The notes under the pieces are model-generated. The model worked only from the letters and a program-made list of their open reading frames with translations, ran no database searches and was not told where the DNA came from. From contig JBDRIN010000076.1 in NCBI GenBank assembly GCA_043815805.1, positions 1-42,979 on the forward strand: a stretch of 42,979 nucleotides of DNA, in the 5' to 3' direction. The DNA comes from an archaeon. Its GTDB lineage: Archaea > Nanobdellota > Nanobdellia > Woesearchaeales > JBDRIN01. Numbering within the stretch: the first letter of the stretch is position 1; the number at the start of each line of letters is the position of its first letter. Position numbers and translations under genes: made by a program. Below, piece by piece: positions 1-42,979 of the stretch.

Positions 1-725
1 GGATGTGCCATGTGGCCGAATATATTTCCATTAGAATTGACCAACCCTGCGATTCCATCCACAGAACCATTAGGATTCCAAGGGAATTCTTCTGTTGGCT
101 CTCCAGTCTCTGGATGCACATATCTCAGCAAAACATGCCATTTATTGACCTGTTCCCTGTTCCTTTCTCCTTCTTCTTCAGACACAGAACCATACTTTGA
201 GTGGAACAACAGTCTTCCTTCTGCATGTCGGCACCATAACCTAAGATCATCTTCACTGACTCCTTTAAAAGCAAAATGAGGAGTCGCTTTATGGAGAACA
301 TTGTCAACACGATAATTACCGCAAGTATTTCTTGTCAACGTAACTGTCTGTTTCGAATAATCATCATCAATGGCGGGCAGCAAGCCGGTCTTCACCAAGA
401 CTTGGAAGCCATTGCATTGGCCATAGATTACATTCCCTCTCTCAGCACATTCCCAGAGCATATCTTTGAATCGTTTCGTGTCATCTTCTTCAAATCCAGC
501 AGCCCGTTCCAACTCATTAGCCGCACACATAGCAGCACCCATCATGTCTCCATGCAAGAATCCGCCGGAAAGATTAATTATCTGTGAATCAGATAGAGAC
601 ACATCTCCTGACAACAACTGCCGATAATGGACTTTCAAGGCTTTGGCCCCTGCTCTTTCAAAAGCATGAGCTACTTCATCTTGACAGCCAATTCCCAGTC
701 CTTCTATAACATATGCTGTTACCAT
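1..725 (-). CDS. purQ: FGAM synthase glutamine amidotransferase subunit PurQ; C-terminus cut by the window edge; absent from the supplied ORF track
   Basis: Own translation of the minus strand from ATG 725-723: MVTAYVIEGLGIGCQDEVAHAFERAGAKALKVHYRQLL...NVIYGQCNGFQVLVKTGLLPAIDDD...NSNGNIFGHMAHP, open to position 1. It has the class-I amidotransferase nucleophile elbow GQCNGFQ and a terminal GHMxHP motif. The ATG lies 1 nt after the purL stop (729-727). Confidence 0.8.
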   Translation of the reverse strand, partial: MVTAYVIEGLGIGCQDEVAHAFERAGAKALKVHYRQLLSGDVSLSDSQIINLSGGFLHGDMMGAAMCAANELERAAGFEEDDTKRFKDMLWECAERGNVIYGQCNGFQVLVKTGLLPAIDDDYSKQTVTLTRNTCGNYRVDNVLHKATPHFAFKGVSEDDLRLWCRHAEGRLLFHSKYGSVSEEEGERNREQVNKWHVLLRYVHPETGEPTEEFPWNPNGSVDGIAGLVNSNGNIFGHMAH

Positions 726-726
726 C

Positions 727-3700
727 TTAATGGATTGACCTCCCGTATGTATCACACAAGTCAAACCTTAGAGGTTTTTGGAAAGCTTCCTTCACAGTAT
801 CTTGGTCAAGCTTCTGTTCCACACCTTCTAAGGTCTTCACTTCCAAGTCTGCTTTAGTGACCTTACCTATTTTTGAATATGGAGTTTCGGCCATTATCTC
901 TTCAAACCTCGCCCTGTCTTTTGGAGCTACACTGACAACAAACCTTCCGGGGGTCTCAGAATACAATAACTCATCATCCCTTGCATCGGTCTCATCCGTA
1001 TATATCTTGCTTACATCTATCTGTGCGCCTTTCTCTCCTGCCATAGCAGACTTAGCTAATGCGGTCAACAGACCGCCGTTGTGTATGTATTTAGATGAGG
1101 CGACAAGGTTCTCATCCATAGCCTTATTCAAGGCTCTAGAGACCTGCACAAACTCTTCAAGATTGGTTTGAGGAGCGATTCCTCCTTCTATAGACATACC
1201 CTGTTCTTTATAACCTGCAGCATTCAAGTATTGCGAAGCTCCTAGCTGCGCTTTGGTGGTTCCAACAACATAGATCTCGTCACCGACATTCTTTAGAGCA
1301 GGATCGACACATTTTCTGTAATCCTGTATCTTGACAGCTGCAGAAGCAAGATAAGTGTCAGGATCATGGATCTCTATGGCAAGGCCCATGACTTCTCTCT
1401 CCTGTTTAGTTCCTACGCCAAGCTTTCTCTTCCTCTCAGCAACAGAAACATGCCTTTTCACATCAGGAGGCATGATACTCAAGATTACTGATTCTACAAC
1501 ATCAGCACTATAATATATTCCCATCTCATGTTTGACCTTGTTAAGATCTTCTTTGATATGCATCGGCAATGCCTTGTACCTATGTCCAAATTCACTTTTA
1601 TGGTTAGAAAGTATAGAGACAAAGTCAACGTCAAAGACTCCAGAACATTTCATGCTGTCTTTTCCAGAGGTCACAGGAACATTTGTCATCTCTTCAACTT
1701 CTCTAACCCCGATGCCTTCCCTTAACAGAGAAGCCAGATTATGCTCTCCGCTTTCAGGTATCAAAGTTGTTTTTCTATCGGAGTTCGGCTGGCAATAATT
1801 GCCGCACACTGCCCAGGCATCCCATTTTGCTTCATCCATATCTGGCAAAGCACCACCTATAGCTATGATCTTTCCCATCATGTCAATAAGAGATTTCTGT
1901 GCTGCATGATATGGATCTATGTCCGAGACCTTAGGAGCCATACCCAAAGCATAAGCGATAGCCCCAAAATCTTTTCCTTCTGTGTCTAGAGGTTTCTGTA
2001 TTGAAGCATCAGCTTCCACCTCTTGTTTTAAGCCAAGCAATGGGCCTTGGATAGTTCCTCCTTTGACAGAAGAATCCTTTTGTCTGAAGAACCATTCCTT
2101 TGAAGCCACATCTGGCTGTGACATGACCATACATAAGCTTTCTTCAAGAGTATATTCACCTTTGGGACGGACTCTTTCTTGTTCAGGCCCTCCTCTCCAG
2201 ACAGCCGTCATCTCTTTTCTTGGCTCTTTGTTGAAGAGCTTCTCCATGTCGATCAATGCAACAGTCTCGTCACCATAAGTCAAGTGTGCATAGCCAGAAT
2301 CTGTCAGCTCACCAACATCTGTCGCAGGGACATCGTGTAATCTTGCAGTTGCAAAAACAGCATCTTCATTCTCTTCTTTTGCAACCCACAACATGTTATC
2401 TTGTGTTTCAGAGATGGTGATCTGCCAGGGTTGTATTCCTGGGAACCTTGCTGGGCGTTTTTGGAGATCTGCCTTGAGTCCCCCTGTCTGCCTGGCAGTC
2501 TCGATTGCTGCAGAGGCAAAGCCAACAGCCCCAAAATCAGTAACATATTCAAATAATCCTGCACGAGCATTATAGAGGTGTGCAGGCCTCAACTTGGTCT
2601 GGCAGAAAGAATCATCCGCTTGCACATGACCTAAGGTTATGTCTCTTCCCATATGCAAAGAGCTTTGTGTAGCACCGTGTATCCCATCTATGCCTACTGG
2701 CTGTCCGGCGATTATGACCCTATCACCAATATGTGCTTCTTTTATGCGATAATCTATCTTCCCATCTGGTGACCTTACAGGAGACCAACCTATGGTCCCT
2801 GCAAAAACTAATGCTTTTGCCATGTATCTTGGATCATCAGTCATTCCCCCACCAAGGGTGGCTATCTGCATCTCGTTTCCGCCTTCTCTTACTCCTTGGG
2901 TGACTCCGTTCAGCAAAGGATCAGGATGGATAACTCCCGGAGGCAACCATCCTTTGTAATGCGGATTGCCGGTGCAATAATAGAAGAAATTGGCTATGGC
3001 ATCAAATGTCCCTCTTCCTGTTCCAAATGTATCTCTATTGACACCATCAATGCCTGTCTTTGCTCCTTGGACAGGTTCTTTGTTAGACGGAGAATTATGG
3101 GTCTCGAACTTTATGCAGAACATATAATCTTCATCATAGAGAACTATCGAAGAATTGTCTTCGAACATGCTCACAATCCAGTTCTTGCCTCTTTTCTCTA
3201 GTTTGTTATAGATGATTCTTGCAGGTTCTTCGACAAATGTCTCGAAAATCCCTTTTTTCAGGTAATAGTTGCCGACAGGGTCCTTAGAAAGCCAACCTTT
3301 CTCAAAAGCTTTCTGGAAAACAGGATCATTGACTTTGTCTTCTAAAGTTATCTTTGCATTGAATTCCTTATGGAAACAATGTTCTGACCTTAAACTAAAC
3401 CAAGTCTCGATTTCAACATCTGTTGCTCTATGGTCAAGGCCGACTTCTCTTCTTTTTGCCAAGAACTCTTCATCCCTATACATTGTCTGAAACTGAAGAA
3501 GCTCTTCTGCCGAAGCTGCAAGGCTTCTTTCTTTATTGAGTTCCAAAAGCTCATCCAAAGTCATGTTTGCTACATCAAATCTCTCAACTTTGACTTCTGG
3601 AGGTAATACAAGAATTGGTGCAGGAAGGTTCTGACCCCGCGTATATTCTTCTCTTGAAAAGACATTTGTAAGGTAGAGTTCTGGATTGCCAATCTTTGCA

Positions 3701-4185
3701 TAAGTCGCTATTTGCTCTACTTGTTCTCTTGTTAGATCACCTGTCAAATAATATTGTCGCGCAACAAAACCCACTTCTCCTGGCTGCACTTCTCCACCCA
3801 AAGCACGAATGGTCTGTTCAAGAGTATTTTTTCCGTCTCGATCGCTTGTTCCTGGAAGATAAGTGCTGTTGATGACCCAATCAAAAGGCAGACCTAGCTT
3901 AAGAGCTAAAGACTCATTCAGGGTTGTCTGATGGATTATGGGATCTAAGAAGGGTTTTTCCATCATAAGCCTTTCAAGACCTTCTAATTCTGGCCTGTGA
4001 AGCAACAGATAAGCCCAGATCTGCCAGACCTCATCTATTGAGAGACCATAGAAATTGCTAAAAGTCATGGCTAAGCCAGGATCTAATGTCGGACCAACCT
4101 CGATTACAGAGAGCTCTTTATCTATCACCTCCTCTGGTAGAAAAAAATGTAGTCCTCCTGGTTGTATTATTGAACTTGCACTCAT
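727..4185 (-). CDS. purL: Phosphoribosylformylglycinamidine synthase PurL with a fused PurS-like N-terminal region (1152 aa)
   Basis: AIR-synthase-type PurL core including KFETHNSPSNKEPVQGAKTGIDGVNRD (ETHNHPS-type motif). The N-terminal ~250 aa contain a PurS-like stretch, GTSDRDGKNTLEQTIRALGGEVQPGEVGFVARQYYLTGDLTREQVEQIA. purQ follows immediately. Confidence 0.85.
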   Translation of the reverse strand: MSASSIIQPGGLHFFLPEEVIDKELSVIEVGPTLDPGLAMTFSNFYGLSIDEVWQIWAYLLLHRPELEGLERLMMEKPFLDPIIHQTTLNESLALKLGLPFDWVINSTYLPGTSDRDGKNTLEQTIRALGGEVQPGEVGFVARQYYLTGDLTREQVEQIATYAKIGNPELYLTNVFSREEYTRGQNLPAPILVLPPEVKVERFDVANMTLDELLELNKERSLAASAEELLQFQTMYRDEEFLAKRREVGLDHRATDVEIETWFSLRSEHCFHKEFNAKITLEDKVNDPVFQKAFEKGWLSKDPVGNYYLKKGIFETFVEEPARIIYNKLEKRGKNWIVSMFEDNSSIVLYDEDYMFCIKFETHNSPSNKEPVQGAKTGIDGVNRDTFGTGRGTFDAIANFFYYCTGNPHYKGWLPPGVIHPDPLLNGVTQGVREGGNEMQIATLGGGMTDDPRYMAKALVFAGTIGWSPVRSPDGKIDYRIKEAHIGDRVIIAGQPVGIDGIHGATQSSLHMGRDITLGHVQADDSFCQTKLRPAHLYNARAGLFEYVTDFGAVGFASAAIETARQTGGLKADLQKRPARFPGIQPWQITISETQDNMLWVAKEENEDAVFATARLHDVPATDVGELTDSGYAHLTYGDETVALIDMEKLFNKEPRKEMTAVWRGGPEQERVRPKGEYTLEESLCMVMSQPDVASKEWFFRQKDSSVKGGTIQGPLLGLKQEVEADASIQKPLDTEGKDFGAIAYALGMAPKVSDIDPYHAAQKSLIDMMGKIIAIGGALPDMDEAKWDAWAVCGNYCQPNSDRKTTLIPESGEHNLASLLREGIGVREVEEMTNVPVTSGKDSMKCSGVFDVDFVSILSNHKSEFGHRYKALPMHIKEDLNKVKHEMGIYYSADVVESVILSIMPPDVKRHVSVAERKRKLGVGTKQEREVMGLAIEIHDPDTYLASAAVKIQDYRKCVDPALKNVGDEIYVVGTTKAQLGASQYLNAAGYKEQGMSIEGGIAPQTNLEEFVQVSRALNKAMDENLVASSKYIHNGGLLTALAKSAMAGEKGAQIDVSKIYTDETDARDDELLYSETPGRFVVSVAPKDRARFEEIMAETPYSKIGKVTKADLEVKTLEGVEQKLDQDTVKEAFQKPLRFDLCDTYGRSIH

Positions 4186-4360
4186 TTACACCCCAACCCT
4201 TTCAAATCTAAAAATATATGTTGATTTATACTCGTAGAAGCCACTTTAATATAAAGTTTACTATGAGTTTACTATTTTTTAGTGGTTTATTTACAAGGTG
4301 GTGACGAATATTAAGTTATTATTGCAATAGCTTTATTAATAATAAAAAAATCCAGATACT

Positions 4361-5101
4361 ATGCAAGAAAAACTCTTCATAACCAATAGGCATGGAAAAA
4401 AGCTTTCTGCACTGCTTGATAAGCCAGAAAAAACTACAAAAAAGCTCATCATCCTCTGCCATGGCTTCAAAGGATATAAGGATTACTATCCAATATTCAA
4501 CGAATTTGCAGAAGAAGCAATAAAACATAATTTCGAAGTCCTCAGGCCTGACTTCTTTGGCTCTGGAGAGAGTGACGGAGAGTTTGTAGAAGCCACCACA
4601 GAGACCCAGACAGAAGACTTACAAGACATCCTGAAATACATAAGAGAACAAGGCTACCAAGACCTCTGCCTCATAGGTTTCAGCCACAGCGTGAGCAATG
4701 CTGTCCAGGTGAACGATGGCCAGATAAAATGCCTTGTCCTCTGGAGCCCTGTGCTGAAGCATGACCATATCTACAAGAGATACAAAGACACTGTCCTCAA
4801 GCAAGGTTATATCATAAGGCCAAGACATCTCGATGGAACTCCTGTAAAAATCGGCAAGCCTATGTGGGAAAGTTTCATAAGGACGGATGAACTTGAAACT
4901 TTGAAAGAGATGAAAGTACCTACACTAGGCATTATGGGAAGCGAAGACAACAAAACCATCCAGAAGAGGATAAAGAAATACTTCAAACTCATTCCCACTG
5001 AACACGAATTGATGATCCTAGAAGATGTAGATCATGGCCTGACCAAGAAAAGACCTGAAATCATCTCTCTGACACTAGACTGGATAAAGAAATATCTTTA
5101 G
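4361..5101 (+). CDS. Alpha/beta-fold hydrolase (serine hydrolase), 246 aa
   Basis: HG oxyanion-type motif (LIILCHGFKG), nucleophile elbow LIGFSHS, GSEDN acid and C-terminal DVDHGL His. TATA-like tttattaata lies ~20-25 nt upstream of the ATG, so the transcript may be leaderless. Confidence 0.6.
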   Translation: MQEKLFITNRHGKKLSALLDKPEKTTKKLIILCHGFKGYKDYYPIFNEFAEEAIKHNFEVLRPDFFGSGESDGEFVEATTETQTEDLQDILKYIREQGYQDLCLIGFSHSVSNAVQVNDGQIKCLVLWSPVLKHDHIYKRYKDTVLKQGYIIRPRHLDGTPVKIGKPMWESFIRTDELETLKEMKVPTLGIMGSEDNKTIQKRIKKYFKLIPTEHELMILEDVDHGLTKKRPEIISLTLDWIKKYL

Positions 5102-5113
5102 ACCTTATAGATC

Positions 5114-5275
5114 TTAACACTTTTTATCTTCTGTCTGGTCTACCTCGATAACAACGTTCTTCAGCAACGCCTTTACTTTGATCCAATCCACAGAGACAAG
5201 GGCTGTTTCAGAACCAGAGAAGAACGCAGATAGGGCTATGAAGATTATCAAGAAAATTATCTCTAACCAAAGCAT
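5114..5275 (-). pseudogene. 53-aa remnant of a DUF21/CNNM (CorC/TlyC-type) transporter N-terminus; not in the ORF track
   Basis: Own translation: MLWLEIIFLIIFIALSAFFSGSETALVSVDWIKVKALLKNVVIEVDQTEDKKC*. LSAFFSGSETAL is the signature start of DUF21 domains, which normally run >300 aa. It keeps an SD (agaggtgg, 5 nt spacer) and an upstream TATA (atatatttatata). It ends 13 nt from the convergent hydrolase gene. Confidence 0.45.
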
Positions 5276-5330
5276 GAATCCACCTCTTTTTGATAAAAAA
5301 TAAGAAAAATGTTATATAAATATATGGGAT

Positions 5331-5933
5331 TTACTCTTCCATAAAGTCTTCTATGGTATAACCAAACGCTTGTCCTTTATTGGCCAATCCTCGGTATTCC
5401 ATGTATAGCTTTGAAAGCACCCAGAACACCAAAGCCAATGATTTCTTTCCCTTGTTGTTGCAGGGTATGACCAAGTCTATGTTATTGGACTGGTTGTTGG
5501 TGTCGCACAGCGCTATTACTGGAACTCCCATCTGCAGAGCATCATCAACAGCGTTCTTGTCTGGCCATGCATCGCAGACAACCATTACCTTTGCTTCTGC
5601 ATAACCTTTCAGATTAGGGTTGGTCATGGTTCCTGGCGGATATCTTCCTGCAAAAACAGTTGCTCCTGTGATCTTGCCAAACATGCTGACAGGCTTGTGT
5701 CCTGTCTCACGCCTACAAGACACCATGATATCTTCAGGAGCATAAGTTGCCAACATCTTGGCAGCCAATCTCAGCCGCTCATCTATGGTCTGTATGTTCA
5801 ACACAGACAATCCATCACTTCTTGTCTTGTATATGAAATTGTCCATGTACTTTGTCCTGAACTTAGTTCCTATGTGTATTCCTGCCTTCAGGTATTCTTC
5901 GTTAGGTACTATCAATGCGGATTCTTCAGTCAT
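5331..5933 (-). CDS. rps2: 30S ribosomal protein uS2 (archaeal type, 200 aa)
   Basis: YLKAGIHIGTKFRTKYMDNFIYKTRSDGLSVLNIQTIDERLRLAAKML and DLVIPCNNKGKKSLALVFWVL are typical archaeal S2. SD GGAGGTG sits 8 nt upstream of the ATG. Confidence 0.92.
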   Translation of the reverse strand: MTEESALIVPNEEYLKAGIHIGTKFRTKYMDNFIYKTRSDGLSVLNIQTIDERLRLAAKMLATYAPEDIMVSCRRETGHKPVSMFGKITGATVFAGRYPPGTMTNPNLKGYAEAKVMVVCDAWPDKNAVDDALQMGVPVIALCDTNNQSNNIDLVIPCNNKGKKSLALVFWVLSKLYMEYRGLANKGQAFGYTIEDFMEE

Positions 5934-5940
5934 TTTCGTT

Positions 5941-5991
5941 TCACCTCCGAGATACTTGAGGAGGCACCAAAAATCTCGGATTTTTCAGTGC
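5941..5991 (-). promoter_or_regulatory. Structured rps2 leader: an imperfect 12-bp hairpin (5962-5991) competing with a 7-bp pairing (5946-5952 with 5972-5978) that abuts or overlaps the SD
   Basis: Read directly. ggcaccaaaaatc/gatttttcagtgcc form the arms. ccgagat (5946-5952) is the reverse complement of atctcgg (5972-5978). SD cacctcc (plus strand) lies at 5941-5947. Confidence 0.3.
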
Positions 5992-6134
5992 CTTTGTTTA
6001 TTTTCTAACTTTATCTTGAATCATTACACGCTAAGAAGCGTCTCTCGTCTTTTTAACCTCAGAGAGCACTGCTTTCAAATAAGTTATGAAAGCCTTGGTA
6101 ATAGAGGAGAAGAACGACCACCTCTTTATAAATA

Positions 6135-6686
6135 TTATTCTTTTTTCGCCCTAAACCCATCTAACACATTATATATCGGCCCTGTGGGCAAGAGTGTGCT
6201 CTGATACAGCTTAAACCTGTCAACCTTGAAGCTCAACTTCTTGGTCTCAAGGTTGTTTATGCACGCTAAGAATTTCTCTTTGTTCTCAGGAGAGATGAAC
6301 TTCACCCGAGCAAGCGTCAGATGAGCAATAAAGTCTTTATCCCGCTTGAAGTGAGGATGCAATTTATTATTTATATTCCTCCAGAGCTCCTTGATCGCTT
6401 CGCAGTCTTCAAACTCCACGACAACGACCCTTATGTAATTCTCGTTCGGGAAGAACCGTATCTTTGAAGTCGTCAGAGTAAACTCAGGGAACTCTATCTC
6501 TGAAAGCAGCTTCTGGAATCCCTCTATCTTGCTCTCAGGCACTTCGCCTAAGAATTTCAAGGTCAGATGCATGCTCTCTGGCCGCACAAGCGTAAACTTG
6601 CCTAGTTTCTTGTCTATCCCTGCCTGCAAAGTCATAATATACTCTTTAATCTCAGAAGACACATCTGCTGCTATGAACAGTCTCAT
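6135..6686 (-). CDS. thpR: RNA 2',3'-cyclic phosphodiesterase / 2'-5' RNA ligase family (2H phosphoesterase)
   Basis: Two H-x-T-x motifs in the expected context: SMHLTLKFLGEV and FIAHLTLARVKF. Length is 183 aa. Confidence 0.85.
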   Translation of the reverse strand: MRLFIAADVSSEIKEYIMTLQAGIDKKLGKFTLVRPESMHLTLKFLGEVPESKIEGFQKLLSEIEFPEFTLTTSKIRFFPNENYIRVVVVEFEDCEAIKELWRNINNKLHPHFKRDKDFIAHLTLARVKFISPENKEKFLACINNLETKKLSFKVDRFKLYQSTLLPTGPIYNVLDGFRAKKE

Positions 6687-6709
6687 TAAAAAAAGAAAAA
6701 GAAAAAGAA

Positions 6710-6721
6710 TATATAAAGTTT
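6710..6721 (-). promoter_or_regulatory. BRE/TATA promoter (minus-strand AAACTTTATATA) for thpR, probably leaderless
   Basis: The TATA centre is ~27 nt upstream of ATG 6686. The same AAA(C/G)TTTATA(T/A)A word recurs upstream of several other genes in the window. Confidence 0.5.
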
Positions 6722-6730
6722 GTGAAAGAT

Positions 6731-7321
6731 TTACTCTTTGTCTTCGTCGTCTTCTTTATCATCCGAATCATCATCAGAGTCATCGTCGTCAGAATCATCA
6801 GAATCGTCGTCATCTTCGGCTTTTTTGGTGTCTTCCTCAGGCTCGTCTTCTGACTCATCACTGTCTTTGTCAGAATCCTTGTCTTTAGAGTCTTCCTCAG
6901 GCTCGTCCTCACTGTCTTCTTCTGCGTCTTCTTTCTTATCCTCTTTGTCATCGTCAGAATCATCATCAGAATCATCATCAGAATCGTCGCCGAAGTCTTC
7001 TGTGTCTTCACTTGTATCTATATCTTCCTCAGGCTCATCTTCAGAATCCTCATCAGCATCCTTTTTAGATTTCTTTTCAGGAGGAGCTGATACTTTCACT
7101 GGGCCTGTAGCCTTGCCGACAACGTCTGCAAAACCCACATTCCTAAGAACACGGGAGACTTTTATCTTCACTTCATCCCCTTCTTTTACTCCAGGGACAA
7201 AGAGAACAAATCCGTCCTTCTTTGCAATACCATCGCCTTTCTCGCCGACAGCCTCTATCTTTACGTCTAATTCGTCCCCCACTTCTACTGGGACATGTTG
7301 TCTATTTCCTCTTCCAAACAT
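6731..7321 (-). CDS. TRAM-domain protein with a long poly-acidic C-terminal tail (196 aa)
   Basis: The N-terminal ~72 aa are VPVEVGDELDVKIEAVGEKGDGIAKKDGFVLFVPGVKEGDEVKIKVSRVLRNVGFADVV, a stand-alone TRAM fold pattern. The remainder is D/E/S-rich. Confidence 0.75.
   Translation of the reverse strand: MFGRGNRQHVPVEVGDELDVKIEAVGEKGDGIAKKDGFVLFVPGVKEGDEVKIKVSRVLRNVGFADVVGKATGPVKVSAPPEKKSKKDADEDSEDEPEEDIDTSEDTEDFGDDSDDDSDDDSDDDKEDKKEDAEEDSEDEPEEDSKDKDSDKDSDESEDEPEEDTKKAEDDDDSDDSDDDDSDDDSDDKEDDEDKE
6734..7054 (-). repeat. Low-complexity acidic repeat region encoding (E)DSEDEPEED x3 and DDSDDD runs
   Basis: Protein text: DADEDSEDEPEEDIDTSEDTEDFGDDSDDDSDDDSDDDKEDKKEDAEEDSEDEPEEDSKDKDSDKDSDESEDEPEEDTKKAEDDDDSDDSDDDDSDDDSDDKEDDEDKE. 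The DNA shows repeated gaatcatcatcaga-type units. Confidence 0.8.
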
Positions 7322-7488
7322 TTCTTATTTCACCTTATTAATTTTTTACGCCCGAAGGCGCAATAGTCGTCGGAATGAATTGGTCCTTTATAAAGGTTTT
7401 CCTCAAAGAGGGAAACTGTGAGAACGCCAGTGAACAAAGTTTGTTTATTTGGCGGAATGCTTAAATAATTAGTTAGATTCCCAAAAGC

Positions 7489-7854
7489 ATGCCAGTCAAA
7501 GCCAGACCGAGAATAACAGAAGATCTGTTGATTTTAGAGCAAGAAGGAGAATTGGTGGCTAGGCTAGGAGACAAAGTATATAATCTTGTGGGAACAATGT
7601 CTTTATCTGGGGGGGTTGGTATGTGCAGATTCTGCCTTACTAAAGAAGAGTGGACTGGAACAGGCATCGATTGCATAGATTTCTACTACAAACACGGCCA
7701 ATATGCGGTTTTTGCTTCAACTGGGCTTATGCCTGGACAGGAGGGCATTCCTAAAGGCACACAACAGCTTGGCAGATGGCATAGCGACAATGTTTCTATC
7801 GACAACCAAGTCTTTGAAGAGTTAAGGGTTCAATGCGGCTATAATCGCGAATAA
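7489..7854 (+). CDS. Hypothetical protein, 121 aa
   Basis: It is the only long ORF in this gap. TATA-like ttaaataa lies ~22-28 nt upstream of the ATG. I recognise no family. Confidence 0.4.
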   Translation: MPVKARPRITEDLLILEQEGELVARLGDKVYNLVGTMSLSGGVGMCRFCLTKEEWTGTGIDCIDFYYKHGQYAVFASTGLMPGQEGIPKGTQQLGRWHSDNVSIDNQVFEELRVQCGYNRE

Positions 7855-7866
7855 TAATCAAAACAA

Positions 7867-7878
7867 AAAGTTTATAAA
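7867..7878 (+). promoter_or_regulatory. BRE/TATA promoter (AAAGTTTATAAA) in plus orientation
   Basis: Same word as the minus-strand promoters. It lies ~40 nt upstream of ATG 7915. Confidence 0.4.
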
Positions 7879-7915
7879 CAACCTTCATCCTGACGTGTAA
7901 TACAGAAACAGGTGA

Positions 7916-8182
7916 TGCAGAATCAAGAAAAAATCTATTCCTCCAGCGAAATTCTTCTATGTTTGCGACGGAACTGTAATCAAAGACATAAACGATTTAT
8001 TAGAGCATCTCAGCGCCATGGAACCTGCTGTGTTCTATCATCACTGCAACGAGCAAAGGAATGACTTCCATAACTGGATCCGAGACGTCTTCGACGAGAA
8101 AAGACTGGCTAATTCTATAAAGTGCCTTGACACCAAGGAAAAGGTGATGAAGCAGCTGTTTCATCATGTTTTTAGCTATTAA
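7916..8182 (+). CDS. Small conserved-looking ORF with no in-frame start codon; the upstream ATG (7915) is one frame off across an A6 run (7928-7933)
   Basis: Own translation of the open frame: RIKKKSIPPAKFFYVCDGTVIKDINDLLEHLSAMEPAVFYHHCNEQRNDFHNWIRDVFDEKRLANSIKCLDTKEKVMKQLFHHVFSY*. The only in-frame ATG is at 8018, giving 54 aa. Removing one A from the A6 run joins ATG 7915 to this frame. Confidence 0.35.
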   Translation, partial: CRIKKKSIPPAKFFYVCDGTVIKDINDLLEHLSAMEPAVFYHHCNEQRNDFHNWIRDVFDEKRLANSIKCLDTKEKVMKQLFHHVFSY

Positions 8183-8185
8183 GCG

Positions 8186-8198
8186 AAAAATTTAAAAG
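8186..8198 (+). promoter_or_regulatory. TATA-like element (aaaaatttaaaag) upstream of the DUF4382 gene
   Basis: It lies ~40 nt upstream of ATG 8234. SD GAGGTG at 8222-8227 has a 6-nt spacer. Confidence 0.4.
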
Positions 8199-8233
8199 AC
8201 TCCTCTGTTATATCAATTCTTGAGGTGTTATAC

Positions 8234-9904
8234 ATGAAGAAAATATTGTTTATTCTATTGATTTTGGCAGCTGTGCTAGTAATTGCTGGCTGTAAGACAA
8301 CGACAGATGACCCCGCTACGAGTGGAGAGACAGGAACGGTCTATTTTGCCATTTCAGATCCTGGCTTCATGGAAGGCATCACCAGCGTCGAAATAACCGT
8401 GACCGGTATCTCTGTCAAGGATTCTGATGGTGAATGGACTACCATAACAACAGAGCCAAGCACTTATGATCTCGTAGAGCTAGATGTTGCACAAGCTATC
8501 GAACTCATAGAAGAGACTGAGATCATAGAAGGAACCTACACCGAGATAAGATTAGAGATTGGCCAGGTCAAAGTCATGAAGAATAACGAGGAACAAGATG
8601 CAGTTCTTCCAAGCAACAGATTGATGATCAAATCTCAGTTCACAGTCAAGGCTGGAGAGCCAACACTGCTTGAGTTCCAATTCCTGGGAGGAGAATCCTT
8701 GCATGAGACGGGAGAAGGCAAGATGATCATGACACCTGTGATGAACATGCACCGCTACGAGAACGCAGAAGTCGAGATGGGCGAGCAGAACCGCATCAGA
8801 GTCACAACCCAAGCGAGAAAACAGACCGAGCAATTCGGCATGAACCTAGAAGGAACTATGGAAAAAGGCAAAAAGATAGGTCTGGCCGAAGAGCTTGAAG
8901 TTGGAGAGAACGGAAAGGTCGTGAAGAAAGGCATACCAGAAGATGCTGGTACTGGAGATTCTGGACAAGGATCTGGAGAAGGACAGATGCAAGGCACTGG
9001 CAACGTCGTATTTACCATAACTGATGCACAAGACGAGTTGGATGTGACTTCTTTAGAAATAACTATAGAAAAGCTGGAAGTTCATAAATCTGTTTCTGCC
9101 AGAAATGGCACCAACGAAAGCGAAGAGAATGAAGGAGAATGGATAACCATATTCGAAGAAGAGAAAACATATGAACTCCTTGAACTGGTAGATGTAGAAG
9201 CGCTATTAGGAGAAGCAACCCTCGAAGCCGGCCATTACACCCAAATTAGGCTTTATGTCACAGCTGCCACAGCAATTGTGGACGGAGAGACTGTCAGTGT
9301 GATTGTGCCTAGCAATGCTTTGAAGATTGTAAGAGCCTTTGATGTCATCGGAGATGAGACAACTGTCGTAAGCATAGACTTCATACCTGGCAAATCATTG
9401 CATAAGACGGGCAATGGAATCTACAGATTAAAGCCAACCATAAAGATGACTGTCTATAAGGGTGCAGAAATCGAAATAGGTGATGAAGAAGTCGAAGACG
9501 TTGATGATGACAACGAAACTGAAGAGCCAGAATGCACTGCCGGTTGGTTCTGCATTGATGACATGACTGCCGCATATGAAACAGACAACTGCACCATAAT
9601 CAACACAACTATGTGTGATTATATGTGCGAAGACGGAGCTTGCATAGACGATCCGACCCCAACAAACACAACAAACGAGACAACACTGACCTGCACAGCA
9701 GCATGGAACTGCGTTGACTCCACCAGGATTTATCAAGAAGAAGACTGCTCCTGGAGAGAAGACGACAGTGTATACTGCACTTACGGCTGCTTAGACGGCG
9801 AATGCAAGGCAAAGCCAAGGAAGATCAAATTGATCTCAGCTGTAGAGATCCCAACGTATGACAGCAAGACAGTTAGTGGAGAATTAGACGCAACTGAGAT
9901 CTAG
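8234..9904 (+). CDS. Secreted lipoprotein with two tandem DUF4382-like beta-sandwich domains and two C-terminal Cys-rich modules
   Basis: Signal/lipobox MKKILFILLILAAVLVIAGC. The pattern V(Y/V)F(A/T)I(S/T)D...(T/L)S(V/L)EIT(V/I)...W..I......Y(D/E)L(V/L)EL.....EGTYT(E/Q)IRL...(V/I)(L/V)PSN.L(M/K)I occurs twice. The Cys modules are CTAGWFCIDD...CDYMCEDGAC and CTAAWNCVDS...CTYGCLDGEC (nt 9533-9805). I prefer ATG 8234 over the track's GTG 8225, which is part of the SD. Confidence 0.7.
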   Translation: MKKILFILLILAAVLVIAGCKTTTDDPATSGETGTVYFAISDPGFMEGITSVEITVTGISVKDSDGEWTTITTEPSTYDLVELDVAQAIELIEETEIIEGTYTEIRLEIGQVKVMKNNEEQDAVLPSNRLMIKSQFTVKAGEPTLLEFQFLGGESLHETGEGKMIMTPVMNMHRYENAEVEMGEQNRIRVTTQARKQTEQFGMNLEGTMEKGKKIGLAEELEVGENGKVVKKGIPEDAGTGDSGQGSGEGQMQGTGNVVFTITDAQDELDVTSLEITIEKLEVHKSVSARNGTNESEENEGEWITIFEEEKTYELLELVDVEALLGEATLEAGHYTQIRLYVTAATAIVDGETVSVIVPSNALKIVRAFDVIGDETTVVSIDFIPGKSLHKTGNGIYRLKPTIKMTVYKGAEIEIGDEEVEDVDDDNETEEPECTAGWFCIDDMTAAYETDNCTIINTTMCDYMCEDGACIDDPTPTNTTNETTLTCTAAWNCVDSTRIYQEEDCSWREDDSVYCTYGCLDGECKAKPRKIKLISAVEIPTYDSKTVSGELDATEI

Positions 9905-10285
9905 TTCGTCTGGCTTTATTATTTTTATTTTTTTATATTCTTTTAGTTTCAACAAATGCTTATCATAAGTGACAATATACTCTGAATTGCTTTCAACTGC
10001 ACATTCAATTATTTTATTATCTGCAGAATCGTCTTTTACGATGTTTATTTTCTTTTTTGGTTCGACTAACCTAATGAACTCACTAAGTCCATTCAGAATG
10101 TCGATTATTTCTTTTTTGCTCCTGTTGAAATCCCTTTCTAAGACTTTAATTAATTCTTCAAGAATTTCTTTTGATGTGTAAACCTTCACATTTTCTGTTA
10201 TCAATTTGCGCAATAACTTGTAGCATTCGCTGTGTTTCCATTGCGTAGCTGAAACTAAGAAATTGGTGTCCAAGGTAACTCTCAT
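9884..10285 (-). CDS. vapC: PIN-domain ribonuclease toxin (VapC-like)
   Basis: MRVTLDTNFLVSA (first acidic D), DDSADNKIIECAV and IVTYDKHLL are PIN-family acidic motifs. It starts 1 nt after the AbrB-type gene. Confidence 0.8.
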   Translation of the reverse strand: MRVTLDTNFLVSATQWKHSECYKLLRKLITENVKVYTSKEILEELIKVLERDFNRSKKEIIDILNGLSEFIRLVEPKKKINIVKDDSADNKIIECAVESNSEYIVTYDKHLLKLKEYKKIKIIKPDELDLSCV

Positions 10286-10286
10286 T

Positions 10287-10562
10287 TTATGGTTTTACGC
10301 CTCTTAACCTATGTATCATGTCGGGGACGTCTTTTTCCTTGATTCCTAGTCGTTCAGCGTTTTTTGTGCCTTCTTCTGCAATCCTTTGTAAGTTCTGAAG
10401 GATTTGTTCTTTAGATGGCTTCTTTATCTTCTTCAACACAATGCTATCTTCGCTGCTAGCTACTGCGAATATCGAGCCTTCACCTAAATGAAGCTCTTCT
10501 CTTATGCATCGCGGAATCACAATCTGTCCTTTTGTTGACATTTTTACTGTTTCTACAACCAT
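10287..10562 (-). CDS. vapB: AbrB/SpoVT-MazE family antitoxin (VapB-like)
   Basis: STKGQIVIPRCIREELHLGEGSIFAV is a swapped-hairpin AbrB/SpoVT motif. Length is 91 aa, directly upstream of the PIN gene. Confidence 0.8.
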   Translation of the reverse strand: MVVETVKMSTKGQIVIPRCIREELHLGEGSIFAVASSEDSIVLKKIKKPSKEQILQNLQRIAEEGTKNAERLGIKEKDVPDMIHRLRGVKP

Positions 10563-10576
10563 TTTTCACCTTCAAT

Positions 10577-10605
10577 CTTACTTTCTTACAGTAAGATATA
10601 CTTAC
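10577..10605 (-). promoter_or_regulatory. Candidate VapB operator: CTTAC x3 plus inverted GTAAG, including the palindrome cttacagtaag, overlapping the vapBC TATA region
   Basis: Read directly: cttac at 10577, 10585 and 10601; gtaag at 10591. The site is 15-45 nt upstream of ATG 10562. SD gaaggtga lies between the site and the ATG. Confidence 0.4.
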
Positions 10606-10631
10606 TTATAATGTTTTCGGTTTTGATTGTA

Positions 10632-10660
10632 GAAAAAAATAAAAGAAAAAACAAAGAAAT
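10632..10660 (-). terminator. Oligo-T tract terminator after radA
   Basis: The minus strand directly after the radA stop reads TTTCTTTGTTTTTTCTTTTATTTTTTTCT. Archaeal intrinsic termination uses T-runs. Confidence 0.45.
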
Positions 10661-10662
10661 AT

Positions 10663-11625
10663 CTAAGCATCTATAAGCTTCTCTTCGGTAACCATGAAGA
10701 CCGCTTCACCATCAGGCAAGTTCGGGCTGTCGACCAATTTAGCGACTCTTGTGCCTTTCTTGCCTCTTCGCAGATAAATCCTAAAGGTGCTGTTATGTGC
10801 TACAACATGGCCTCCGATAGCTTCTGTGGGGTCCCCGAAGAACTGATCTGGTTTTGACATGACCTGATTGGTCACATAGACACACAGGTTGTTCACGTCT
10901 GCAACTTTTGCCAAGACATGCATGTGCTTATTAAGCTTCTGCTGCCTCTCAGCCAATGTTCCACGGCCAATGAACTCTGCCCTGAAGTGTGCTGTGAGAG
11001 AATCCACAATCACGACTCTGACCTTCAAGCCTTGCTTGATAAGATCCTCAACTTTCTCAGCCAATAACATCTGGTGGTCTGAGTTGAAAGCTCTTGCAAC
11101 CTTAATGTTTTTCAAGACTTTTTCAGGGTCAAGTTTTGCTCCTTTGGCAAACTGGATTATCCTTTCTGGCCTGAACGTGTTCTCAGTATCTATATATACT
11201 GCCACGGCAGTAGGATCTCCAATCTGGCAGTTCACAGCCAAAGCATGGGCTATCTGGGTCTTGCTGCTTCCATATGCTCCGAAGCATTCTGTTATGGCGC
11301 TGGTCTCCATGCCTCCACCGAGCAGAGTATCGAAATTGCTGCTGCCTGTGGTTAGCTTCAGTATGGTCTCTCTCTTCTTCAAGAGGTCTGAGCCGGACTG
11401 GAAGCCCATGTCAAGATTCTGCCTTGCGTGGTGTATCACTTTCTTTGCCACTGCCTGACTAAACCCTGCTGCGTCTATTAGTTCTCCTGGCGTGGCTACT
11501 GCCAGAGCCATCAAAGTATCGAACCCTGCGGCAATCATTTTTTCTGCTGTCGCAGCTCCTACTCCTGGAAGATCTTGTATACTCATTTCTGATTTTGCTT
11601 TTGTCATTAATATCACCTTTTGCAT
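10663..11625 (-). CDS. radA: DNA repair and recombination protein RadA
   Basis: N-terminal HhH (IQDLPGVGAATAEKMIAAGF), Walker A region ECFGAYGSSKTQIAH, Walker B VRVVIVDSLTAHFRAEF, GRGTLAERQQKLNKHMH and GGHVVAHNSTFRIYLRRGK. SD AGGAGGT sits 8 nt upstream. Confidence 0.92.
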   Translation of the reverse strand: MQKVILMTKAKSEMSIQDLPGVGAATAEKMIAAGFDTLMALAVATPGELIDAAGFSQAVAKKVIHHARQNLDMGFQSGSDLLKKRETILKLTTGSSNFDTLLGGGMETSAITECFGAYGSSKTQIAHALAVNCQIGDPTAVAVYIDTENTFRPERIIQFAKGAKLDPEKVLKNIKVARAFNSDHQMLLAEKVEDLIKQGLKVRVVIVDSLTAHFRAEFIGRGTLAERQQKLNKHMHVLAKVADVNNLCVYVTNQVMSKPDQFFGDPTEAIGGHVVAHNSTFRIYLRRGKKGTRVAKLVDSPNLPDGEAVFMVTEEKLIDA

Positions 11626-11674
11626 TTTTGGTAACCTCCTTGATTTAATAAAGCTTGCTACTAGAAACTCGAAA

Positions 11675-11692
11675 CCGGTACGTTAGTACCGG
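11675..11692 (-). terminator. 7-bp GC-containing hairpin (ccggtac-gtta-gtaccgg) 4 nt after the stop of the upstream gene, followed by U-rich sequence
   Basis: Read directly. The minus-strand RNA is UAA-AUUU-CCGGUAC-UAAC-GUACCGG-UUUCGAGUUUCU. Confidence 0.35.
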
Positions 11693-11696
11693 AAAT

Positions 11697-11966
11697 TTAG
11701 CAAGCAACTACCTCTTCATCTATTCTATCGTTGTTCAAAGCCACAAATTCATAGGCTTTTCCTAGGACGAGCATTGCTTTGGGCAAATCGTTCACTCTTA
11801 GAGAAGTCGTGGTTTGCCAAATGCCGCTCTTATCTTTGTAGTTCCTCTCGAAAGAAACAGTTCGGTATGTTATTTTTTCTTTGTCTTGTGTCTGGCCCTG
11901 ATTTTTCCAGACTGTGGCAGAAATAGCGCCTGCCCTAAACTTTTTTTCAGGTTGGTTTTCACTCAT
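11697..11966 (-). CDS. Small (89 aa) protein, possibly a PC4/Sub1-like ssDNA-binding fold
   Basis: KFRAGAISATVWKNQGQTQDKEKITYRTVSFERNYKDKSGIWQTTTSLRVNDLPKAMLVLGKAYEFV. I place the start at ATG 11966 because GGAGGA lies 8 nt upstream. The track's longer 118-aa form has no such signal. Confidence 0.55.
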   Translation of the reverse strand: MSENQPEKKFRAGAISATVWKNQGQTQDKEKITYRTVSFERNYKDKSGIWQTTTSLRVNDLPKAMLVLGKAYEFVALNNDRIDEEVVAC

Positions 11967-12139
11967 TTTACTTTCCTCCTTGCTTATCGCATCTTGTTTC
12001 AACAACCCCTTGATTATGCGCTGCAAGGGCGCCAGGGTCGGGAGTACAGCCACCTTTTTCTGATGGCTGCAATAAGTAAGAAGGTGGTTTTATTTATATA
12101 CCTTACGCGCACATGTCCAGTGCTGTTTTGGCGGAAATC

Positions 12140-12580
12140 TTACAGAATCAACCACGAATCCAACAAAATAAAGACAACAAACAGAGAAAAGTCAATTATT
12201 CCTGAGAACTTATGCCTTTTGCCATACTTTATCTCAGCCGGCAAGAACAAGGCTATCCTGCCATCTAGCATATCTAGCACTAAATGCGAGAAATAAGCGA
12301 TGGCAAACACAACCATGTAGATAGCATTCTGGAATATCAGAAAAACCACAGCAGAAAATATGACTAAGACAAGCAAGGAATGTATTATTCCGCGATGCCT
12401 GAAGAGCTTGCCGCCGATCTTCACATGTCTGCCGAGCAAAGAACGGCCATGATCAACATCAGGAAGTGCAGCCCCAAGCAGGCCAAGGATTATGATGATA
12501 ATTATATTAAGGTCAGAAAAAACCTTTGCAAACAACAATGCTATCAACAAGCCAGCTGCTAAGTGTGTGTGGCCTCTCAT
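12140..12580 (-). CDS. Membrane-bound metal-dependent hydrolase, YdjM/DUF457 family
   Basis: MRGHTHLAAGLLIAL, PDVDHGRS and HRGIIHSLL are His-rich motifs embedded in four hydrophobic helices. Confidence 0.65.
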   Translation of the reverse strand: MRGHTHLAAGLLIALLFAKVFSDLNIIIIIILGLLGAALPDVDHGRSLLGRHVKIGGKLFRHRGIIHSLLVLVIFSAVVFLIFQNAIYMVVFAIAYFSHLVLDMLDGRIALFLPAEIKYGKRHKFSGIIDFSLFVVFILLDSWLIL

Positions 12581-12589
12581 TTTCTAGAA

Positions 12590-13444
12590 TCAGATGCACC
12601 ATCTGCCATCAAAGTAGTCAGAGTGCTTGTCACAGCAGAAAGTGCCGCCTTTCCTGAACTCTCCTGCGTCGTCACCGCAGCATTCGAAATTAGAAGGGGC
12701 TGCTTCATCGTATTCTCCAAAAGCCTGTCTTTCAGCGCTCTCTGCCCAGTACATGCCCTGCTGTTCTATGCAGTCTCCTTCAAAGCCATCTAAATCAGCC
12801 CATTTGCCTTGCTTGCATATCTCTCCTGCAACCCCATCGCCGTCAAGGTCAAGAAGCTCTCCTTCTGCATAACATACAGATTCATAGACACAGTCAGAGG
12901 TCTTCTGGCAGCAGGCAATGTCTGACGTATCATCTTCTCTGCCTATAGAGAACTCATTCATCTTGTCGTCACCGTGGCTATAGGCCTTGAAATAGGTCAC
13001 AAACTCCATGGAGTCGTCGCCGCAGCACTTGGGATCATACTCCTTCAACAGTTCTTGTGGATAAATAAGATTATAACATCTATATTTACATAATCCTTGG
13101 TTTTCCATGACAAAGATGCAATGGTCCTCATCAAGATCAGGGTCTCCTGAGAATGCTGCTCCTCTGGAAAGGAGACTATCAGGATTCAAGGTCACCCCAA
13201 TCAGAAAAACGCATAGTAAGATGCCTATGAAAGCATAAGCAGCAATATGAGAATGCATCTTATCAGCTGGTCCTGGCAAAGGCTGATACTTGCTCTTGGG
13301 AAAGAAAGGGGTCTTCCTTTTTGCCTTTTGCTTCTTTTCAAAATTAGGCGCCCTAGGCGGCCTTAAAGGATCCGGAACATATTTCTTAGGCATGATAAAC
13401 AAGATAAGAAAGTTCATATTTAAATGTTTTGCTAAGATAATCAC
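12590..13444 (-). CDS. Type-II membrane-anchored Cys-rich protein with a repeated CCGDD motif (start uncertain: GTG 13444, ATG 13417 or ATG 13393)
   Basis: Basic N-terminus, TM AAYAFIGILLCVFLIGV, and an ectodomain with KCCGDDSMEF, ECCGDDAGEF and FCCDKHSDYFDGRWCI. Confidence 0.55.
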   Translation of the reverse strand: MIILAKHLNMNFLILFIMPKKYVPDPLRPPRAPNFEKKQKAKRKTPFFPKSKYQPLPGPADKMHSHIAAYAFIGILLCVFLIGVTLNPDSLLSRGAAFSGDPDLDEDHCIFVMENQGLCKYRCYNLIYPQELLKEYDPKCCGDDSMEFVTYFKAYSHGDDKMNEFSIGREDDTSDIACCQKTSDCVYESVCYAEGELLDLDGDGVAGEICKQGKWADLDGFEGDCIEQQGMYWAESAERQAFGEYDEAAPSNFECCGDDAGEFRKGGTFCCDKHSDYFDGRWCI

Positions 13445-13449
13445 CTTTT

Positions 13450-14307
13450 TTACCCAGATAAAATGGTATAGAAACTGAATTTATCCTTCAACAGTTTCCC
13501 ATGCAGCTCTTGTGCTTCCCCTGCCTTTACCAAGTCCCTGAAGGTTACTACAGTTGCATCCAACTTGTCTAAGCTATTCAAGAGGGCGAGATAATTACTG
13601 TATTTGTATATATCCAATCCTCCTTCAGTCACATAGTCCTGGGGATGGATCATGATGATGCAGGTCTCTCCTTTGTCAAGGGTTTCTTTGCAGTCTGATA
13701 ATACTTTTTTATGGTCAACGAACTCCCTGGTGGTCCAGTCGAATGTAGATTGGGTGAAATCAAACTCTGACTCGCCATGACCGGCAGATATCGCCTTGAA
13801 GCCGTTTGCCTCAAGAGCTTCTCTTGTTCCATCACTGAGGAAATTGTTTGGAGGGATAAAAGTTATAACTTCTTTCTCTATCTTATGCAGCTCGCCCAGT
13901 CCTTTCTTTATTTTCTTATCAGCGTCTTCATAAGACAAATCCACGAATTCTTCGAATGAATTATCATATCCATGCAGGCCTATCTCTAATTCACATCTGT
14001 GCTCTCTCAAGAACTTGACTATCTCTTTGTCCTTGTGAAGCCCGATGGGTATCACTGACAATGAAACTGTCTTGTCTCTAGTCAGGGCATCCTGGATCAT
14101 CCTCATCTGTATATCTGACCAGACATGTGCCTGTATGTCATCTATTCTAAGAACGATGTTTCTTTGGCTTGTCTCATGATATTCTACTTTGCAATTATTT
14201 GGTATTATTCGGTCAGAGATCAGATTATGTGCCATCGCGTTTATGGTAAAAATGATCAGGCCTAATATGATTATCACAATAAGTATAGGTATCAAGAGCG
14301 GCTTCAT
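13450..14307 (-). CDS. Polysaccharide deacetylase-fold protein (DUF2334/NodB-like) with an N-terminal TM anchor
   Basis: MKPLLIPILIVIIILGLIIF anchor, VLRIDDIQAH (xRxDD motif), ELEIGLHGYDN and TCIIMIHPQD. I prefer ATG 14307 (GGGGT SD-like sequence upstream) to the track start 14388. Confidence 0.6.
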   Translation of the reverse strand: MKPLLIPILIVIIILGLIIFTINAMAHNLISDRIIPNNCKVEYHETSQRNIVLRIDDIQAHVWSDIQMRMIQDALTRDKTVSLSVIPIGLHKDKEIVKFLREHRCELEIGLHGYDNSFEEFVDLSYEDADKKIKKGLGELHKIEKEVITFIPPNNFLSDGTREALEANGFKAISAGHGESEFDFTQSTFDWTTREFVDHKKVLSDCKETLDKGETCIIMIHPQDYVTEGGLDIYKYSNYLALLNSLDKLDATVVTFRDLVKAGEAQELHGKLLKDKFSFYTILSG

Positions 14308-14402
14308 CTTACCCCATTTCAATAGGTTAAAATGGAACAGTATGCCTAGGTTGACTAGCAGATTCAATCCTCCTGTCGGGTGTAACATTCTTGGATACCT
14401 CT

Positions 14403-15434
14403 TTAATACCTCTCTGGCTTATACCAGACCATGTTCTTATTGTTGAAGACGAATTCTTTGAAAAAAGTATAGATGAATACTATCTGCTCGCCTACGCCAA
14501 GTATATATTGGTGGGGCAGGTAAAGGAATAGTTCCGGCCTTTTGAACTTGATTATGCCATAAGCTGATGATGCTGCAACAACAACTATGTGCAGTAAGAT
14601 CAGCCCTAGGAAAAAGTTCAGACTGTATAGTATGAATAGCGGCGACAGCAGGAAAAACATGCCCATGATCAATCCTTCCAGATAGAGCAGGGATAATATC
14701 AAGGCGTTGTTTGGCTGCGCCATGATGGCAAAATTCTTCTTGAGGCATGTCCAGCTGCCGGAATACCACCTGTAGAGCTGCCTGTAATAAGAGTTCAGTG
14801 TGTTGGGGTCTTGGGTATACACGATTGCACGGTTATTGAAGAATATTTTTTTGCCAGCTATCTTTAATTTATAGGTGAAATCCAGGTCTTCTGTGATATT
14901 GTCATGGTCAAACGTGACTGTCTCTCTAAAATCTTTTGTCCTGAATGCAGATGCGCAGCCAGCCAACACGAATACTGCGTTGATATGCGCCTGCGCCTGT
15001 TTGTAGATGGTTTGGCCTGTCAAGTAATTGATCTCCCTTACAGAAGTTATCCAGTTGACCCTTTCGGATTCTACAAACCCGCAGATAGCAGAGTATTCTG
15101 GCTGTTCTCTGAACGTCTTTTTTATCTGTTTTACAAAATCAACGTGAAGCTTTGTGTCTGCGTCTGCTGTGACAAAGAGATCTGTCTTTACTGTTTTTAG
15201 GCCTTGCTCCTGCGCCTTGGACTTGTTGCCTGTGTTTTTGCTTAGGTCAATTATCTTTATCTTGTTACCATATGTTTCGAGAATTTTAAGGGTCTTGTCT
15301 TTGGAGCCGTCATTGACCACTATGATCTGGTCTGCTTTTTCTGATTGGTTTAGACAGGAATCTACTGTCTTCTTTATGGTCTTCTCCTCATTATACGCAG
15401 GTATAAGTATACTTAAAGTTAATTTTTCACCCAA
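14403..15434 (-). CDS. Processive family-2 glycosyltransferase (NodC/PgaC/chitin-synthase-like), TTG start
   Basis: LSILIPAYNEEKTI, IIVVNDGSKDKT, TADADT, ITEDLDFTYKL and QLYRWYSG (QxxRW), plus a C-terminal TM bundle. TTG 15434 is preceded by GGTGGGGG and an in-frame TGA. Confidence 0.85.
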   Translation of the reverse strand: MGEKLTLSILIPAYNEEKTIKKTVDSCLNQSEKADQIIVVNDGSKDKTLKILETYGNKIKIIDLSKNTGNKSKAQEQGLKTVKTDLFVTADADTKLHVDFVKQIKKTFREQPEYSAICGFVESERVNWITSVREINYLTGQTIYKQAQAHINAVFVLAGCASAFRTKDFRETVTFDHDNITEDLDFTYKLKIAGKKIFFNNRAIVYTQDPNTLNSYYRQLYRWYSGSWTCLKKNFAIMAQPNNALILSLLYLEGLIMGMFFLLSPLFILYSLNFFLGLILLHIVVVAASSAYGIIKFKRPELFLYLPHQYILGVGEQIVFIYTFFKEFVFNNKNMVWYKPERY

Positions 15435-15571
15435 TTTGCCCCCACCCGGTAATCACTCTAAATGAGTGTATTCTTGAATTTACTTAAGAGTTGATATAAA
15501 GAGTTTGTATATATAAATCTTGTGTTATGAACCTTAGCTCAGTGAGAACATCTTCAGATTAAGTATATCCC

Positions 15572-16813
15572 TCAGTCTTCTCCTTCTTCATCCAAGTCTT
15601 CAAGATCGTCTATAGAAAGGGTCTCTTCTTTAGGAGTCAAATCCACGGCGTCTTCTGCCATCTTTTTCTTCACTTCTTTGACCTCTTTATCAGTGCCTTC
15701 GTAGATATCTGTCTGCTCGGCCTTTGCTTCTGTCCTGCCTTTCACAGGCTTCAAGGTCTCTTTAATCTCTTCTTTTACTACTTTAGGAACTTCCGGCTGG
15801 TCTTCTATTGCTTTCTCGCTTTCTGCCTTCAGCTTGGCTATCTCTTCGTCAGGGTTTATGTCCCGGAACACATCTGTGCTGACAAGTTCCAGCCTGTCAA
15901 AGGTCTCGTTCTTCTTCATCCTGCCCGTAACCTTGATTATGTTTCCCAGAAGGTCTGTCTTGGCAGGCTCTAGCTCAGATGGCTTGTCCTTCATCTCCAA
16001 GAGCTCCTCATGGGTCTTCCCCAATAACTTTTGCACTTGGTCTCTCCAGAACACTGCTCGCACATTGTCTGTGCCATCGTCTAAGAAAGTATTCATCACA
16101 TAGCTGAACTTGGGCTCTACTTTGCCGTGTTTCTCGCATTCAAAAGCGTTCTCTCTTAATCTCACCCGTTTATTGCATTCAGGGCACAATTCAAAGAAGT
16201 TTGGGTCAAAAATCTGCACAACAGTGGCCAAAACCTCTACGTTCTGGTCTTCTGCAGCCAGGTCTTTTATCTGTTTCCTTACCGCCTCCACCACATCAGA
16301 TGCTGAAGGGCCTGCCTTTATCTTTACTCCTTTAGGATTGACCTCTAGCTTGCTCTCTTCGCGCAGATGAAGCTCCTTCCGGTCATTATTCTCGCGGACA
16401 TATGCTCCTTTTATCCGGATAGTATCCCCTTCATTGAACTCGTTGAAAAGGTCTGTCTGGTCGTTCCACAACACGACCCTGATAAGGCCTGTCTCGTCTG
16501 CGATAAGAAAACTGGCTACCTTCCCCGAACGCTTCTCTGTTGAGAACTCCCGAAGCTCATATTTCCTGACAACCTTGCCGCAAACTTCAACATTATGCAT
16601 GCCAGCCAAGATGTTCTGGACCTGAAGCTTGCCAGAGACCTCGAAAAGCTTGATTCCAAGCTCATTGGCTAGGATATGGGCTGCTCCCTCTTCAGAAATC
16701 AACCCTGCGAGCTTGTCCATCTTCTGCTTGATCTTAGAGTCTAACTCTGCAGCGCTCAAAGAACCATTTTTGATGATTTTCTCTTTTATCTGCGGTAAAG
16801 GCATATTTATCAT
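15572..16813 (-). CDS. rpa: Replication protein A-like ssDNA-binding protein (OB folds plus Zn ribbon)
   Basis: N-terminal LISEEGAAHILANELGI domain, OB-fold segments (VASFLIADETGLIRVVLWND; TIRIKGAYVRENN), Zn ribbon CPECNKRVRLRENAFECEKHGK and an acidic tail DDLEDLDEEGED. Confidence 0.8.
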   Translation of the reverse strand: MINMPLPQIKEKIIKNGSLSAAELDSKIKQKMDKLAGLISEEGAAHILANELGIKLFEVSGKLQVQNILAGMHNVEVCGKVVRKYELREFSTEKRSGKVASFLIADETGLIRVVLWNDQTDLFNEFNEGDTIRIKGAYVRENNDRKELHLREESKLEVNPKGVKIKAGPSASDVVEAVRKQIKDLAAEDQNVEVLATVVQIFDPNFFELCPECNKRVRLRENAFECEKHGKVEPKFSYVMNTFLDDGTDNVRAVFWRDQVQKLLGKTHEELLEMKDKPSELEPAKTDLLGNIIKVTGRMKKNETFDRLELVSTDVFRDINPDEEIAKLKAESEKAIEDQPEVPKVVKEEIKETLKPVKGRTEAKAEQTDIYEGTDKEVKEVKKKMAEDAVDLTPKEETLSIDDLEDLDEEGED

Positions 16814-16849
16814 GTTTCCAACCCCTTAAGAAATAAGACTCAGGGGGAA

Positions 16850-16861
16850 TTTATAAAGTTT
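16850..16861 (-). promoter_or_regulatory. BRE/TATA promoter (minus-strand AAACTTTATAAA) for the RPA gene
   Basis: It lies ~40 nt upstream of ATG 16813, directly after the stop of the pilin-cluster terminal gene. Confidence 0.5.
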
Positions 16862-16879
16862 TTCTTCTCTAGAAGCTGG

Positions 16880-19800
16880 TTATGGTAAGAATGGATACTC
16901 GACTTCAGGGAGAGAAATATAATTAGAACCATAAGAAAACCCTCCAGGCACTTCTATCTCGTTGTTGTTCCCATCAATGGCCGTTACCCCAACATAATAA
17001 GACTCGCTAGTCGATTTCGGAGGCATCTGCATTATATAGAACATCATGTCTTCGTCTTCAAGATGATAGCATTTCTTGATTTCAGCGCTGGTTGAAATTC
17101 CTAGTGTAGTGAAGGTGCATGTACTGCCTGAGCAAGCCACCACCCCTCTTAAGTTTATGCGGAGGATGCTTGTATCACAATCACCTGCGATGAGCTCGTT
17201 ATAGGTATCCCCAATAGGGAACATATTAGTACCATCATAGACCCTGTAAGCAAACAGGTCTATTGCAGGTGAAGGCTCCCATTTCACAGCAATCAGGTTG
17301 CCCGGAGGATCTATTAATGTGCCTTCTAGGTCTTTTATCACCGGCGGCTCAGTTATATCCTTCATCTCAAGGGCGAACCGTATCTTGATTTGTTCTGGCT
17401 TAAAGCCTTTCTCTGGATTAGGCACAGAACTTGGGGTCTCTAGACAAAATCTATATCTATACTTATTCGGCGCACATTCTGGAGTTCCATCAGGAGCCCC
17501 TATCATGAACAAGCTCTTTTTTTCTGGTTTGTAAAGATATAATATATCAGCAGGAACATCCGGCGGCAGAATAAGCGGCCTTAGTATCTGGGCTTTGATG
17601 AATTTTCCATCCTCGTCGAATTCTACCTCGTAGAACAAGTCATTGTACTCCTCTGCATCAACGCTTGGATTGTTGGCATAAAAGGTTGTCTTGAAAGGAA
17701 GATAATAAGCGAGCTCATTATCATCAGGAACTTCCAGGAAGAACTTGTCTTCTATGAACTTTATCTTGAAGGTCTCTCCTGTGTCACCTGTAAAATTCAT
17801 CTTGCAATAACATGCGCTCTGGTTGTTCATCAGGCAATCATAATACTCCTCGACAAAATCATAATACAAATAATTATCCTCGCAAGCTCTAGAGATGACA
17901 AATCCAGCATCCTTGTTTTCCTGCGTATCATTGAACTCTTTCATCTTGTCCTCTACGCAACCGACAACACCATCTCCAGCGCATTCCTCAGCAGTCTCTT
18001 TGGCAAATTCGACGAGCTTCCTGTATACTCCTAAATCATGCTCTGCTACTGCGCTGAAATGCGGCTCCACTGTGTAGCCGCCCCAGACGCTCTGGACTTG
18101 TGCACAAGGAGGTGTGTTCTTGTATTTATCATACTGCGACACTTCTTTCCTGACAAAAGTGATATACCCTTCTGCTCCAGGAGGATCATACTTCGGCAAA
18201 ATCTTCTCCACAGTGTCAAGACCCGCCCCAACATAGTAAGGGCCAGCAATCATATCAAACCAAGCCATTATACCCTTGTCCCAGTCATTGAAGCCGCAGA
18301 AACAAGTAACTTTCCCAGGAAAGGTATAGGGATTACAGTCGACAAAATCACATTCATAAGTGCTATCAGTGCATTGTGTGTTCAGTTTCTTGGAGTGCTC
18401 TCCCGATGCAAAATCATCAAATCCTGGCTTGTCGAACTGGCAATTGCTCGGAATCATCATATTCCCTATGCTGTGTGTCCTTGTGGCCACACCGGCAGTC
18501 CCATACCCTGATTCTTTCCTGAAAAATGCAAGCGCAAAGGCATTGTCTATTCCCATACTGGCACTATACCCATAGAAAATATGCCCAAAATTCGTTGCAG
18601 GAGAGTTGGCATCTCCAAGTACCCTGTTGACCTCATCTTCCGAGAGGGAAGGCTCATCACCATTCAGCAGCACAGACATCTGGCAAGAGCCAGAACCTCC
18701 AGTATCTGCACCCAAAGAAAGCATAAGAGAAGTGTCCACGTGCGTACATTCCTCTGCCAGGTCTGGATCGTGCCTTGAAGGGATCATCGCATAGTTGTAT
18801 TTGTCTTTGCAGCTGAAAGCAGTGTCTGTGAAGATGAACTTCGAGAGCTGTTCTTCTGAATAGAAGCAGAATGGACTGTTTGCTTTGTCTCCTCCAAGAT
18901 TATCTGAAGCATAGACCTTAAAATCAAGGTGAGGACCTCCAGATTTTCCTGTGTTGCCGGATCTTGCTATGACATCTCCTTTGTTGACAACATCTCCTTC
19001 GCTCAGGCGAGCTACACTGTCCAAGTGGCTGTATCGTGTATAAAGATTCTCTCCGTGTTTCAATATTATATAATTCCCGTAATTCCCGCATTTTCCCCTG
19101 CATGCCGTAGGATCAGAACAGGGATCTCTTGGATCTGAGAGAGAACACTGGCATGTGCCTGTCCATTCCTCGCAGATCTTGAAGACACTTCCTCCTGTGA
19201 CTGCATAGACCTCGCTGCCTTTGGCCACTGCCAAGTCGATGCCGTCGTGGAAGTTCTCTTTTCCGTTCTCTGACTTTCCGTCCAGGTCTCTGTAGCCAAA
19301 GCATGATTCAGTATTGATTCTGTCGCTCTGAAGAGCTATGGGAAATACAAATGTCCCTTCCACATCTGTAAAGCCCTTCATCACGCTCTGGTGCATTATC
19401 TCAAAGTTCACTTTCTGCTTTGCCTTGGCGATCAACTTCAGACTTGCGTTCTGCTGTTTGAAAGTGTAGTCATAATTGTTCCACCCGATATCCAGGATGT
19501 GCTGGTCAAGCCTTGAGTTCATCTCATCATCGAGGTAGCCGGTTATGTTGCTTTTGAAGTCGGGATAGCATTCTTCTGTGTCGTTGTTCCACAAATAATA
19601 GACATGTTCTCCGCATTTCGGAACCGCAGGGGTGTTTACATCCTGCTTGGCATATATTCCTCCTGAACTGGCCATGTCCAGCAGTGAAGTATAATAGCTG
19701 TACTCACCTGCCTGGTCAATATAAAAAAGAGAGTTTTCTGCCCGTTGATATGTCCTTATGAGAGCTGACTGTTTTTCACCCAGGGGTTCATGGAGCAGCT

Positions 19801-19921
19801 CTGATTTGATCCTATAATTATAATTCATCTGGATATAACCATATATCAAGACGATTATTACGATTATGACCAGACCTACTATGAACACTTGCCCTTTCCG
19901 ATTCATTGTTTTTCTCATCAT
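16880..19921 (-). CDS. Class-III-signal protein carrying M23 metallopeptidase and lysozyme-like (GH73/SLT-type) murein hydrolase modules plus a beta-rich/FN3-like C-terminus (1013 aa)
   Basis: The start is taken at the ATGA overlap with the upstream stop, giving MMRKTMNRKGQVFIVGLVIIVIIVLIYGY. M23 module: NFHDGIDLAV, YTRYSHLDS, NTGKSGGPHLDFKVY (nt 18905-19348). Lysozyme-like module: NAFALAFFRKESGYGTAG...HSIGNMM...GIMAWFDMIAGPYYVGAGLDTVEKILPKYDP (nt 18131-18643). Confidence 0.8.
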   Translation of the reverse strand: MMRKTMNRKGQVFIVGLVIIVIIVLIYGYIQMNYNYRIKSELLHEPLGEKQSALIRTYQRAENSLFYIDQAGEYSYYTSLLDMASSGGIYAKQDVNTPAVPKCGEHVYYLWNNDTEECYPDFKSNITGYLDDEMNSRLDQHILDIGWNNYDYTFKQQNASLKLIAKAKQKVNFEIMHQSVMKGFTDVEGTFVFPIALQSDRINTESCFGYRDLDGKSENGKENFHDGIDLAVAKGSEVYAVTGGSVFKICEEWTGTCQCSLSDPRDPCSDPTACRGKCGNYGNYIILKHGENLYTRYSHLDSVARLSEGDVVNKGDVIARSGNTGKSGGPHLDFKVYASDNLGGDKANSPFCFYSEEQLSKFIFTDTAFSCKDKYNYAMIPSRHDPDLAEECTHVDTSLMLSLGADTGGSGSCQMSVLLNGDEPSLSEDEVNRVLGDANSPATNFGHIFYGYSASMGIDNAFALAFFRKESGYGTAGVATRTHSIGNMMIPSNCQFDKPGFDDFASGEHSKKLNTQCTDSTYECDFVDCNPYTFPGKVTCFCGFNDWDKGIMAWFDMIAGPYYVGAGLDTVEKILPKYDPPGAEGYITFVRKEVSQYDKYKNTPPCAQVQSVWGGYTVEPHFSAVAEHDLGVYRKLVEFAKETAEECAGDGVVGCVEDKMKEFNDTQENKDAGFVISRACEDNYLYYDFVEEYYDCLMNNQSACYCKMNFTGDTGETFKIKFIEDKFFLEVPDDNELAYYLPFKTTFYANNPSVDAEEYNDLFYEVEFDEDGKFIKAQILRPLILPPDVPADILYLYKPEKKSLFMIGAPDGTPECAPNKYRYRFCLETPSSVPNPEKGFKPEQIKIRFALEMKDITEPPVIKDLEGTLIDPPGNLIAVKWEPSPAIDLFAYRVYDGTNMFPIGDTYNELIAGDCDTSILRINLRGVVACSGSTCTFTTLGISTSAEIKKCYHLEDEDMMFYIMQMPPKSTSESYYVGVTAIDGNNNEIEVPGGFSYGSNYISLPEVEYPFLP

Positions 19922-20517
19922 CTCGTTGACCAAAATGCGACTGCTGCTATCTGCAGGCTCCACTTGACTGCTGTGCCAAAGGTGATGACCTCTGTCACCA
20001 TGCATACTTCTATGGCTTTGTCTCTCTCTATCCCCGGGATTATGACACATTTTTCCTGTGTCTCATCCAATAGTGGATCCCATTTCTTACCTATCTGAAA
20101 GTCTCCACCTTTCACATAGACTTTGTAGCACTCATCGCAGACCCTTGTTCGCAAGACAACTTCTGCCTCTGCCCAGGCAGCATCTTTCAGGTCTTGCCGG
20201 TTATAGGTGCCCTGGCCTGATTCATAAAGCGCAATTATATCTGCCACTATAAGTTCCTTCCCACCGAGCTCTACAGGAGAGCGCAGATAGTTCAGGAACA
20301 TCATGTCATTCCTTGTGTCGTCAAATTCCCCTTCAATGATGGCTTTCAGGGCCTTGCCGTAAAAGCTGAATATGACTGCGAAGACTATGAAGACCAGGAC
20401 TAAGACCAAGATGGCTATGCCTATGACCATCGCCCTTTGCCCTTTCTTGTTCAGTTTCAAAGAAACTGAATGCTCAAAAGACTTGTCTTTTGTTGTGTTC
20501 ATCTTTTCCATCTTCAT
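19918..20517 (-). CDS. Class-III-signal (pilin-like) protein, 199 aa
   Basis: N-terminus ...SLKLNKKGQRAMVIGIAILVLVLVFIVFAVIF. There are 4-nt ATGA overlaps with both neighbours. Confidence 0.65.
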   Translation of the reverse strand: MKMEKMNTTKDKSFEHSVSLKLNKKGQRAMVIGIAILVLVLVFIVFAVIFSFYGKALKAIIEGEFDDTRNDMMFLNYLRSPVELGGKELIVADIIALYESGQGTYNRQDLKDAAWAEAEVVLRTRVCDECYKVYVKGGDFQIGKKWDPLLDETQEKCVIIPGIERDKAIEVCMVTEVITFGTAVKWSLQIAAVAFWSTR

Positions 20518-21041
20518 CCGCTCTCTGGTTGTATTATATCTATGTGAAGAACCGCCTGCTTGAATTCTCCTTTGTCTTCGTAAGTCACAGGAAGCTTGTA
20601 GTCCATACGGTCTGTGCTGCCAAGGCCCAGGAATCTCCAGTTGGATAGGGGCAGCCAGCGGTCGTACCAGACTTTGTTGAAATATATCGGGGATTTCACC
20701 GCATCGCCGTTTGTATCTAACAGGGATATCTTGGCGCTGATATATTGATCATAAGAATAATCCATGGAGCTGTGCATATTGGTTGTCGTGAACTTATCAA
20801 GGTCTATTATGCCTGGATATGCTCTTCCTGTTTCCCTATCCACATAAGTCAATGCGTTGGGGGAATAGATTATGCGTGAATATAGGACCTCTCTTTTCAG
20901 TTCTAAGACTCTCATATCATTGACTATCAGCATCCGGAAGAGCATTATTATGACAAATACGACTATGGCAAGGATTATAAACCTCATTATCCAAAGCAGC
21001 ATATACTTTGCTGAAAATGCTTTTTTGTTGAGTCTAGCCAT
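20514..21041 (-). CDS. Class-III-signal-like protein, 175 aa
   Basis: MARLNKKAFSAKYMLLWIMRFIILAIVVFVIIMLF. It overlaps the upstream gene by 8 nt. Confidence 0.6.
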   Translation of the reverse strand: MARLNKKAFSAKYMLLWIMRFIILAIVVFVIIMLFRMLIVNDMRVLELKREVLYSRIIYSPNALTYVDRETGRAYPGIIDLDKFTTTNMHSSMDYSYDQYISAKISLLDTNGDAVKSPIYFNKVWYDRWLPLSNWRFLGLGSTDRMDYKLPVTYEDKGEFKQAVLHIDIIQPESG

Positions 21042-21984
21042 AGTACACCTTTATGCCCTCAAAAATGGCGAGGGCAACCTCATTCATCGGAAGTCCTCCT
21101 GCCTCTGGTCCGAGCTCTAGGATAACCGCGGTCTTTTGGGAGAGGAGTTTCTTGAGATCCTCGTCCGCCAATTCCAAGCTTGTTTTCCCAAATCCTTGTT
21201 TATCTTTGAAATGGTCAAGTTCCAGAATATTTAAGAGAAACAAGCATGCTAGTTTCTGTGATTTCAAGTTTAGCGCTGAGAAGTACGTGTTGACGTTCTC
21301 GTCGGAAGAGAAGTCCAGGATAACCACAAGGTCTGCGTCGCGCTCCTTCACCTTGTCTATGTTGTCTTCCCAATCATCTACTTCGTCTGCTCCATATACT
21401 TGGTTCTTGAAGATTAGCTTTATGGCTTGCTCTAGCTGCGACAGAGCAGGATCTTCTGTCCTAAAGAATATCTTCTGCTCTTTCAAGACACCTCCAGTTA
21501 TAGAAGTAGGGCACACCATAAGTATATTTAATGGCAAAAGACCGCTTTGCTCATCTATCCATATCCTGGCGTTATATTGCTGGTCATCGAAGACTTTCGC
21601 CTTCATAAAGTTAAAGCTTATTGTGTTGAACTCTGATTTCTCTACTTTGGTCTTGCTGTCCACTGCAAAATAGAAGGCTGCAGGAGTCAGCTTATCCTTG
21701 GATAGGTCCGGTCGGTATTCATAGACTTTGACGCGGTCCTCTTCAATATGTATCTCCAATGGCTTCACGCTGTTTAGGACATTATAATTGAAGTTCACTT
21801 CTCCAGGAGCCGCATGGACAGTGTCCATTATAAGAGCGATATCCCTAGCATAATAGTTTTTCCAATAGAGCGTGCCGTCTGCTATGTGGTTGACATAGGA
21901 GAACAAGGAGACAATGATCAAAACAAGAATGATCACCTCCATTATGACAAACCACAAATCTTGTACAAACCCCTTTTTATTCAT
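21034..21984 (-). CDS. Class-III-signal protein with a possibly degenerate MurNAc-L-Ala amidase (Amidase_3)-like C-terminal domain, 316 aa
   Basis: MNKKGFVQDLWFVIMEVIILVLIIVSLF. The C-terminal layout is ILMVCPT...ERDADLVVILDFSSDENVNTYFSA..SQKLACLFLLNI...TAVILELGPEAGG..NEVALAIFEGIKVYY. This mirrors the Amidase_3 pattern (ivIDpGH...aDlfiSiHaN...evyy..s..LA..i...PavLvElGf...iA.ai..gi..y) but without the His ligands. Confidence 0.6.
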   Translation of the reverse strand: MNKKGFVQDLWFVIMEVIILVLIIVSLFSYVNHIADGTLYWKNYYARDIALIMDTVHAAPGEVNFNYNVLNSVKPLEIHIEEDRVKVYEYRPDLSKDKLTPAAFYFAVDSKTKVEKSEFNTISFNFMKAKVFDDQQYNARIWIDEQSGLLPLNILMVCPTSITGGVLKEQKIFFRTEDPALSQLEQAIKLIFKNQVYGADEVDDWEDNIDKVKERDADLVVILDFSSDENVNTYFSALNLKSQKLACLFLLNILELDHFKDKQGFGKTSLELADEDLKKLLSQKTAVILELGPEAGGLPMNEVALAIFEGIKVYYG

Positions 21985-22005
21985 GTAGTATGTTTACAGA
22001 AAGAG

Positions 22006-22019
22006 TATTTAAAAACTTT
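22006..22019 (-). promoter_or_regulatory. Internal TATA-like element (minus-strand AAAGTTTTTAAATA) ~28 nt upstream of ATG 21984
   Basis: It sits in the 40-nt gap between 22025..23281 and 21034..21984. The spacing fits a leaderless transcript. Confidence 0.4.
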
Positions 22020-22024
22020 TCCCA

Positions 22025-23281
22025 TTAACTATCCTCGTCGGGTGCTTTGCAGTAGTCATAATCTCGGAACTCTATAAGTTCACATCCTCCTTCGAACCCG
22101 CAGGGATTCATGCCGCAGATATTCTTTTCCTGGCCTTCGCAGGTGCTTCCAAGTGTTGGAAGGGAATTGTCAGATTTCACTAGAAGCGTGTCGCAATAAT
22201 CCTTGCAGCTGCCGTCATTCAGCTCTAAGAGCCAGCAATCCACGTCCGGCGTATAGTGCATTCCTTCCATGCAGATGCCATAATCTTTAAGCTTGTCTCC
22301 GCACATGCAGGGGAAATCTATAGGGCCTTCTACGCATTCTATGACACATACAGCTTCGCAGTTGGTGTCTCTGTCGACGTCAGTGCATATGACTTTCTTG
22401 ACTTCTTGCGCTTTGTAGTCTGGGGGAAGATGATCTTTAGCAGTGTCGCATTCTCTTCCAAGATCGCTCAGATAATCCTTCTCTTTGCATTCTTCTTCAG
22501 AAAGCTCTGGACAGCCGAACTCAAAATACTTATATCTCTGCCTTGACTTATCATTGTATCTTGTCATATAAATATATATCTTATTGGAACGGTTGTATTT
22601 CTCTATGTAGATATCCCCGATTGGGAGCCAGCTTCCGATGTGCACGTTGGCTTTCAGAGAGTAAAGCTGCAGGTATTCGTAATTGGTCTTGGTCATCTCT
22701 TTTTTGTCTTCAAGCAGCTCCAGATTTTCATAGACCCTGTCCTGTTTTATGTTCGGACGTTCCTTGCCGCCATACTCAGACCATCCTTCTGGTGTCTTGT
22801 AGAAGCTTCCTACAAAGACTATGTCTCTTTCAAACACTTTGCAGGTCACAAGGTGTGCATCTCCATCTGCTCCGTTGCCTTCTTCTTCAAGATTGCCATC
22901 GTACAGGCAAAGGCATGCTTTATCTCCGTCTGACCGGATGCATTGGGATGGGGGGAAAAGAGATCCAGAACTATCTACTCTGCTATGGACTATGCTTGGT
23001 CCAGTAGGCCACTCCTTGTCAAAACCAACAAGGGTGTATCCTGGAGGCAAGTAATAGGTTATGCCAGAGAAAGCCAGTTTGTCAGGATTATCTAATAATG
23101 TATCTATGGTCAAGCCGAGCATCTCAAAATTCTTCAATGTTGCTTTTTCTGAATCGTCGACGCTAAAAAGCCTGCATCCTATTGTTATCAAGAGTATGAT
23201 GGCAATGGCAGCTATGATGATCTCCAGGGTTATCTTTGGAATCATCATCTCCTGAGCCTTCCTGCTCTTTAAAGAAACCAT
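22025..23281 (-). CDS. Class-III-signal protein with a Cys-rich C-terminal half, 418 aa
   Basis: MVSLKSRKAQEMMIPKITLEIIIAAIAIILLITIG. The C-terminal ~160 aa are dense in Cys (CPELSEEECKEKD...CEAVCVIECVEGPIDFPCMCGD...). Confidence 0.65.
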   Translation of the reverse strand: MVSLKSRKAQEMMIPKITLEIIIAAIAIILLITIGCRLFSVDDSEKATLKNFEMLGLTIDTLLDNPDKLAFSGITYYLPPGYTLVGFDKEWPTGPSIVHSRVDSSGSLFPPSQCIRSDGDKACLCLYDGNLEEEGNGADGDAHLVTCKVFERDIVFVGSFYKTPEGWSEYGGKERPNIKQDRVYENLELLEDKKEMTKTNYEYLQLYSLKANVHIGSWLPIGDIYIEKYNRSNKIYIYMTRYNDKSRQRYKYFEFGCPELSEEECKEKDYLSDLGRECDTAKDHLPPDYKAQEVKKVICTDVDRDTNCEAVCVIECVEGPIDFPCMCGDKLKDYGICMEGMHYTPDVDCWLLELNDGSCKDYCDTLLVKSDNSLPTLGSTCEGQEKNICGMNPCGFEGGCELIEFRDYDYCKAPDEDS

Positions 23282-23282
23282 C

Positions 23283-23894
23283 CTATGTTACCTCTATCTT
23301 GGCCTCTATAGTCCTAGCAACGTTCCCTTCTGTATCAAAGACCTTGAGATATATCTCGTAGTCTCCCTTTGTGACCTGGGTTCCTAGCCTTGTCAGCTCT
23401 AGAGGGTCTGCAGTGCAGTCTGCAGGGCCAGCCACACCCCAACTGCCTGAAATCTGACATTCTAAATATTCGTCAGCATTTTCTATCCATGCGTATAAGA
23501 TACAGTCTACGCCTTCTTCGACTTTCAAAGTCTTTCCATGGCTGATATCCACACCTTTCTCTCCATCGTCGTAGACCTTGTAGAGCCTGAACCGGACAAT
23601 GTCTGTCTTGGAAGACTCCGTGCTCTTGCTGTTATAGCAGCAATATTCTTTTCCAGGAGGACAATCCTTGTCCATAGGACTTGGTGTGCGTACATCTCCG
23701 AACTTGTCGCATTCTTCATTAGAAGTACAATATGTTAGGTCTGTGCCACCACATTTCTTGGCGCGATCAAGGAAAAGCCCTCCTTTGAAAAAGTCTGGGT
23801 AAAATATGCCAGTAACAACCAAGACAACAATCACCGTAACAAGTAATCCTAGAAGAGCTGCTCCTCCCTCGTTTCCTTTTTTAGATTTCATCAT
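23283..23894 (-). CDS. Class-III-signal pilin-like protein with a six-Cys module, 203 aa
   Basis: MMKSKKGNEGGAALLGLLVTVIVVLVVTGIF, then CGGTDLTYCTSNEECDKFGDVRTPSPMDKDCPPGKEYCC. Confidence 0.7.
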   Translation of the reverse strand: MMKSKKGNEGGAALLGLLVTVIVVLVVTGIFYPDFFKGGLFLDRAKKCGGTDLTYCTSNEECDKFGDVRTPSPMDKDCPPGKEYCCYNSKSTESSKTDIVRFRLYKVYDDGEKGVDISHGKTLKVEEGVDCILYAWIENADEYLECQISGSWGVAGPADCTADPLELTRLGTQVTKGDYEIYLKVFDTEGNVARTIEAKIEVT

Positions 23895-23912
23895 TTTGAA
23901 TTATTAATATCA

Positions 23913-25172
23913 TCAAGCTGGCGGATCTTTGTAGACTTGGAATGATGTGCCTTGGCTACGTATCATCCCACACAATCTTTTGCCTTGACTATCCAGAGGG
24001 ACTATCACCGGTCCGAGTGTTGCTTCAGTAGTGGATCCTGTGTAATGATAACAATCCCCGCCAGGCTCTGTAAAACCATACGCATATGTGTATCCTAAAC
24101 ATTCATCGCCTTGGCAATAGAAGTAAAATATTCCCCTGCTGCTAAAAACAACATCTACCATCGGAGCAGGCATAAATTTTACTTTTTCTTCAAGATAGAA
24201 ACATTTATCTTCGCCAGCATCATCCCTATAATAAATGCCTGTACAAAGTGTGAATGGGGGTTCTGGCACGTTATTCAGGGGTGCTTGGCAGAAATCATTG
24301 CGGCCCATCGCCTTGTCACTACAAGACTTGCTAGAAGCCATAGTGGTATAATAACAATTATATGCCTCTTTATTGACATTTGGCCCAGGGATCGTCTCTA
24401 CTATTCTATTATTAAGGTTGAGGAATGTCTCTACTTCATTAGCATTCCCTAACTGACAATCAGCCACATCCAGAGCTATAGGAGCAAAGAAAGAATCCTG
24501 CACGATCACAAGATAAGTCTTTGAAGAATCATACCAATGGTTTTGGTCTTCGCTGCCTTCATGTCCTGCTAAGAACACTATGACATCCATCTCCAAGGTC
24601 TTGCCTATGTATCTGGATGGCGGCTTGAAGTCGAACTTAAAGACTTGGTTGGCGCAATCTTTATTTTCAAAGCGCATCCTTCTGCCTTCAGCATCTGTTA
24701 TAGAATTCTTGTCCTCGTCCATTATATAAATCGTGCATTTGCCGACATCATCTCCTTCAGCCTCTACAAAGACTTTTAATGTCGTATCTTTCATGGCTTT
24801 GAGTTGGAGGGTGCTGCCAGATATGGGGATAAGGGTGTCTTCTCCATGATAGACATTTATGCCTTCGCTTATCTCAAGTTCACCTGGAGAGATAGTGCCG
24901 TCATCCTCAGAATCATCCTCATATGGCTCTCGGCCTAAGCAGCACACTTCCTCTGGATTGTTGCAGTCCCATGGAGCTTGGACCTCAGAAGGATGGCATC
25001 CTTCATCTCGGGGGATACATCTGCCATGGTGCACTTTCTCGCAGTCCTTGGTCTTCCTGACAGGTCCTATGCCCATCCCTATGAGAAGGCCTACCAGAAC
25101 AAGTATAACTAAGAGAATCATAATCAATTCTGCGATCAGCCCGATGCCTTCATTTGCTCTCTTATTCATCAT
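23913..25172 (-). CDS. Class-III-signal pilin-like protein with a six-Cys module, 419 aa
   Basis: MMNKRANEGIGLIAELIMILLVILVLVGLLIG, then CEKVHHGRCIPRDEGCHPSEVQAPWDCNNPEEVCC. Confidence 0.7.
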   Translation of the reverse strand: MMNKRANEGIGLIAELIMILLVILVLVGLLIGMGIGPVRKTKDCEKVHHGRCIPRDEGCHPSEVQAPWDCNNPEEVCCLGREPYEDDSEDDGTISPGELEISEGINVYHGEDTLIPISGSTLQLKAMKDTTLKVFVEAEGDDVGKCTIYIMDEDKNSITDAEGRRMRFENKDCANQVFKFDFKPPSRYIGKTLEMDVIVFLAGHEGSEDQNHWYDSSKTYLVIVQDSFFAPIALDVADCQLGNANEVETFLNLNNRIVETIPGPNVNKEAYNCYYTTMASSKSCSDKAMGRNDFCQAPLNNVPEPPFTLCTGIYYRDDAGEDKCFYLEEKVKFMPAPMVDVVFSSRGIFYFYCQGDECLGYTYAYGFTEPGGDCYHYTGSTTEATLGPVIVPLDSQGKRLCGMIRSQGTSFQVYKDPPA

Positions 25173-25175
25173 GAT

Positions 25176-25433
25176 CTATGTGCCCAGGGAGATTATCTTG
25201 CAGCATTTTTCCGGATGACAGGACGTTTGTGCTTCTGGATTATTTACCGGTTCACATTGTGTGTTTGTGTTTGTACAATAACCTCCTTCAGAGATGCATT
25301 TGGTTCCATCACCATACTGGTTTGTTGATCGGACTATCATAATCACAACTACAATCACAACCAAGAGCAGAATCACTATTGTGATTACAGTTGATAAGGC
25401 CATTTCAACGCCTTTCTTGTTTATCATGATCAC
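25176..25433 (-). CDS. Small pilin-like protein (85 aa): class-III signal, helix and six-Cys head
   Basis: MIMINKKGVEMALSTVITIVILLLVVIVVVIMIV, then CISEGGYCTNTNTQCEPVNNPEAQTSCHPEKCC. There is an ATGA overlap with the upstream paralog. Confidence 0.75.
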   Translation of the reverse strand: MIMINKKGVEMALSTVITIVILLLVVIVVVIMIVRSTNQYGDGTKCISEGGYCTNTNTQCEPVNNPEAQTSCHPEKCCKIISLGT

Positions 25434-25696
25434 TCCGTAGGGGCTGTGCCCAATCTAACGCAGCATTTCTGATCTGCGAGGCATCCTCCTCTTTCTCCTG
25501 CTTGGGCTATGTTGTTGATCTCTGTGCCTGACAAGCATTCTGATTTACAGTCTCCACCTATGCCTCGACAACCAGTCCCATCGCTGACTTGGCCTCCTGA
25601 CCTCAATATCAGCACTGCCAGAATGATAAGAACTAGCAGAGCAATTGCAGCTATAATTATCACGTTTACGCTTATGCCTTGACCTCTTTTTAACAT
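25430..25696 (-). CDS. Small pilin-like protein (88 aa): class-III signal, helix and six-Cys head
   Basis: MLKRGQGISVNVIIIAAIALLVLIILAVLIL, then CRGIGGDCKSECLSGTEINNIAQAGERGGCLADQKCC. Strong SD GGAGGTG sits 7 nt upstream. Confidence 0.75.
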   Translation of the reverse strand: MLKRGQGISVNVIIIAAIALLVLIILAVLILRSGGQVSDGTGCRGIGGDCKSECLSGTEINNIAQAGERGGCLADQKCCVRLGTAPTE

Positions 25697-25705
25697 TGTT
25701 TTTCA

Positions 25706-25754
25706 CCTCCGTGTTATACTCGGAGGAACCAGAAACTTTGTTTCTCAGTTCCTC
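25706..25754 (-). promoter_or_regulatory. 5' leader with two mutually exclusive hairpins; one pairs the SD with an anti-SD
   Basis: Minus-strand RNA: GAGGAAC-UG-AGAAAC-AAA-GUUUCU-G-GUUCCUC-CG-AGUAUAACA-CGGAGG-UGAAAAACA-AUG. Hairpin A has 7+6 bp (25723-25754). Hairpin B pairs CCUCCG with CGGAGG (25706-25726). The bases CCUC are shared by both. Confidence 0.5.
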
Positions 25755-25802
25755 ATGATTTATCAATACAACTATTTATATACTAATCCTGGTATAAGGG
25801 GT

Positions 25803-25814
25803 ATATAAAGTTTT
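25803..25814 (-). promoter_or_regulatory. BRE/TATA promoter (minus-strand AAACTTTATATA) for the small-pilin transcription unit
   Basis: It is the same word as the thpR promoter. It lies in the 137-nt gap, ~110 nt upstream of ATG 25696. A second TATA-like gtatataaat lies at 25775-25784. Confidence 0.45.
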
Positions 25815-25833
25815 TGGAAACTTCAAAGATCAT

Positions 25834-26463
25834 CTAATCATTTTCCAGGCATTCGCCTGTTTCATTGTCAAAATAGCATGTCGGTTTGTCCATCTCCCTG
25901 AACTCATCATTGCATACTTCGCACTGGGCCTTTGTTATCAAGTATTCATTCTCATCAAATTTTTGGTGCTGGGTAGCCTGTAAGTCTATGCAGTGTGCCC
26001 CTCCTGTGTTGTCCTCGAACTTGCAATGCAGGCATTCGTCTGGTCCTGGTCCCTTGTGCACAAAGCAGTATCCTTTCTCGTAGCAATGTTTCGCTTCAAA
26101 CCACCATTTGAAAAAGTGCCTGTCTTGGATTTCCTCACACGCTGCCATCTGGGATTCCAAGCTCTCCTCCCCTTCTGCGTTGAAACAACTTAAGTCACAT
26201 TTATCTGTGTCGCTATTTATTGTCAAGCAGAAACCTATAGGGTACTCCTTATTTCTCATCTCGCATATGCTTAGCCTGCCTATCTCCTCTCCTTTGTCCT
26301 TGTTCCTGCAGAGATAGAAGCTTCCCTGGCTGCATTCTTTGTCCTCTAATCCCAAAAGGCCTGGCAAATCTTTAAAAAGGCCTGCTCTTATGGGCTCTAC
26401 AAAGGCAACTAAGATTACAAATATGAGGATGACTGTGATTATTATCTGGGTCAGTGTCTGCAT
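25834..26463 (-). CDS. N-terminally anchored Cys-rich protein, 209 aa (no clear K-G cleavage motif)
   Basis: MQTLTQIIITVILIFVILVAFVEP, then a Cys-rich ectodomain (ECSQGSFYLCRNKD...CHCKFEDNTGGAHCIDL...CEVCNDEF...CYFDNETGEC). SD gagagg sits ~7 nt upstream. Confidence 0.6.
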   Translation of the reverse strand: MQTLTQIIITVILIFVILVAFVEPIRAGLFKDLPGLLGLEDKECSQGSFYLCRNKDKGEEIGRLSICEMRNKEYPIGFCLTINSDTDKCDLSCFNAEGEESLESQMAACEEIQDRHFFKWWFEAKHCYEKGYCFVHKGPGPDECLHCKFEDNTGGAHCIDLQATQHQKFDENEYLITKAQCEVCNDEFREMDKPTCYFDNETGECLEND

Positions 26464-26475
26464 ATCAAAACCTCT

Positions 26476-26607
26476 CTATCCACCAGGGAACAGGGTGTGG
26501 AATGCTTTGGCAACCTGCGGTGTTGCTGCTAATATTATTGCAACGATTATCACAACTATAAGCAGCTTCATCCAAATGTTCAATTGTCCTTTCTTGGATT
26601 GTATCAT
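26476..26607 (-). CDS. 43-aa minimal ('headless') class-III-signal pilin; below the ORF-track size cut-off
   Basis: Own translation: MIQSKKGQLNIWMKLLIVVIIVAIILAATPQVAKAFHTLFPGG*. It has the same KKGQ motif as its neighbours. TATA-like aaatatat lies ~30 nt upstream and overlaps the previous stop. Confidence 0.55.
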   Translation of the reverse strand: MIQSKKGQLNIWMKLLIVVIIVAIILAATPQVAKAFHTLFPGG

Positions 26608-26640
26608 TTTATCCTGATTAACTCATGGAAGAGCATATAT

Positions 26641-27552
26641 TTAAGTGTTTGCCTCTGCCTGGCTCACAGGGATGTATGTACAGTTCAATTCCACCAAGGT
26701 ATTTTCAGTCCATGGAAGTATTGTCGTGCCTGCCAGGCGGGCTTGCAGCCCTTCCTGGCGGAGTATTAACGTGGCTACAGTCAAGCCGACAGCAGAGACT
26801 CCTGCAACTATCAATCCTGCCGGACCAAAAGCCGGAGATGAAGACATCATAGAAGTCAGCAAGGCAGTGACTGTCCATCCACCAGCCACTATGGCGCTTC
26901 CGACAAACAGTTTCTCTGCGAAGTCATGTATTGCAGTCTCTCCTTTCACATAAAAAAAGATGACTGCCTGGTCCTCTGAGGTGTCTATGGAGGTGATTTT
27001 CAGGTCTTCCAACACTCCTTCTTTCTCCCCGACCACTTTCTCGAAACTCTCTGTGCTGTAAGGAGAGAGATAATCTATTATCTTAGGATCCTGGCGCTCA
27101 TAGGTAGATATCTTCTTGGCCACATCAGAAACCTTGTGGGTCTCTAGATATTCTACATAATCATCTATCTTAGCACTGCGCCCCTTGAACTCGTTCACAT
27201 AGCAGACATGGCAGAAAACGCCTTCGTCTTCTGGGAAAAGATTCTCTTCGCCTTTTGCCCATTGGTGCCAGCAAAGCACTTGTTCCTGGGCAAGCTTTGC
27301 TTTTATGTTCATCTTGTCGCTGCCGCTCATGTCGACGTATTGAGTCGGGCACACTATGGGCTCTGGAGGCAAGAAAAGCCTTATGGTATTGATATGTGAT
27401 TGTATGCTCTCTGTGCATTTCAAGTCTGCAATCTCAGTGGTCTGGGCATTTCTCACCATTATTATGACAAAGACTATTACGACCAGTACAACGGCTGCCA
27501 GCACGATAGCTCCCAGTTCATCCATCTGTCCTTTTTTTGTTTTCTTGCTCAT
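26641..27552 (-). CDS. Class-III-signal protein with two additional C-terminal TM helices, 303 aa
   Basis: MSKKTKKGQMDELGAIVLAAVVLVVIVFVIIMV. The C-terminus is LFVGSAIVAGGWTVTALLTSMM...GPAGLIVAGVSAVGLTVATLIL. It shares the LCW.Q..G / C.VC motif with the upstream paralog. Confidence 0.65.
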   Translation of the reverse strand: MSKKTKKGQMDELGAIVLAAVVLVVIVFVIIMVRNAQTTEIADLKCTESIQSHINTIRLFLPPEPIVCPTQYVDMSGSDKMNIKAKLAQEQVLCWHQWAKGEENLFPEDEGVFCHVCYVNEFKGRSAKIDDYVEYLETHKVSDVAKKISTYERQDPKIIDYLSPYSTESFEKVVGEKEGVLEDLKITSIDTSEDQAVIFFYVKGETAIHDFAEKLFVGSAIVAGGWTVTALLTSMMSSSPAFGPAGLIVAGVSAVGLTVATLILRQEGLQARLAGTTILPWTENTLVELNCTYIPVSQAEANT

Positions 27553-27579
27553 TTTAAGCCATTGTTTTAAGTTATGATT

Positions 27580-28470
27580 TTAAGCTATGAATTGATCGCA
27601 TTGCTCATGCAATTTGTCTGCATCTAAGACATAAGAGAAGATAGTACTCACTTCTGGGTCGTCAAGGCCTTGCCTGGCCAAGAAAATCACATATCTTTTT
27701 CCTGTCTCGAATTTCACGTCGAGCTCTACAGGGGCTCTGACTATGAAAAAAATCTGCCCATCGTCTCCGTGGAGCTGCAGCCCTCTTCCTCCTTCTGCGT
27801 ATCCTTCAAAACAGTTGGGATCTCCGCGGTATATGCTTGCACAGATGTGATCGTCGTCTGTCAAGTAATCATAGAGTGTCATCTCTATCTTTGGATTCTT
27901 GGTCGTCTGTATATATTCCCAAAACCCTTCGTACTTGGTGTCTAAACCAAAGCTTTGGTGGTCAAAACTTATCTCGTCGCAGACAAAACACACTTTCTCA
28001 TTGCCCATCCAGTCAAACAATGCTTTGTTGAATATGTCAAGTTTTCCCTCGTGGAATTGGTACCAGCATAGCCTTATCTCGTTGGATATGACATAATAGA
28101 CCATGTTCTCTGTCAGCGCGTCAAAGTCCTTGACAACTTCTCCATTATGTAGTATAGGATATTTCTGTTCTTCATCAGCGAACCGCACAGACACTTGTTC
28201 ATCTTGGAATTCTATAAGATAACGTGCACAATCAATATCAAATAAGGATTGCCTTCGGTTGATCATCTGGAGCCAGTTGCCGCCTGTGCCTCTTGTTGAT
28301 GCTTGTGTCAGCACAGATTGCCTGCAGACTGTCCTCTCTATGCCTGTATCTGTCGGAGAATTCATTATGGCCTGTATCCAGACCCACATAGACAGCAGGA
28401 CTACGGCGATGATTAGGAATATGACTAGTCTTCCAAATGTTTCTATGGCCATACCTCTTTTTGTTCTCAT
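27580..28470 (-). CDS. Class-III-signal protein, 296 aa, paralog of 26641..27552
   Basis: MRTKRGMAIETFGRLVIFLIIAVVLLSMWVW. It also has EIRLCWYQFHEGKLDIF...EKVCFVCDEISF...FWEYIQTTK. Confidence 0.65.
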   Translation of the reverse strand: MRTKRGMAIETFGRLVIFLIIAVVLLSMWVWIQAIMNSPTDTGIERTVCRQSVLTQASTRGTGGNWLQMINRRQSLFDIDCARYLIEFQDEQVSVRFADEEQKYPILHNGEVVKDFDALTENMVYYVISNEIRLCWYQFHEGKLDIFNKALFDWMGNEKVCFVCDEISFDHQSFGLDTKYEGFWEYIQTTKNPKIEMTLYDYLTDDDHICASIYRGDPNCFEGYAEGGRGLQLHGDDGQIFFIVRAPVELDVKFETGKRYVIFLARQGLDDPEVSTIFSYVLDADKLHEQCDQFIA

Positions 28471-28471
28471 T

Positions 28472-28567
28472 TTAACTTGCTGGCATCAATGAACGTGCAA
28501 TAACAATTATCACGACCATTACAATAATAGCACTAACTACGGCTAATAACACTCTTATGACTGACAT
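28472..28567 (-). CDS. Possible leaderless 31-aa single-TM micro-protein
   Basis: MSVIRVLLAVVSAIIVMVVIIVIARSLMPAS*. TATA tttataaa (28590-28597) is centred 27 nt upstream of ATG 28567. The stop lies 1 nt before the next gene's ATG. Confidence 0.3.
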   Translation of the reverse strand: MSVIRVLLAVVSAIIVMVVIIVIARSLMPAS

Positions 28568-28589
28568 GGTTAAAAACTGAGAAATTAGA

Positions 28590-28597
28590 TTTATAAA
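28590..28597 (-). promoter_or_regulatory. Palindromic TATA box (tttataaa) downstream of the hairpin block
   Basis: Read directly. The spacing to ATG 28567 fits a leaderless start. Confidence 0.35.
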
Positions 28598-28599
28598 TG

Positions 28600-28721
28600 T
28601 TTTGCTTAAAATAAGCAAAACGTTGAGAACCTTTGGTTTCGAAGAAACCAAAGTCAAGGAACGAACAAAGTGAGTAACAGAGGAGCATAGCAAAGTGAAC
28701 AAATGTTTTGATTTTGTTCAC
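28600..28721 (-). terminator. Three consecutive perfect stem-loops directly after the stop of 28724..29224
   Basis: gtgaacaaa-N9-tttgttcac (28695-28721, 9 bp). ctttggtttc-gaa-gaaaccaaag (28631-28653, 10 bp). ttttgctta-aaa-taagcaaaa (28600-28620, 9 bp). Confidence 0.5.
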
Positions 28722-28723
28722 AC

Positions 28724-29224
28724 TTATTGCCTGCAAACCCTCAGCGTCGTGATTATGGGCGTGCTGCTGTCTGGATACAGGGATATAGGCTGGAAACCTG
28801 TGGCTTCTGCAGGGGTGAACTTGTCGCAATTGCCTGTGCTCTTATTATATCCTACCGTGCCATGTTTTACAGTGAAGATGTACTCGGTACCCCAAAAATC
28901 AAGGCTCTGCGCTGTCAGATCATCTAATGTGGCATATACAAAGTCGCAGGAAGACCAACCTGTACAATCCACCTCTCCCCGCAAAGCACAGTCTTGCAGC
29001 AATTCCTGCACATTCAGGCCTCTGCATTCTGTGGTTGTCTTCAGAGCTGCCAGTATGTAATTGGTCGCTAGCTGGGTGTCAGCGTATTCTTTTTGTGGCT
29101 CTGGCTCTGATCCGACCTGATTCACTTTGAAGCTTATGAAAAAGAGCATTATTATGGCAACTAAGACGACTATGACTGCAAGGCCCATCATTTCCATCTG
29201 TCCTTTTCTTCTTATGTTTCTCAT
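28724..29224 (-). CDS. Class-III-signal pilin-like protein, 166 aa
   Basis: MRNIRRKGQMEMMGLAVIVVLVAIIMLFFISF, with the ectodomain stretch TTECRGLNVQELLQDCALRGEVDCTGWSSCDF. Confidence 0.7.
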   Translation of the reverse strand: MRNIRRKGQMEMMGLAVIVVLVAIIMLFFISFKVNQVGSEPEPQKEYADTQLATNYILAALKTTTECRGLNVQELLQDCALRGEVDCTGWSSCDFVYATLDDLTAQSLDFWGTEYIFTVKHGTVGYNKSTGNCDKFTPAEATGFQPISLYPDSSTPIITTLRVCRQ

Positions 29225-29260
29225 AGTATCTGTCCGTCTCCTCTTCTTGCCATTGTCATC

Positions 29261-29791
29261 TTAGCTGTATGCTTCCACTCTCAAGACTCCGAACGCTTTG
29301 GTGTCGTTTATGCCATCATATATATTGATTGGTATCAAGATGGCTTTTGTATCTTGGGCTGCTGTGAAATTATTATCATATACTGTATAGTTCCTCTTCT
29401 TTGGATAGAGCTGTTCCACTGTTATTCTTGAGTTTCCTAGCAGACTCCTGTAGTAGAAGAATGCTTTGCTGCCGGCGCCTTCACCCACAGAGTCCTGCAG
29501 AGCTATGATTTTGTATTTGTCCACACAGTTTATGTCAATGACTTTCTGCTGGGAACATAATAGTTCTGGCATGTTGGATACTGCGTTGGCCAGCTTGACA
29601 GCGTCGAATTGGTTGAATTGCTCTGTATCTTGTTCTATCTCCAGATACTTCACGCGGCTATAGAAAGTGAGGCCAAAGAATATCATTATGGTTATGATCA
29701 CTATGACTGCTATGGATTCTCCCATCTGGATCTGGGCTTTCTGTCCAATCTTTCCTGTCTTTCCTGTCTTTTTCACTTTTTTATTGTTCAT
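29261..29791 (-). CDS. Class-III-signal pilin-like protein, 176 aa
   Basis: MNNKKVKKTGKTGKIGQKAQIQMGESIAVIVIITIMIFFGLTF. Confidence 0.65.
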   Translation of the reverse strand: MNNKKVKKTGKTGKIGQKAQIQMGESIAVIVIITIMIFFGLTFYSRVKYLEIEQDTEQFNQFDAVKLANAVSNMPELLCSQQKVIDINCVDKYKIIALQDSVGEGAGSKAFFYYRSLLGNSRITVEQLYPKKRNYTVYDNNFTAAQDTKAILIPINIYDGINDTKAFGVLRVEAYS

Positions 29792-29792
29792 T

Positions 29793-30821
29793 TTAGTAAA
29801 TCAATGCGCATCTGTGGCCTCTTACAAGGTCTTCGTTGGCTCGCTGCAAGGTCTGTGCTCCGTCATATACCTTGGCCAAATCATCCATGCCAGGGTCATC
29901 AAAATTAATCCCTGCTATGTTAGCAAAGGATATCAAAGGAGAAGCATACCGGGGTTTGCAAGGATCCAAAGCAGGCAATCGTCTTTCTATCTCTTTTATC
30001 CTATCTTTGTTGAGCTTGTTGGCTATCTCAAACCGCTTCATGGCTTTCTTGAAGGTGCAATCATAGAACTCTCTATCCTCTGAAAATATCGCCCCGTAGA
30101 GCAAAGGCAGGCCTAAATAGAGTGATTCGCTTGGAGAGCCGAATCCCAGCCCTGTGGTAAAAGTGACTTTTCCATAGCTACCTAATATGTTTGGAGGATC
30201 ATTAGGGGTTATCTTTATCCCATAGACATTGTCTCCAGGCAGACTATTAGCAATCCCTTGGACATCCGCATCAGAGAAATAGATGAAGACGTGCCTTCCA
30301 TAATCTGTCCTTGGAACTGCAGAAGTCACAAACTCTACTGTGACATTTTTGGGGAATCCCTTGTAGAGGGTCTCTGCTCTTGAACCTGTATCGTTTACAA
30401 AATAGAACTTGGTGTCTGGTGTTGTCAAGTAAAGGAAAGGTGCAACTTTGTAAGGTGTGTTCCAGTCAAGACTCCAAGTATATAATGTCCTGTGACGTAT
30501 CACACTCGTCGCAAAGATGATGCTATAGGTGAGGTCCTGCTCATAACCGTCTCCGACTATCAGCTTGGAATAAGTGTCCTCGCACGTGAATCCCATCTTC
30601 ATGTCAGGCATGCTTATCTTCTGCAATGTCCCCGGGCTTCTCTCGCTTGCAGAGAGTATCGGATCGAGATGTCTTAAAAAACTGACTGCCAGCTCCACAT
30701 CAGCGTTCTGCTCTTGATGCCTTGATGTAGTTAAAAAAAAAGCGATTATAACAACGCCGACTATCAAGATGAATATCCAGTTGAACTGTGCTGCTATTAT
30801 CCCTTTCTTGCTGTGCTTCAT
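29793..30821 (-). CDS. Class-III-signal protein, 342 aa
   Basis: MKHSKKGIIAAQFNWIFILIVGVVIIAFFL. There is a 1-nt gap to the next gene. Confidence 0.65.
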   Translation of the reverse strand: MKHSKKGIIAAQFNWIFILIVGVVIIAFFLTTSRHQEQNADVELAVSFLRHLDPILSASERSPGTLQKISMPDMKMGFTCEDTYSKLIVGDGYEQDLTYSIIFATSVIRHRTLYTWSLDWNTPYKVAPFLYLTTPDTKFYFVNDTGSRAETLYKGFPKNVTVEFVTSAVPRTDYGRHVFIYFSDADVQGIANSLPGDNVYGIKITPNDPPNILGSYGKVTFTTGLGFGSPSESLYLGLPLLYGAIFSEDREFYDCTFKKAMKRFEIANKLNKDRIKEIERRLPALDPCKPRYASPLISFANIAGINFDDPGMDDLAKVYDGAQTLQRANEDLVRGHRCALIY

Positions 30822-30836
30822 TTTTCATCTTTCATC

Positions 30837-31316
30837 TTAATAGGTCTCTATCTGGGTTGCTTTTCCTGTGCCTCTGAAAGCGACTTTGAATTTGTCAGCT
30901 GTTGCGTCTACGCATATGTATCCTGTGGACACTTGTATCTTGCCGACATACCCCACAGGCAGGGTTGTCTTTCCGACCAGGAATATGTTCTTGTACACCT
31001 TGTCTGTGACGCTGTCGTCGATGATTATGTTCCCTGAGGTGGAATTTCTGCCGTCTTTCACGAATTGGGAGTCTACAAAGCATATCTGGTCGAACTCGCA
31101 GGGTACAGGAATCAATTCCTTGTGGTAAGAGCCAAAGGTATCGTGCTTGTCTGCGAAGCTAAGGATGTCTGAGGTGAACTGGATATGTTCGACCTCGCAT
31201 CCTTGCTTGATGGTGTTTCCGATTATTCTGTAGCCCATCAATAAGATGAGCCCAACTATGACAATGGTTAGAATATAGATAAACACGTGCTGCATCTGGC
31301 CTTTTTTGGATCTCAT
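30837..31316 (-). CDS. Class-III-signal pilin-like protein, 159 aa
   Basis: MRSKKGQMQHVFIYILTIVIVGLILLMGY. Confidence 0.7.
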   Translation of the reverse strand: MRSKKGQMQHVFIYILTIVIVGLILLMGYRIIGNTIKQGCEVEHIQFTSDILSFADKHDTFGSYHKELIPVPCEFDQICFVDSQFVKDGRNSTSGNIIIDDSVTDKVYKNIFLVGKTTLPVGYVGKIQVSTGYICVDATADKFKVAFRGTGKATQIETY

Positions 31317-31323
31317 TTTGCAT

Positions 31324-34300
31324 TTAAATCAGTTTTAGTTCTTTCATTGTAGAATAGAGCTCTTTCTCAGTCAACAGTTTCTTGTCGTAGAACTCGAGCA
31401 AGATGTCTGAGACTTCTTTCTTCTCTATCTTGCCTTGGTTCACAAGGGTTGAGAGTATCGCCTTGAAGACATCCATATCTAGCTGTTTCTTCTCTGTGAC
31501 ATTGGCGAAGATGCTCATCATGTCGTCTTTCTTTATCTTGTCTTTCTGGACGGCTTTCTTGACATTATCATGTGACTCTCCTGACATTGCTGCTAGTTTC
31601 TTGAAAATGTCTTGGTCAGGCATATCCAGGGGTTTTGTTGCAGACCCTTTAGTAGAAGTGGATGGTTCTGTCGGCTTAGACGGCGCTTTTAGACCAGTAG
31701 CTTTCGGCGTTTTCTGAGCAGGAGCTCCCTGTTCCTTGAGCTGCTTTTTTGTGGATGAAACAGATTTTTTCTTTCCTTCTGAATCCTTGCCGCTGATAGC
31801 TTTTAATCTCTGAAAAACGTCGTCTTCCATATCTCCTTTCTTCAGGTCCCTTTCTTTTTTCTTCGTTGCCCCTTTATGCAAATCGTCCAGGTTGATATAT
31901 CCTCCATTCTCTTCGGTTTTCTTTCCTGCAGATTTTGACAATTGCTTCTTGGCTTGTGTTGGGGTTTCCTTTGGAGCCGGTTTGGTGGCTGGAGTTTGAC
32001 TTTGATTTTTCTTCTCGCCAGAATCAAAGGCTTTCATAAGCTCAGTCCTGCGCTGTTTCTTCTTCGCAGCCCTCTCCCTTGCGACTTCTCTTGCAAGCTT
32101 CAACCTATCGGCATGTTCTTTCTGTTCTTGTGGTGAAAGTGCTCTTGGCATCGCCACTGTGTTCTGTGGTTTGCTGTATCTTTGGATTCTTGCACCAGGA
32201 GTTCTTGGTCCCATACCTTGTTGGCGTTGTTGGGGAGTATAACTTTCTTCTTTGAAGTATCTTGAATAAATCATATAGCCGAGGCCTCCTCCGAATAAGA
32301 TTAAGCCGATTATCAACAGCCAGAAAGGCAGGTTGAACCCTTCACCATCGCCTGGAGGCGGTGGTTGGTCTGTAGCGTTCTTGCATATCTTGTCTGTGTC
32401 ACAGAAACCGCTTGAGCAGTCAGTGTTATATTTGCAACCTTTTCCATTGGGACACACTGGACATGGTCCTCCACAGTCTATGTCGCTTTCGCCGCCGTTC
32501 TTGACTCCATCGTCGCACGTGGCTTCCTTGCATATTGTTCCGTTATGGCAGTATCCTGTTATGCAATCCGGGTCGTACTCGCATGATTTATTTATGCCGC
32601 AGGCAGTGCAGCTTCCGCCGCAATCAATATCTGTCTCATCTCCATCTTTGACACCGTTGCTGCATAGAGAGACTGGTGTGGTGCATTCTCCAGATACGCA
32701 TGCGCCGCTCTCGCAGTCGCTGTTGGAGTCACAATATTCGTTCTCTCCACATCCCTCGCATACTCCTCCACAATCGATATCTGTCTCATTTCCGTCCTCG
32801 ATGCCGTTGTTGCATGAGCCGCCGAGGATTATATGCCTTAATCCTGAAGCGTTGTTGCCAGCATTATCAAAACCGATATAGCAGAAATATGCTGTCTGGG
32901 TCACCTCAAGTGTCGTTCCGTAATTCTTGCTCGTGGTCGGGTCGCAGTCATCAAATGACTCTTCAAGATCATACTTATAGCTGTTTGTGCAGCCGCTGTT
33001 ATCGTCTGCGCAGGTCACGTTGATAAGCACAGAATCATTGGTAGTTCTCAGTATGAGCTCTAGCAGCGGAGGTTCTGTGTCGCAGCCGGCGAAGTTGTCT
33101 GGATTCCTCACCCTTGTGTTCTTGGTCTCTACATCTCCTTTGTTCCCTGCATTGTCTACTGCATAAACTTTCCAAGAGTATGTCTCGTTCTCTTCAAGAT
33201 TTGTGTTGACAGTGGCCCCACCGCTTGTTGTGGTTCTCCACCCAATAACGTTATCGCTGCCTTGCATGACAGTATAATTATAGAATCCAATTCCTGATCC
33301 TCCGTCATTGTCATCTGCATCAAATGTAGCTACGAGCCTTGACAAAGAGCAGCTTGGGTCTTCAGTATCTATGCTTGGCTTGCCAGGCTTGGTCCTGTCC
33401 ACTTGGAACTTGAATGGTTTCTCTGTCGGTCCATACGCAGACACGCATTTCACCCAGTATTTGTATTCTTCCTCTGGTAGGTTGCCCATGTCTTGGCTGA
33501 ATATCCTTTGATTGGGTGAGAAAGATTCAAAGTCATACCATACTGCTCTGTTGCTGTCATTAGTGAACTGGCATCCTCCTGTTGCCTTGACACTTGTCTC
33601 AATCTGGAATATGACTGGGTTGGCTTTGGTGTAACTGCCAGGGCTCCGCATTGTTATGCCTATCTGCTCGGTGAACTCTACTCTTACAGTATAATTCTTT
33701 CCGCGCTCCAGACCTGCAAGGTTAGTGCACCTTATTTCGTACACTACGTTTTCTGGCGGTTCTCCTATCAGGCCTAAATAATCAAGCACAACTTTATGTT
33801 TGTAGTCATAGGTGGATGCATTATTAGGCTTGTTGCCGGGAAAATCTCTGATAACACCCTCGTTTTTGTAGGTGCAGACGACCTTATCGTTGGACTCCAC
33901 CTTTAGGGTTGTGTTATGAGTTTCTATGTCGATGACTGGGTTAGGCACAGCAACTACAATTATTGAAGGCGCGCTTGGATCATAACCCAATACAACGCTT
34001 CCAAGGTGGACTCTCCCAGTAGTATCAATGCATTCCAGAAAAAGCTTCCTTTCAGACCCTGCTGTGAGGTGTATCGGGCTTGTGGCATTGTTGACATTGT
34101 AAAGCTTTTGCTGGAAGCTTCCTGTCTCATCGAACTCCAATGGCTTCAGGCCTGCTTCTGTGAAGCCGTAAGAGCACTCTGCAGCGTTCTCTGTCTCTAT
34201 GGTGGCGTTGAATACTTCAAACACAGATATTCCCATGTGTGGCTCTGTGACTATCATCCACATGTATGGTGCGTTGACAATAAAATTGTATATTGTCAAT

Positions 34301-34581
34301 ACTTTGTTGCCGACAAAATCAGCTGCTTTTACAGCCAAGGTATACTCTTGGTTGTGCAGGTGATCTTCAGGCTGGAAGGTGTATATCCTGTTCATGCCAG
34401 AAGAAGGAGTTATTATCAATGCATAGTTATTATCTGAATCATCTGTCAGATTAGCCGTGTCTATCCTGACCTGTTCTTCATAAGAGAAGGTTATGACTGG
34501 CCTTGATTTGGTTGTCGTACTGCTAGCTAAGACCATGCCTATCATCAAAAGTAGCAGGAACAATAGCATTAATTTTTTCAT
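31324..34581 (-). CDS. Large single-pass surface protein (1085 aa): Sec signal, Ig/FN3-like ectodomain, three tandem Cys modules, TM helix and ~310-aa Lys-rich cytoplasmic tail
   Basis: Signal MKKLMLLFLLLLMIGMVLASS. TM FWLLIIGLILFGGGLGYMIY (nt 32266-32325). Tail motifs DDVFQRLKAISGKD (31783-31824) and QDIFKKLAAMSGES (31573-31614). Confidence 0.75.
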   Translation of the reverse strand: MKKLMLLFLLLLMIGMVLASSTTTKSRPVITFSYEEQVRIDTANLTDDSDNNYALIITPSSGMNRIYTFQPEDHLHNQEYTLAVKAADFVGNKVLTIYNFIVNAPYMWMIVTEPHMGISVFEVFNATIETENAAECSYGFTEAGLKPLEFDETGSFQQKLYNVNNATSPIHLTAGSERKLFLECIDTTGRVHLGSVVLGYDPSAPSIIVVAVPNPVIDIETHNTTLKVESNDKVVCTYKNEGVIRDFPGNKPNNASTYDYKHKVVLDYLGLIGEPPENVVYEIRCTNLAGLERGKNYTVRVEFTEQIGITMRSPGSYTKANPVIFQIETSVKATGGCQFTNDSNRAVWYDFESFSPNQRIFSQDMGNLPEEEYKYWVKCVSAYGPTEKPFKFQVDRTKPGKPSIDTEDPSCSLSRLVATFDADDNDGGSGIGFYNYTVMQGSDNVIGWRTTTSGGATVNTNLEENETYSWKVYAVDNAGNKGDVETKNTRVRNPDNFAGCDTEPPLLELILRTTNDSVLINVTCADDNSGCTNSYKYDLEESFDDCDPTTSKNYGTTLEVTQTAYFCYIGFDNAGNNASGLRHIILGGSCNNGIEDGNETDIDCGGVCEGCGENEYCDSNSDCESGACVSGECTTPVSLCSNGVKDGDETDIDCGGSCTACGINKSCEYDPDCITGYCHNGTICKEATCDDGVKNGGESDIDCGGPCPVCPNGKGCKYNTDCSSGFCDTDKICKNATDQPPPPGDGEGFNLPFWLLIIGLILFGGGLGYMIYSRYFKEESYTPQQRQQGMGPRTPGARIQRYSKPQNTVAMPRALSPQEQKEHADRLKLAREVARERAAKKKQRRTELMKAFDSGEKKNQSQTPATKPAPKETPTQAKKQLSKSAGKKTEENGGYINLDDLHKGATKKKERDLKKGDMEDDVFQRLKAISGKDSEGKKKSVSSTKKQLKEQGAPAQKTPKATGLKAPSKPTEPSTSTKGSATKPLDMPDQDIFKKLAAMSGESHDNVKKAVQKDKIKKDDMMSIFANVTEKKQLDMDVFKAILSTLVNQGKIEKKEVSDILLEFYDKKLLTEKELYSTMKELKLI
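32373..32815 (-). repeat. Three tandem ~45-aa Cys-rich modules, C-x-(N/D)G-(I/V)-x-(D/N)G-x-E-(T/S)-D-I-D-C-G-G-x-C-x-x-C...
   Basis: CNNGIEDGNETDIDCGGVCEGCGENEYCDSNSDCESGACVSGEC / CSNGVKDGDETDIDCGGSCTACGINKSCEYDPDCITGYCHNGTIC / CDDGVKNGGESDIDCGGPCPVCPNGKGCKYNTDCSSGFCDTDKIC. Confidence 0.85.
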
Positions 34582-34601
34582 AAATTACCTCTTTTTTAGG
34601 A

Positions 34602-37600
34602 TCAACTGATTGTGATGTGCGGCTGGCCAGGGGCTAGCCAGTCATGGAGTATCGAGATGGTGGCGCCTATCTCGTTGCCTGCATAATCTTGGGCGACCAG
34701 TGTGACATTGCTGAAGACTTCTTGGCCTGGCTGTGCATCAAAGGTTATGTTCATGCTGAAGGTGCCATCGCCTATGCAGTCCTCTACGGTCGGACCTCCA
34801 CATTCAAGTATCTCTCCTTTCCTAATATTATTCACATAAGCAATTATTATCTCTGTATCTGCTTCTGACTCTCCCACAAATCTAACATTCAGCTTGTTGG
34901 TTATGCATTGGCCAGTTAGGTTCTCTCCGACGCATTGAGGATATATATCTGTTATAGAGAAATATGGTGGCCTGTTATCCACTAGTATGTTGTATTGCTC
35001 TTCTTCATGGTTGCCTGCATAATCACTGACCCTGATGGTTATGTCTTTCTCTTCCTCATGGTCTGCAGGGACCCCCCAATCAAAGGTCTCTGGTATCGTG
35101 AAAGTGAATTCTGTGCCTTGGGCAGTGGTGTCCATAGTCAATTCATCTCCTGAAATGTTCATCACCACTACTATCTCTTTCTCATTGGTGACTGTAAGGT
35201 CTATCGGCAGGGCAACTCCTGGTCTTATCCTGTCTGGCATGTCTAGGGTGAAGAGCGGCGCATGCGTATCTATTTCTATGTTGAAGACTTTGTAGCCTGG
35301 GAAAGTCTCATGCTCGTCTATGAGGCCTGCTGCTTCTGCCTTGAGCCTATAGGGTTCTTCTTCTAGTGTCTCTGTGAATGAGCAGTTGAGCGCTGATGAT
35401 TGGAAGGGTTCTGTCAAGTCGTCCTGTATTTCCTGGTCAAGCTGGTCAAAGGTTATGTCGTTGCAGTTGATTGTGTTGTTTTCGTCAAGAAGGGTTATGT
35501 TGGTCCATGCGAGTTCGCTTATGGCATATACCAGCGCGAATCCGGGATCTAAGCTGTTTATGTAGTAGACTCCCATTGGAGAGGGCTGTATGAATCCGTT
35601 CCTCCATCTGAAGTCTGGACTTTCCAAAGCACCTTCTCTCACTTCGAACTGCCACTCTGCTGACTTGTTGTTGCCAGCAAAGTCTCTTGCAAAGACTGTC
35701 ACGTTATAGATCGCATTGTCCAGGTCCTGGTTTGGGTTGACAAAGAACCTGTAGGTCTTCTTGGGATAGGTATCTTCGACAGAGTAATTGACAAAGAGAG
35801 AGTAAGTCACGTTCTCATCTCCCACAGCCACTTCTACTCTTTCTGCATCCAGTCCTTCGTCAAGTATAGTGAAGGTTATGTTGATAGTAGAGGTGGTTAC
35901 TGTCTCATCGATCGGGTTCATACTTCTTATTATGGGAGCTTCTGAATCATAGAAGACCTTGTAGGTCGGAGTGTAAGCATGGTATTGCATATAGTTTCTG
36001 TAGCCTGCCGAGATGTTGGTCAGGCCTTCTGGCAGGTCAAGAAGCATGCCGAACCATGTATAAGGGACTTCTTTCCTGTAGCTCTTCGCTGTCGTGCCAA
36101 CAGGGATCTCTTCTTCAAGTGCTGGGCTTATGGTCAAATGAAGTATGCCTCCGACTCTCTCTGAATTCATGATCTTGTAGTATTTCTTGTAGTTGCCGTA
36201 AGATTCCCTCTCTTTGCCTTCGAAATGCACATAATAGCCAGCTGGCCAGTTTGAAGGCAGAGCGATAGTCGGCAATTTAACCAGGGTTGCATTAGCAAGC
36301 GCTGTCTCATAGACTGTCTGGAGAGCTTCATGATCGATTTCTGCATTGAACACAAGTTGGTCGTATTCGTGCACAATTAGGTTGTTATAATAGAACCATA
36401 TGAGTTCTCTTGAGTTGCTTGTGTGGCCCGATACAAAGAGGTTTCCGTCGCTGGTGTAAAATACTTCTTGTTCATCATTTGGGAAAAGTGGATAATCATA
36501 ATCAGGATACTCTAGGAAGTCTGGCTCAAAGACAGGTTCTGGAGGAGTCACGGTATCTATTATTATGTCTATGCTTCCTCTGCCTTGGTTTCCTGCTTCA
36601 TCATAACCTATTGCCTCTAAAGAGGTCTCTAGATATTCTCCTCCAAAGTTTTCCAGGTCTATCTTGAGTATGGCTGTCCAGCTTGTCGGACTCTCTTGTG
36701 TGACATTGAAATCATATTGCCTGTTGACAAAGTGAAGATCAAGGTCTGTTGAGGGTTCTGTGGCCTCTATGCTTATCGAGTAGACTCCGAAACCTAGCAC
36801 TGTGACTGAAGGCCCACCTCCAAACGGAGTCACATCAAGCGTCATGTTTGGTGGCGTAGCATCTATGGACAAGGTGACTGTCTGCACTGTTTCCCTGTTT
36901 CCGACAGCGTCTTCAGAAAAGAAACAGATTTTGTATTCTCCGGATTCATCAAAGACTCTTGTCAGGAGCGGTGGATTCTCCACTTCAACAAATGTATCTA
37001 GGTTCTGGGATTCGCAGTTGTCTTGTACGCTGAAATAGAGCTTCTGGCATCCTGAGCTCCAGTCTCGTCCATAATCTATGAGCGGCCAGTCTGTACAATT
37101 AAAACGTACTCTGGCAAAGCGGTATCTTCCTCCAGACTCGAACTCTCCGCCCATGTCCCATCCGTAATAGTCTGAATAAGGAGGTGTGCAGTCCGTTGCA
37201 AACCTTATCTGGTCTGCTTCGTTGCCTTCCACATATTCCCCGCTGTCTGCAAAAGTGCATGCTGTGTTGAATCCCCAGACTTCTGATTCTATAAGCGATA
37301 ATGTTGAAGAATGTGACATGCCCCCGGTCACAGTAAAAGGAGTTGTCGGAGCCCCGTTTCCATAGCTGCAGGTCGCATCTGCATAGGTGTCTATGCTTAT
37401 CTCTACGTTGCCGCAGGCCACTGTGCCTGTCGGCTGCGGATCGTCTATGCGGAAGTCTCCTGCGATTGGTATCTGGATTACTTCATCAAATATGTTGCCG
37501 TATATGTCTTCGCAATATACAGCGTAGTTGTAATAACCGTCTTCTAAAGCGACATAGGTCCTTGTCCAGCTTGTTCCTCTTAGTCTGTCTATGTCGTTCC

Positions 37601-40409
37601 AGACCTGGACAGCTCCTCCGCTATCTTCAGACAGGCTGGCAGAGCATACAGCTTCTCTGCTTGCGCTTATAGTGATGGTCAGGTCACTGATCCATATCTG
37701 GGTTCCGTCTATCTCCATCTGGTTGAACACGTTGTAAGGCACTGTGACAACAAATGGCTCTGCATCAACTGTGAAAGTGTAATCCTTTATGGGCTCTAGG
37801 TTTCTTGCCGGGTCAAGCGAATAATAGAACAGTCTGTAAGTCTTGACCGTGTTCATCTCAGAATCTATCATTGGATGTATCTTGCTATATGTTGCCTTGT
37901 TTGCTAACGTGCTGTTAGGATAGCATGTACTTTCTGAGAAGCAGAAGTATGTCTCCAGAGAGTTTACATTGTAGATACCATCAAGGACAGAGTATTCTAT
38001 CTCGGGAAACTTGCTGAATGTCTTTCCTGGCGGATTGACTATTTCTGTCTGTGGGCTCTCAAAATCAAGCTCGCACGTTGCGTCTGGGTAAGTCTCACAG
38101 TCTCTTAAGTCTGCTAGTAGATTTGGTGAGTTATCATCTGCATCCCTATAGCATTTGTCGCCTATGGGCTTGTCTTCATCCCATTTGCACTTGGTGTAGC
38201 CAAAGAAGGAATAGCTTTCGTTCTGAATCTCGTGTGAACCACCTGACCTTATGCCTCCGGCAGCATATTCCACATCTGCGTCAAAGTCCTGGCCTAAGCC
38301 ATTATAGTTTATGCAGTCTTCTTCTGTGTCAAACTGCTTACAGAAAGTCTGGCTCTGTGCTATGCATCCTTTAGGATCATATCCCTCGTCGTCAAAATAA
38401 CAATTGCCAAAGTATTGGCATATCTCTTCGCTGCACCATTCCCACTCGCATTCACTGCAGTCCTCATATTCTGGATTGTCTGAATAGCAGACTCCTTTGC
38501 CTAACTCTTGGTTGATGTAGGTCCAATCGCAGTCTTTGTTCAGGCTGCAGGGGTCTTCTTCACAGACTCCTTTTGAATTATAAGCATAACATGATGTGAT
38601 ATTCTCGCATTTGTGGTACTTGTCGACTGTTGTCTGGGTGTAATCATATACACAAGTAGGGACTGTTTCGCAAAGATGCAGATCATCAGCATATTCTAAC
38701 ACGACATTACCTAAGATGGCGCCGTACATGGCAAAGACTCCGTTGCATTTATCGCATGGTGCCTGTACATTGCACTGCACTTCTTGCATTGGCTCTCCTG
38801 AGCCGTCGAATTTCCTTAGGCATATCTCTTTTGGATCATGATTCTTACAGTCTTTGTCGTCCCCGAATTCAGGAGGCTTTATCATGACAAGCTGGTTCAG
38901 GGCGTTGCAGGCATAACCTGAGTTGTTTATGCATACTTCTTCGAACTCCATATTTATGCATTCATCATCACCCATATCCTGGCACACGATGTTTGATTCC
39001 ATCTCGCCTGTTGGGAATTCTCCGACAACATAATAGCAGTATCTTGTGCTTGTTTTCAAAAGAGGATTATCATCCCTGTAGACCAGAGCTTCTGTTCCTT
39101 GGATAAAAGAAAAATCACCGCCAGTTGAGTCGCAGTCTGCTGCTCCGTCATCTTCGCATCTGTAGACTCGGTAACCCTCATCGCATTCAACTTCTGGAAT
39201 CAACACCCATTCAAGGTCAAAGGCTTTCATATCATCCACCGGCGTGACATTGACAAGAGCTACTGATGCTGGATCGCAGGTGTCTGGGCACTTGCATTCG
39301 TCTGTGCAGTCTGCTCCGTTCTCACAAGTATTTCCTGGGAAGCATTCTGAAAATCCTGATTCTTGGCAGGTGTCTGGAAAAAAGAAGCAATTGCACGCCC
39401 CGTTCTGGCCAGGAGCTATGCACATCCCGTTCGTACAGTCATCATCACTTTCGCATTCTTCCCAAGGTTCATCTATCACACCATCGCCGCAGCTGGTCTC
39501 TACCACCTCTTCTGGTTCGCAGTCCTGGTCATCGTTTGGTGCTCCGTTCTGCCGGACACACCAGTCTGGACAGACTCCCATGACATCATAATGATACTCG
39601 TTTCCATTTGGCCCTGTGTTCTCTGCAGCAGTCAAGCAGGAGCAGTCAGGGTCGAATATATCCTCTTGATCTGGCGTTGCATCAGGGCAATGCGGTGGGC
39701 AGATTCCATTCGATAAGGGATCTGTCGGTATGCATATGTCTATGAGTAAGCAATCAGGGTCGCCTTCGCATTTTTGGCAGTATTCCAAAGCTTGTGGATA
39801 ATTACCAAGATTATAATCCAGCCATCTTCCTGCAGCGTTGCACCAGGAATCTGTCGTGAAGTTGCATTGTCCTGGCTCGCATTCGCAATCAGGTATTGAA
39901 GAGTCGAATATGTTACTGCAGTCTCCGTTGGCTTCGCAATTGTCGATTGTGCAATCATCTCCGTCGTCGCACTGTGAGTCAGTCGTGCATGCATCAACAC
40001 AAGCAGAGGTGTCTAATTGACAGTCTACATCGCAGGCTATGGTTCCACCTGTGAATTCTGGAAACGCTCCACAACTGGCGCCTCCAAGGTTGGTACCATC
40101 GCATTCCTCTGGCTCTTCTATGATTCCGTTGCCGCAGACTGGCGTAGGAGGAGTATCTGCACAGAAATAATTGTTGCAGTAGGTGTATTCATCACCATAA
40201 TTTCTAACGATAGCGTCCCATTCGTCAAGGTCTGCAAAGCCTATGAATGTTCCATCCACACATTCTGCGCGTGTTGTGAAATCGCCTCCAAGTGCTGCAT
40301 CAAAGCAGCAGCATCCGTCATCCAGCTCTGCAAGTGCAGAACCGGATAGAGCTAACAGTATAGCTATAGAAATCAGTATAATCAAGGCTTGTTTTCCTCT
40401 AACCATCAT
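34602..40409 (-). CDS. Giant secreted protein (1935 aa): Cys-rich N-terminal ~770 aa, then Cys-poor beta-rich (Ig-like) repeats
   Basis: MMVRGKQALIILISIAILLALSGSALAE signal. CGNGIIEEPEECDGTNLGGASC and SCGDGVIDEPWEECESDDDC resemble CGNG-type cysteine-rich repeats. The Cys-rich part is roughly nt 38060-40320. Confidence 0.75.
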   Translation of the reverse strand: MMVRGKQALIILISIAILLALSGSALAELDDGCCCFDAALGGDFTTRAECVDGTFIGFADLDEWDAIVRNYGDEYTYCNNYFCADTPPTPVCGNGIIEEPEECDGTNLGGASCGAFPEFTGGTIACDVDCQLDTSACVDACTTDSQCDDGDDCTIDNCEANGDCSNIFDSSIPDCECEPGQCNFTTDSWCNAAGRWLDYNLGNYPQALEYCQKCEGDPDCLLIDICIPTDPLSNGICPPHCPDATPDQEDIFDPDCSCLTAAENTGPNGNEYHYDVMGVCPDWCVRQNGAPNDDQDCEPEEVVETSCGDGVIDEPWEECESDDDCTNGMCIAPGQNGACNCFFFPDTCQESGFSECFPGNTCENGADCTDECKCPDTCDPASVALVNVTPVDDMKAFDLEWVLIPEVECDEGYRVYRCEDDGAADCDSTGGDFSFIQGTEALVYRDDNPLLKTSTRYCYYVVGEFPTGEMESNIVCQDMGDDECINMEFEEVCINNSGYACNALNQLVMIKPPEFGDDKDCKNHDPKEICLRKFDGSGEPMQEVQCNVQAPCDKCNGVFAMYGAILGNVVLEYADDLHLCETVPTCVYDYTQTTVDKYHKCENITSCYAYNSKGVCEEDPCSLNKDCDWTYINQELGKGVCYSDNPEYEDCSECEWEWCSEEICQYFGNCYFDDEGYDPKGCIAQSQTFCKQFDTEEDCINYNGLGQDFDADVEYAAGGIRSGGSHEIQNESYSFFGYTKCKWDEDKPIGDKCYRDADDNSPNLLADLRDCETYPDATCELDFESPQTEIVNPPGKTFSKFPEIEYSVLDGIYNVNSLETYFCFSESTCYPNSTLANKATYSKIHPMIDSEMNTVKTYRLFYYSLDPARNLEPIKDYTFTVDAEPFVVTVPYNVFNQMEIDGTQIWISDLTITISASREAVCSASLSEDSGGAVQVWNDIDRLRGTSWTRTYVALEDGYYNYAVYCEDIYGNIFDEVIQIPIAGDFRIDDPQPTGTVACGNVEISIDTYADATCSYGNGAPTTPFTVTGGMSHSSTLSLIESEVWGFNTACTFADSGEYVEGNEADQIRFATDCTPPYSDYYGWDMGGEFESGGRYRFARVRFNCTDWPLIDYGRDWSSGCQKLYFSVQDNCESQNLDTFVEVENPPLLTRVFDESGEYKICFFSEDAVGNRETVQTVTLSIDATPPNMTLDVTPFGGGPSVTVLGFGVYSISIEATEPSTDLDLHFVNRQYDFNVTQESPTSWTAILKIDLENFGGEYLETSLEAIGYDEAGNQGRGSIDIIIDTVTPPEPVFEPDFLEYPDYDYPLFPNDEQEVFYTSDGNLFVSGHTSNSRELIWFYYNNLIVHEYDQLVFNAEIDHEALQTVYETALANATLVKLPTIALPSNWPAGYYVHFEGKERESYGNYKKYYKIMNSERVGGILHLTISPALEEEIPVGTTAKSYRKEVPYTWFGMLLDLPEGLTNISAGYRNYMQYHAYTPTYKVFYDSEAPIIRSMNPIDETVTTSTINITFTILDEGLDAERVEVAVGDENVTYSLFVNYSVEDTYPKKTYRFFVNPNQDLDNAIYNVTVFARDFAGNNKSAEWQFEVREGALESPDFRWRNGFIQPSPMGVYYINSLDPGFALVYAISELAWTNITLLDENNTINCNDITFDQLDQEIQDDLTEPFQSSALNCSFTETLEEEPYRLKAEAAGLIDEHETFPGYKVFNIEIDTHAPLFTLDMPDRIRPGVALPIDLTVTNEKEIVVVMNISGDELTMDTTAQGTEFTFTIPETFDWGVPADHEEEKDITIRVSDYAGNHEEEQYNILVDNRPPYFSITDIYPQCVGENLTGQCITNKLNVRFVGESEADTEIIIAYVNNIRKGEILECGGPTVEDCIGDGTFSMNITFDAQPGQEVFSNVTLVAQDYAGNEIGATISILHDWLAPGQPHITIS

Positions 40410-40491
40410 CCACCATCTTTTTTCCTTAATATACCTATTTTTAAGACTTCATATTTAAATATGTTTTGTTTTTTATCGAGGAAAGAAGTGA

Positions 40492-42979
40492 TTAGGGATG
40501 CCATCCAGTCGATGTACAAGTGAAGCCGCCTATTGGCGGAGCGTTGAAGGCAACATATATATCTGTGCCGGCATTGTTGATCATATCCCCACAATCATAG
40601 AATCTACCACCATAACAGAGCAAATATTGTGTGTGATCTCCTTCTGCCATCAAATCTCCATTGTAGCAGCAATAGTTTCCTGCGCCTGGATCCTGGTAGT
40701 CCTCGTTGCTGTTGCCATCGTCGCAGCATTGGTTAAAGCCGAACCATGCGCCTTCGCCTGCTTCGCAGGTGCATATGAACTCAATCTGCTCTTCGTTATC
40801 TAAGTAGTATCCATTAACGCACGCCCCGATAGCAGATCCTACTTCTCCGTCGCAGCCATTATCTCCTGGTTGGCAGCAGAAGCCGGGGCCAGTAGCATTT
40901 TCCACCCAGCAGTATCTCTCGTTGACCTGGCATTCTTCTTTTCCAGGTGTGTATGTGCAGTTGCATCCCCTTATACTCTCGTCTGGGTCGTCGAAGTCGC
41001 AGAAATCATTGCAGAAACCCGTTGTCCCTACGCATTGGCCTGCTTGTTGGGTGTCGCATTCATTTGATATTGTCTCTCCGCATTCATCTGTGCAATAGCA
41101 CCCTTCGATTTTTGGCTGCGAACATGTTCCGTCATTGCATAACCCCTGGCATTTGAATTTTGCAGGTTCTTTGAATTCGTTCAGATCTGAGCATTCTGGA
41201 TCATGCTGGCATATGCCTATCGCCCCTGGCCGGCTGTAGTTCAGCTCGAATGTCATGCCTGTTGTGTAATTGACACATTGCACTTGGTCGAAGAAAGGCC
41301 CTTCTTGTGGAGGCCCTTGGCATCTCTCTTCTTCACCAGATAATTTATCATTACATTCTTCTATGACTGCTTGTATTTCCTCTGCAGCTCCGCTGCAGAC
41401 ATTTCCTCTTGTGTTAGAACAATATCTTGTGTAATTGCTCTTGTAGATGTCGTTGTCGAAAGGATAATTTGGTGCAAGCCCAGGTTCATAATCCAAAGGG
41501 ATAGAGTTGGGGGGCATTGGTGTGTTCATGAAGTTTGACCTGTCAAAGTCAAAGTATCCCCCGTAAAGCAGGTCTGTGAAACAAGCTTTGTCGATATCAT
41601 AATAAGTATAATCCTCTCTGCAGCATGTGTGATTTGCTAAGTAAGGGTTTATATTTGGGTCATTGTAAGGATAAGATGCGCTGTAGTTCCTATGGGGAAC
41701 GCATTCTGTTACGTTCACTATTAGATAATCTGGGGGTCCCCAAGTTATAGTTTCCAGGTCGCTGGCAGCTGTCAAGGAGATGTTATGCATCCCTGTGAAC
41801 TTGAAGAAAAATTGGTTTGGGTTGCTTTCTATGGTCGCTGCTGGATACACCTCGAAGGGCATATACAAATTTTCTTTTCTGGTTATGTTGTGGAAACCAT
41901 CCAATAGGTCTGTCCAGTTGTAGAGCAGCATCCTTGATAGGTAGACTGTTGAACCGCTGGAATCAAGAGTATATGGATCTTCTATAGAAGATCTGTTGTT
42001 ATCTATATCTGAGAAGTTGTTCTTGCCTGTTGCGTTGGCGTGCGGCAGGTCATAAATCAGTATGGTTATGTTTTGCCAGTCTTCAAGCCCGAAGTCATCT
42101 TCAATCCATATTATGGTGTGGTGTATGCCTGTATCATTGAACTCTGGCATATAACCTGCTCTTCTTTCAGTATCTTGGAATTCTACAGATGTGCTCCAGG
42201 ACTTCGGGTTGTCTTCTTCCCTGTCAAAGCAGATGTCTCGGTTATCCCACAGCTCAGTCAGGTTGGAACAATCGACTGTGCCCGGTCCTGCGTCGCAGCA
42301 ATCAGGTTTGAAACGGTCCCAATAGTCTTCTCTCCATGCTTTGTAAGAATAGATTATGCGGTCTTCGTCAGGATCATAACCTCGAGGATCAAGTATCAAT
42401 GGAACGCCTTCACTTCCTATGATATCAAACCAGCTTGAGCGGGTTTCGTGGATATAATCCAACGCTGGCCTCCTGTTCTTTATGGCGAACTGATAGACAT
42501 ATGGCTTGTTCCTGACTAGGGATTCGTTGTCTATTATCTGGAATACATCATCGTATTTGCCGAAGGTGCAGAGCGTGGAGCATGGCTTCTCGACAAATCT
42601 GAACGTCATGTTTTCCAGGTAGGAGAATACTTGTGCACGTGTGGAGTAGAATTCTTCTGTCTTGTTGTAGAAGATGTTCTTGGCGTCGCGCTTTATTATG
42701 GTCTGGGCCAGTATGTACATCTCCTTGAGCCTTACAGGAGATCTTATCTGGAAATCTCTTCGGATAGTTATTGGTTGTCCTCCCTGGACGCTGACCAGGA
42801 ATGGGTAGCTCACGTTCACGTTAAATCCTTCTCTTCCGAAGATAACAGTGCTTTGAGGTTCGTTCAGGACTTCTATGTTAGTTCCTAGCTCTTCAAATAC
42901 TGAGAAGTTGACGCATTCCTGTATCTTCTTTGAAATGTAGTATTCCATCTGGTCTTGTGTTGAAACATTCTGGCCGATG
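40492..42979 (-). CDS. Large surface protein with a Cys-rich C-terminal third; the reading frame is open to the right window edge, so the N-terminus is probably outside
   Basis: The track ORF (818 aa) starts at M 42948, but the 31 nt upstream (IGQNVSTQDQ) have no stop. The C-terminus has CQGLCNDGTCSQPKIEGCYCTDECGETISNEC and QCCDDGNSNEDYQDPGAGNYCC. Confidence 0.65.
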   Translation of the reverse strand, partial: IGQNVSTQDQMEYYISKKIQECVNFSVFEELGTNIEVLNEPQSTVIFGREGFNVNVSYPFLVSVQGGQPITIRRDFQIRSPVRLKEMYILAQTIIKRDAKNIFYNKTEEFYSTRAQVFSYLENMTFRFVEKPCSTLCTFGKYDDVFQIIDNESLVRNKPYVYQFAIKNRRPALDYIHETRSSWFDIIGSEGVPLILDPRGYDPDEDRIIYSYKAWREDYWDRFKPDCCDAGPGTVDCSNLTELWDNRDICFDREEDNPKSWSTSVEFQDTERRAGYMPEFNDTGIHHTIIWIEDDFGLEDWQNITILIYDLPHANATGKNNFSDIDNNRSSIEDPYTLDSSGSTVYLSRMLLYNWTDLLDGFHNITRKENLYMPFEVYPAATIESNPNQFFFKFTGMHNISLTAASDLETITWGPPDYLIVNVTECVPHRNYSASYPYNDPNINPYLANHTCCREDYTYYDIDKACFTDLLYGGYFDFDRSNFMNTPMPPNSIPLDYEPGLAPNYPFDNDIYKSNYTRYCSNTRGNVCSGAAEEIQAVIEECNDKLSGEEERCQGPPQEGPFFDQVQCVNYTTGMTFELNYSRPGAIGICQHDPECSDLNEFKEPAKFKCQGLCNDGTCSQPKIEGCYCTDECGETISNECDTQQAGQCVGTTGFCNDFCDFDDPDESIRGCNCTYTPGKEECQVNERYCWVENATGPGFCCQPGDNGCDGEVGSAIGACVNGYYLDNEEQIEFICTCEAGEGAWFGFNQCCDDGNSNEDYQDPGAGNYCCYNGDLMAEGDHTQYLLCYGGRFYDCGDMINNAGTDIYVAFNAPPIGGFTCTSTGWHP

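Follow-up and report, generated by a model that had tools for sequence, protein, structure and literature searches.

A block of about 26 kb on a single strand of a woesearchaeal chromosome encodes 16, and probably 17, proteins with a common class-III-type N-terminus, besides giant Cys-rich proteins and a terminal protein with a murein-hydrolase domain. We propose, with moderate confidence, that this is a Woesearchaeota TFF subunit locus whose products would form an apparatus, related to type IV filaments, for adhering to bacteria and breaching their walls. Direct support is provided by the N-terminal motif and its conservation, the synteny of the locus, the Peptidase_M23 domain, one pilin-like predicted architecture and an A24 peptidase in one relative. 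From these we infer that the signals are cleaved and a filament is assembled, what each subunit does, and that bacteria are the target.

The window analysed (42,979 nucleotides, Woesearchaeales, JBDRIN01, contig JBDRIN010000076.1) apparently represents the entire contig. ORF listing and translation of positions 16880-42979 give 21 co-directional minus-strand ORFs, as in the original prediction of a single-strand block running from 42979 down to 16880; all W_ genes described below lie on this strand. Plus-strand ORFs in this region reach at most 206 aa and are each nested inside a longer minus-strand ORF. Intergenic spacing is -8 to 40 nt, with the exception of 82 nt (40410-40491) and 137 nt (25697-25833). 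Both larger gaps had been predicted, together with a third of 156 nt (28568-28723), which exists only if a small ORF in 28472-28702 is started at its ATG, leaving 31 aa at 28472-28567. The predicted ATGA-type overlaps are found as well, e.g. between W_19 and W_20 at 19918-19921. Below 16880, housekeeping genes such as RPA and RadA extend the same-strand run; the lower boundary of the locus is therefore functional and not a strand switch. Class-III-type proteins measure 43 to 1013 aa, the largest encoded at 16880-19921, and most ectodomains contain 2-8% Cys; translation bears out both the size range and the Cys-richness previously noted.

The 16 N-termini quoted earlier were all reproduced exactly on translation, and the initial observation on gene layout and N-termini is confirmed. 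Each of the 16 proteins possesses a short basic leader with G, A or S at position -1, followed by a hydrophobic N-terminal helix of about 20 residues. For motif statistics, ORFs were clustered from 86 related loci, and core families were compared with 58 controls possessing an N-terminal helix. [KR][GAS] is located immediately N-terminal to the helix in 494 of 522 core-family proteins with a hydrophobic helix at the N-terminus (95%), versus 23 of the controls (40%). Position +1 is occupied by Q in 315 core proteins (60%) versus seven controls (12%), at a background Q frequency of 3.4%; the motif is more than chance. Over the 86 loci its consensus is K75 K78 [A41 G35 S24]/Q64 (the slash separates -1 from +1), and the leader has a median length of 7 aa. 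K or R occurs at -3 in 90% and, by construction, at -2 in 100%, and about two thirds of the -1 residues are A or S. K-K-[AGS]/Q and the median 7-aa leader are common to more than ten families, with no homology detectable among their ectodomains. Such a shared N-terminus with diverse heads is the usual pattern of pilins, and the conservation supports a role of the N-termini in recognition or processing rather than arbitrary anchoring in the membrane. An invariant Glu is found in two families (W_05, E+6 in 96%; W_06, E+3 in 99%), the classical position being +5, and D or E is present within +1 to +7 in 308 of the 494 motif proteins. The predicted mature N-termini open with 3-7 polar or amphipathic residues. 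The number of class-III-type members is 13-19 per locus.

In Methanococcus maripaludis the EppA signal consists of a leader of 5-13 aa whose last residue is G, with Q at +1 and E at +5 (PMC3875500). Judged by sequence, the motif of the locus matches this class III signal, which is of the EppA type and found on the Epd pilins of Methanococcus. The original prediction of class III signals is thus favoured by motif, leader and Glu, but the established models are silent. No member was called by PF04021 (Pfam, E <= 0.1) or by the NCBIfam archaeal pilin N-terminal models (E <= 1), and a strict FlaFind-type pattern matches 1 of the 16 window N-termini and 63 of 494 overall. PF04021 assigns only E 0.19 even to a canonical KRGQVALEFL pilin of L009, and its silence therefore carries little weight.

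These N-termini could alternatively be uncleaved type II signal-anchors, in which KK[GAS]Q serves only as a positive-inside topogenic signal or is bound by a cytoplasmic partner; the membrane complex then encoded would serve the archaeon itself, in envelope biogenesis, division or intercellular bridges. We regard this as improbable. The silent class III predictors and profiles agree with it, as do the generic transmembrane helices returned by PDB profile searches and the near-universal occurrence of the locus in the order amid housekeeping genes, which would be expected of a core envelope function. However, signal-anchors leave unexplained the frequencies of G/A/S at -1 and Q at +1 (95% and 60%, against 40% and 12% in controls), the median tail length, which stays at 7 residues from one unrelated family to another, and the invariant E and G shortly after the motif. 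The PF04021 result is weak evidence for the reason given, and the SLT, Amidase_2, glucosaminidase and YkuD domains of related loci would lack an obvious substrate in an archaeal envelope.

Four class-III-type genes, W_03 to W_06, are always adjacent. W_03 (159 aa, 30837-31316, MRSKKG/QMQHVFIYIL) is always located directly downstream of the giants; among its orthologues with a helix, 56 of 59 carry the motif and 88% have Q at +1. W_04 (342 aa, 29793-30821) contains QFNWIFILIVG, invariant in the alignment, and was used as the marker protein of the locus in genome searches. W_05 (176 aa, 29261-29791, KA/QIQMGESIAVIVI) has Q at +1 in 100% and E at +6 in 96% of its 78 orthologues. The family of W_06 (166 aa, 28724-29224, RRKG/QMEMMGLAVIVV) comprises 918 clusters at 50% identity and has six conserved Cys; Q at +1, E at +3 and G at +6 each reach 99%. 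The AlphaFold model of W_06 (pLDDT 91.8) displays helices 7-37 and 43-62, two more helices and a four-stranded antiparallel sheet, a predicted pilin-like helix-plus-beta-head ("lollipop") architecture. W_04 (pLDDT 78.9) is modelled as a 56-residue helix (6-61) followed by a beta domain and C-terminal helices. The helix-plus-head structure anticipated earlier is accordingly seen in the W_06 model, but Foldseek detected no pilin among PDB structures: the best matches of W_04 (E 0.003) and W_06 (E 0.06) are unrelated folds with low TM-scores. HMM profiles searched against PDB sequences returned only generic transmembrane helices and no solved pilin. In the proposed apparatus, W_03-W_06, two of them with an invariant Glu, may form a priming or tip complex. 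Bacterial minor-pilin/PilY1 operons (fimU-pilVWXY1E) likewise combine a fixed set of four small pilin-like genes with a very large adhesin.

The next ORF (28472-28567, 31 aa, MSVIRVLLAVV...) is hydrophobic and doubtful, with neither the motif nor a conserved family. W_08 (296 aa, 27580-28470, TKRG/MAIETFG) and its paralogue W_09 (303 aa, 26641-27552, TKKG/QMDELGAIV), which has an additional C-terminal hydrophobic segment, belong to a family found in 35 loci, mostly as tandem pairs. W_10 (43 aa, 26476-26607, SKKG/QLNIWMKLLIVV) is a "headless" class-III-type protein of Flp/Epd-like size; similar ORFs of 50-55 aa occupy the matching position in L004, L008, L019, L026, L057 and L084. W_11 (209 aa, 25834-26463, 16 Cys), with an orthologue in L004, has an N-terminal hydrophobic helix without the KK[GAS] motif. 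W_12 (88 aa, 25430-25696) carries a 6-Cys head, and W_13 (83 aa, 25176-25427, NKKG/VEMALS) is its paralogue. The W_12 family is present in 39 loci in one to four tandem copies, with the consensus KK[GA]/QG[LI]S[ILM]N[VT]IIIAA and a head spacing of C-x6-C...CC, and W_12 is a candidate for an abundant subunit.

Downstream follow six further class-III-type proteins. W_14 (419 aa, 23913-25172, 18 Cys, NKRA/NEGIG) has orthologues in L004, W_15 (203 aa, 23283-23894, SKKG/NEGG) contains 9 Cys, and the family of W_16 (418 aa, 22025-23281, 23 Cys, SRKA/QEMMIP) occurs in 6 loci. The W_17 family (316 aa, 21034-21984, NKKG/FVQDLWFVIMEV) is present in 27 loci, with the motif in 18 of 19 members having a helix, and the W_18 family (175 aa, 20514-21041, NKKA/FSAKYMLLWIM) in 21 loci, with the motif in 19 of 20. 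W_19 (199 aa, 19918-20517, LNKKG/QRAMVIG) possesses a 26-aa leader; analogous ORFs lie directly upstream of the hydrolase gene in other loci.

The opposite end of the locus encodes the giants. W_00 (40492-42979, >828 aa, sequon-rich, 5.4% Cys) extends past the window edge and misses about 230 N-terminal residues; the Pfam search gave no match. Its orthologue in L009 (996 aa, 34% identity over 716 aa) opens with ...NKKSQFTAFVILGIV, and because this N-terminus, MSKKEANRNKFSNKKSQFTAFVILGIV, is class-III-like, W_00 is probably the 17th class-III-type member. The family occurs in 22 loci, with the motif in 13 of 15 intact N-termini. W_01 (34602-40409) is a secreted giant of 1935 aa with 96 Cys and Big_13 Ig-like domains (Pfam, 3.3e-11). 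It has a Sec-type signal peptide and no membrane anchor, being hydrophobic at the N-terminal segment only. In W_01-type giants of 21 loci a "GCC" motif follows 1-6 residues past the predicted signal cleavage site. W_01 is a candidate adhesin. W_02 (31324-34581), a type I membrane protein of 1085 aa, combines a Sec signal, Ig/fn3-like domains and Cys-rich repeats with a transmembrane segment (748-773) and a Lys-rich cytoplasmic tail of roughly 310 aa; orthologues at the matching position are present in L001, L004, L006 and L009. The predicted giant Cys-rich surface proteins are thus present, with the correction that both complete ones, W_01 and W_02, have a Sec signal and not a class III signal. 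The giants are Sec-exported and show no relationship to PilY1/DUF2341, Pfam detecting Big_13-type Ig domains only.

W_20 (16880-19921), the last gene of the locus, encodes a class-III-type protein of 1013 aa (NRKG/QVFIVGLVII). Peptidase_M23 (PF01551) is found at about aa 225-340 with E 4e-22 and 78.6 bits (cut-off 28.7), or at aa 226-340 when numbered on the 1015-aa translation of 16880-19927. A glucosaminidase-like stretch at about aa 450-560 remains sub-threshold (E 0.062), and of the murein-hydrolase domains originally predicted in the plural one is therefore significant; the C-terminal region is Cys-rich. The M23 domain contains FHDGID for the H-x3-D motif, but its last motif, PHLDF, has H-x-D instead of the classical H-x-H, so that W_20 is a putative murein hydrolase. 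H-x-D is shared by all woesearchaeal homologues of W_20 and by some distant matches. The woesearchaeal homologues P0009-P0014 (787-1343 aa) add SLT, YkuD, Amidase_2 or Glucosaminidase domains. A [KR][GA]-plus-helix N-terminus is found in five of these six, and P0010 opens directly with a hydrophobic segment. RPA directly follows the hydrolase gene in the window and in L006-L008 and L084.

Woesearchaeota have been proposed to degrade murein, on the evidence of "large lytic murein transglycosylases" (PMC9723730; PMC12352652). These enzymes (Castelle 2015 AR20, in PMC9723730; PMC12352652) probably correspond to the W_20/P0009-P0014 family, i.e. M23 with or without SLT. These reports treat them as isolated CAZy or PGH matches, and the passages searched describe neither a class-III-type N-terminus nor a fixed last-gene position in a 25-kb pilin-like/adhesin locus. 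No published description was found of a pilin-type N-terminus on a murein hydrolase, or of a hydrolase module on any pilin. The earlier statement that the locus is unlike known systems is partly overstated, since separate pilin loci as well as Cys-rich pilins and adhesins are documented (PMC3875500, PMC4858521). The closest idea is found in the modular pilins PilB/PilC of Streptococcus sanguinis, which carry a functional C-terminal module (PMC8179133). The Woesearchaeal locus differs from the bacterial pilin operons in lacking homology to them, in its archaeal signal type and in its module, a cell-wall hydrolase.

The hydrolase might also indicate a mobile element, a virus or T4SS-like DNA transfer, in which many small membrane proteins and W_20, as a PrgK/VirB1-like multi-domain enzyme, would serve mating-channel assembly. 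Gram-positive T4SS loci encode many small N-terminally anchored proteins together with a large M23, SLT or CHAP hydrolase, a combination resembling that found here, and the best PHROG matches of the W_20 M23 domain are phage endolysins and tape-measure proteins. We nevertheless consider this origin highly improbable: nine other members of the locus have no PHROG match, VirB4/VirD4 ATPase, relaxase, integrase, capsid and terminase are absent according to Pfam and PHROGs, and GC content is even throughout the window. Furthermore, the locus is chromosomal and adjoins RPA, RadA and S2 at the same position in several divergent genomes, and at least 175 species-level genomes encode the W_04 marker. 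In this order of tiny uncultured Woesearchaeota the locus is near-universal, and the synteny looked for in relatives is evident: gene order is kept in L001, L004, L006, L008, L009 and dozens of the L010-L089 loci.

As originally stated, assembly ATPase, platform protein and prepilin peptidase are all missing from the window. Around the marker gene of 86 loci, no PilB-type Walker A signature occurs within 10 kb, nor was a platform protein detected by Pfam among the multi-TM ORFs within that distance (three scanned, no match), and no prepilin peptidase gene lies inside any of these loci. Of this machinery, the relatives yielded one peptidase, but no ATPase or platform gene within 10 kb. The contig of L022 encodes a 370-aa protein with eight transmembrane segments, scored by Pfam above threshold as Peptidase_A24 and as Arc_PepC; its gene is on the opposite strand outside the truncated locus, and may be there by chance. 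M. maripaludis and Haloferax volcanii normally keep pilin loci apart from the ATPase/platform locus (PMC3875500), and TFF "system 1" machinery has been reported from DPANN archaea (bioRxiv 10.64898/2026.04.22.720090). L009 encodes canonical KRGQVALEFL pilins upstream of its locus, at a distance of about 2 kb.

In the apparatus we propose, the chromosomal operon set would supply the extracellular parts. Some 16-17 proteins would carry a class III signal of the EppA type (short basic leader, K-K-[A/G/S], Q). A membrane-bound A24 prepilin peptidase, whose gene would lie elsewhere, would cleave it and leave the hydrophobic N-terminal helix. By this helix, a PilB/FlaI-type ATPase and a platform protein, with genes likewise at another site, would pull the proteins out of the membrane and stack them as a filament or a short pseudopilus. 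As bulk subunit we suggest the small 6-Cys proteins (here 83-88 aa), the headless protein of 43 aa, or both, and the Sec-exported Ig-like Cys-rich giants would be adhesins carried by, or working with, the filament. W_20 would represent a "modular pilin" with a murein-hydrolase module, M23 here, to which orthologues add SLT, amidase, glucosaminidase or YkuD. As archaea have no murein, the hydrolase most likely targets the wall of a bacterial partner; cutting the wall of a partner gripped by the apparatus would permit attachment, access to nutrients or DNA, or killing. The giant Ig-like/Cys-rich proteins and the murein hydrolase are in keeping with the partner-cell contact suggested originally. 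The composite filament or adhesion apparatus suggested with it is favoured by the EppA-type motif and the W_06 model, but as no profile or fold search links the proteins to pilins and no ATPase or platform gene lies nearby, filament formation and signal cleavage are inferences.

A possible, though rather doubtful, alternative is a bindosome-like assembly, processed by the peptidase but forming no extended filament, which would hold hydrolase and adhesins at the surface, membrane-proximal and embedded in the envelope. Class III-type N-termini on large and diverse proteins of up to 1013 aa, one of them an enzyme, would suit such an assembly, as would the highly heterogeneous heads and the lack of ATPase and platform genes in or near the locus; the sugar-binding proteins of Sulfolobus provide the precedent (PMC3047682). 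The Sulfolobus bindosome (Bas) likewise places class III-type N-termini on large non-structural proteins, with genes for small pilin-like helpers alongside. Its cargo, however, is solute-binding proteins, not a hydrolase and adhesin-like proteins, and no solute-binding, ABC transporter or BasE/F-type ATPase/platform genes occur in the locus. The bindosome itself requires a dedicated ATPase/platform pair. The members of 43, 83 and 88 aa have the size of Flp/Epd subunits, with tandem copies and their own promoter, and the invariant Glu of W_05 and W_06 is typical of fibre subunits packing helix to helix.

The filament-related reading finds its counterpart in the Epd pili (TFF "system 1") of M. 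maripaludis (EpdA-C, MMP1685, MMP1283), which are alike in leader, small -1 residue, +1 Q and nearby Glu. Their cluster also contains many pilin-like paralogues of diverse sizes, tiny headless ones (mature Epd subunits have 54-63 aa; PMC3875500) and large adhesin-like proteins, with ATPase and platform encoded at a separate locus (PMC3875500; PMC4858521; bioRxiv 2026.04.22.720090). The Woesearchaeal locus differs in having no DUF361/PF04021 homology detected by sequence or profile, A or S at -1 in about two thirds, Glu at +3 or +6 instead of +5, no peptidase gene in the cluster, heavily disulfide-bonded ectodomains, a murein hydrolase on a pilin-type N-terminus and 13-19 members per locus. In Thermoproteales loci, too, large adhesins are accompanied by many Cys-rich minor pilins (PMC4858521). 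TFF 4G/4I of Pyrobaculum/Thermoproteus share Cys-conserved minor pilins and large Ig-rich adhesin-like proteins with the locus (PMC4858521), but belong to a different phylum, possess their own ATPase, platform and MinD-like genes and lack a murein hydrolase.

The hairpin signals predicted in the 137- and 156-nt gaps are present, and these gaps contain TTTATATA / TTTATAAA boxes. The 82-nt gap (40410-40491) is unremarkable in its folding (z -1.0). The region 28568-28723, a probable sub-operon boundary, comprises three perfect hairpins and a TTTATAAA box (RNA fold z -4.95, 0 of 200 shuffles as good). The region 25697-25833, upstream of the small 6-Cys genes, contains a CTTTATATA box, a hairpin and a GGAGGTG ribosome-binding site, and its fold (z -3.75) beats all 200 shuffles. 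The small 6-Cys genes accordingly have their own TATA-like, promoter-like box and a strong Shine-Dalgarno sequence, that of W_12 being the best in the cluster.

The window is archaeal, encoding RadA, an RPA-type ssDNA-binding protein, ribosomal protein S2, a TRAM protein and FGAM synthase, and the MAGs closest to it carry the labels Candidatus Woesearchaeota, Nanoarchaeia or Nanoarchaeota. Its proteins are listed in the protein collection on one contig of 42,979 bp, so that the window seems to span that contig completely. ORF listing and translation recovered the predicted single-strand train of 21 minus-strand ORFs from 42979 down to 16880 (W_00 to W_20 in transcription order), spaced by -8 to 40 nt with the exception of gaps of 82, 137 and 156 nt. 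The first two of these gaps stand as predicted; the third exists only with a doubtful small ORF begun at ATG. The hairpins expected in the 137- and 156-nt gaps fold better than all of 200 shuffles (z = -3.75 and -4.95, respectively). Since both gaps possess TATA-like boxes besides the hairpins, the train probably comprises three sub-operons.

Relatives were collected by exact-protein look-ups (loci L001-L009), in which one window protein had no record of its own, and by scanning genomes with an alignment built on the marker W_04 (342 aa, 29793-30821). The scan detected a W_04 relative in at least 175 species-level genomes, and 80 loci were retained from it. ORFs were called and clustered into families in 86 loci, among which gene order is colinear, in line with the synteny that had been proposed as a check. 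A W_00-type protein of ~1000 aa is followed by one or two giants, four small genes (W_03, ~160 aa; W_04, ~345 aa; W_05 and W_06, ~168 aa each), one to four 6-Cys genes of ~90 aa, two ~300-aa genes and a ~50-aa ORF, then by a variable Cys-rich set, three more small genes and a hydrolase of 800-1300 aa, usually with RPA beyond. Members with a class III-type signal, i.e. a prepilin-type N-terminus, number 13 per locus in the median and up to 19, even in partial views of 20-21 kb. The flanks, where Pfam could name them, consist of housekeeping genes. The reading as a mobile element or virus was rejected on account of synteny, even composition and the lack of hallmark genes, and a mobile or conjugative element is judged very unlikely. 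In some genomes (L038, L039) the cluster ends after the W_06 orthologue, with unrelated genes beyond, so that the locus is divisible into at least two chromosomal parts. Scans of genomes and metagenomes with W_00, a giant fragment of L008 and a peptidase from L022 as queries returned no relatives.

All 16 N-termini quoted in the original prediction were reproduced exactly by translation. A [KR][GAS] motif stands directly ahead of the N-terminal hydrophobic helix in 494 of 522 core-family proteins, compared with 23 of 58 controls (N-terminal-helix proteins from the opposite strand or outside the locus), and is followed by Q in 315 and 7 of them, respectively. The resulting logo is K75-K78-[A41 G35 S24] | Q64, the bar marking the putative cleavage point, with a median leader of 7 residues. 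Single families are stricter: W_05 orthologues have Q at +1 (100%) and E at +6 (96%), W_06 orthologues Q at +1, E at +3 and G at +6 (99% each). On sequence grounds, the families have this signal in common and not whole-protein descent, because hhalign found no detectable homology between their helix-removed ectodomains. The earlier high hhalign probability for W_05 and W_06 stemmed from the N-terminal helix.

The signal closely resembles the one published for EppA substrates of Methanococcus maripaludis, with a leader of 5-13 residues ending in Gly and conserved Gln at +1 and Glu at +5 (PMC3875500). Several EppA-processed subunits of that species are only 54-63 residues long when mature, and its ATPase and platform genes lie at a separate locus (PMC3875500). 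Alternatively, the proteins could form a membrane complex of uncleaved signal anchors; the small residue at -1, Gln at +1 and the fixed 5-10-residue tail would not be required by a positive-inside anchor, and we consider this complex improbable. Class III processing by itself is, as a rough estimate, highly probable.

Tests against known pilins were less favourable to the original prediction. No member in the window matches PF04021 or the NCBIfam archaeal pilin models; PF04021 reaches only E 0.19 on a canonical pilin of L009 and is thus weak as a test. A strict pattern modelled on FlaFind matched only one of the 16 window proteins and, over all loci, 63 of 494, because the mature ends begin with 3-7 polar residues. 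Scans of members with Pfam, NCBIfam and PHROGs yielded nothing beyond Peptidase_M23, Ig-like domains and a weak glucosaminidase. When profiles were built from the 6-Cys family, from the W_06 family and from pooled N-termini, they found no solved pilin among PDB chains; apart from non-significant beta-defensin-fold hits, generic transmembrane helices were all that came back. A helix-plus-head architecture is confidently predicted by the AlphaFold model of W_06 (138-sequence alignment, pLDDT 91.8), in which a helix at 7-37 continues at 43-62 and is joined by two more helices and a four-stranded antiparallel sheet; this predicted shape is a pilin-like lollipop. In the W_04 model (pLDDT 78.9), an N-terminal helix of 56 residues precedes a beta domain and helices at the C-terminus. 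Foldseek returned nothing convincing for either model against PDB.

Genes for assembly, sought at the suggestion of the original prediction, did not appear: neither the window nor the DNA up to 10 kb from the marker in the 86 loci contains a PilB/FlaI-type ATPase or TadC/FlaJ-type platform gene. L022 contains a 370-aa protein (7422-8534, minus strand) with eight predicted transmembrane segments and the motifs SYTDIKYGRI and TAGDAKLF, above Pfam thresholds for Peptidase_A24 and Arc_PepC; it lies near a truncated copy of the locus but beyond its limits, and on the opposite strand. In L009, two canonical archaeal pilins (MKLKRGQVALEFL..., KRGQVALEFL) of 154 and 163 aa (1432-1896 and 1990-2481) are found ~2 kb upstream of the locus, divided from it by ribosomal protein genes and a small guanylate-cyclase-domain protein. 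Machinery of the M. maripaludis kind ('system 1') has been reported in DPANN archaea (bioRxiv 10.64898/2026.04.22.720090). In the composite reading, which we hold to be evenly poised, the locus would supply the extracellular parts of a type-IV-filament-related apparatus with adhesins and a wall-cutting member. Its class-III-type precursors would be cleaved by an A24 peptidase and assembled by an ATPase and a platform protein, all encoded in trans, with W_03 to W_06 as a putative priming or tip set. Given processing, we would, again roughly, lean towards an extended filament; a bindosome-like assembly without filament is judged unlikely.

The small 6-Cys proteins of ~90 aa (W_12, 25430-25696, and W_13, 25176-25427, in the window) share the head pattern C-x6-C-x3-8-C-x10-20-C-x5-8-CC, and 'CC' occurs among the last 25 residues in 59 of 63 of them. 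Their family profile has non-significant matches to beta-defensin folds (tick carboxypeptidase inhibitor, E 0.28; Defensin-BvL; beta-defensin 3; crotamine), and Pfam Inhibitor_I68 is equally non-significant (E 0.02); a defensin-like knot on a pilin-type stalk is possible. Their genes occur in 1-4 tandem copies (L001, L006, L008, L046, L084 and others) and are served by a separate TATA-like box and the best Shine-Dalgarno sequence of the cluster. These proteins are the candidate bulk subunit of the composite apparatus, a role that may be shared by the 43-aa headless protein W_10.

The giants would act as adhesins. Both complete giants, W_01 (34602-40409) and W_02 (31324-34581), have Sec-type signal peptides. 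W_01 comprises 1935 aa with 96 Cys and Big_13 domains and is without membrane anchor. W_02, of 1085 aa and type I topology in the membrane, has one transmembrane segment, three ~40-aa ectodomain repeats (C..G..DG.ETDIDCGG.C..C) and a cytoplasmic tail of ~310 aa, of low complexity and extremely rich in Lys, Glu, Ser and Thr. In 21 loci (the window, with the N-terminus near 40310-40330, and 20 others), the first giant carries a 'GCC' or 'GCCC' motif 1-6 residues past its predicted Sec cleavage site. Intermolecular disulfide coupling between giants and small subunits is conceivable.

Murein-hydrolase domains had been predicted for the terminal operon. W_20 (16880-19921), the last gene, begins with NRKG|QVFIVGLVII and contains a significant Peptidase_M23 domain; its glucosaminidase-like stretch remains below threshold. 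The M23 region (17900-19250) carries a Cys-rich insertion, EEWTGTCQCS...CRGKCGNYGNY, and H-x-D in place of the classical H-x-H, both kept in all Woesearchaeal homologues retrieved. These homologues (787-1343 aa) combine M23 with SLT, YkuD, Amidase_2 or Glucosaminidase, and five of six begin with [KR][GA] and a helix. The substrate of SLT, MurNAc-L-Ala amidase and glucosaminidase is murein, a polymer that archaea are not known to make; W_20-type hydrolases therefore likely target a bacterial wall, and W_20 would cut that of a partner cell. Murein degradation by Woesearchaeota has already been proposed from isolated 'large lytic murein transglycosylases' (PMC9723730; PMC12352652); in term searches of both papers, neither the locus nor an N-terminus of pilin type was found to be mentioned.

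Systems of this kind, with class III signal proteins, sets of minor pilins and adhesins associated with pili, are known. No description was found of a K-K-[AGS]|Q signal subclass that has its Glu at +3 or +6, of a set this large, of such heavy ectodomain disulfide content, of murein hydrolases with a pilin-type N-terminus or of such a locus at a fixed chromosomal position across an order.

Among uncultured DPANN archaea, Woesearchaeota belong to the most widespread, and one conserved locus uniting pilin-type subunits, giant adhesin-like proteins and murein-specific hydrolases provides testable candidates for contact machinery. The locus suggests that the partners or prey are bacterial and not archaeal, which would alter the picture of DPANN ecology, and it offers a tangible lead on the way of life of Woesearchaeota and on the cells they live on. 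Pilus biology would gain a novel subclass of signal as well as a modular pilin of a new type. Both the marker motif QFNWIFILIVG and the signal K-K-[AGS]|Q are of use in locus detection in metagenomes, in the design of antibody or FISH-coupled imaging and in the choice of hydrolase domains for biochemistry. In a bolder and rather doubtful version, Woesearchaeota as a lineage would possess a 'grapple-and-drill' organelle, encoded at a fixed chromosomal place and evolved from type IV filaments. Its pilus, with disulfide-knotted mini-pilins and a pilin-fused multi-enzyme murein hydrolase among the subunits, would work alongside giant adhesins to seize bacteria and open their peptidoglycan wall. 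If true, archaeon-on-bacterium parasitism or predation would have its first defined molecular apparatus, and a pilin with a cell-wall-lytic module would be known for the first time.

Elsewhere in the window, a protein of 284 aa (12590-13444) is encoded between the YdjM and DUF2334 genes; it has 17 Cys and a single hydrophobic segment and matches nothing in Pfam. From reading of the translations, a 133-aa product resembling a PIN-domain VapC toxin (9884-10285) adjoins a 91-aa product resembling an AbrB/SpoVT-type antitoxin (10287-10562). Immediately upstream of the locus, L001 has a nucleotidyltransferase-domain gene (NTP_transf_2/Polbeta) and a small unannotated ORF. Many contigs with the Woesearchaeota-type locus (L012, L015, L016, L018, L019, L076, L085 and others) are deposited as 'uncultured Methanosarcinales archaeon', and individual contigs bear the label Dehalococcoidales or Aminicenantes bacterium; mislabelling or mis-binning probably accounts for such records.

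Follow-up and report, generated by a model that had tools for sequence, protein, structure and literature searches.

Murein-cutting proteins are already known from the archaeal lineage to which the locus described here belongs. Large extracellular proteins of the murein lytic transglycosylase type have been described in Woese- and Pacearchaeota, and bacterial hosts or prey were taken to be their targets (Castelle 2021, PMC8204110; Vigneron 2022, PMC9723730). Moreover, archaeal peptidoglycan hydrolases (PGHs) kill bacteria, and four genomes of Nanoarchaeia appear with M23 homologues in the corresponding survey (PMC12352652). The hydrolase analyzed here resembles fam00969 (PMC8204110) and the GH23 proteins (PMC9723730) in lineage, large size, predicted extracellular location and murein-cleaving domains, and many members of its family carry an SLT domain where the window protein has GH73, as in these reports. 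Both reports, however, rest on SLT/GH23 and mention neither M23 nor a class III-type leader, the N- and C-terminal scaffold or a pilin-like operon; neither "pili" nor "pilin" occurs in PMC9723730, and PMC8204110 does not contain "pili." Woldo of Halogranum salarium (M23 + PG_binding_1; PMC12352652) is likewise an archaeal M23 enzyme aimed at bacterial murein, but it is small, soluble, Tat-secreted and bacteriocin-like and possesses PG-binding domains, whereas the window hydrolase is predicted to be tethered and bifunctional, is devoid of known PG-binding domains and shares its operon with pilin-like genes. Among filament systems, the closest are the type IV pilus minor pilins PilX1/PilX2 of Saccharibacteria, which bear large accessory domains (PMC11623550), and the EppA-type sets of Methanococcus (PMC3875500), with which the locus appears to share the short Gly-ended leader, Gln at position +1 and the hydrophobic helix, and further the many pilin-like genes per locus, one very large member with a functional C-terminal domain, and an episymbiont lifestyle. 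A type IV filament system with many pilins, TFF system 1, occurs in DPANN (bioRxiv 10.64898/2026.04.22.720090). Our literature search found no report of a pilin-type protein bearing murein hydrolase domains, nor of a link to a pilus-like gene set. An earlier note on this DNA had stated that no such system was described; this holds only for the link to the pilin operon, which is the new part, because murein hydrolases of Woese-/Pacearchaeota (PMC8204110, PMC9723730) and bacteria-killing archaeal PGHs (PMC12352652) have been described. The homologues also have a name at NCBI ("peptidoglycan DD-metalloendopeptidase family protein").

Phage tail-tip and virion-associated lysins, e.g., phi29 gp13 (lysozyme-like + M23), and the PG hydrolases of monoderm conjugation systems (PrgK, TcpG, TraG) carry a glycosidase and an endopeptidase on one polypeptide of a larger apparatus, and they serve local wall breaching, not bulk lysis. 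The protein in the window shares no homology with these systems outside M23 and GH73, and its N- and C-domains have no PHROG match. In contrast to the phage systems, its host is archaeal, its partner genes are pilin-like, and the locus is chromosomal beside RPA and RadA in several MAGs. With moderate confidence, we interpret the protein as a bifunctional, disulfide-rich murein hydrolase that acts outside the cell of a DPANN archaeon and would be mounted in a pilin-like manner and breach the wall of an attached bacterium. Its logic would be akin to that of the lysins at phage tail tips, or of wall hydrolases in secretion machines.

The window, that is, the whole stretch of 42,979 nucleotides analyzed, contains the hydrolase gene with the following parts, and its downstream neighbor:

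16880..19921, minus strand: putative bifunctional murein hydrolase gene, 1013 aa, Cys-rich (32 Cys), terminal gene of the pilin-like operon
19892..19921, minus strand: short basic leader MMRKTMNRKG (aa 1–10), Gly-ended, with a predicted prepilin-peptidase-type site between G10 and Q11 (motif counts)
19832..19891, minus strand: single hydrophobic helix, aa 11–30, the sole TM segment of the hydrolase (hydropathy; AF2 helix 8–43)
19307..19831, minus strand: family-specific N-domain, aa 31–205, with two long helices, an invariant Cys103/Cys118 pair and a small sheet (family alignment; AF2 pLDDT 80)
18827..19306, minus strand: Peptidase_M23 domain, aa about 206–365, with H225xxxD229, His299, and H331-L-D333 replacing HxH (Pfam; PDB alignments with ShyA and LytM)
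18122..18664, minus strand: GH73 (N-acetylglucosaminidase)-like lysozyme-fold domain, aa about 420–600 (PF01832 in homologues; AF2; Foldseek)
17342..18076, minus strand: family-specific conserved C-domain, aa 616–860, with eight invariant or nearly invariant Cys (family alignment)
16883..17341, minus strand: FN3-like beta-sandwich tail, aa 861–1013, with an insertion (weak match)
15572..16813, minus strand: RPA gene, conserved downstream neighbor with its own TATA-like box

The start of the hydrolase, MMRKTMNRKGQVF at 19921, lies within a minus-strand ORF spanning 16880–20050 and overlaps the stop of the upstream gene (19918–20517) by 4 nt (ATGA). The run of same-strand genes ends with the hydrolase gene, which is separated from the RPA gene by a 66-nt spacer holding the TATA-like TTTATAAA (16857–16850). 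All motifs quoted in the earlier note are present in the protein, namely NFHDGIDLAV (aa 223–232), YTRYSHLDS (aa 294–302), GGPHLDFKVY (aa 328–337), FFRKESGYG (aa 466–474), HSIGNMM (aa 483–489), FNDWDKG (aa 544–550), KILPKYDP (aa 573–580) and AVKWEPS (aa 878–884), and the nucleotide ranges given there enclose them. The archaeal context proposed there is borne out by RadA (Rad51 + HHH_5), RPA (Rep_fac-A_C) and a short uS2 of 200 aa. As to whether the contig might be bacterial or chimeric, the order of giant adhesin-like protein (G3), pilin-like genes (p1 to p12), hydrolase, RPA and then RadA is preserved in colinear form in several independent Woesearchaeota/Nanoarchaeota MAGs, and the contig is therefore not considered chimeric. 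Colinear pilin-like homologues are found in the related loci L001, L004, L009, L013 and L021, among others, and in L004 and L009 the pilin-like genes come immediately after a homologue of the 1085-aa giant protein of the window. These data support an archaeal host to which the locus is native and in which it is vertically conserved. We propose that this host is a DPANN archaeon of the Woesearchaeota/Nanoarchaeota type, for which a bacterial-type wall of its own is not expected.

The first catalytic module is the M23 peptidase recognized in the earlier note. PF01551 is matched over aa 224–338 (E 4e-22; 78.6 bits against a cut-off of 28.7), and phmmer retrieved ShyA, LytM, lysostaphin and zoocin A as PDB relatives in which HxxxD, His and H-x-[H/D] are aligned. 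HxxxD corresponds to H225-D-G-I-D229, with both H225 and D229 invariant in the family alignment, and a Cys-rich insert of about 25 aa is located at aa 250–280. At the zinc site, the HxxxD given in the earlier note stands, but the HxH motif is altered and the third ligand is Asp instead of His, as H331-L-D333 aligns with PHLHY of ShyA. This replacement, together with weak NCBIfam matches to the activators ActS and NlpD, would fit a catalytically dead domain that binds or activates like EnvC and NlpD ("LytM factors"), so that only the glycosidase, or an amidase in relatives, would cut. Such a loss of function is highly unlikely, because a single ligand has been changed, and to a metal-binding residue, while HxxxD, His299 and His331 are kept; known degenerate LytM factors are missing several ligands. 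Furthermore, the relatives retrieved vary between HLD (57 motif matches) and HLH (37), and HLD is also found in many bacterial M23 proteins. Judged from the sequence, HLD is a variant of HxH rather than a loss, and zinc endopeptidase activity is predicted. The M23 domain also matches phage tape-measure, tail and endolysin families as well as the virion proteins Gp16 and "internal protein."

The second module had been assigned to the lysozyme superfamily as "GH73/SLT-like," of which the GH73 part proved correct. The window's own segment (aa 400–615) has no Pfam match at E ≤ 0.01 when searched alone, and the full-length protein does not match PF01832 at E ≤ 1. This family is matched by 25 of the 28 aligned homologous segments, which share 27–43% identity with the window segment (best E 2e-09), and the family profile of the module matches the GH73 structures 8yxk, 6fxo and 4q2w in the PDB. 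The AF2 model of the module (pLDDT 86.4, pTM 0.82) has LytB 7pj3 as its best Foldseek match (E 4.9e-5, probability 1.0, TM 0.52), and the top 16 matches are all GH73 (LytB, Acp, the Sphingomonas FlgJ-type hydrolase 2zyc, AtlE, Ecd09610, FlgJ and Auto). Glu470, in the E-S-x-x-G context of RKESGYG, is invariant in all 28 sequences and probably is the counterpart of the catalytic Glu of GH73. A Cys-rich insert interrupts the domain at aa about 499–540. An SLT (GH23, PF01464) identity was rejected: the hydrolase has no SLT match, only one of the 28 segments matches SLT_4, and weakly, and SLT-type structures score E > 1 in Foldseek. True SLT domains occupy the slot of the GH73-like module in the relatives P0002, P0003 and P0009. 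Both catalytic folds are thus present in the window protein, with most catalytic residues intact.

The N-terminus reads MMRKTMNRKG followed by QVFIVGLVIIVIIVLIYGY, i.e., a basic leader ending in Gly and then about 20 hydrophobic residues. On the basis of this single N-terminal TM helix and the 32 Cys, we propose that the hydrolase is extracellular. The pilin-type N-terminus noted earlier is confirmed as a leader motif in which [KR][GAS] precedes 20 hydrophobic residues; it occurs in 67 of 72 representatives of the hydrolase family, and a [KR][GA] leader with a hydrophobic N-terminus in 15 of 16 consecutive genes of the cluster, counting the hydrolase as the last. Gln at +1 is present in the hydrolase itself and in 37 of the 67 relatives with the leader motif. 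EppA-type pilins have Gly-ended leaders of 5–13 aa and +1 Gln, and their signature also includes Glu at +5 (PMC3875500). The hydrolase lacks this Glu, and several neighbors have acidic residues at +2 to +4. The leader form of the hydrolase and its neighbors resembles that of EppA-type pilins (PMC3875500), which supports a probable class III-type (prepilin-like) assignment. A [KR]G plus hydrophobic N-terminus would also fit a plain signal-anchor.

Upstream of the hydrolase, the window contains the following genes:

19918..31316, minus strand: fifteen further same-strand genes of 85–419 aa, 14 of them with a [KR][KR][GA] leader and one hydrophobic helix, candidate pilin/minor-pilin-like
25176..25696, minus strand: two tandem small pilin-like genes, 85 aa (KKG/VEMAL) and 88 aa (KRG/QGIS; slashes mark the predicted cleavage), candidate major filament subunits as suggested by size and position
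31324..42948, minus strand: three giant Cys-rich proteins (1085, 1935 and 818 aa), candidate adhesins of the hydrolase locus

The gene without the leader motif is located at 25834–26463. Homologous tandem genes of about 89 aa exist at 6912–7733 of L004 and 3441–3692 of L001. Among the giants, only the 1935-aa protein has a significant Ig-like match (Big_13); the 1085-aa protein has such matches too, but they do not reach the Pfam cut-offs.

In this setting, the hydrolase might alternatively be a membrane-tethered ectoenzyme that is not part of any filament. The N-terminus would then be an uncleaved signal-anchor, the approximately 15 neighbors bitopic proteins of a surface complex or coat, and the enzyme would digest the murein of touching bacteria or debris. 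Indeed, the locus differs from type IV pilus systems in several respects. A pilus assembly ATPase, a platform protein and a prepilin peptidase are all missing from the Pfam matches in the 43-kb window, and none of them was found in the DNA surrounding the gene in 14 related loci (up to 10 kb on each side); a search of the window and these loci for Walker motifs of the secretion-ATPase type likewise yielded no ORF. None of the cluster proteins matches curated pilin families (e.g., PF07790, PF04021) in Pfam or NCBIfam, and most are large (160–420 aa) and Cys-rich, unlike typical major pilins. The N-domain of the hydrolase has no Pfam, NCBIfam or PHROG match; its model, which resembles a helical hairpin and not a classical pilin head, matches no PDB structure with E < 1 in Foldseek, and no pilin. 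Yet the [KR][KR][GA] leader with its frequent +1 Gln is conserved far beyond the needs of a signal-anchor, and the tandem genes of about 85 aa, whose hydrophobic helices are near-identical across distant MAGs, resemble major pilins. Moreover, the giants with an N-terminal hydrophobic segment (the first two, of 1085 and 1935 aa) have ordinary Sec-type signals unlike the pilin-like leaders. Tethering without a filament is thus possible, albeit rather unlikely, and we retain the pilin-like mounting as the preferred reading.

The 44 family members compared keep the scaffold and exchange the murein-specific modules it carries: M23 was counted in 25, SLT in 20, Amidase_2 in nine, GH73 in four, YkuD in two, and 3D, VanY and Lysozyme_like in one each. 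Because a conserved scaffold carries interchangeable murein-specific modules, the enzyme is most economically read as breaching the wall of a bacterial partner, with murein as the presumed target and a bacterium as the presumed host. Two other uses of such a module range have to be considered. Firstly, a metabolically reduced archaeon could scavenge nutrients by digesting free murein fragments or necromass with a surface-bound enzyme to gain amino sugars and amino acids, with no specific host and no breaching. DPANN archaea have been reported to recycle material from cell walls (PMC9723730, PMC11537232), and a range of modules that extends to VanY and YkuD could be suited to complete degradation. 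However, the conserved operon with pilin-like and giant adhesin-like proteins better fits contact-dependent use, and tethering is poorly suited to harvesting a polymer that does not dissolve, except where the cell adheres to this polymer, making this scenario improbable. Secondly, the enzyme might locally open a murein- or pseudomurein-like layer of the archaeon itself to make space for its own filament or surface apparatus, as FlgJ or VirB1-type enzymes do in bacteria. The gene does sit in an apparatus-like operon, just as the genes for FlgJ (GH73) and for PG hydrolases in monoderm type IV secretion systems lie within apparatus operons, and FlgJ is one of the GH73 relatives in Foldseek. Still, such a role is very improbable, since the window contains no wall-synthesis genes, and a single scaffold bearing seven distinct kinds of murein-specific module points to adaptation to a variety of foreign walls. 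Published surveys also treat such archaeal hydrolases as aimed at bacterial murein and not at the wall of the producer (PMC8204110, PMC12352652).

If the wall-breaching reading is correct, the precursor would be inserted via its hydrophobic helix, and a prepilin (class III) peptidase, whose gene would lie elsewhere in the genome, would remove the basic leader of 5–10 aa. The hydrolase could then join the other pilin-like proteins in a tip complex or a short structure resembling a type IV filament, or the helix might at least hold it at the cell surface, and it would thus be presented to the wall of an attached bacterium. There, the M23 metallo-endopeptidase would act on peptide stems or cross-links and the GH73-type glycosidase on the glycan strand, and this combined local cleavage could open the sacculus and so permit contact, attachment or entry to the cell contents.

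Both catalytic modules would be borne by a lineage-specific scaffold consisting of the N-domain, the C-domain and the FN3-like tail. The C-domain has no family, PDB or PHROG match. Regarding the tail, for which an FN3-like fold had been suggested, the window's own C-terminus does not match PF00041; Pfam fn3 is matched weakly by four of 11 family members (best E 5.6e-4), and the family profile of the tail matches fibronectin 1fnf with E 3.5e-4 over short stretches only.

By sequence analysis, the minus-strand gene at 16880–19921 (hereafter the hydrolase) was demonstrated to encode an exported, tethered protein with M23 and GH73-like domains, located in a conserved operon of pilin-like and giant adhesin-like proteins. 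Its start, MMRKTMNRKGQVF at 19921, lies inside a minus-strand ORF of 16880–20050; the ATG shares bases with the stop of the gene before it (19918–20517) as ATGA, a start/stop overlap typical for genes translated from one operon. The product has 1013 aa, one hydrophobic segment (aa about 11–30) and 32 cysteines, which makes it an exported and probably disulfide-bonded protein. The feature is real and well supported: every peptide quoted in the earlier note was found in the protein at the position given there, and that reading of the sequence was accurate apart from two corrections, which concern the glycosidase module (GH73-like) and the M23 motif (HxD). ORFs on the opposite strand within 16880–19921 are short and without support, and were dismissed. 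A spacer of 66 nt separates the hydrolase stop codon from RPA and contains TTTATAAA at 16857–16850. This element (window 16850–16857) sits 37–44 nt 5' of the RPA start codon and resembles an archaeal TATA box, so that RPA would be transcribed apart from the operon.

The proposed M23 peptidase was confirmed by a Pfam Peptidase_M23 match to aa 224–338 (E 4e-22, well over the curated cut-off) and by PDB relatives found with phmmer, including ShyA, LytM, lysostaphin, zoocin A and others. The domain is split by a Cys-rich insert of ~25 aa in the alignment, and conserves HxxxD (H225, D229) as well as H299 of YSHL. In place of the canonical HxH, however, it carries H331-L-D333 (window about 18923–18931), which aligns with PHLHY of ShyA. 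Motif matches among the retrieved relatives were 57 for HLD versus 37 for HLH. Furthermore, a genome scan with the alignment of hydrolase relatives that includes the M23 motifs (A1) recovered bacterial HLD-type M23 genes alongside archaeal ones; the pattern [GK][PAQ]HLD[FL]K[VI]Y (loci L015–L084) retrieves M23 genes of Treponema, Streptomyces, Mycetocola, Desulfosporosinus, Verrucomicrobia and Holosporales-type Alphaproteobacteria. Judging from these matches, HLD is neither a defect private to the window protein nor restricted to archaea, and we read it as a natural His-to-Asp exchange at the third zinc ligand of M23. That the exchange leaves the M23 domain non-catalytic is, given its frequency among relatives, very improbable. 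The locus draws attention to a naturally occurring HxD form of the M23 active site that many bacteria have as well.

The second module had been described as lysozyme-like with a GH73/SLT-like E-S-G context, which was right in kind as far as GH73 is concerned; the SLT part did not hold. Searched alone, the window's segment had no match in Pfam. When 1.84 billion representatives were searched exhaustively with HMMER, many proteins turned up whose similarity is limited to this segment; across 28 aligned segments, Glu470 (RKES) never varies, nor do two Trp and one Tyr. Pfam Glucosaminidase (GH73) was matched by 25 of the 28 (best E 2e-09), whereas an SLT family was touched by only one, weakly, and the family profile matches the GH73 structures 8yxk, 6fxo and 4q2w. 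In a Foldseek search with the AF2 model of the module (pLDDT 86.4, pTM 0.82), pneumococcal LytB ranked first (E 4.9e-5, probability 1.0, TM 0.52), followed by Acp, the Sphingomonas FlgJ-type hydrolase 2zyc, AtlE, Ecd09610, FlgJ and Auto, all of them GH73; SLT-type structures scored E > 1. Because of this agreement between family-level Pfam matches, profile matches and the modelled structure, the module is assigned as a glycosidase domain of GH73 type, divergent and interrupted by Cys-rich sequence at aa about 499–540. MAFFT had aligned the segment with the SLT of three hydrolase relatives (P0002, P0003 and P0009), but this identity was rejected, since Pfam family, PDB profile and Foldseek all lead to GH73.

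In the representative search, the hydrolase has relatives in 51 clusters at E <= 1e-30, a number that rises to 595 when the threshold is relaxed to E <= 1e-10. Its N-terminal 205 aa are conserved throughout the family, and the C-terminal 400 aa are family-specific, with eight invariant or nearly invariant Cys; an FN3 signal is weak and confined to the last about 150 aa. Among 44 members picked solely for the common N-terminal leader and N-domain, Pfam detected Peptidase_M23 in 25, SLT in 20, Amidase_2 in nine, Glucosaminidase in four, YkuD in two, and 3D, VanY and Lysozyme_like in one each. The position of the modules varies as well: GH73 or Amidase_2 stands ahead of M23 in the relatives P0004, P0003 and P0009, and SLT or GH73 may stand behind it. 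A single scaffold thus bears interchangeable enzymes, all for bacterial-type murein, and this module swapping is the strongest argument for murein as the predicted substrate of the hydrolase. Archaea of this type would not be expected to make murein of their own, and the murein attacked is therefore probably foreign. Use of the enzyme for making space in the archaeon's own wall is hardly credible; no wall-synthesis genes of the archaeon itself were found within the 43-kb window. Scavenging of murein, for which the same set of modules could serve, is also improbable, if somewhat less so.

The genomic context was correctly recognized as archaeal. The window encodes RadA (Rad51 plus HHH_5), RPA, a 200-aa uS2, a TRAM protein, LigT and a PIN/MazE-like pair, a gene set that is archaeal by its sequence markers, and the source records of the hydrolase homologues are named Woesearchaeota, Nanoarchaeota, Nanobdellota, Nanoarchaeia or Aenigmatarchaeota. 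The order at the related JGI locus L004 (Big_13 giant protein, about 15 small genes, hydrolase, RPA, RadA, TRAM, uS2, GT2) reproduces the window. When the window proteins were compared by blastp with the ORFs of 14 archaeal loci, a colinear order G3-p1-p2-p3-p4-(p5)-p6 ... p10-p11-p12-hydrolase-RPA(-RadA) emerged, in which G3 is a giant adhesin-like protein and p1 to p12 are the pilin-like proteins of the cluster; it is present in L004, L009 and L021 and partially in L013, L010, L007, L001/L008, L003 and L005. This synteny, together with the archaeal markers, rules out a chimeric or bacterial contig. A viral or prophage origin was likewise rejected, because the hydrolase matches phage families (PHROGs) solely through M23 and the chromosomal synteny with RPA and RadA is conserved.

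From 31316 down to and including the hydrolase, 13 of 14 ORFs of >=100 aa start with [KR][KR][GA] and a single hydrophobic helix (e.g., KKG|QMQHVF, RKG|QMEMMG, KKG|QMDELG, KRG|MAIETF and KKG|FVQDLW). Within the hydrolase family, this leader motif occurs in 67 of 72 representatives, with Gly (33), Ala (22) or Ser (12) at −1 and Gln (37) at +1 of the predicted cleavage site. EppA-processed pilins of M. maripaludis have Gly-ended leaders of 5–13 aa and a conserved +1 Gln (PMC3875500), and according to a recent census, methanogens and DPANN archaea are where the pilin-rich TFF "system 1" occurs (bioRxiv 10.64898/2026.04.22.720090). An apparent gap at 25173–25833 contains two further genes in tandem, whose products have a prepilin-like leader, a highly conserved hydrophobic helix and, after it, a short tail rich in Cys:

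25176–25433, minus strand, 85-aa gene, KKG|VEMAL
25430–25696, minus strand, 88-aa gene, KRG|QGIS

Their homologues are three tandem ~89-aa genes in L004 (6912–7733) and an 83-aa gene in L001 (3441–3692), with nearly identical hydrophobic helices. In size these proteins resemble the small major pilins of Methanococcus, and they are candidates for the major filament subunits. Upstream of the cluster lie the giant proteins:

31324–34581, minus strand, 1085-aa giant protein with a Sec-type hydrophobic N-terminus and three Cys-rich repeats (...DIDCGG.C..C...)
34602–40409, minus strand, 1935-aa giant Cys-rich protein (about 5% Cys) with a Sec-type hydrophobic N-terminus
40492–42948, minus strand, giant Cys-rich protein of at least 818 aa (about 5% Cys) without a hydrophobic N-terminus

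Only 31 nt separate the start of the last of these ORFs from the end of the window, beyond which the locus may extend. In the 1085-aa protein, whose Big_13/fn3 signals are weak and below Pfam's cut-offs, the repeats are followed by a TM helix (aa 749–773) and a ~300-aa cytoplasmic tail rich in Lys, Pro and Gln; in L004 and L009, a homologue sits immediately before the pilin-like genes.

Scanning the cluster proteins against Pfam and NCBIfam returned no curated pilin family (the Class_IIIsignal match in L001, E 0.19, is meaningless). The AF2 model of the N-domain (pLDDT 80) consists of a long helix (8–43), a second helix (47–85), a third helix and a small sheet; it had no Foldseek match in the PDB, and the fold is not recognisably pilin-like. 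Neither the window nor the 14 related loci, fetched with <=10 kb on each side, contain an ATPase, platform protein or A24 peptidase; scanning the window and these loci for the Walker motif of an assembly ATPase was also negative, using a crude regular expression that divergent ATPases could escape. As no pilin family, recognisable pilin fold or assembly gene turned up there, the basis for the term "pilin-type" is the motif together with the order and number of the genes. The main rival explanation is a plain signal-anchored ectoenzyme in a surface complex with no filament, which we consider rather unlikely: the two upstream giant proteins with an N-terminal hydrophobic segment carry ordinary Sec-like signals, in contrast to the leaders of the cluster.

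On balance we favor, by a modest degree of confidence, a filament- or tip-mounted or otherwise surface-held hydrolase that opens the sacculus of a contacted bacterium. A prepilin peptidase encoded outside the locus would remove the leader, and the hydrophobic helix could then join the hydrolase to a short type-IV-filament-like structure or tip complex of small and "minor" pilin-like proteins or, at minimum, keep it at the cell surface. Upon contact with a bacterium, both domains would cut glycan and peptide locally and so open the sacculus. The wall-breaching function suggested in the earlier note is reasonable but only partly supported, with the modules and the conserved operon in its favor, and against it the lack of assembly genes at the locus and of a match to a known pilin fold or family. 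A more far-reaching reading, which we offer tentatively and would not expect to hold in full, is that the hydrolase, the giant adhesin-like proteins and the products of the 15 pilin-like genes form an undescribed type-IV-filament-derived archaeal "wall-piercing" organelle, with the hydrolase as a filament (tip) subunit, for attaching to bacterial hosts and opening their walls. If true, it would provide direct evidence at the molecular level for episymbiosis with, or predation on, bacteria by some DPANN archaea, whose exchangeable enzyme modules would fit the wall chemistry of their hosts.

In function, the hydrolase comes closest to the tail-tip lysins of phages and to wall hydrolases that belong to secretion machines; its PHROG matches come through M23 only. 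Also close are minor pilins with large accessory domains in episymbiotic Saccharibacteria (PMC11623550). The statement that no such system had been described was too strong, since the kind of protein is already known: large extracellular murein lytic-transglycosylase proteins specific to Woese-/Pacearchaeota were reported, with bacterial hosts as their proposed target (PMC8204110), they form part of the "vampiristic" Woesearchaeota hypothesis (PMC9723730), and archaeal PGHs including M23 enzymes kill bacteria experimentally, with M23 homologues in four Nanoarchaeia genomes (PMC12352652). NCBI also labels the hydrolase homologues as M23 family proteins. In the literature searched, we found neither a class-III-type leader on Woese-/Pacearchaeota murein hydrolases, nor their common scaffold with module swapping, nor a fixed terminal place in a conserved pilin-like operon. 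For the hosts of Woese-, Pace- and Nanoarchaeota, and for whether any DPANN archaeon lives on bacteria, the main clue had been murein hydrolases in these genomes, known only as isolated "large SLT proteins". Here, the hydrolase is placed in a conserved family with a common scaffold and swapped murein-specific modules, carries a prepilin-type leader, and takes the constant final position in a colinear operon with about 15 pilin-like genes, adjoining RPA and RadA. This turns a vague clue into a defined apparatus open to testing for leader processing, filament or tip localisation, bond specificity and module-wall matching, and offers a concrete handle on DPANN–bacteria interactions, including whether DPANN archaea live on bacteria.

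In L011, a 766-kb Nanoarchaeia contig, the hydrolase homologue is shorter and p11- and p13-like genes follow it, before RPA, instead of preceding it, so this lineage has a rearranged operon. Four loci (L007, L010, L013 and L021) stem from MAGs titled "uncultured Methanosarcinales archaeon" and have the same pilin-like operon, hydrolase and RPA(-RadA); the RadA of L021 is 72% identical to that of the window. As these loci resemble Woese-/Nanoarchaeota, the label of the bins looks doubtful. Two further gene groups lie in the window:

9884–10562, minus strand, PIN-domain protein (133 aa) and MazE/AbrB-type antitoxin-like protein (91 aa), adjacent, between a DUF4382 gene and RadA
12590–15434, minus strand, Cys-rich exported protein (284 aa, no family), DUF2334 protein and GT2 glycosyltransferase, between YdjM and RPA

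The first looks like a toxin-antitoxin module, and the second is possibly a surface-polysaccharide unit. Its GT2 has weak chitin-synthase-like matches, and L004 also has a GT2 gene near the locus.
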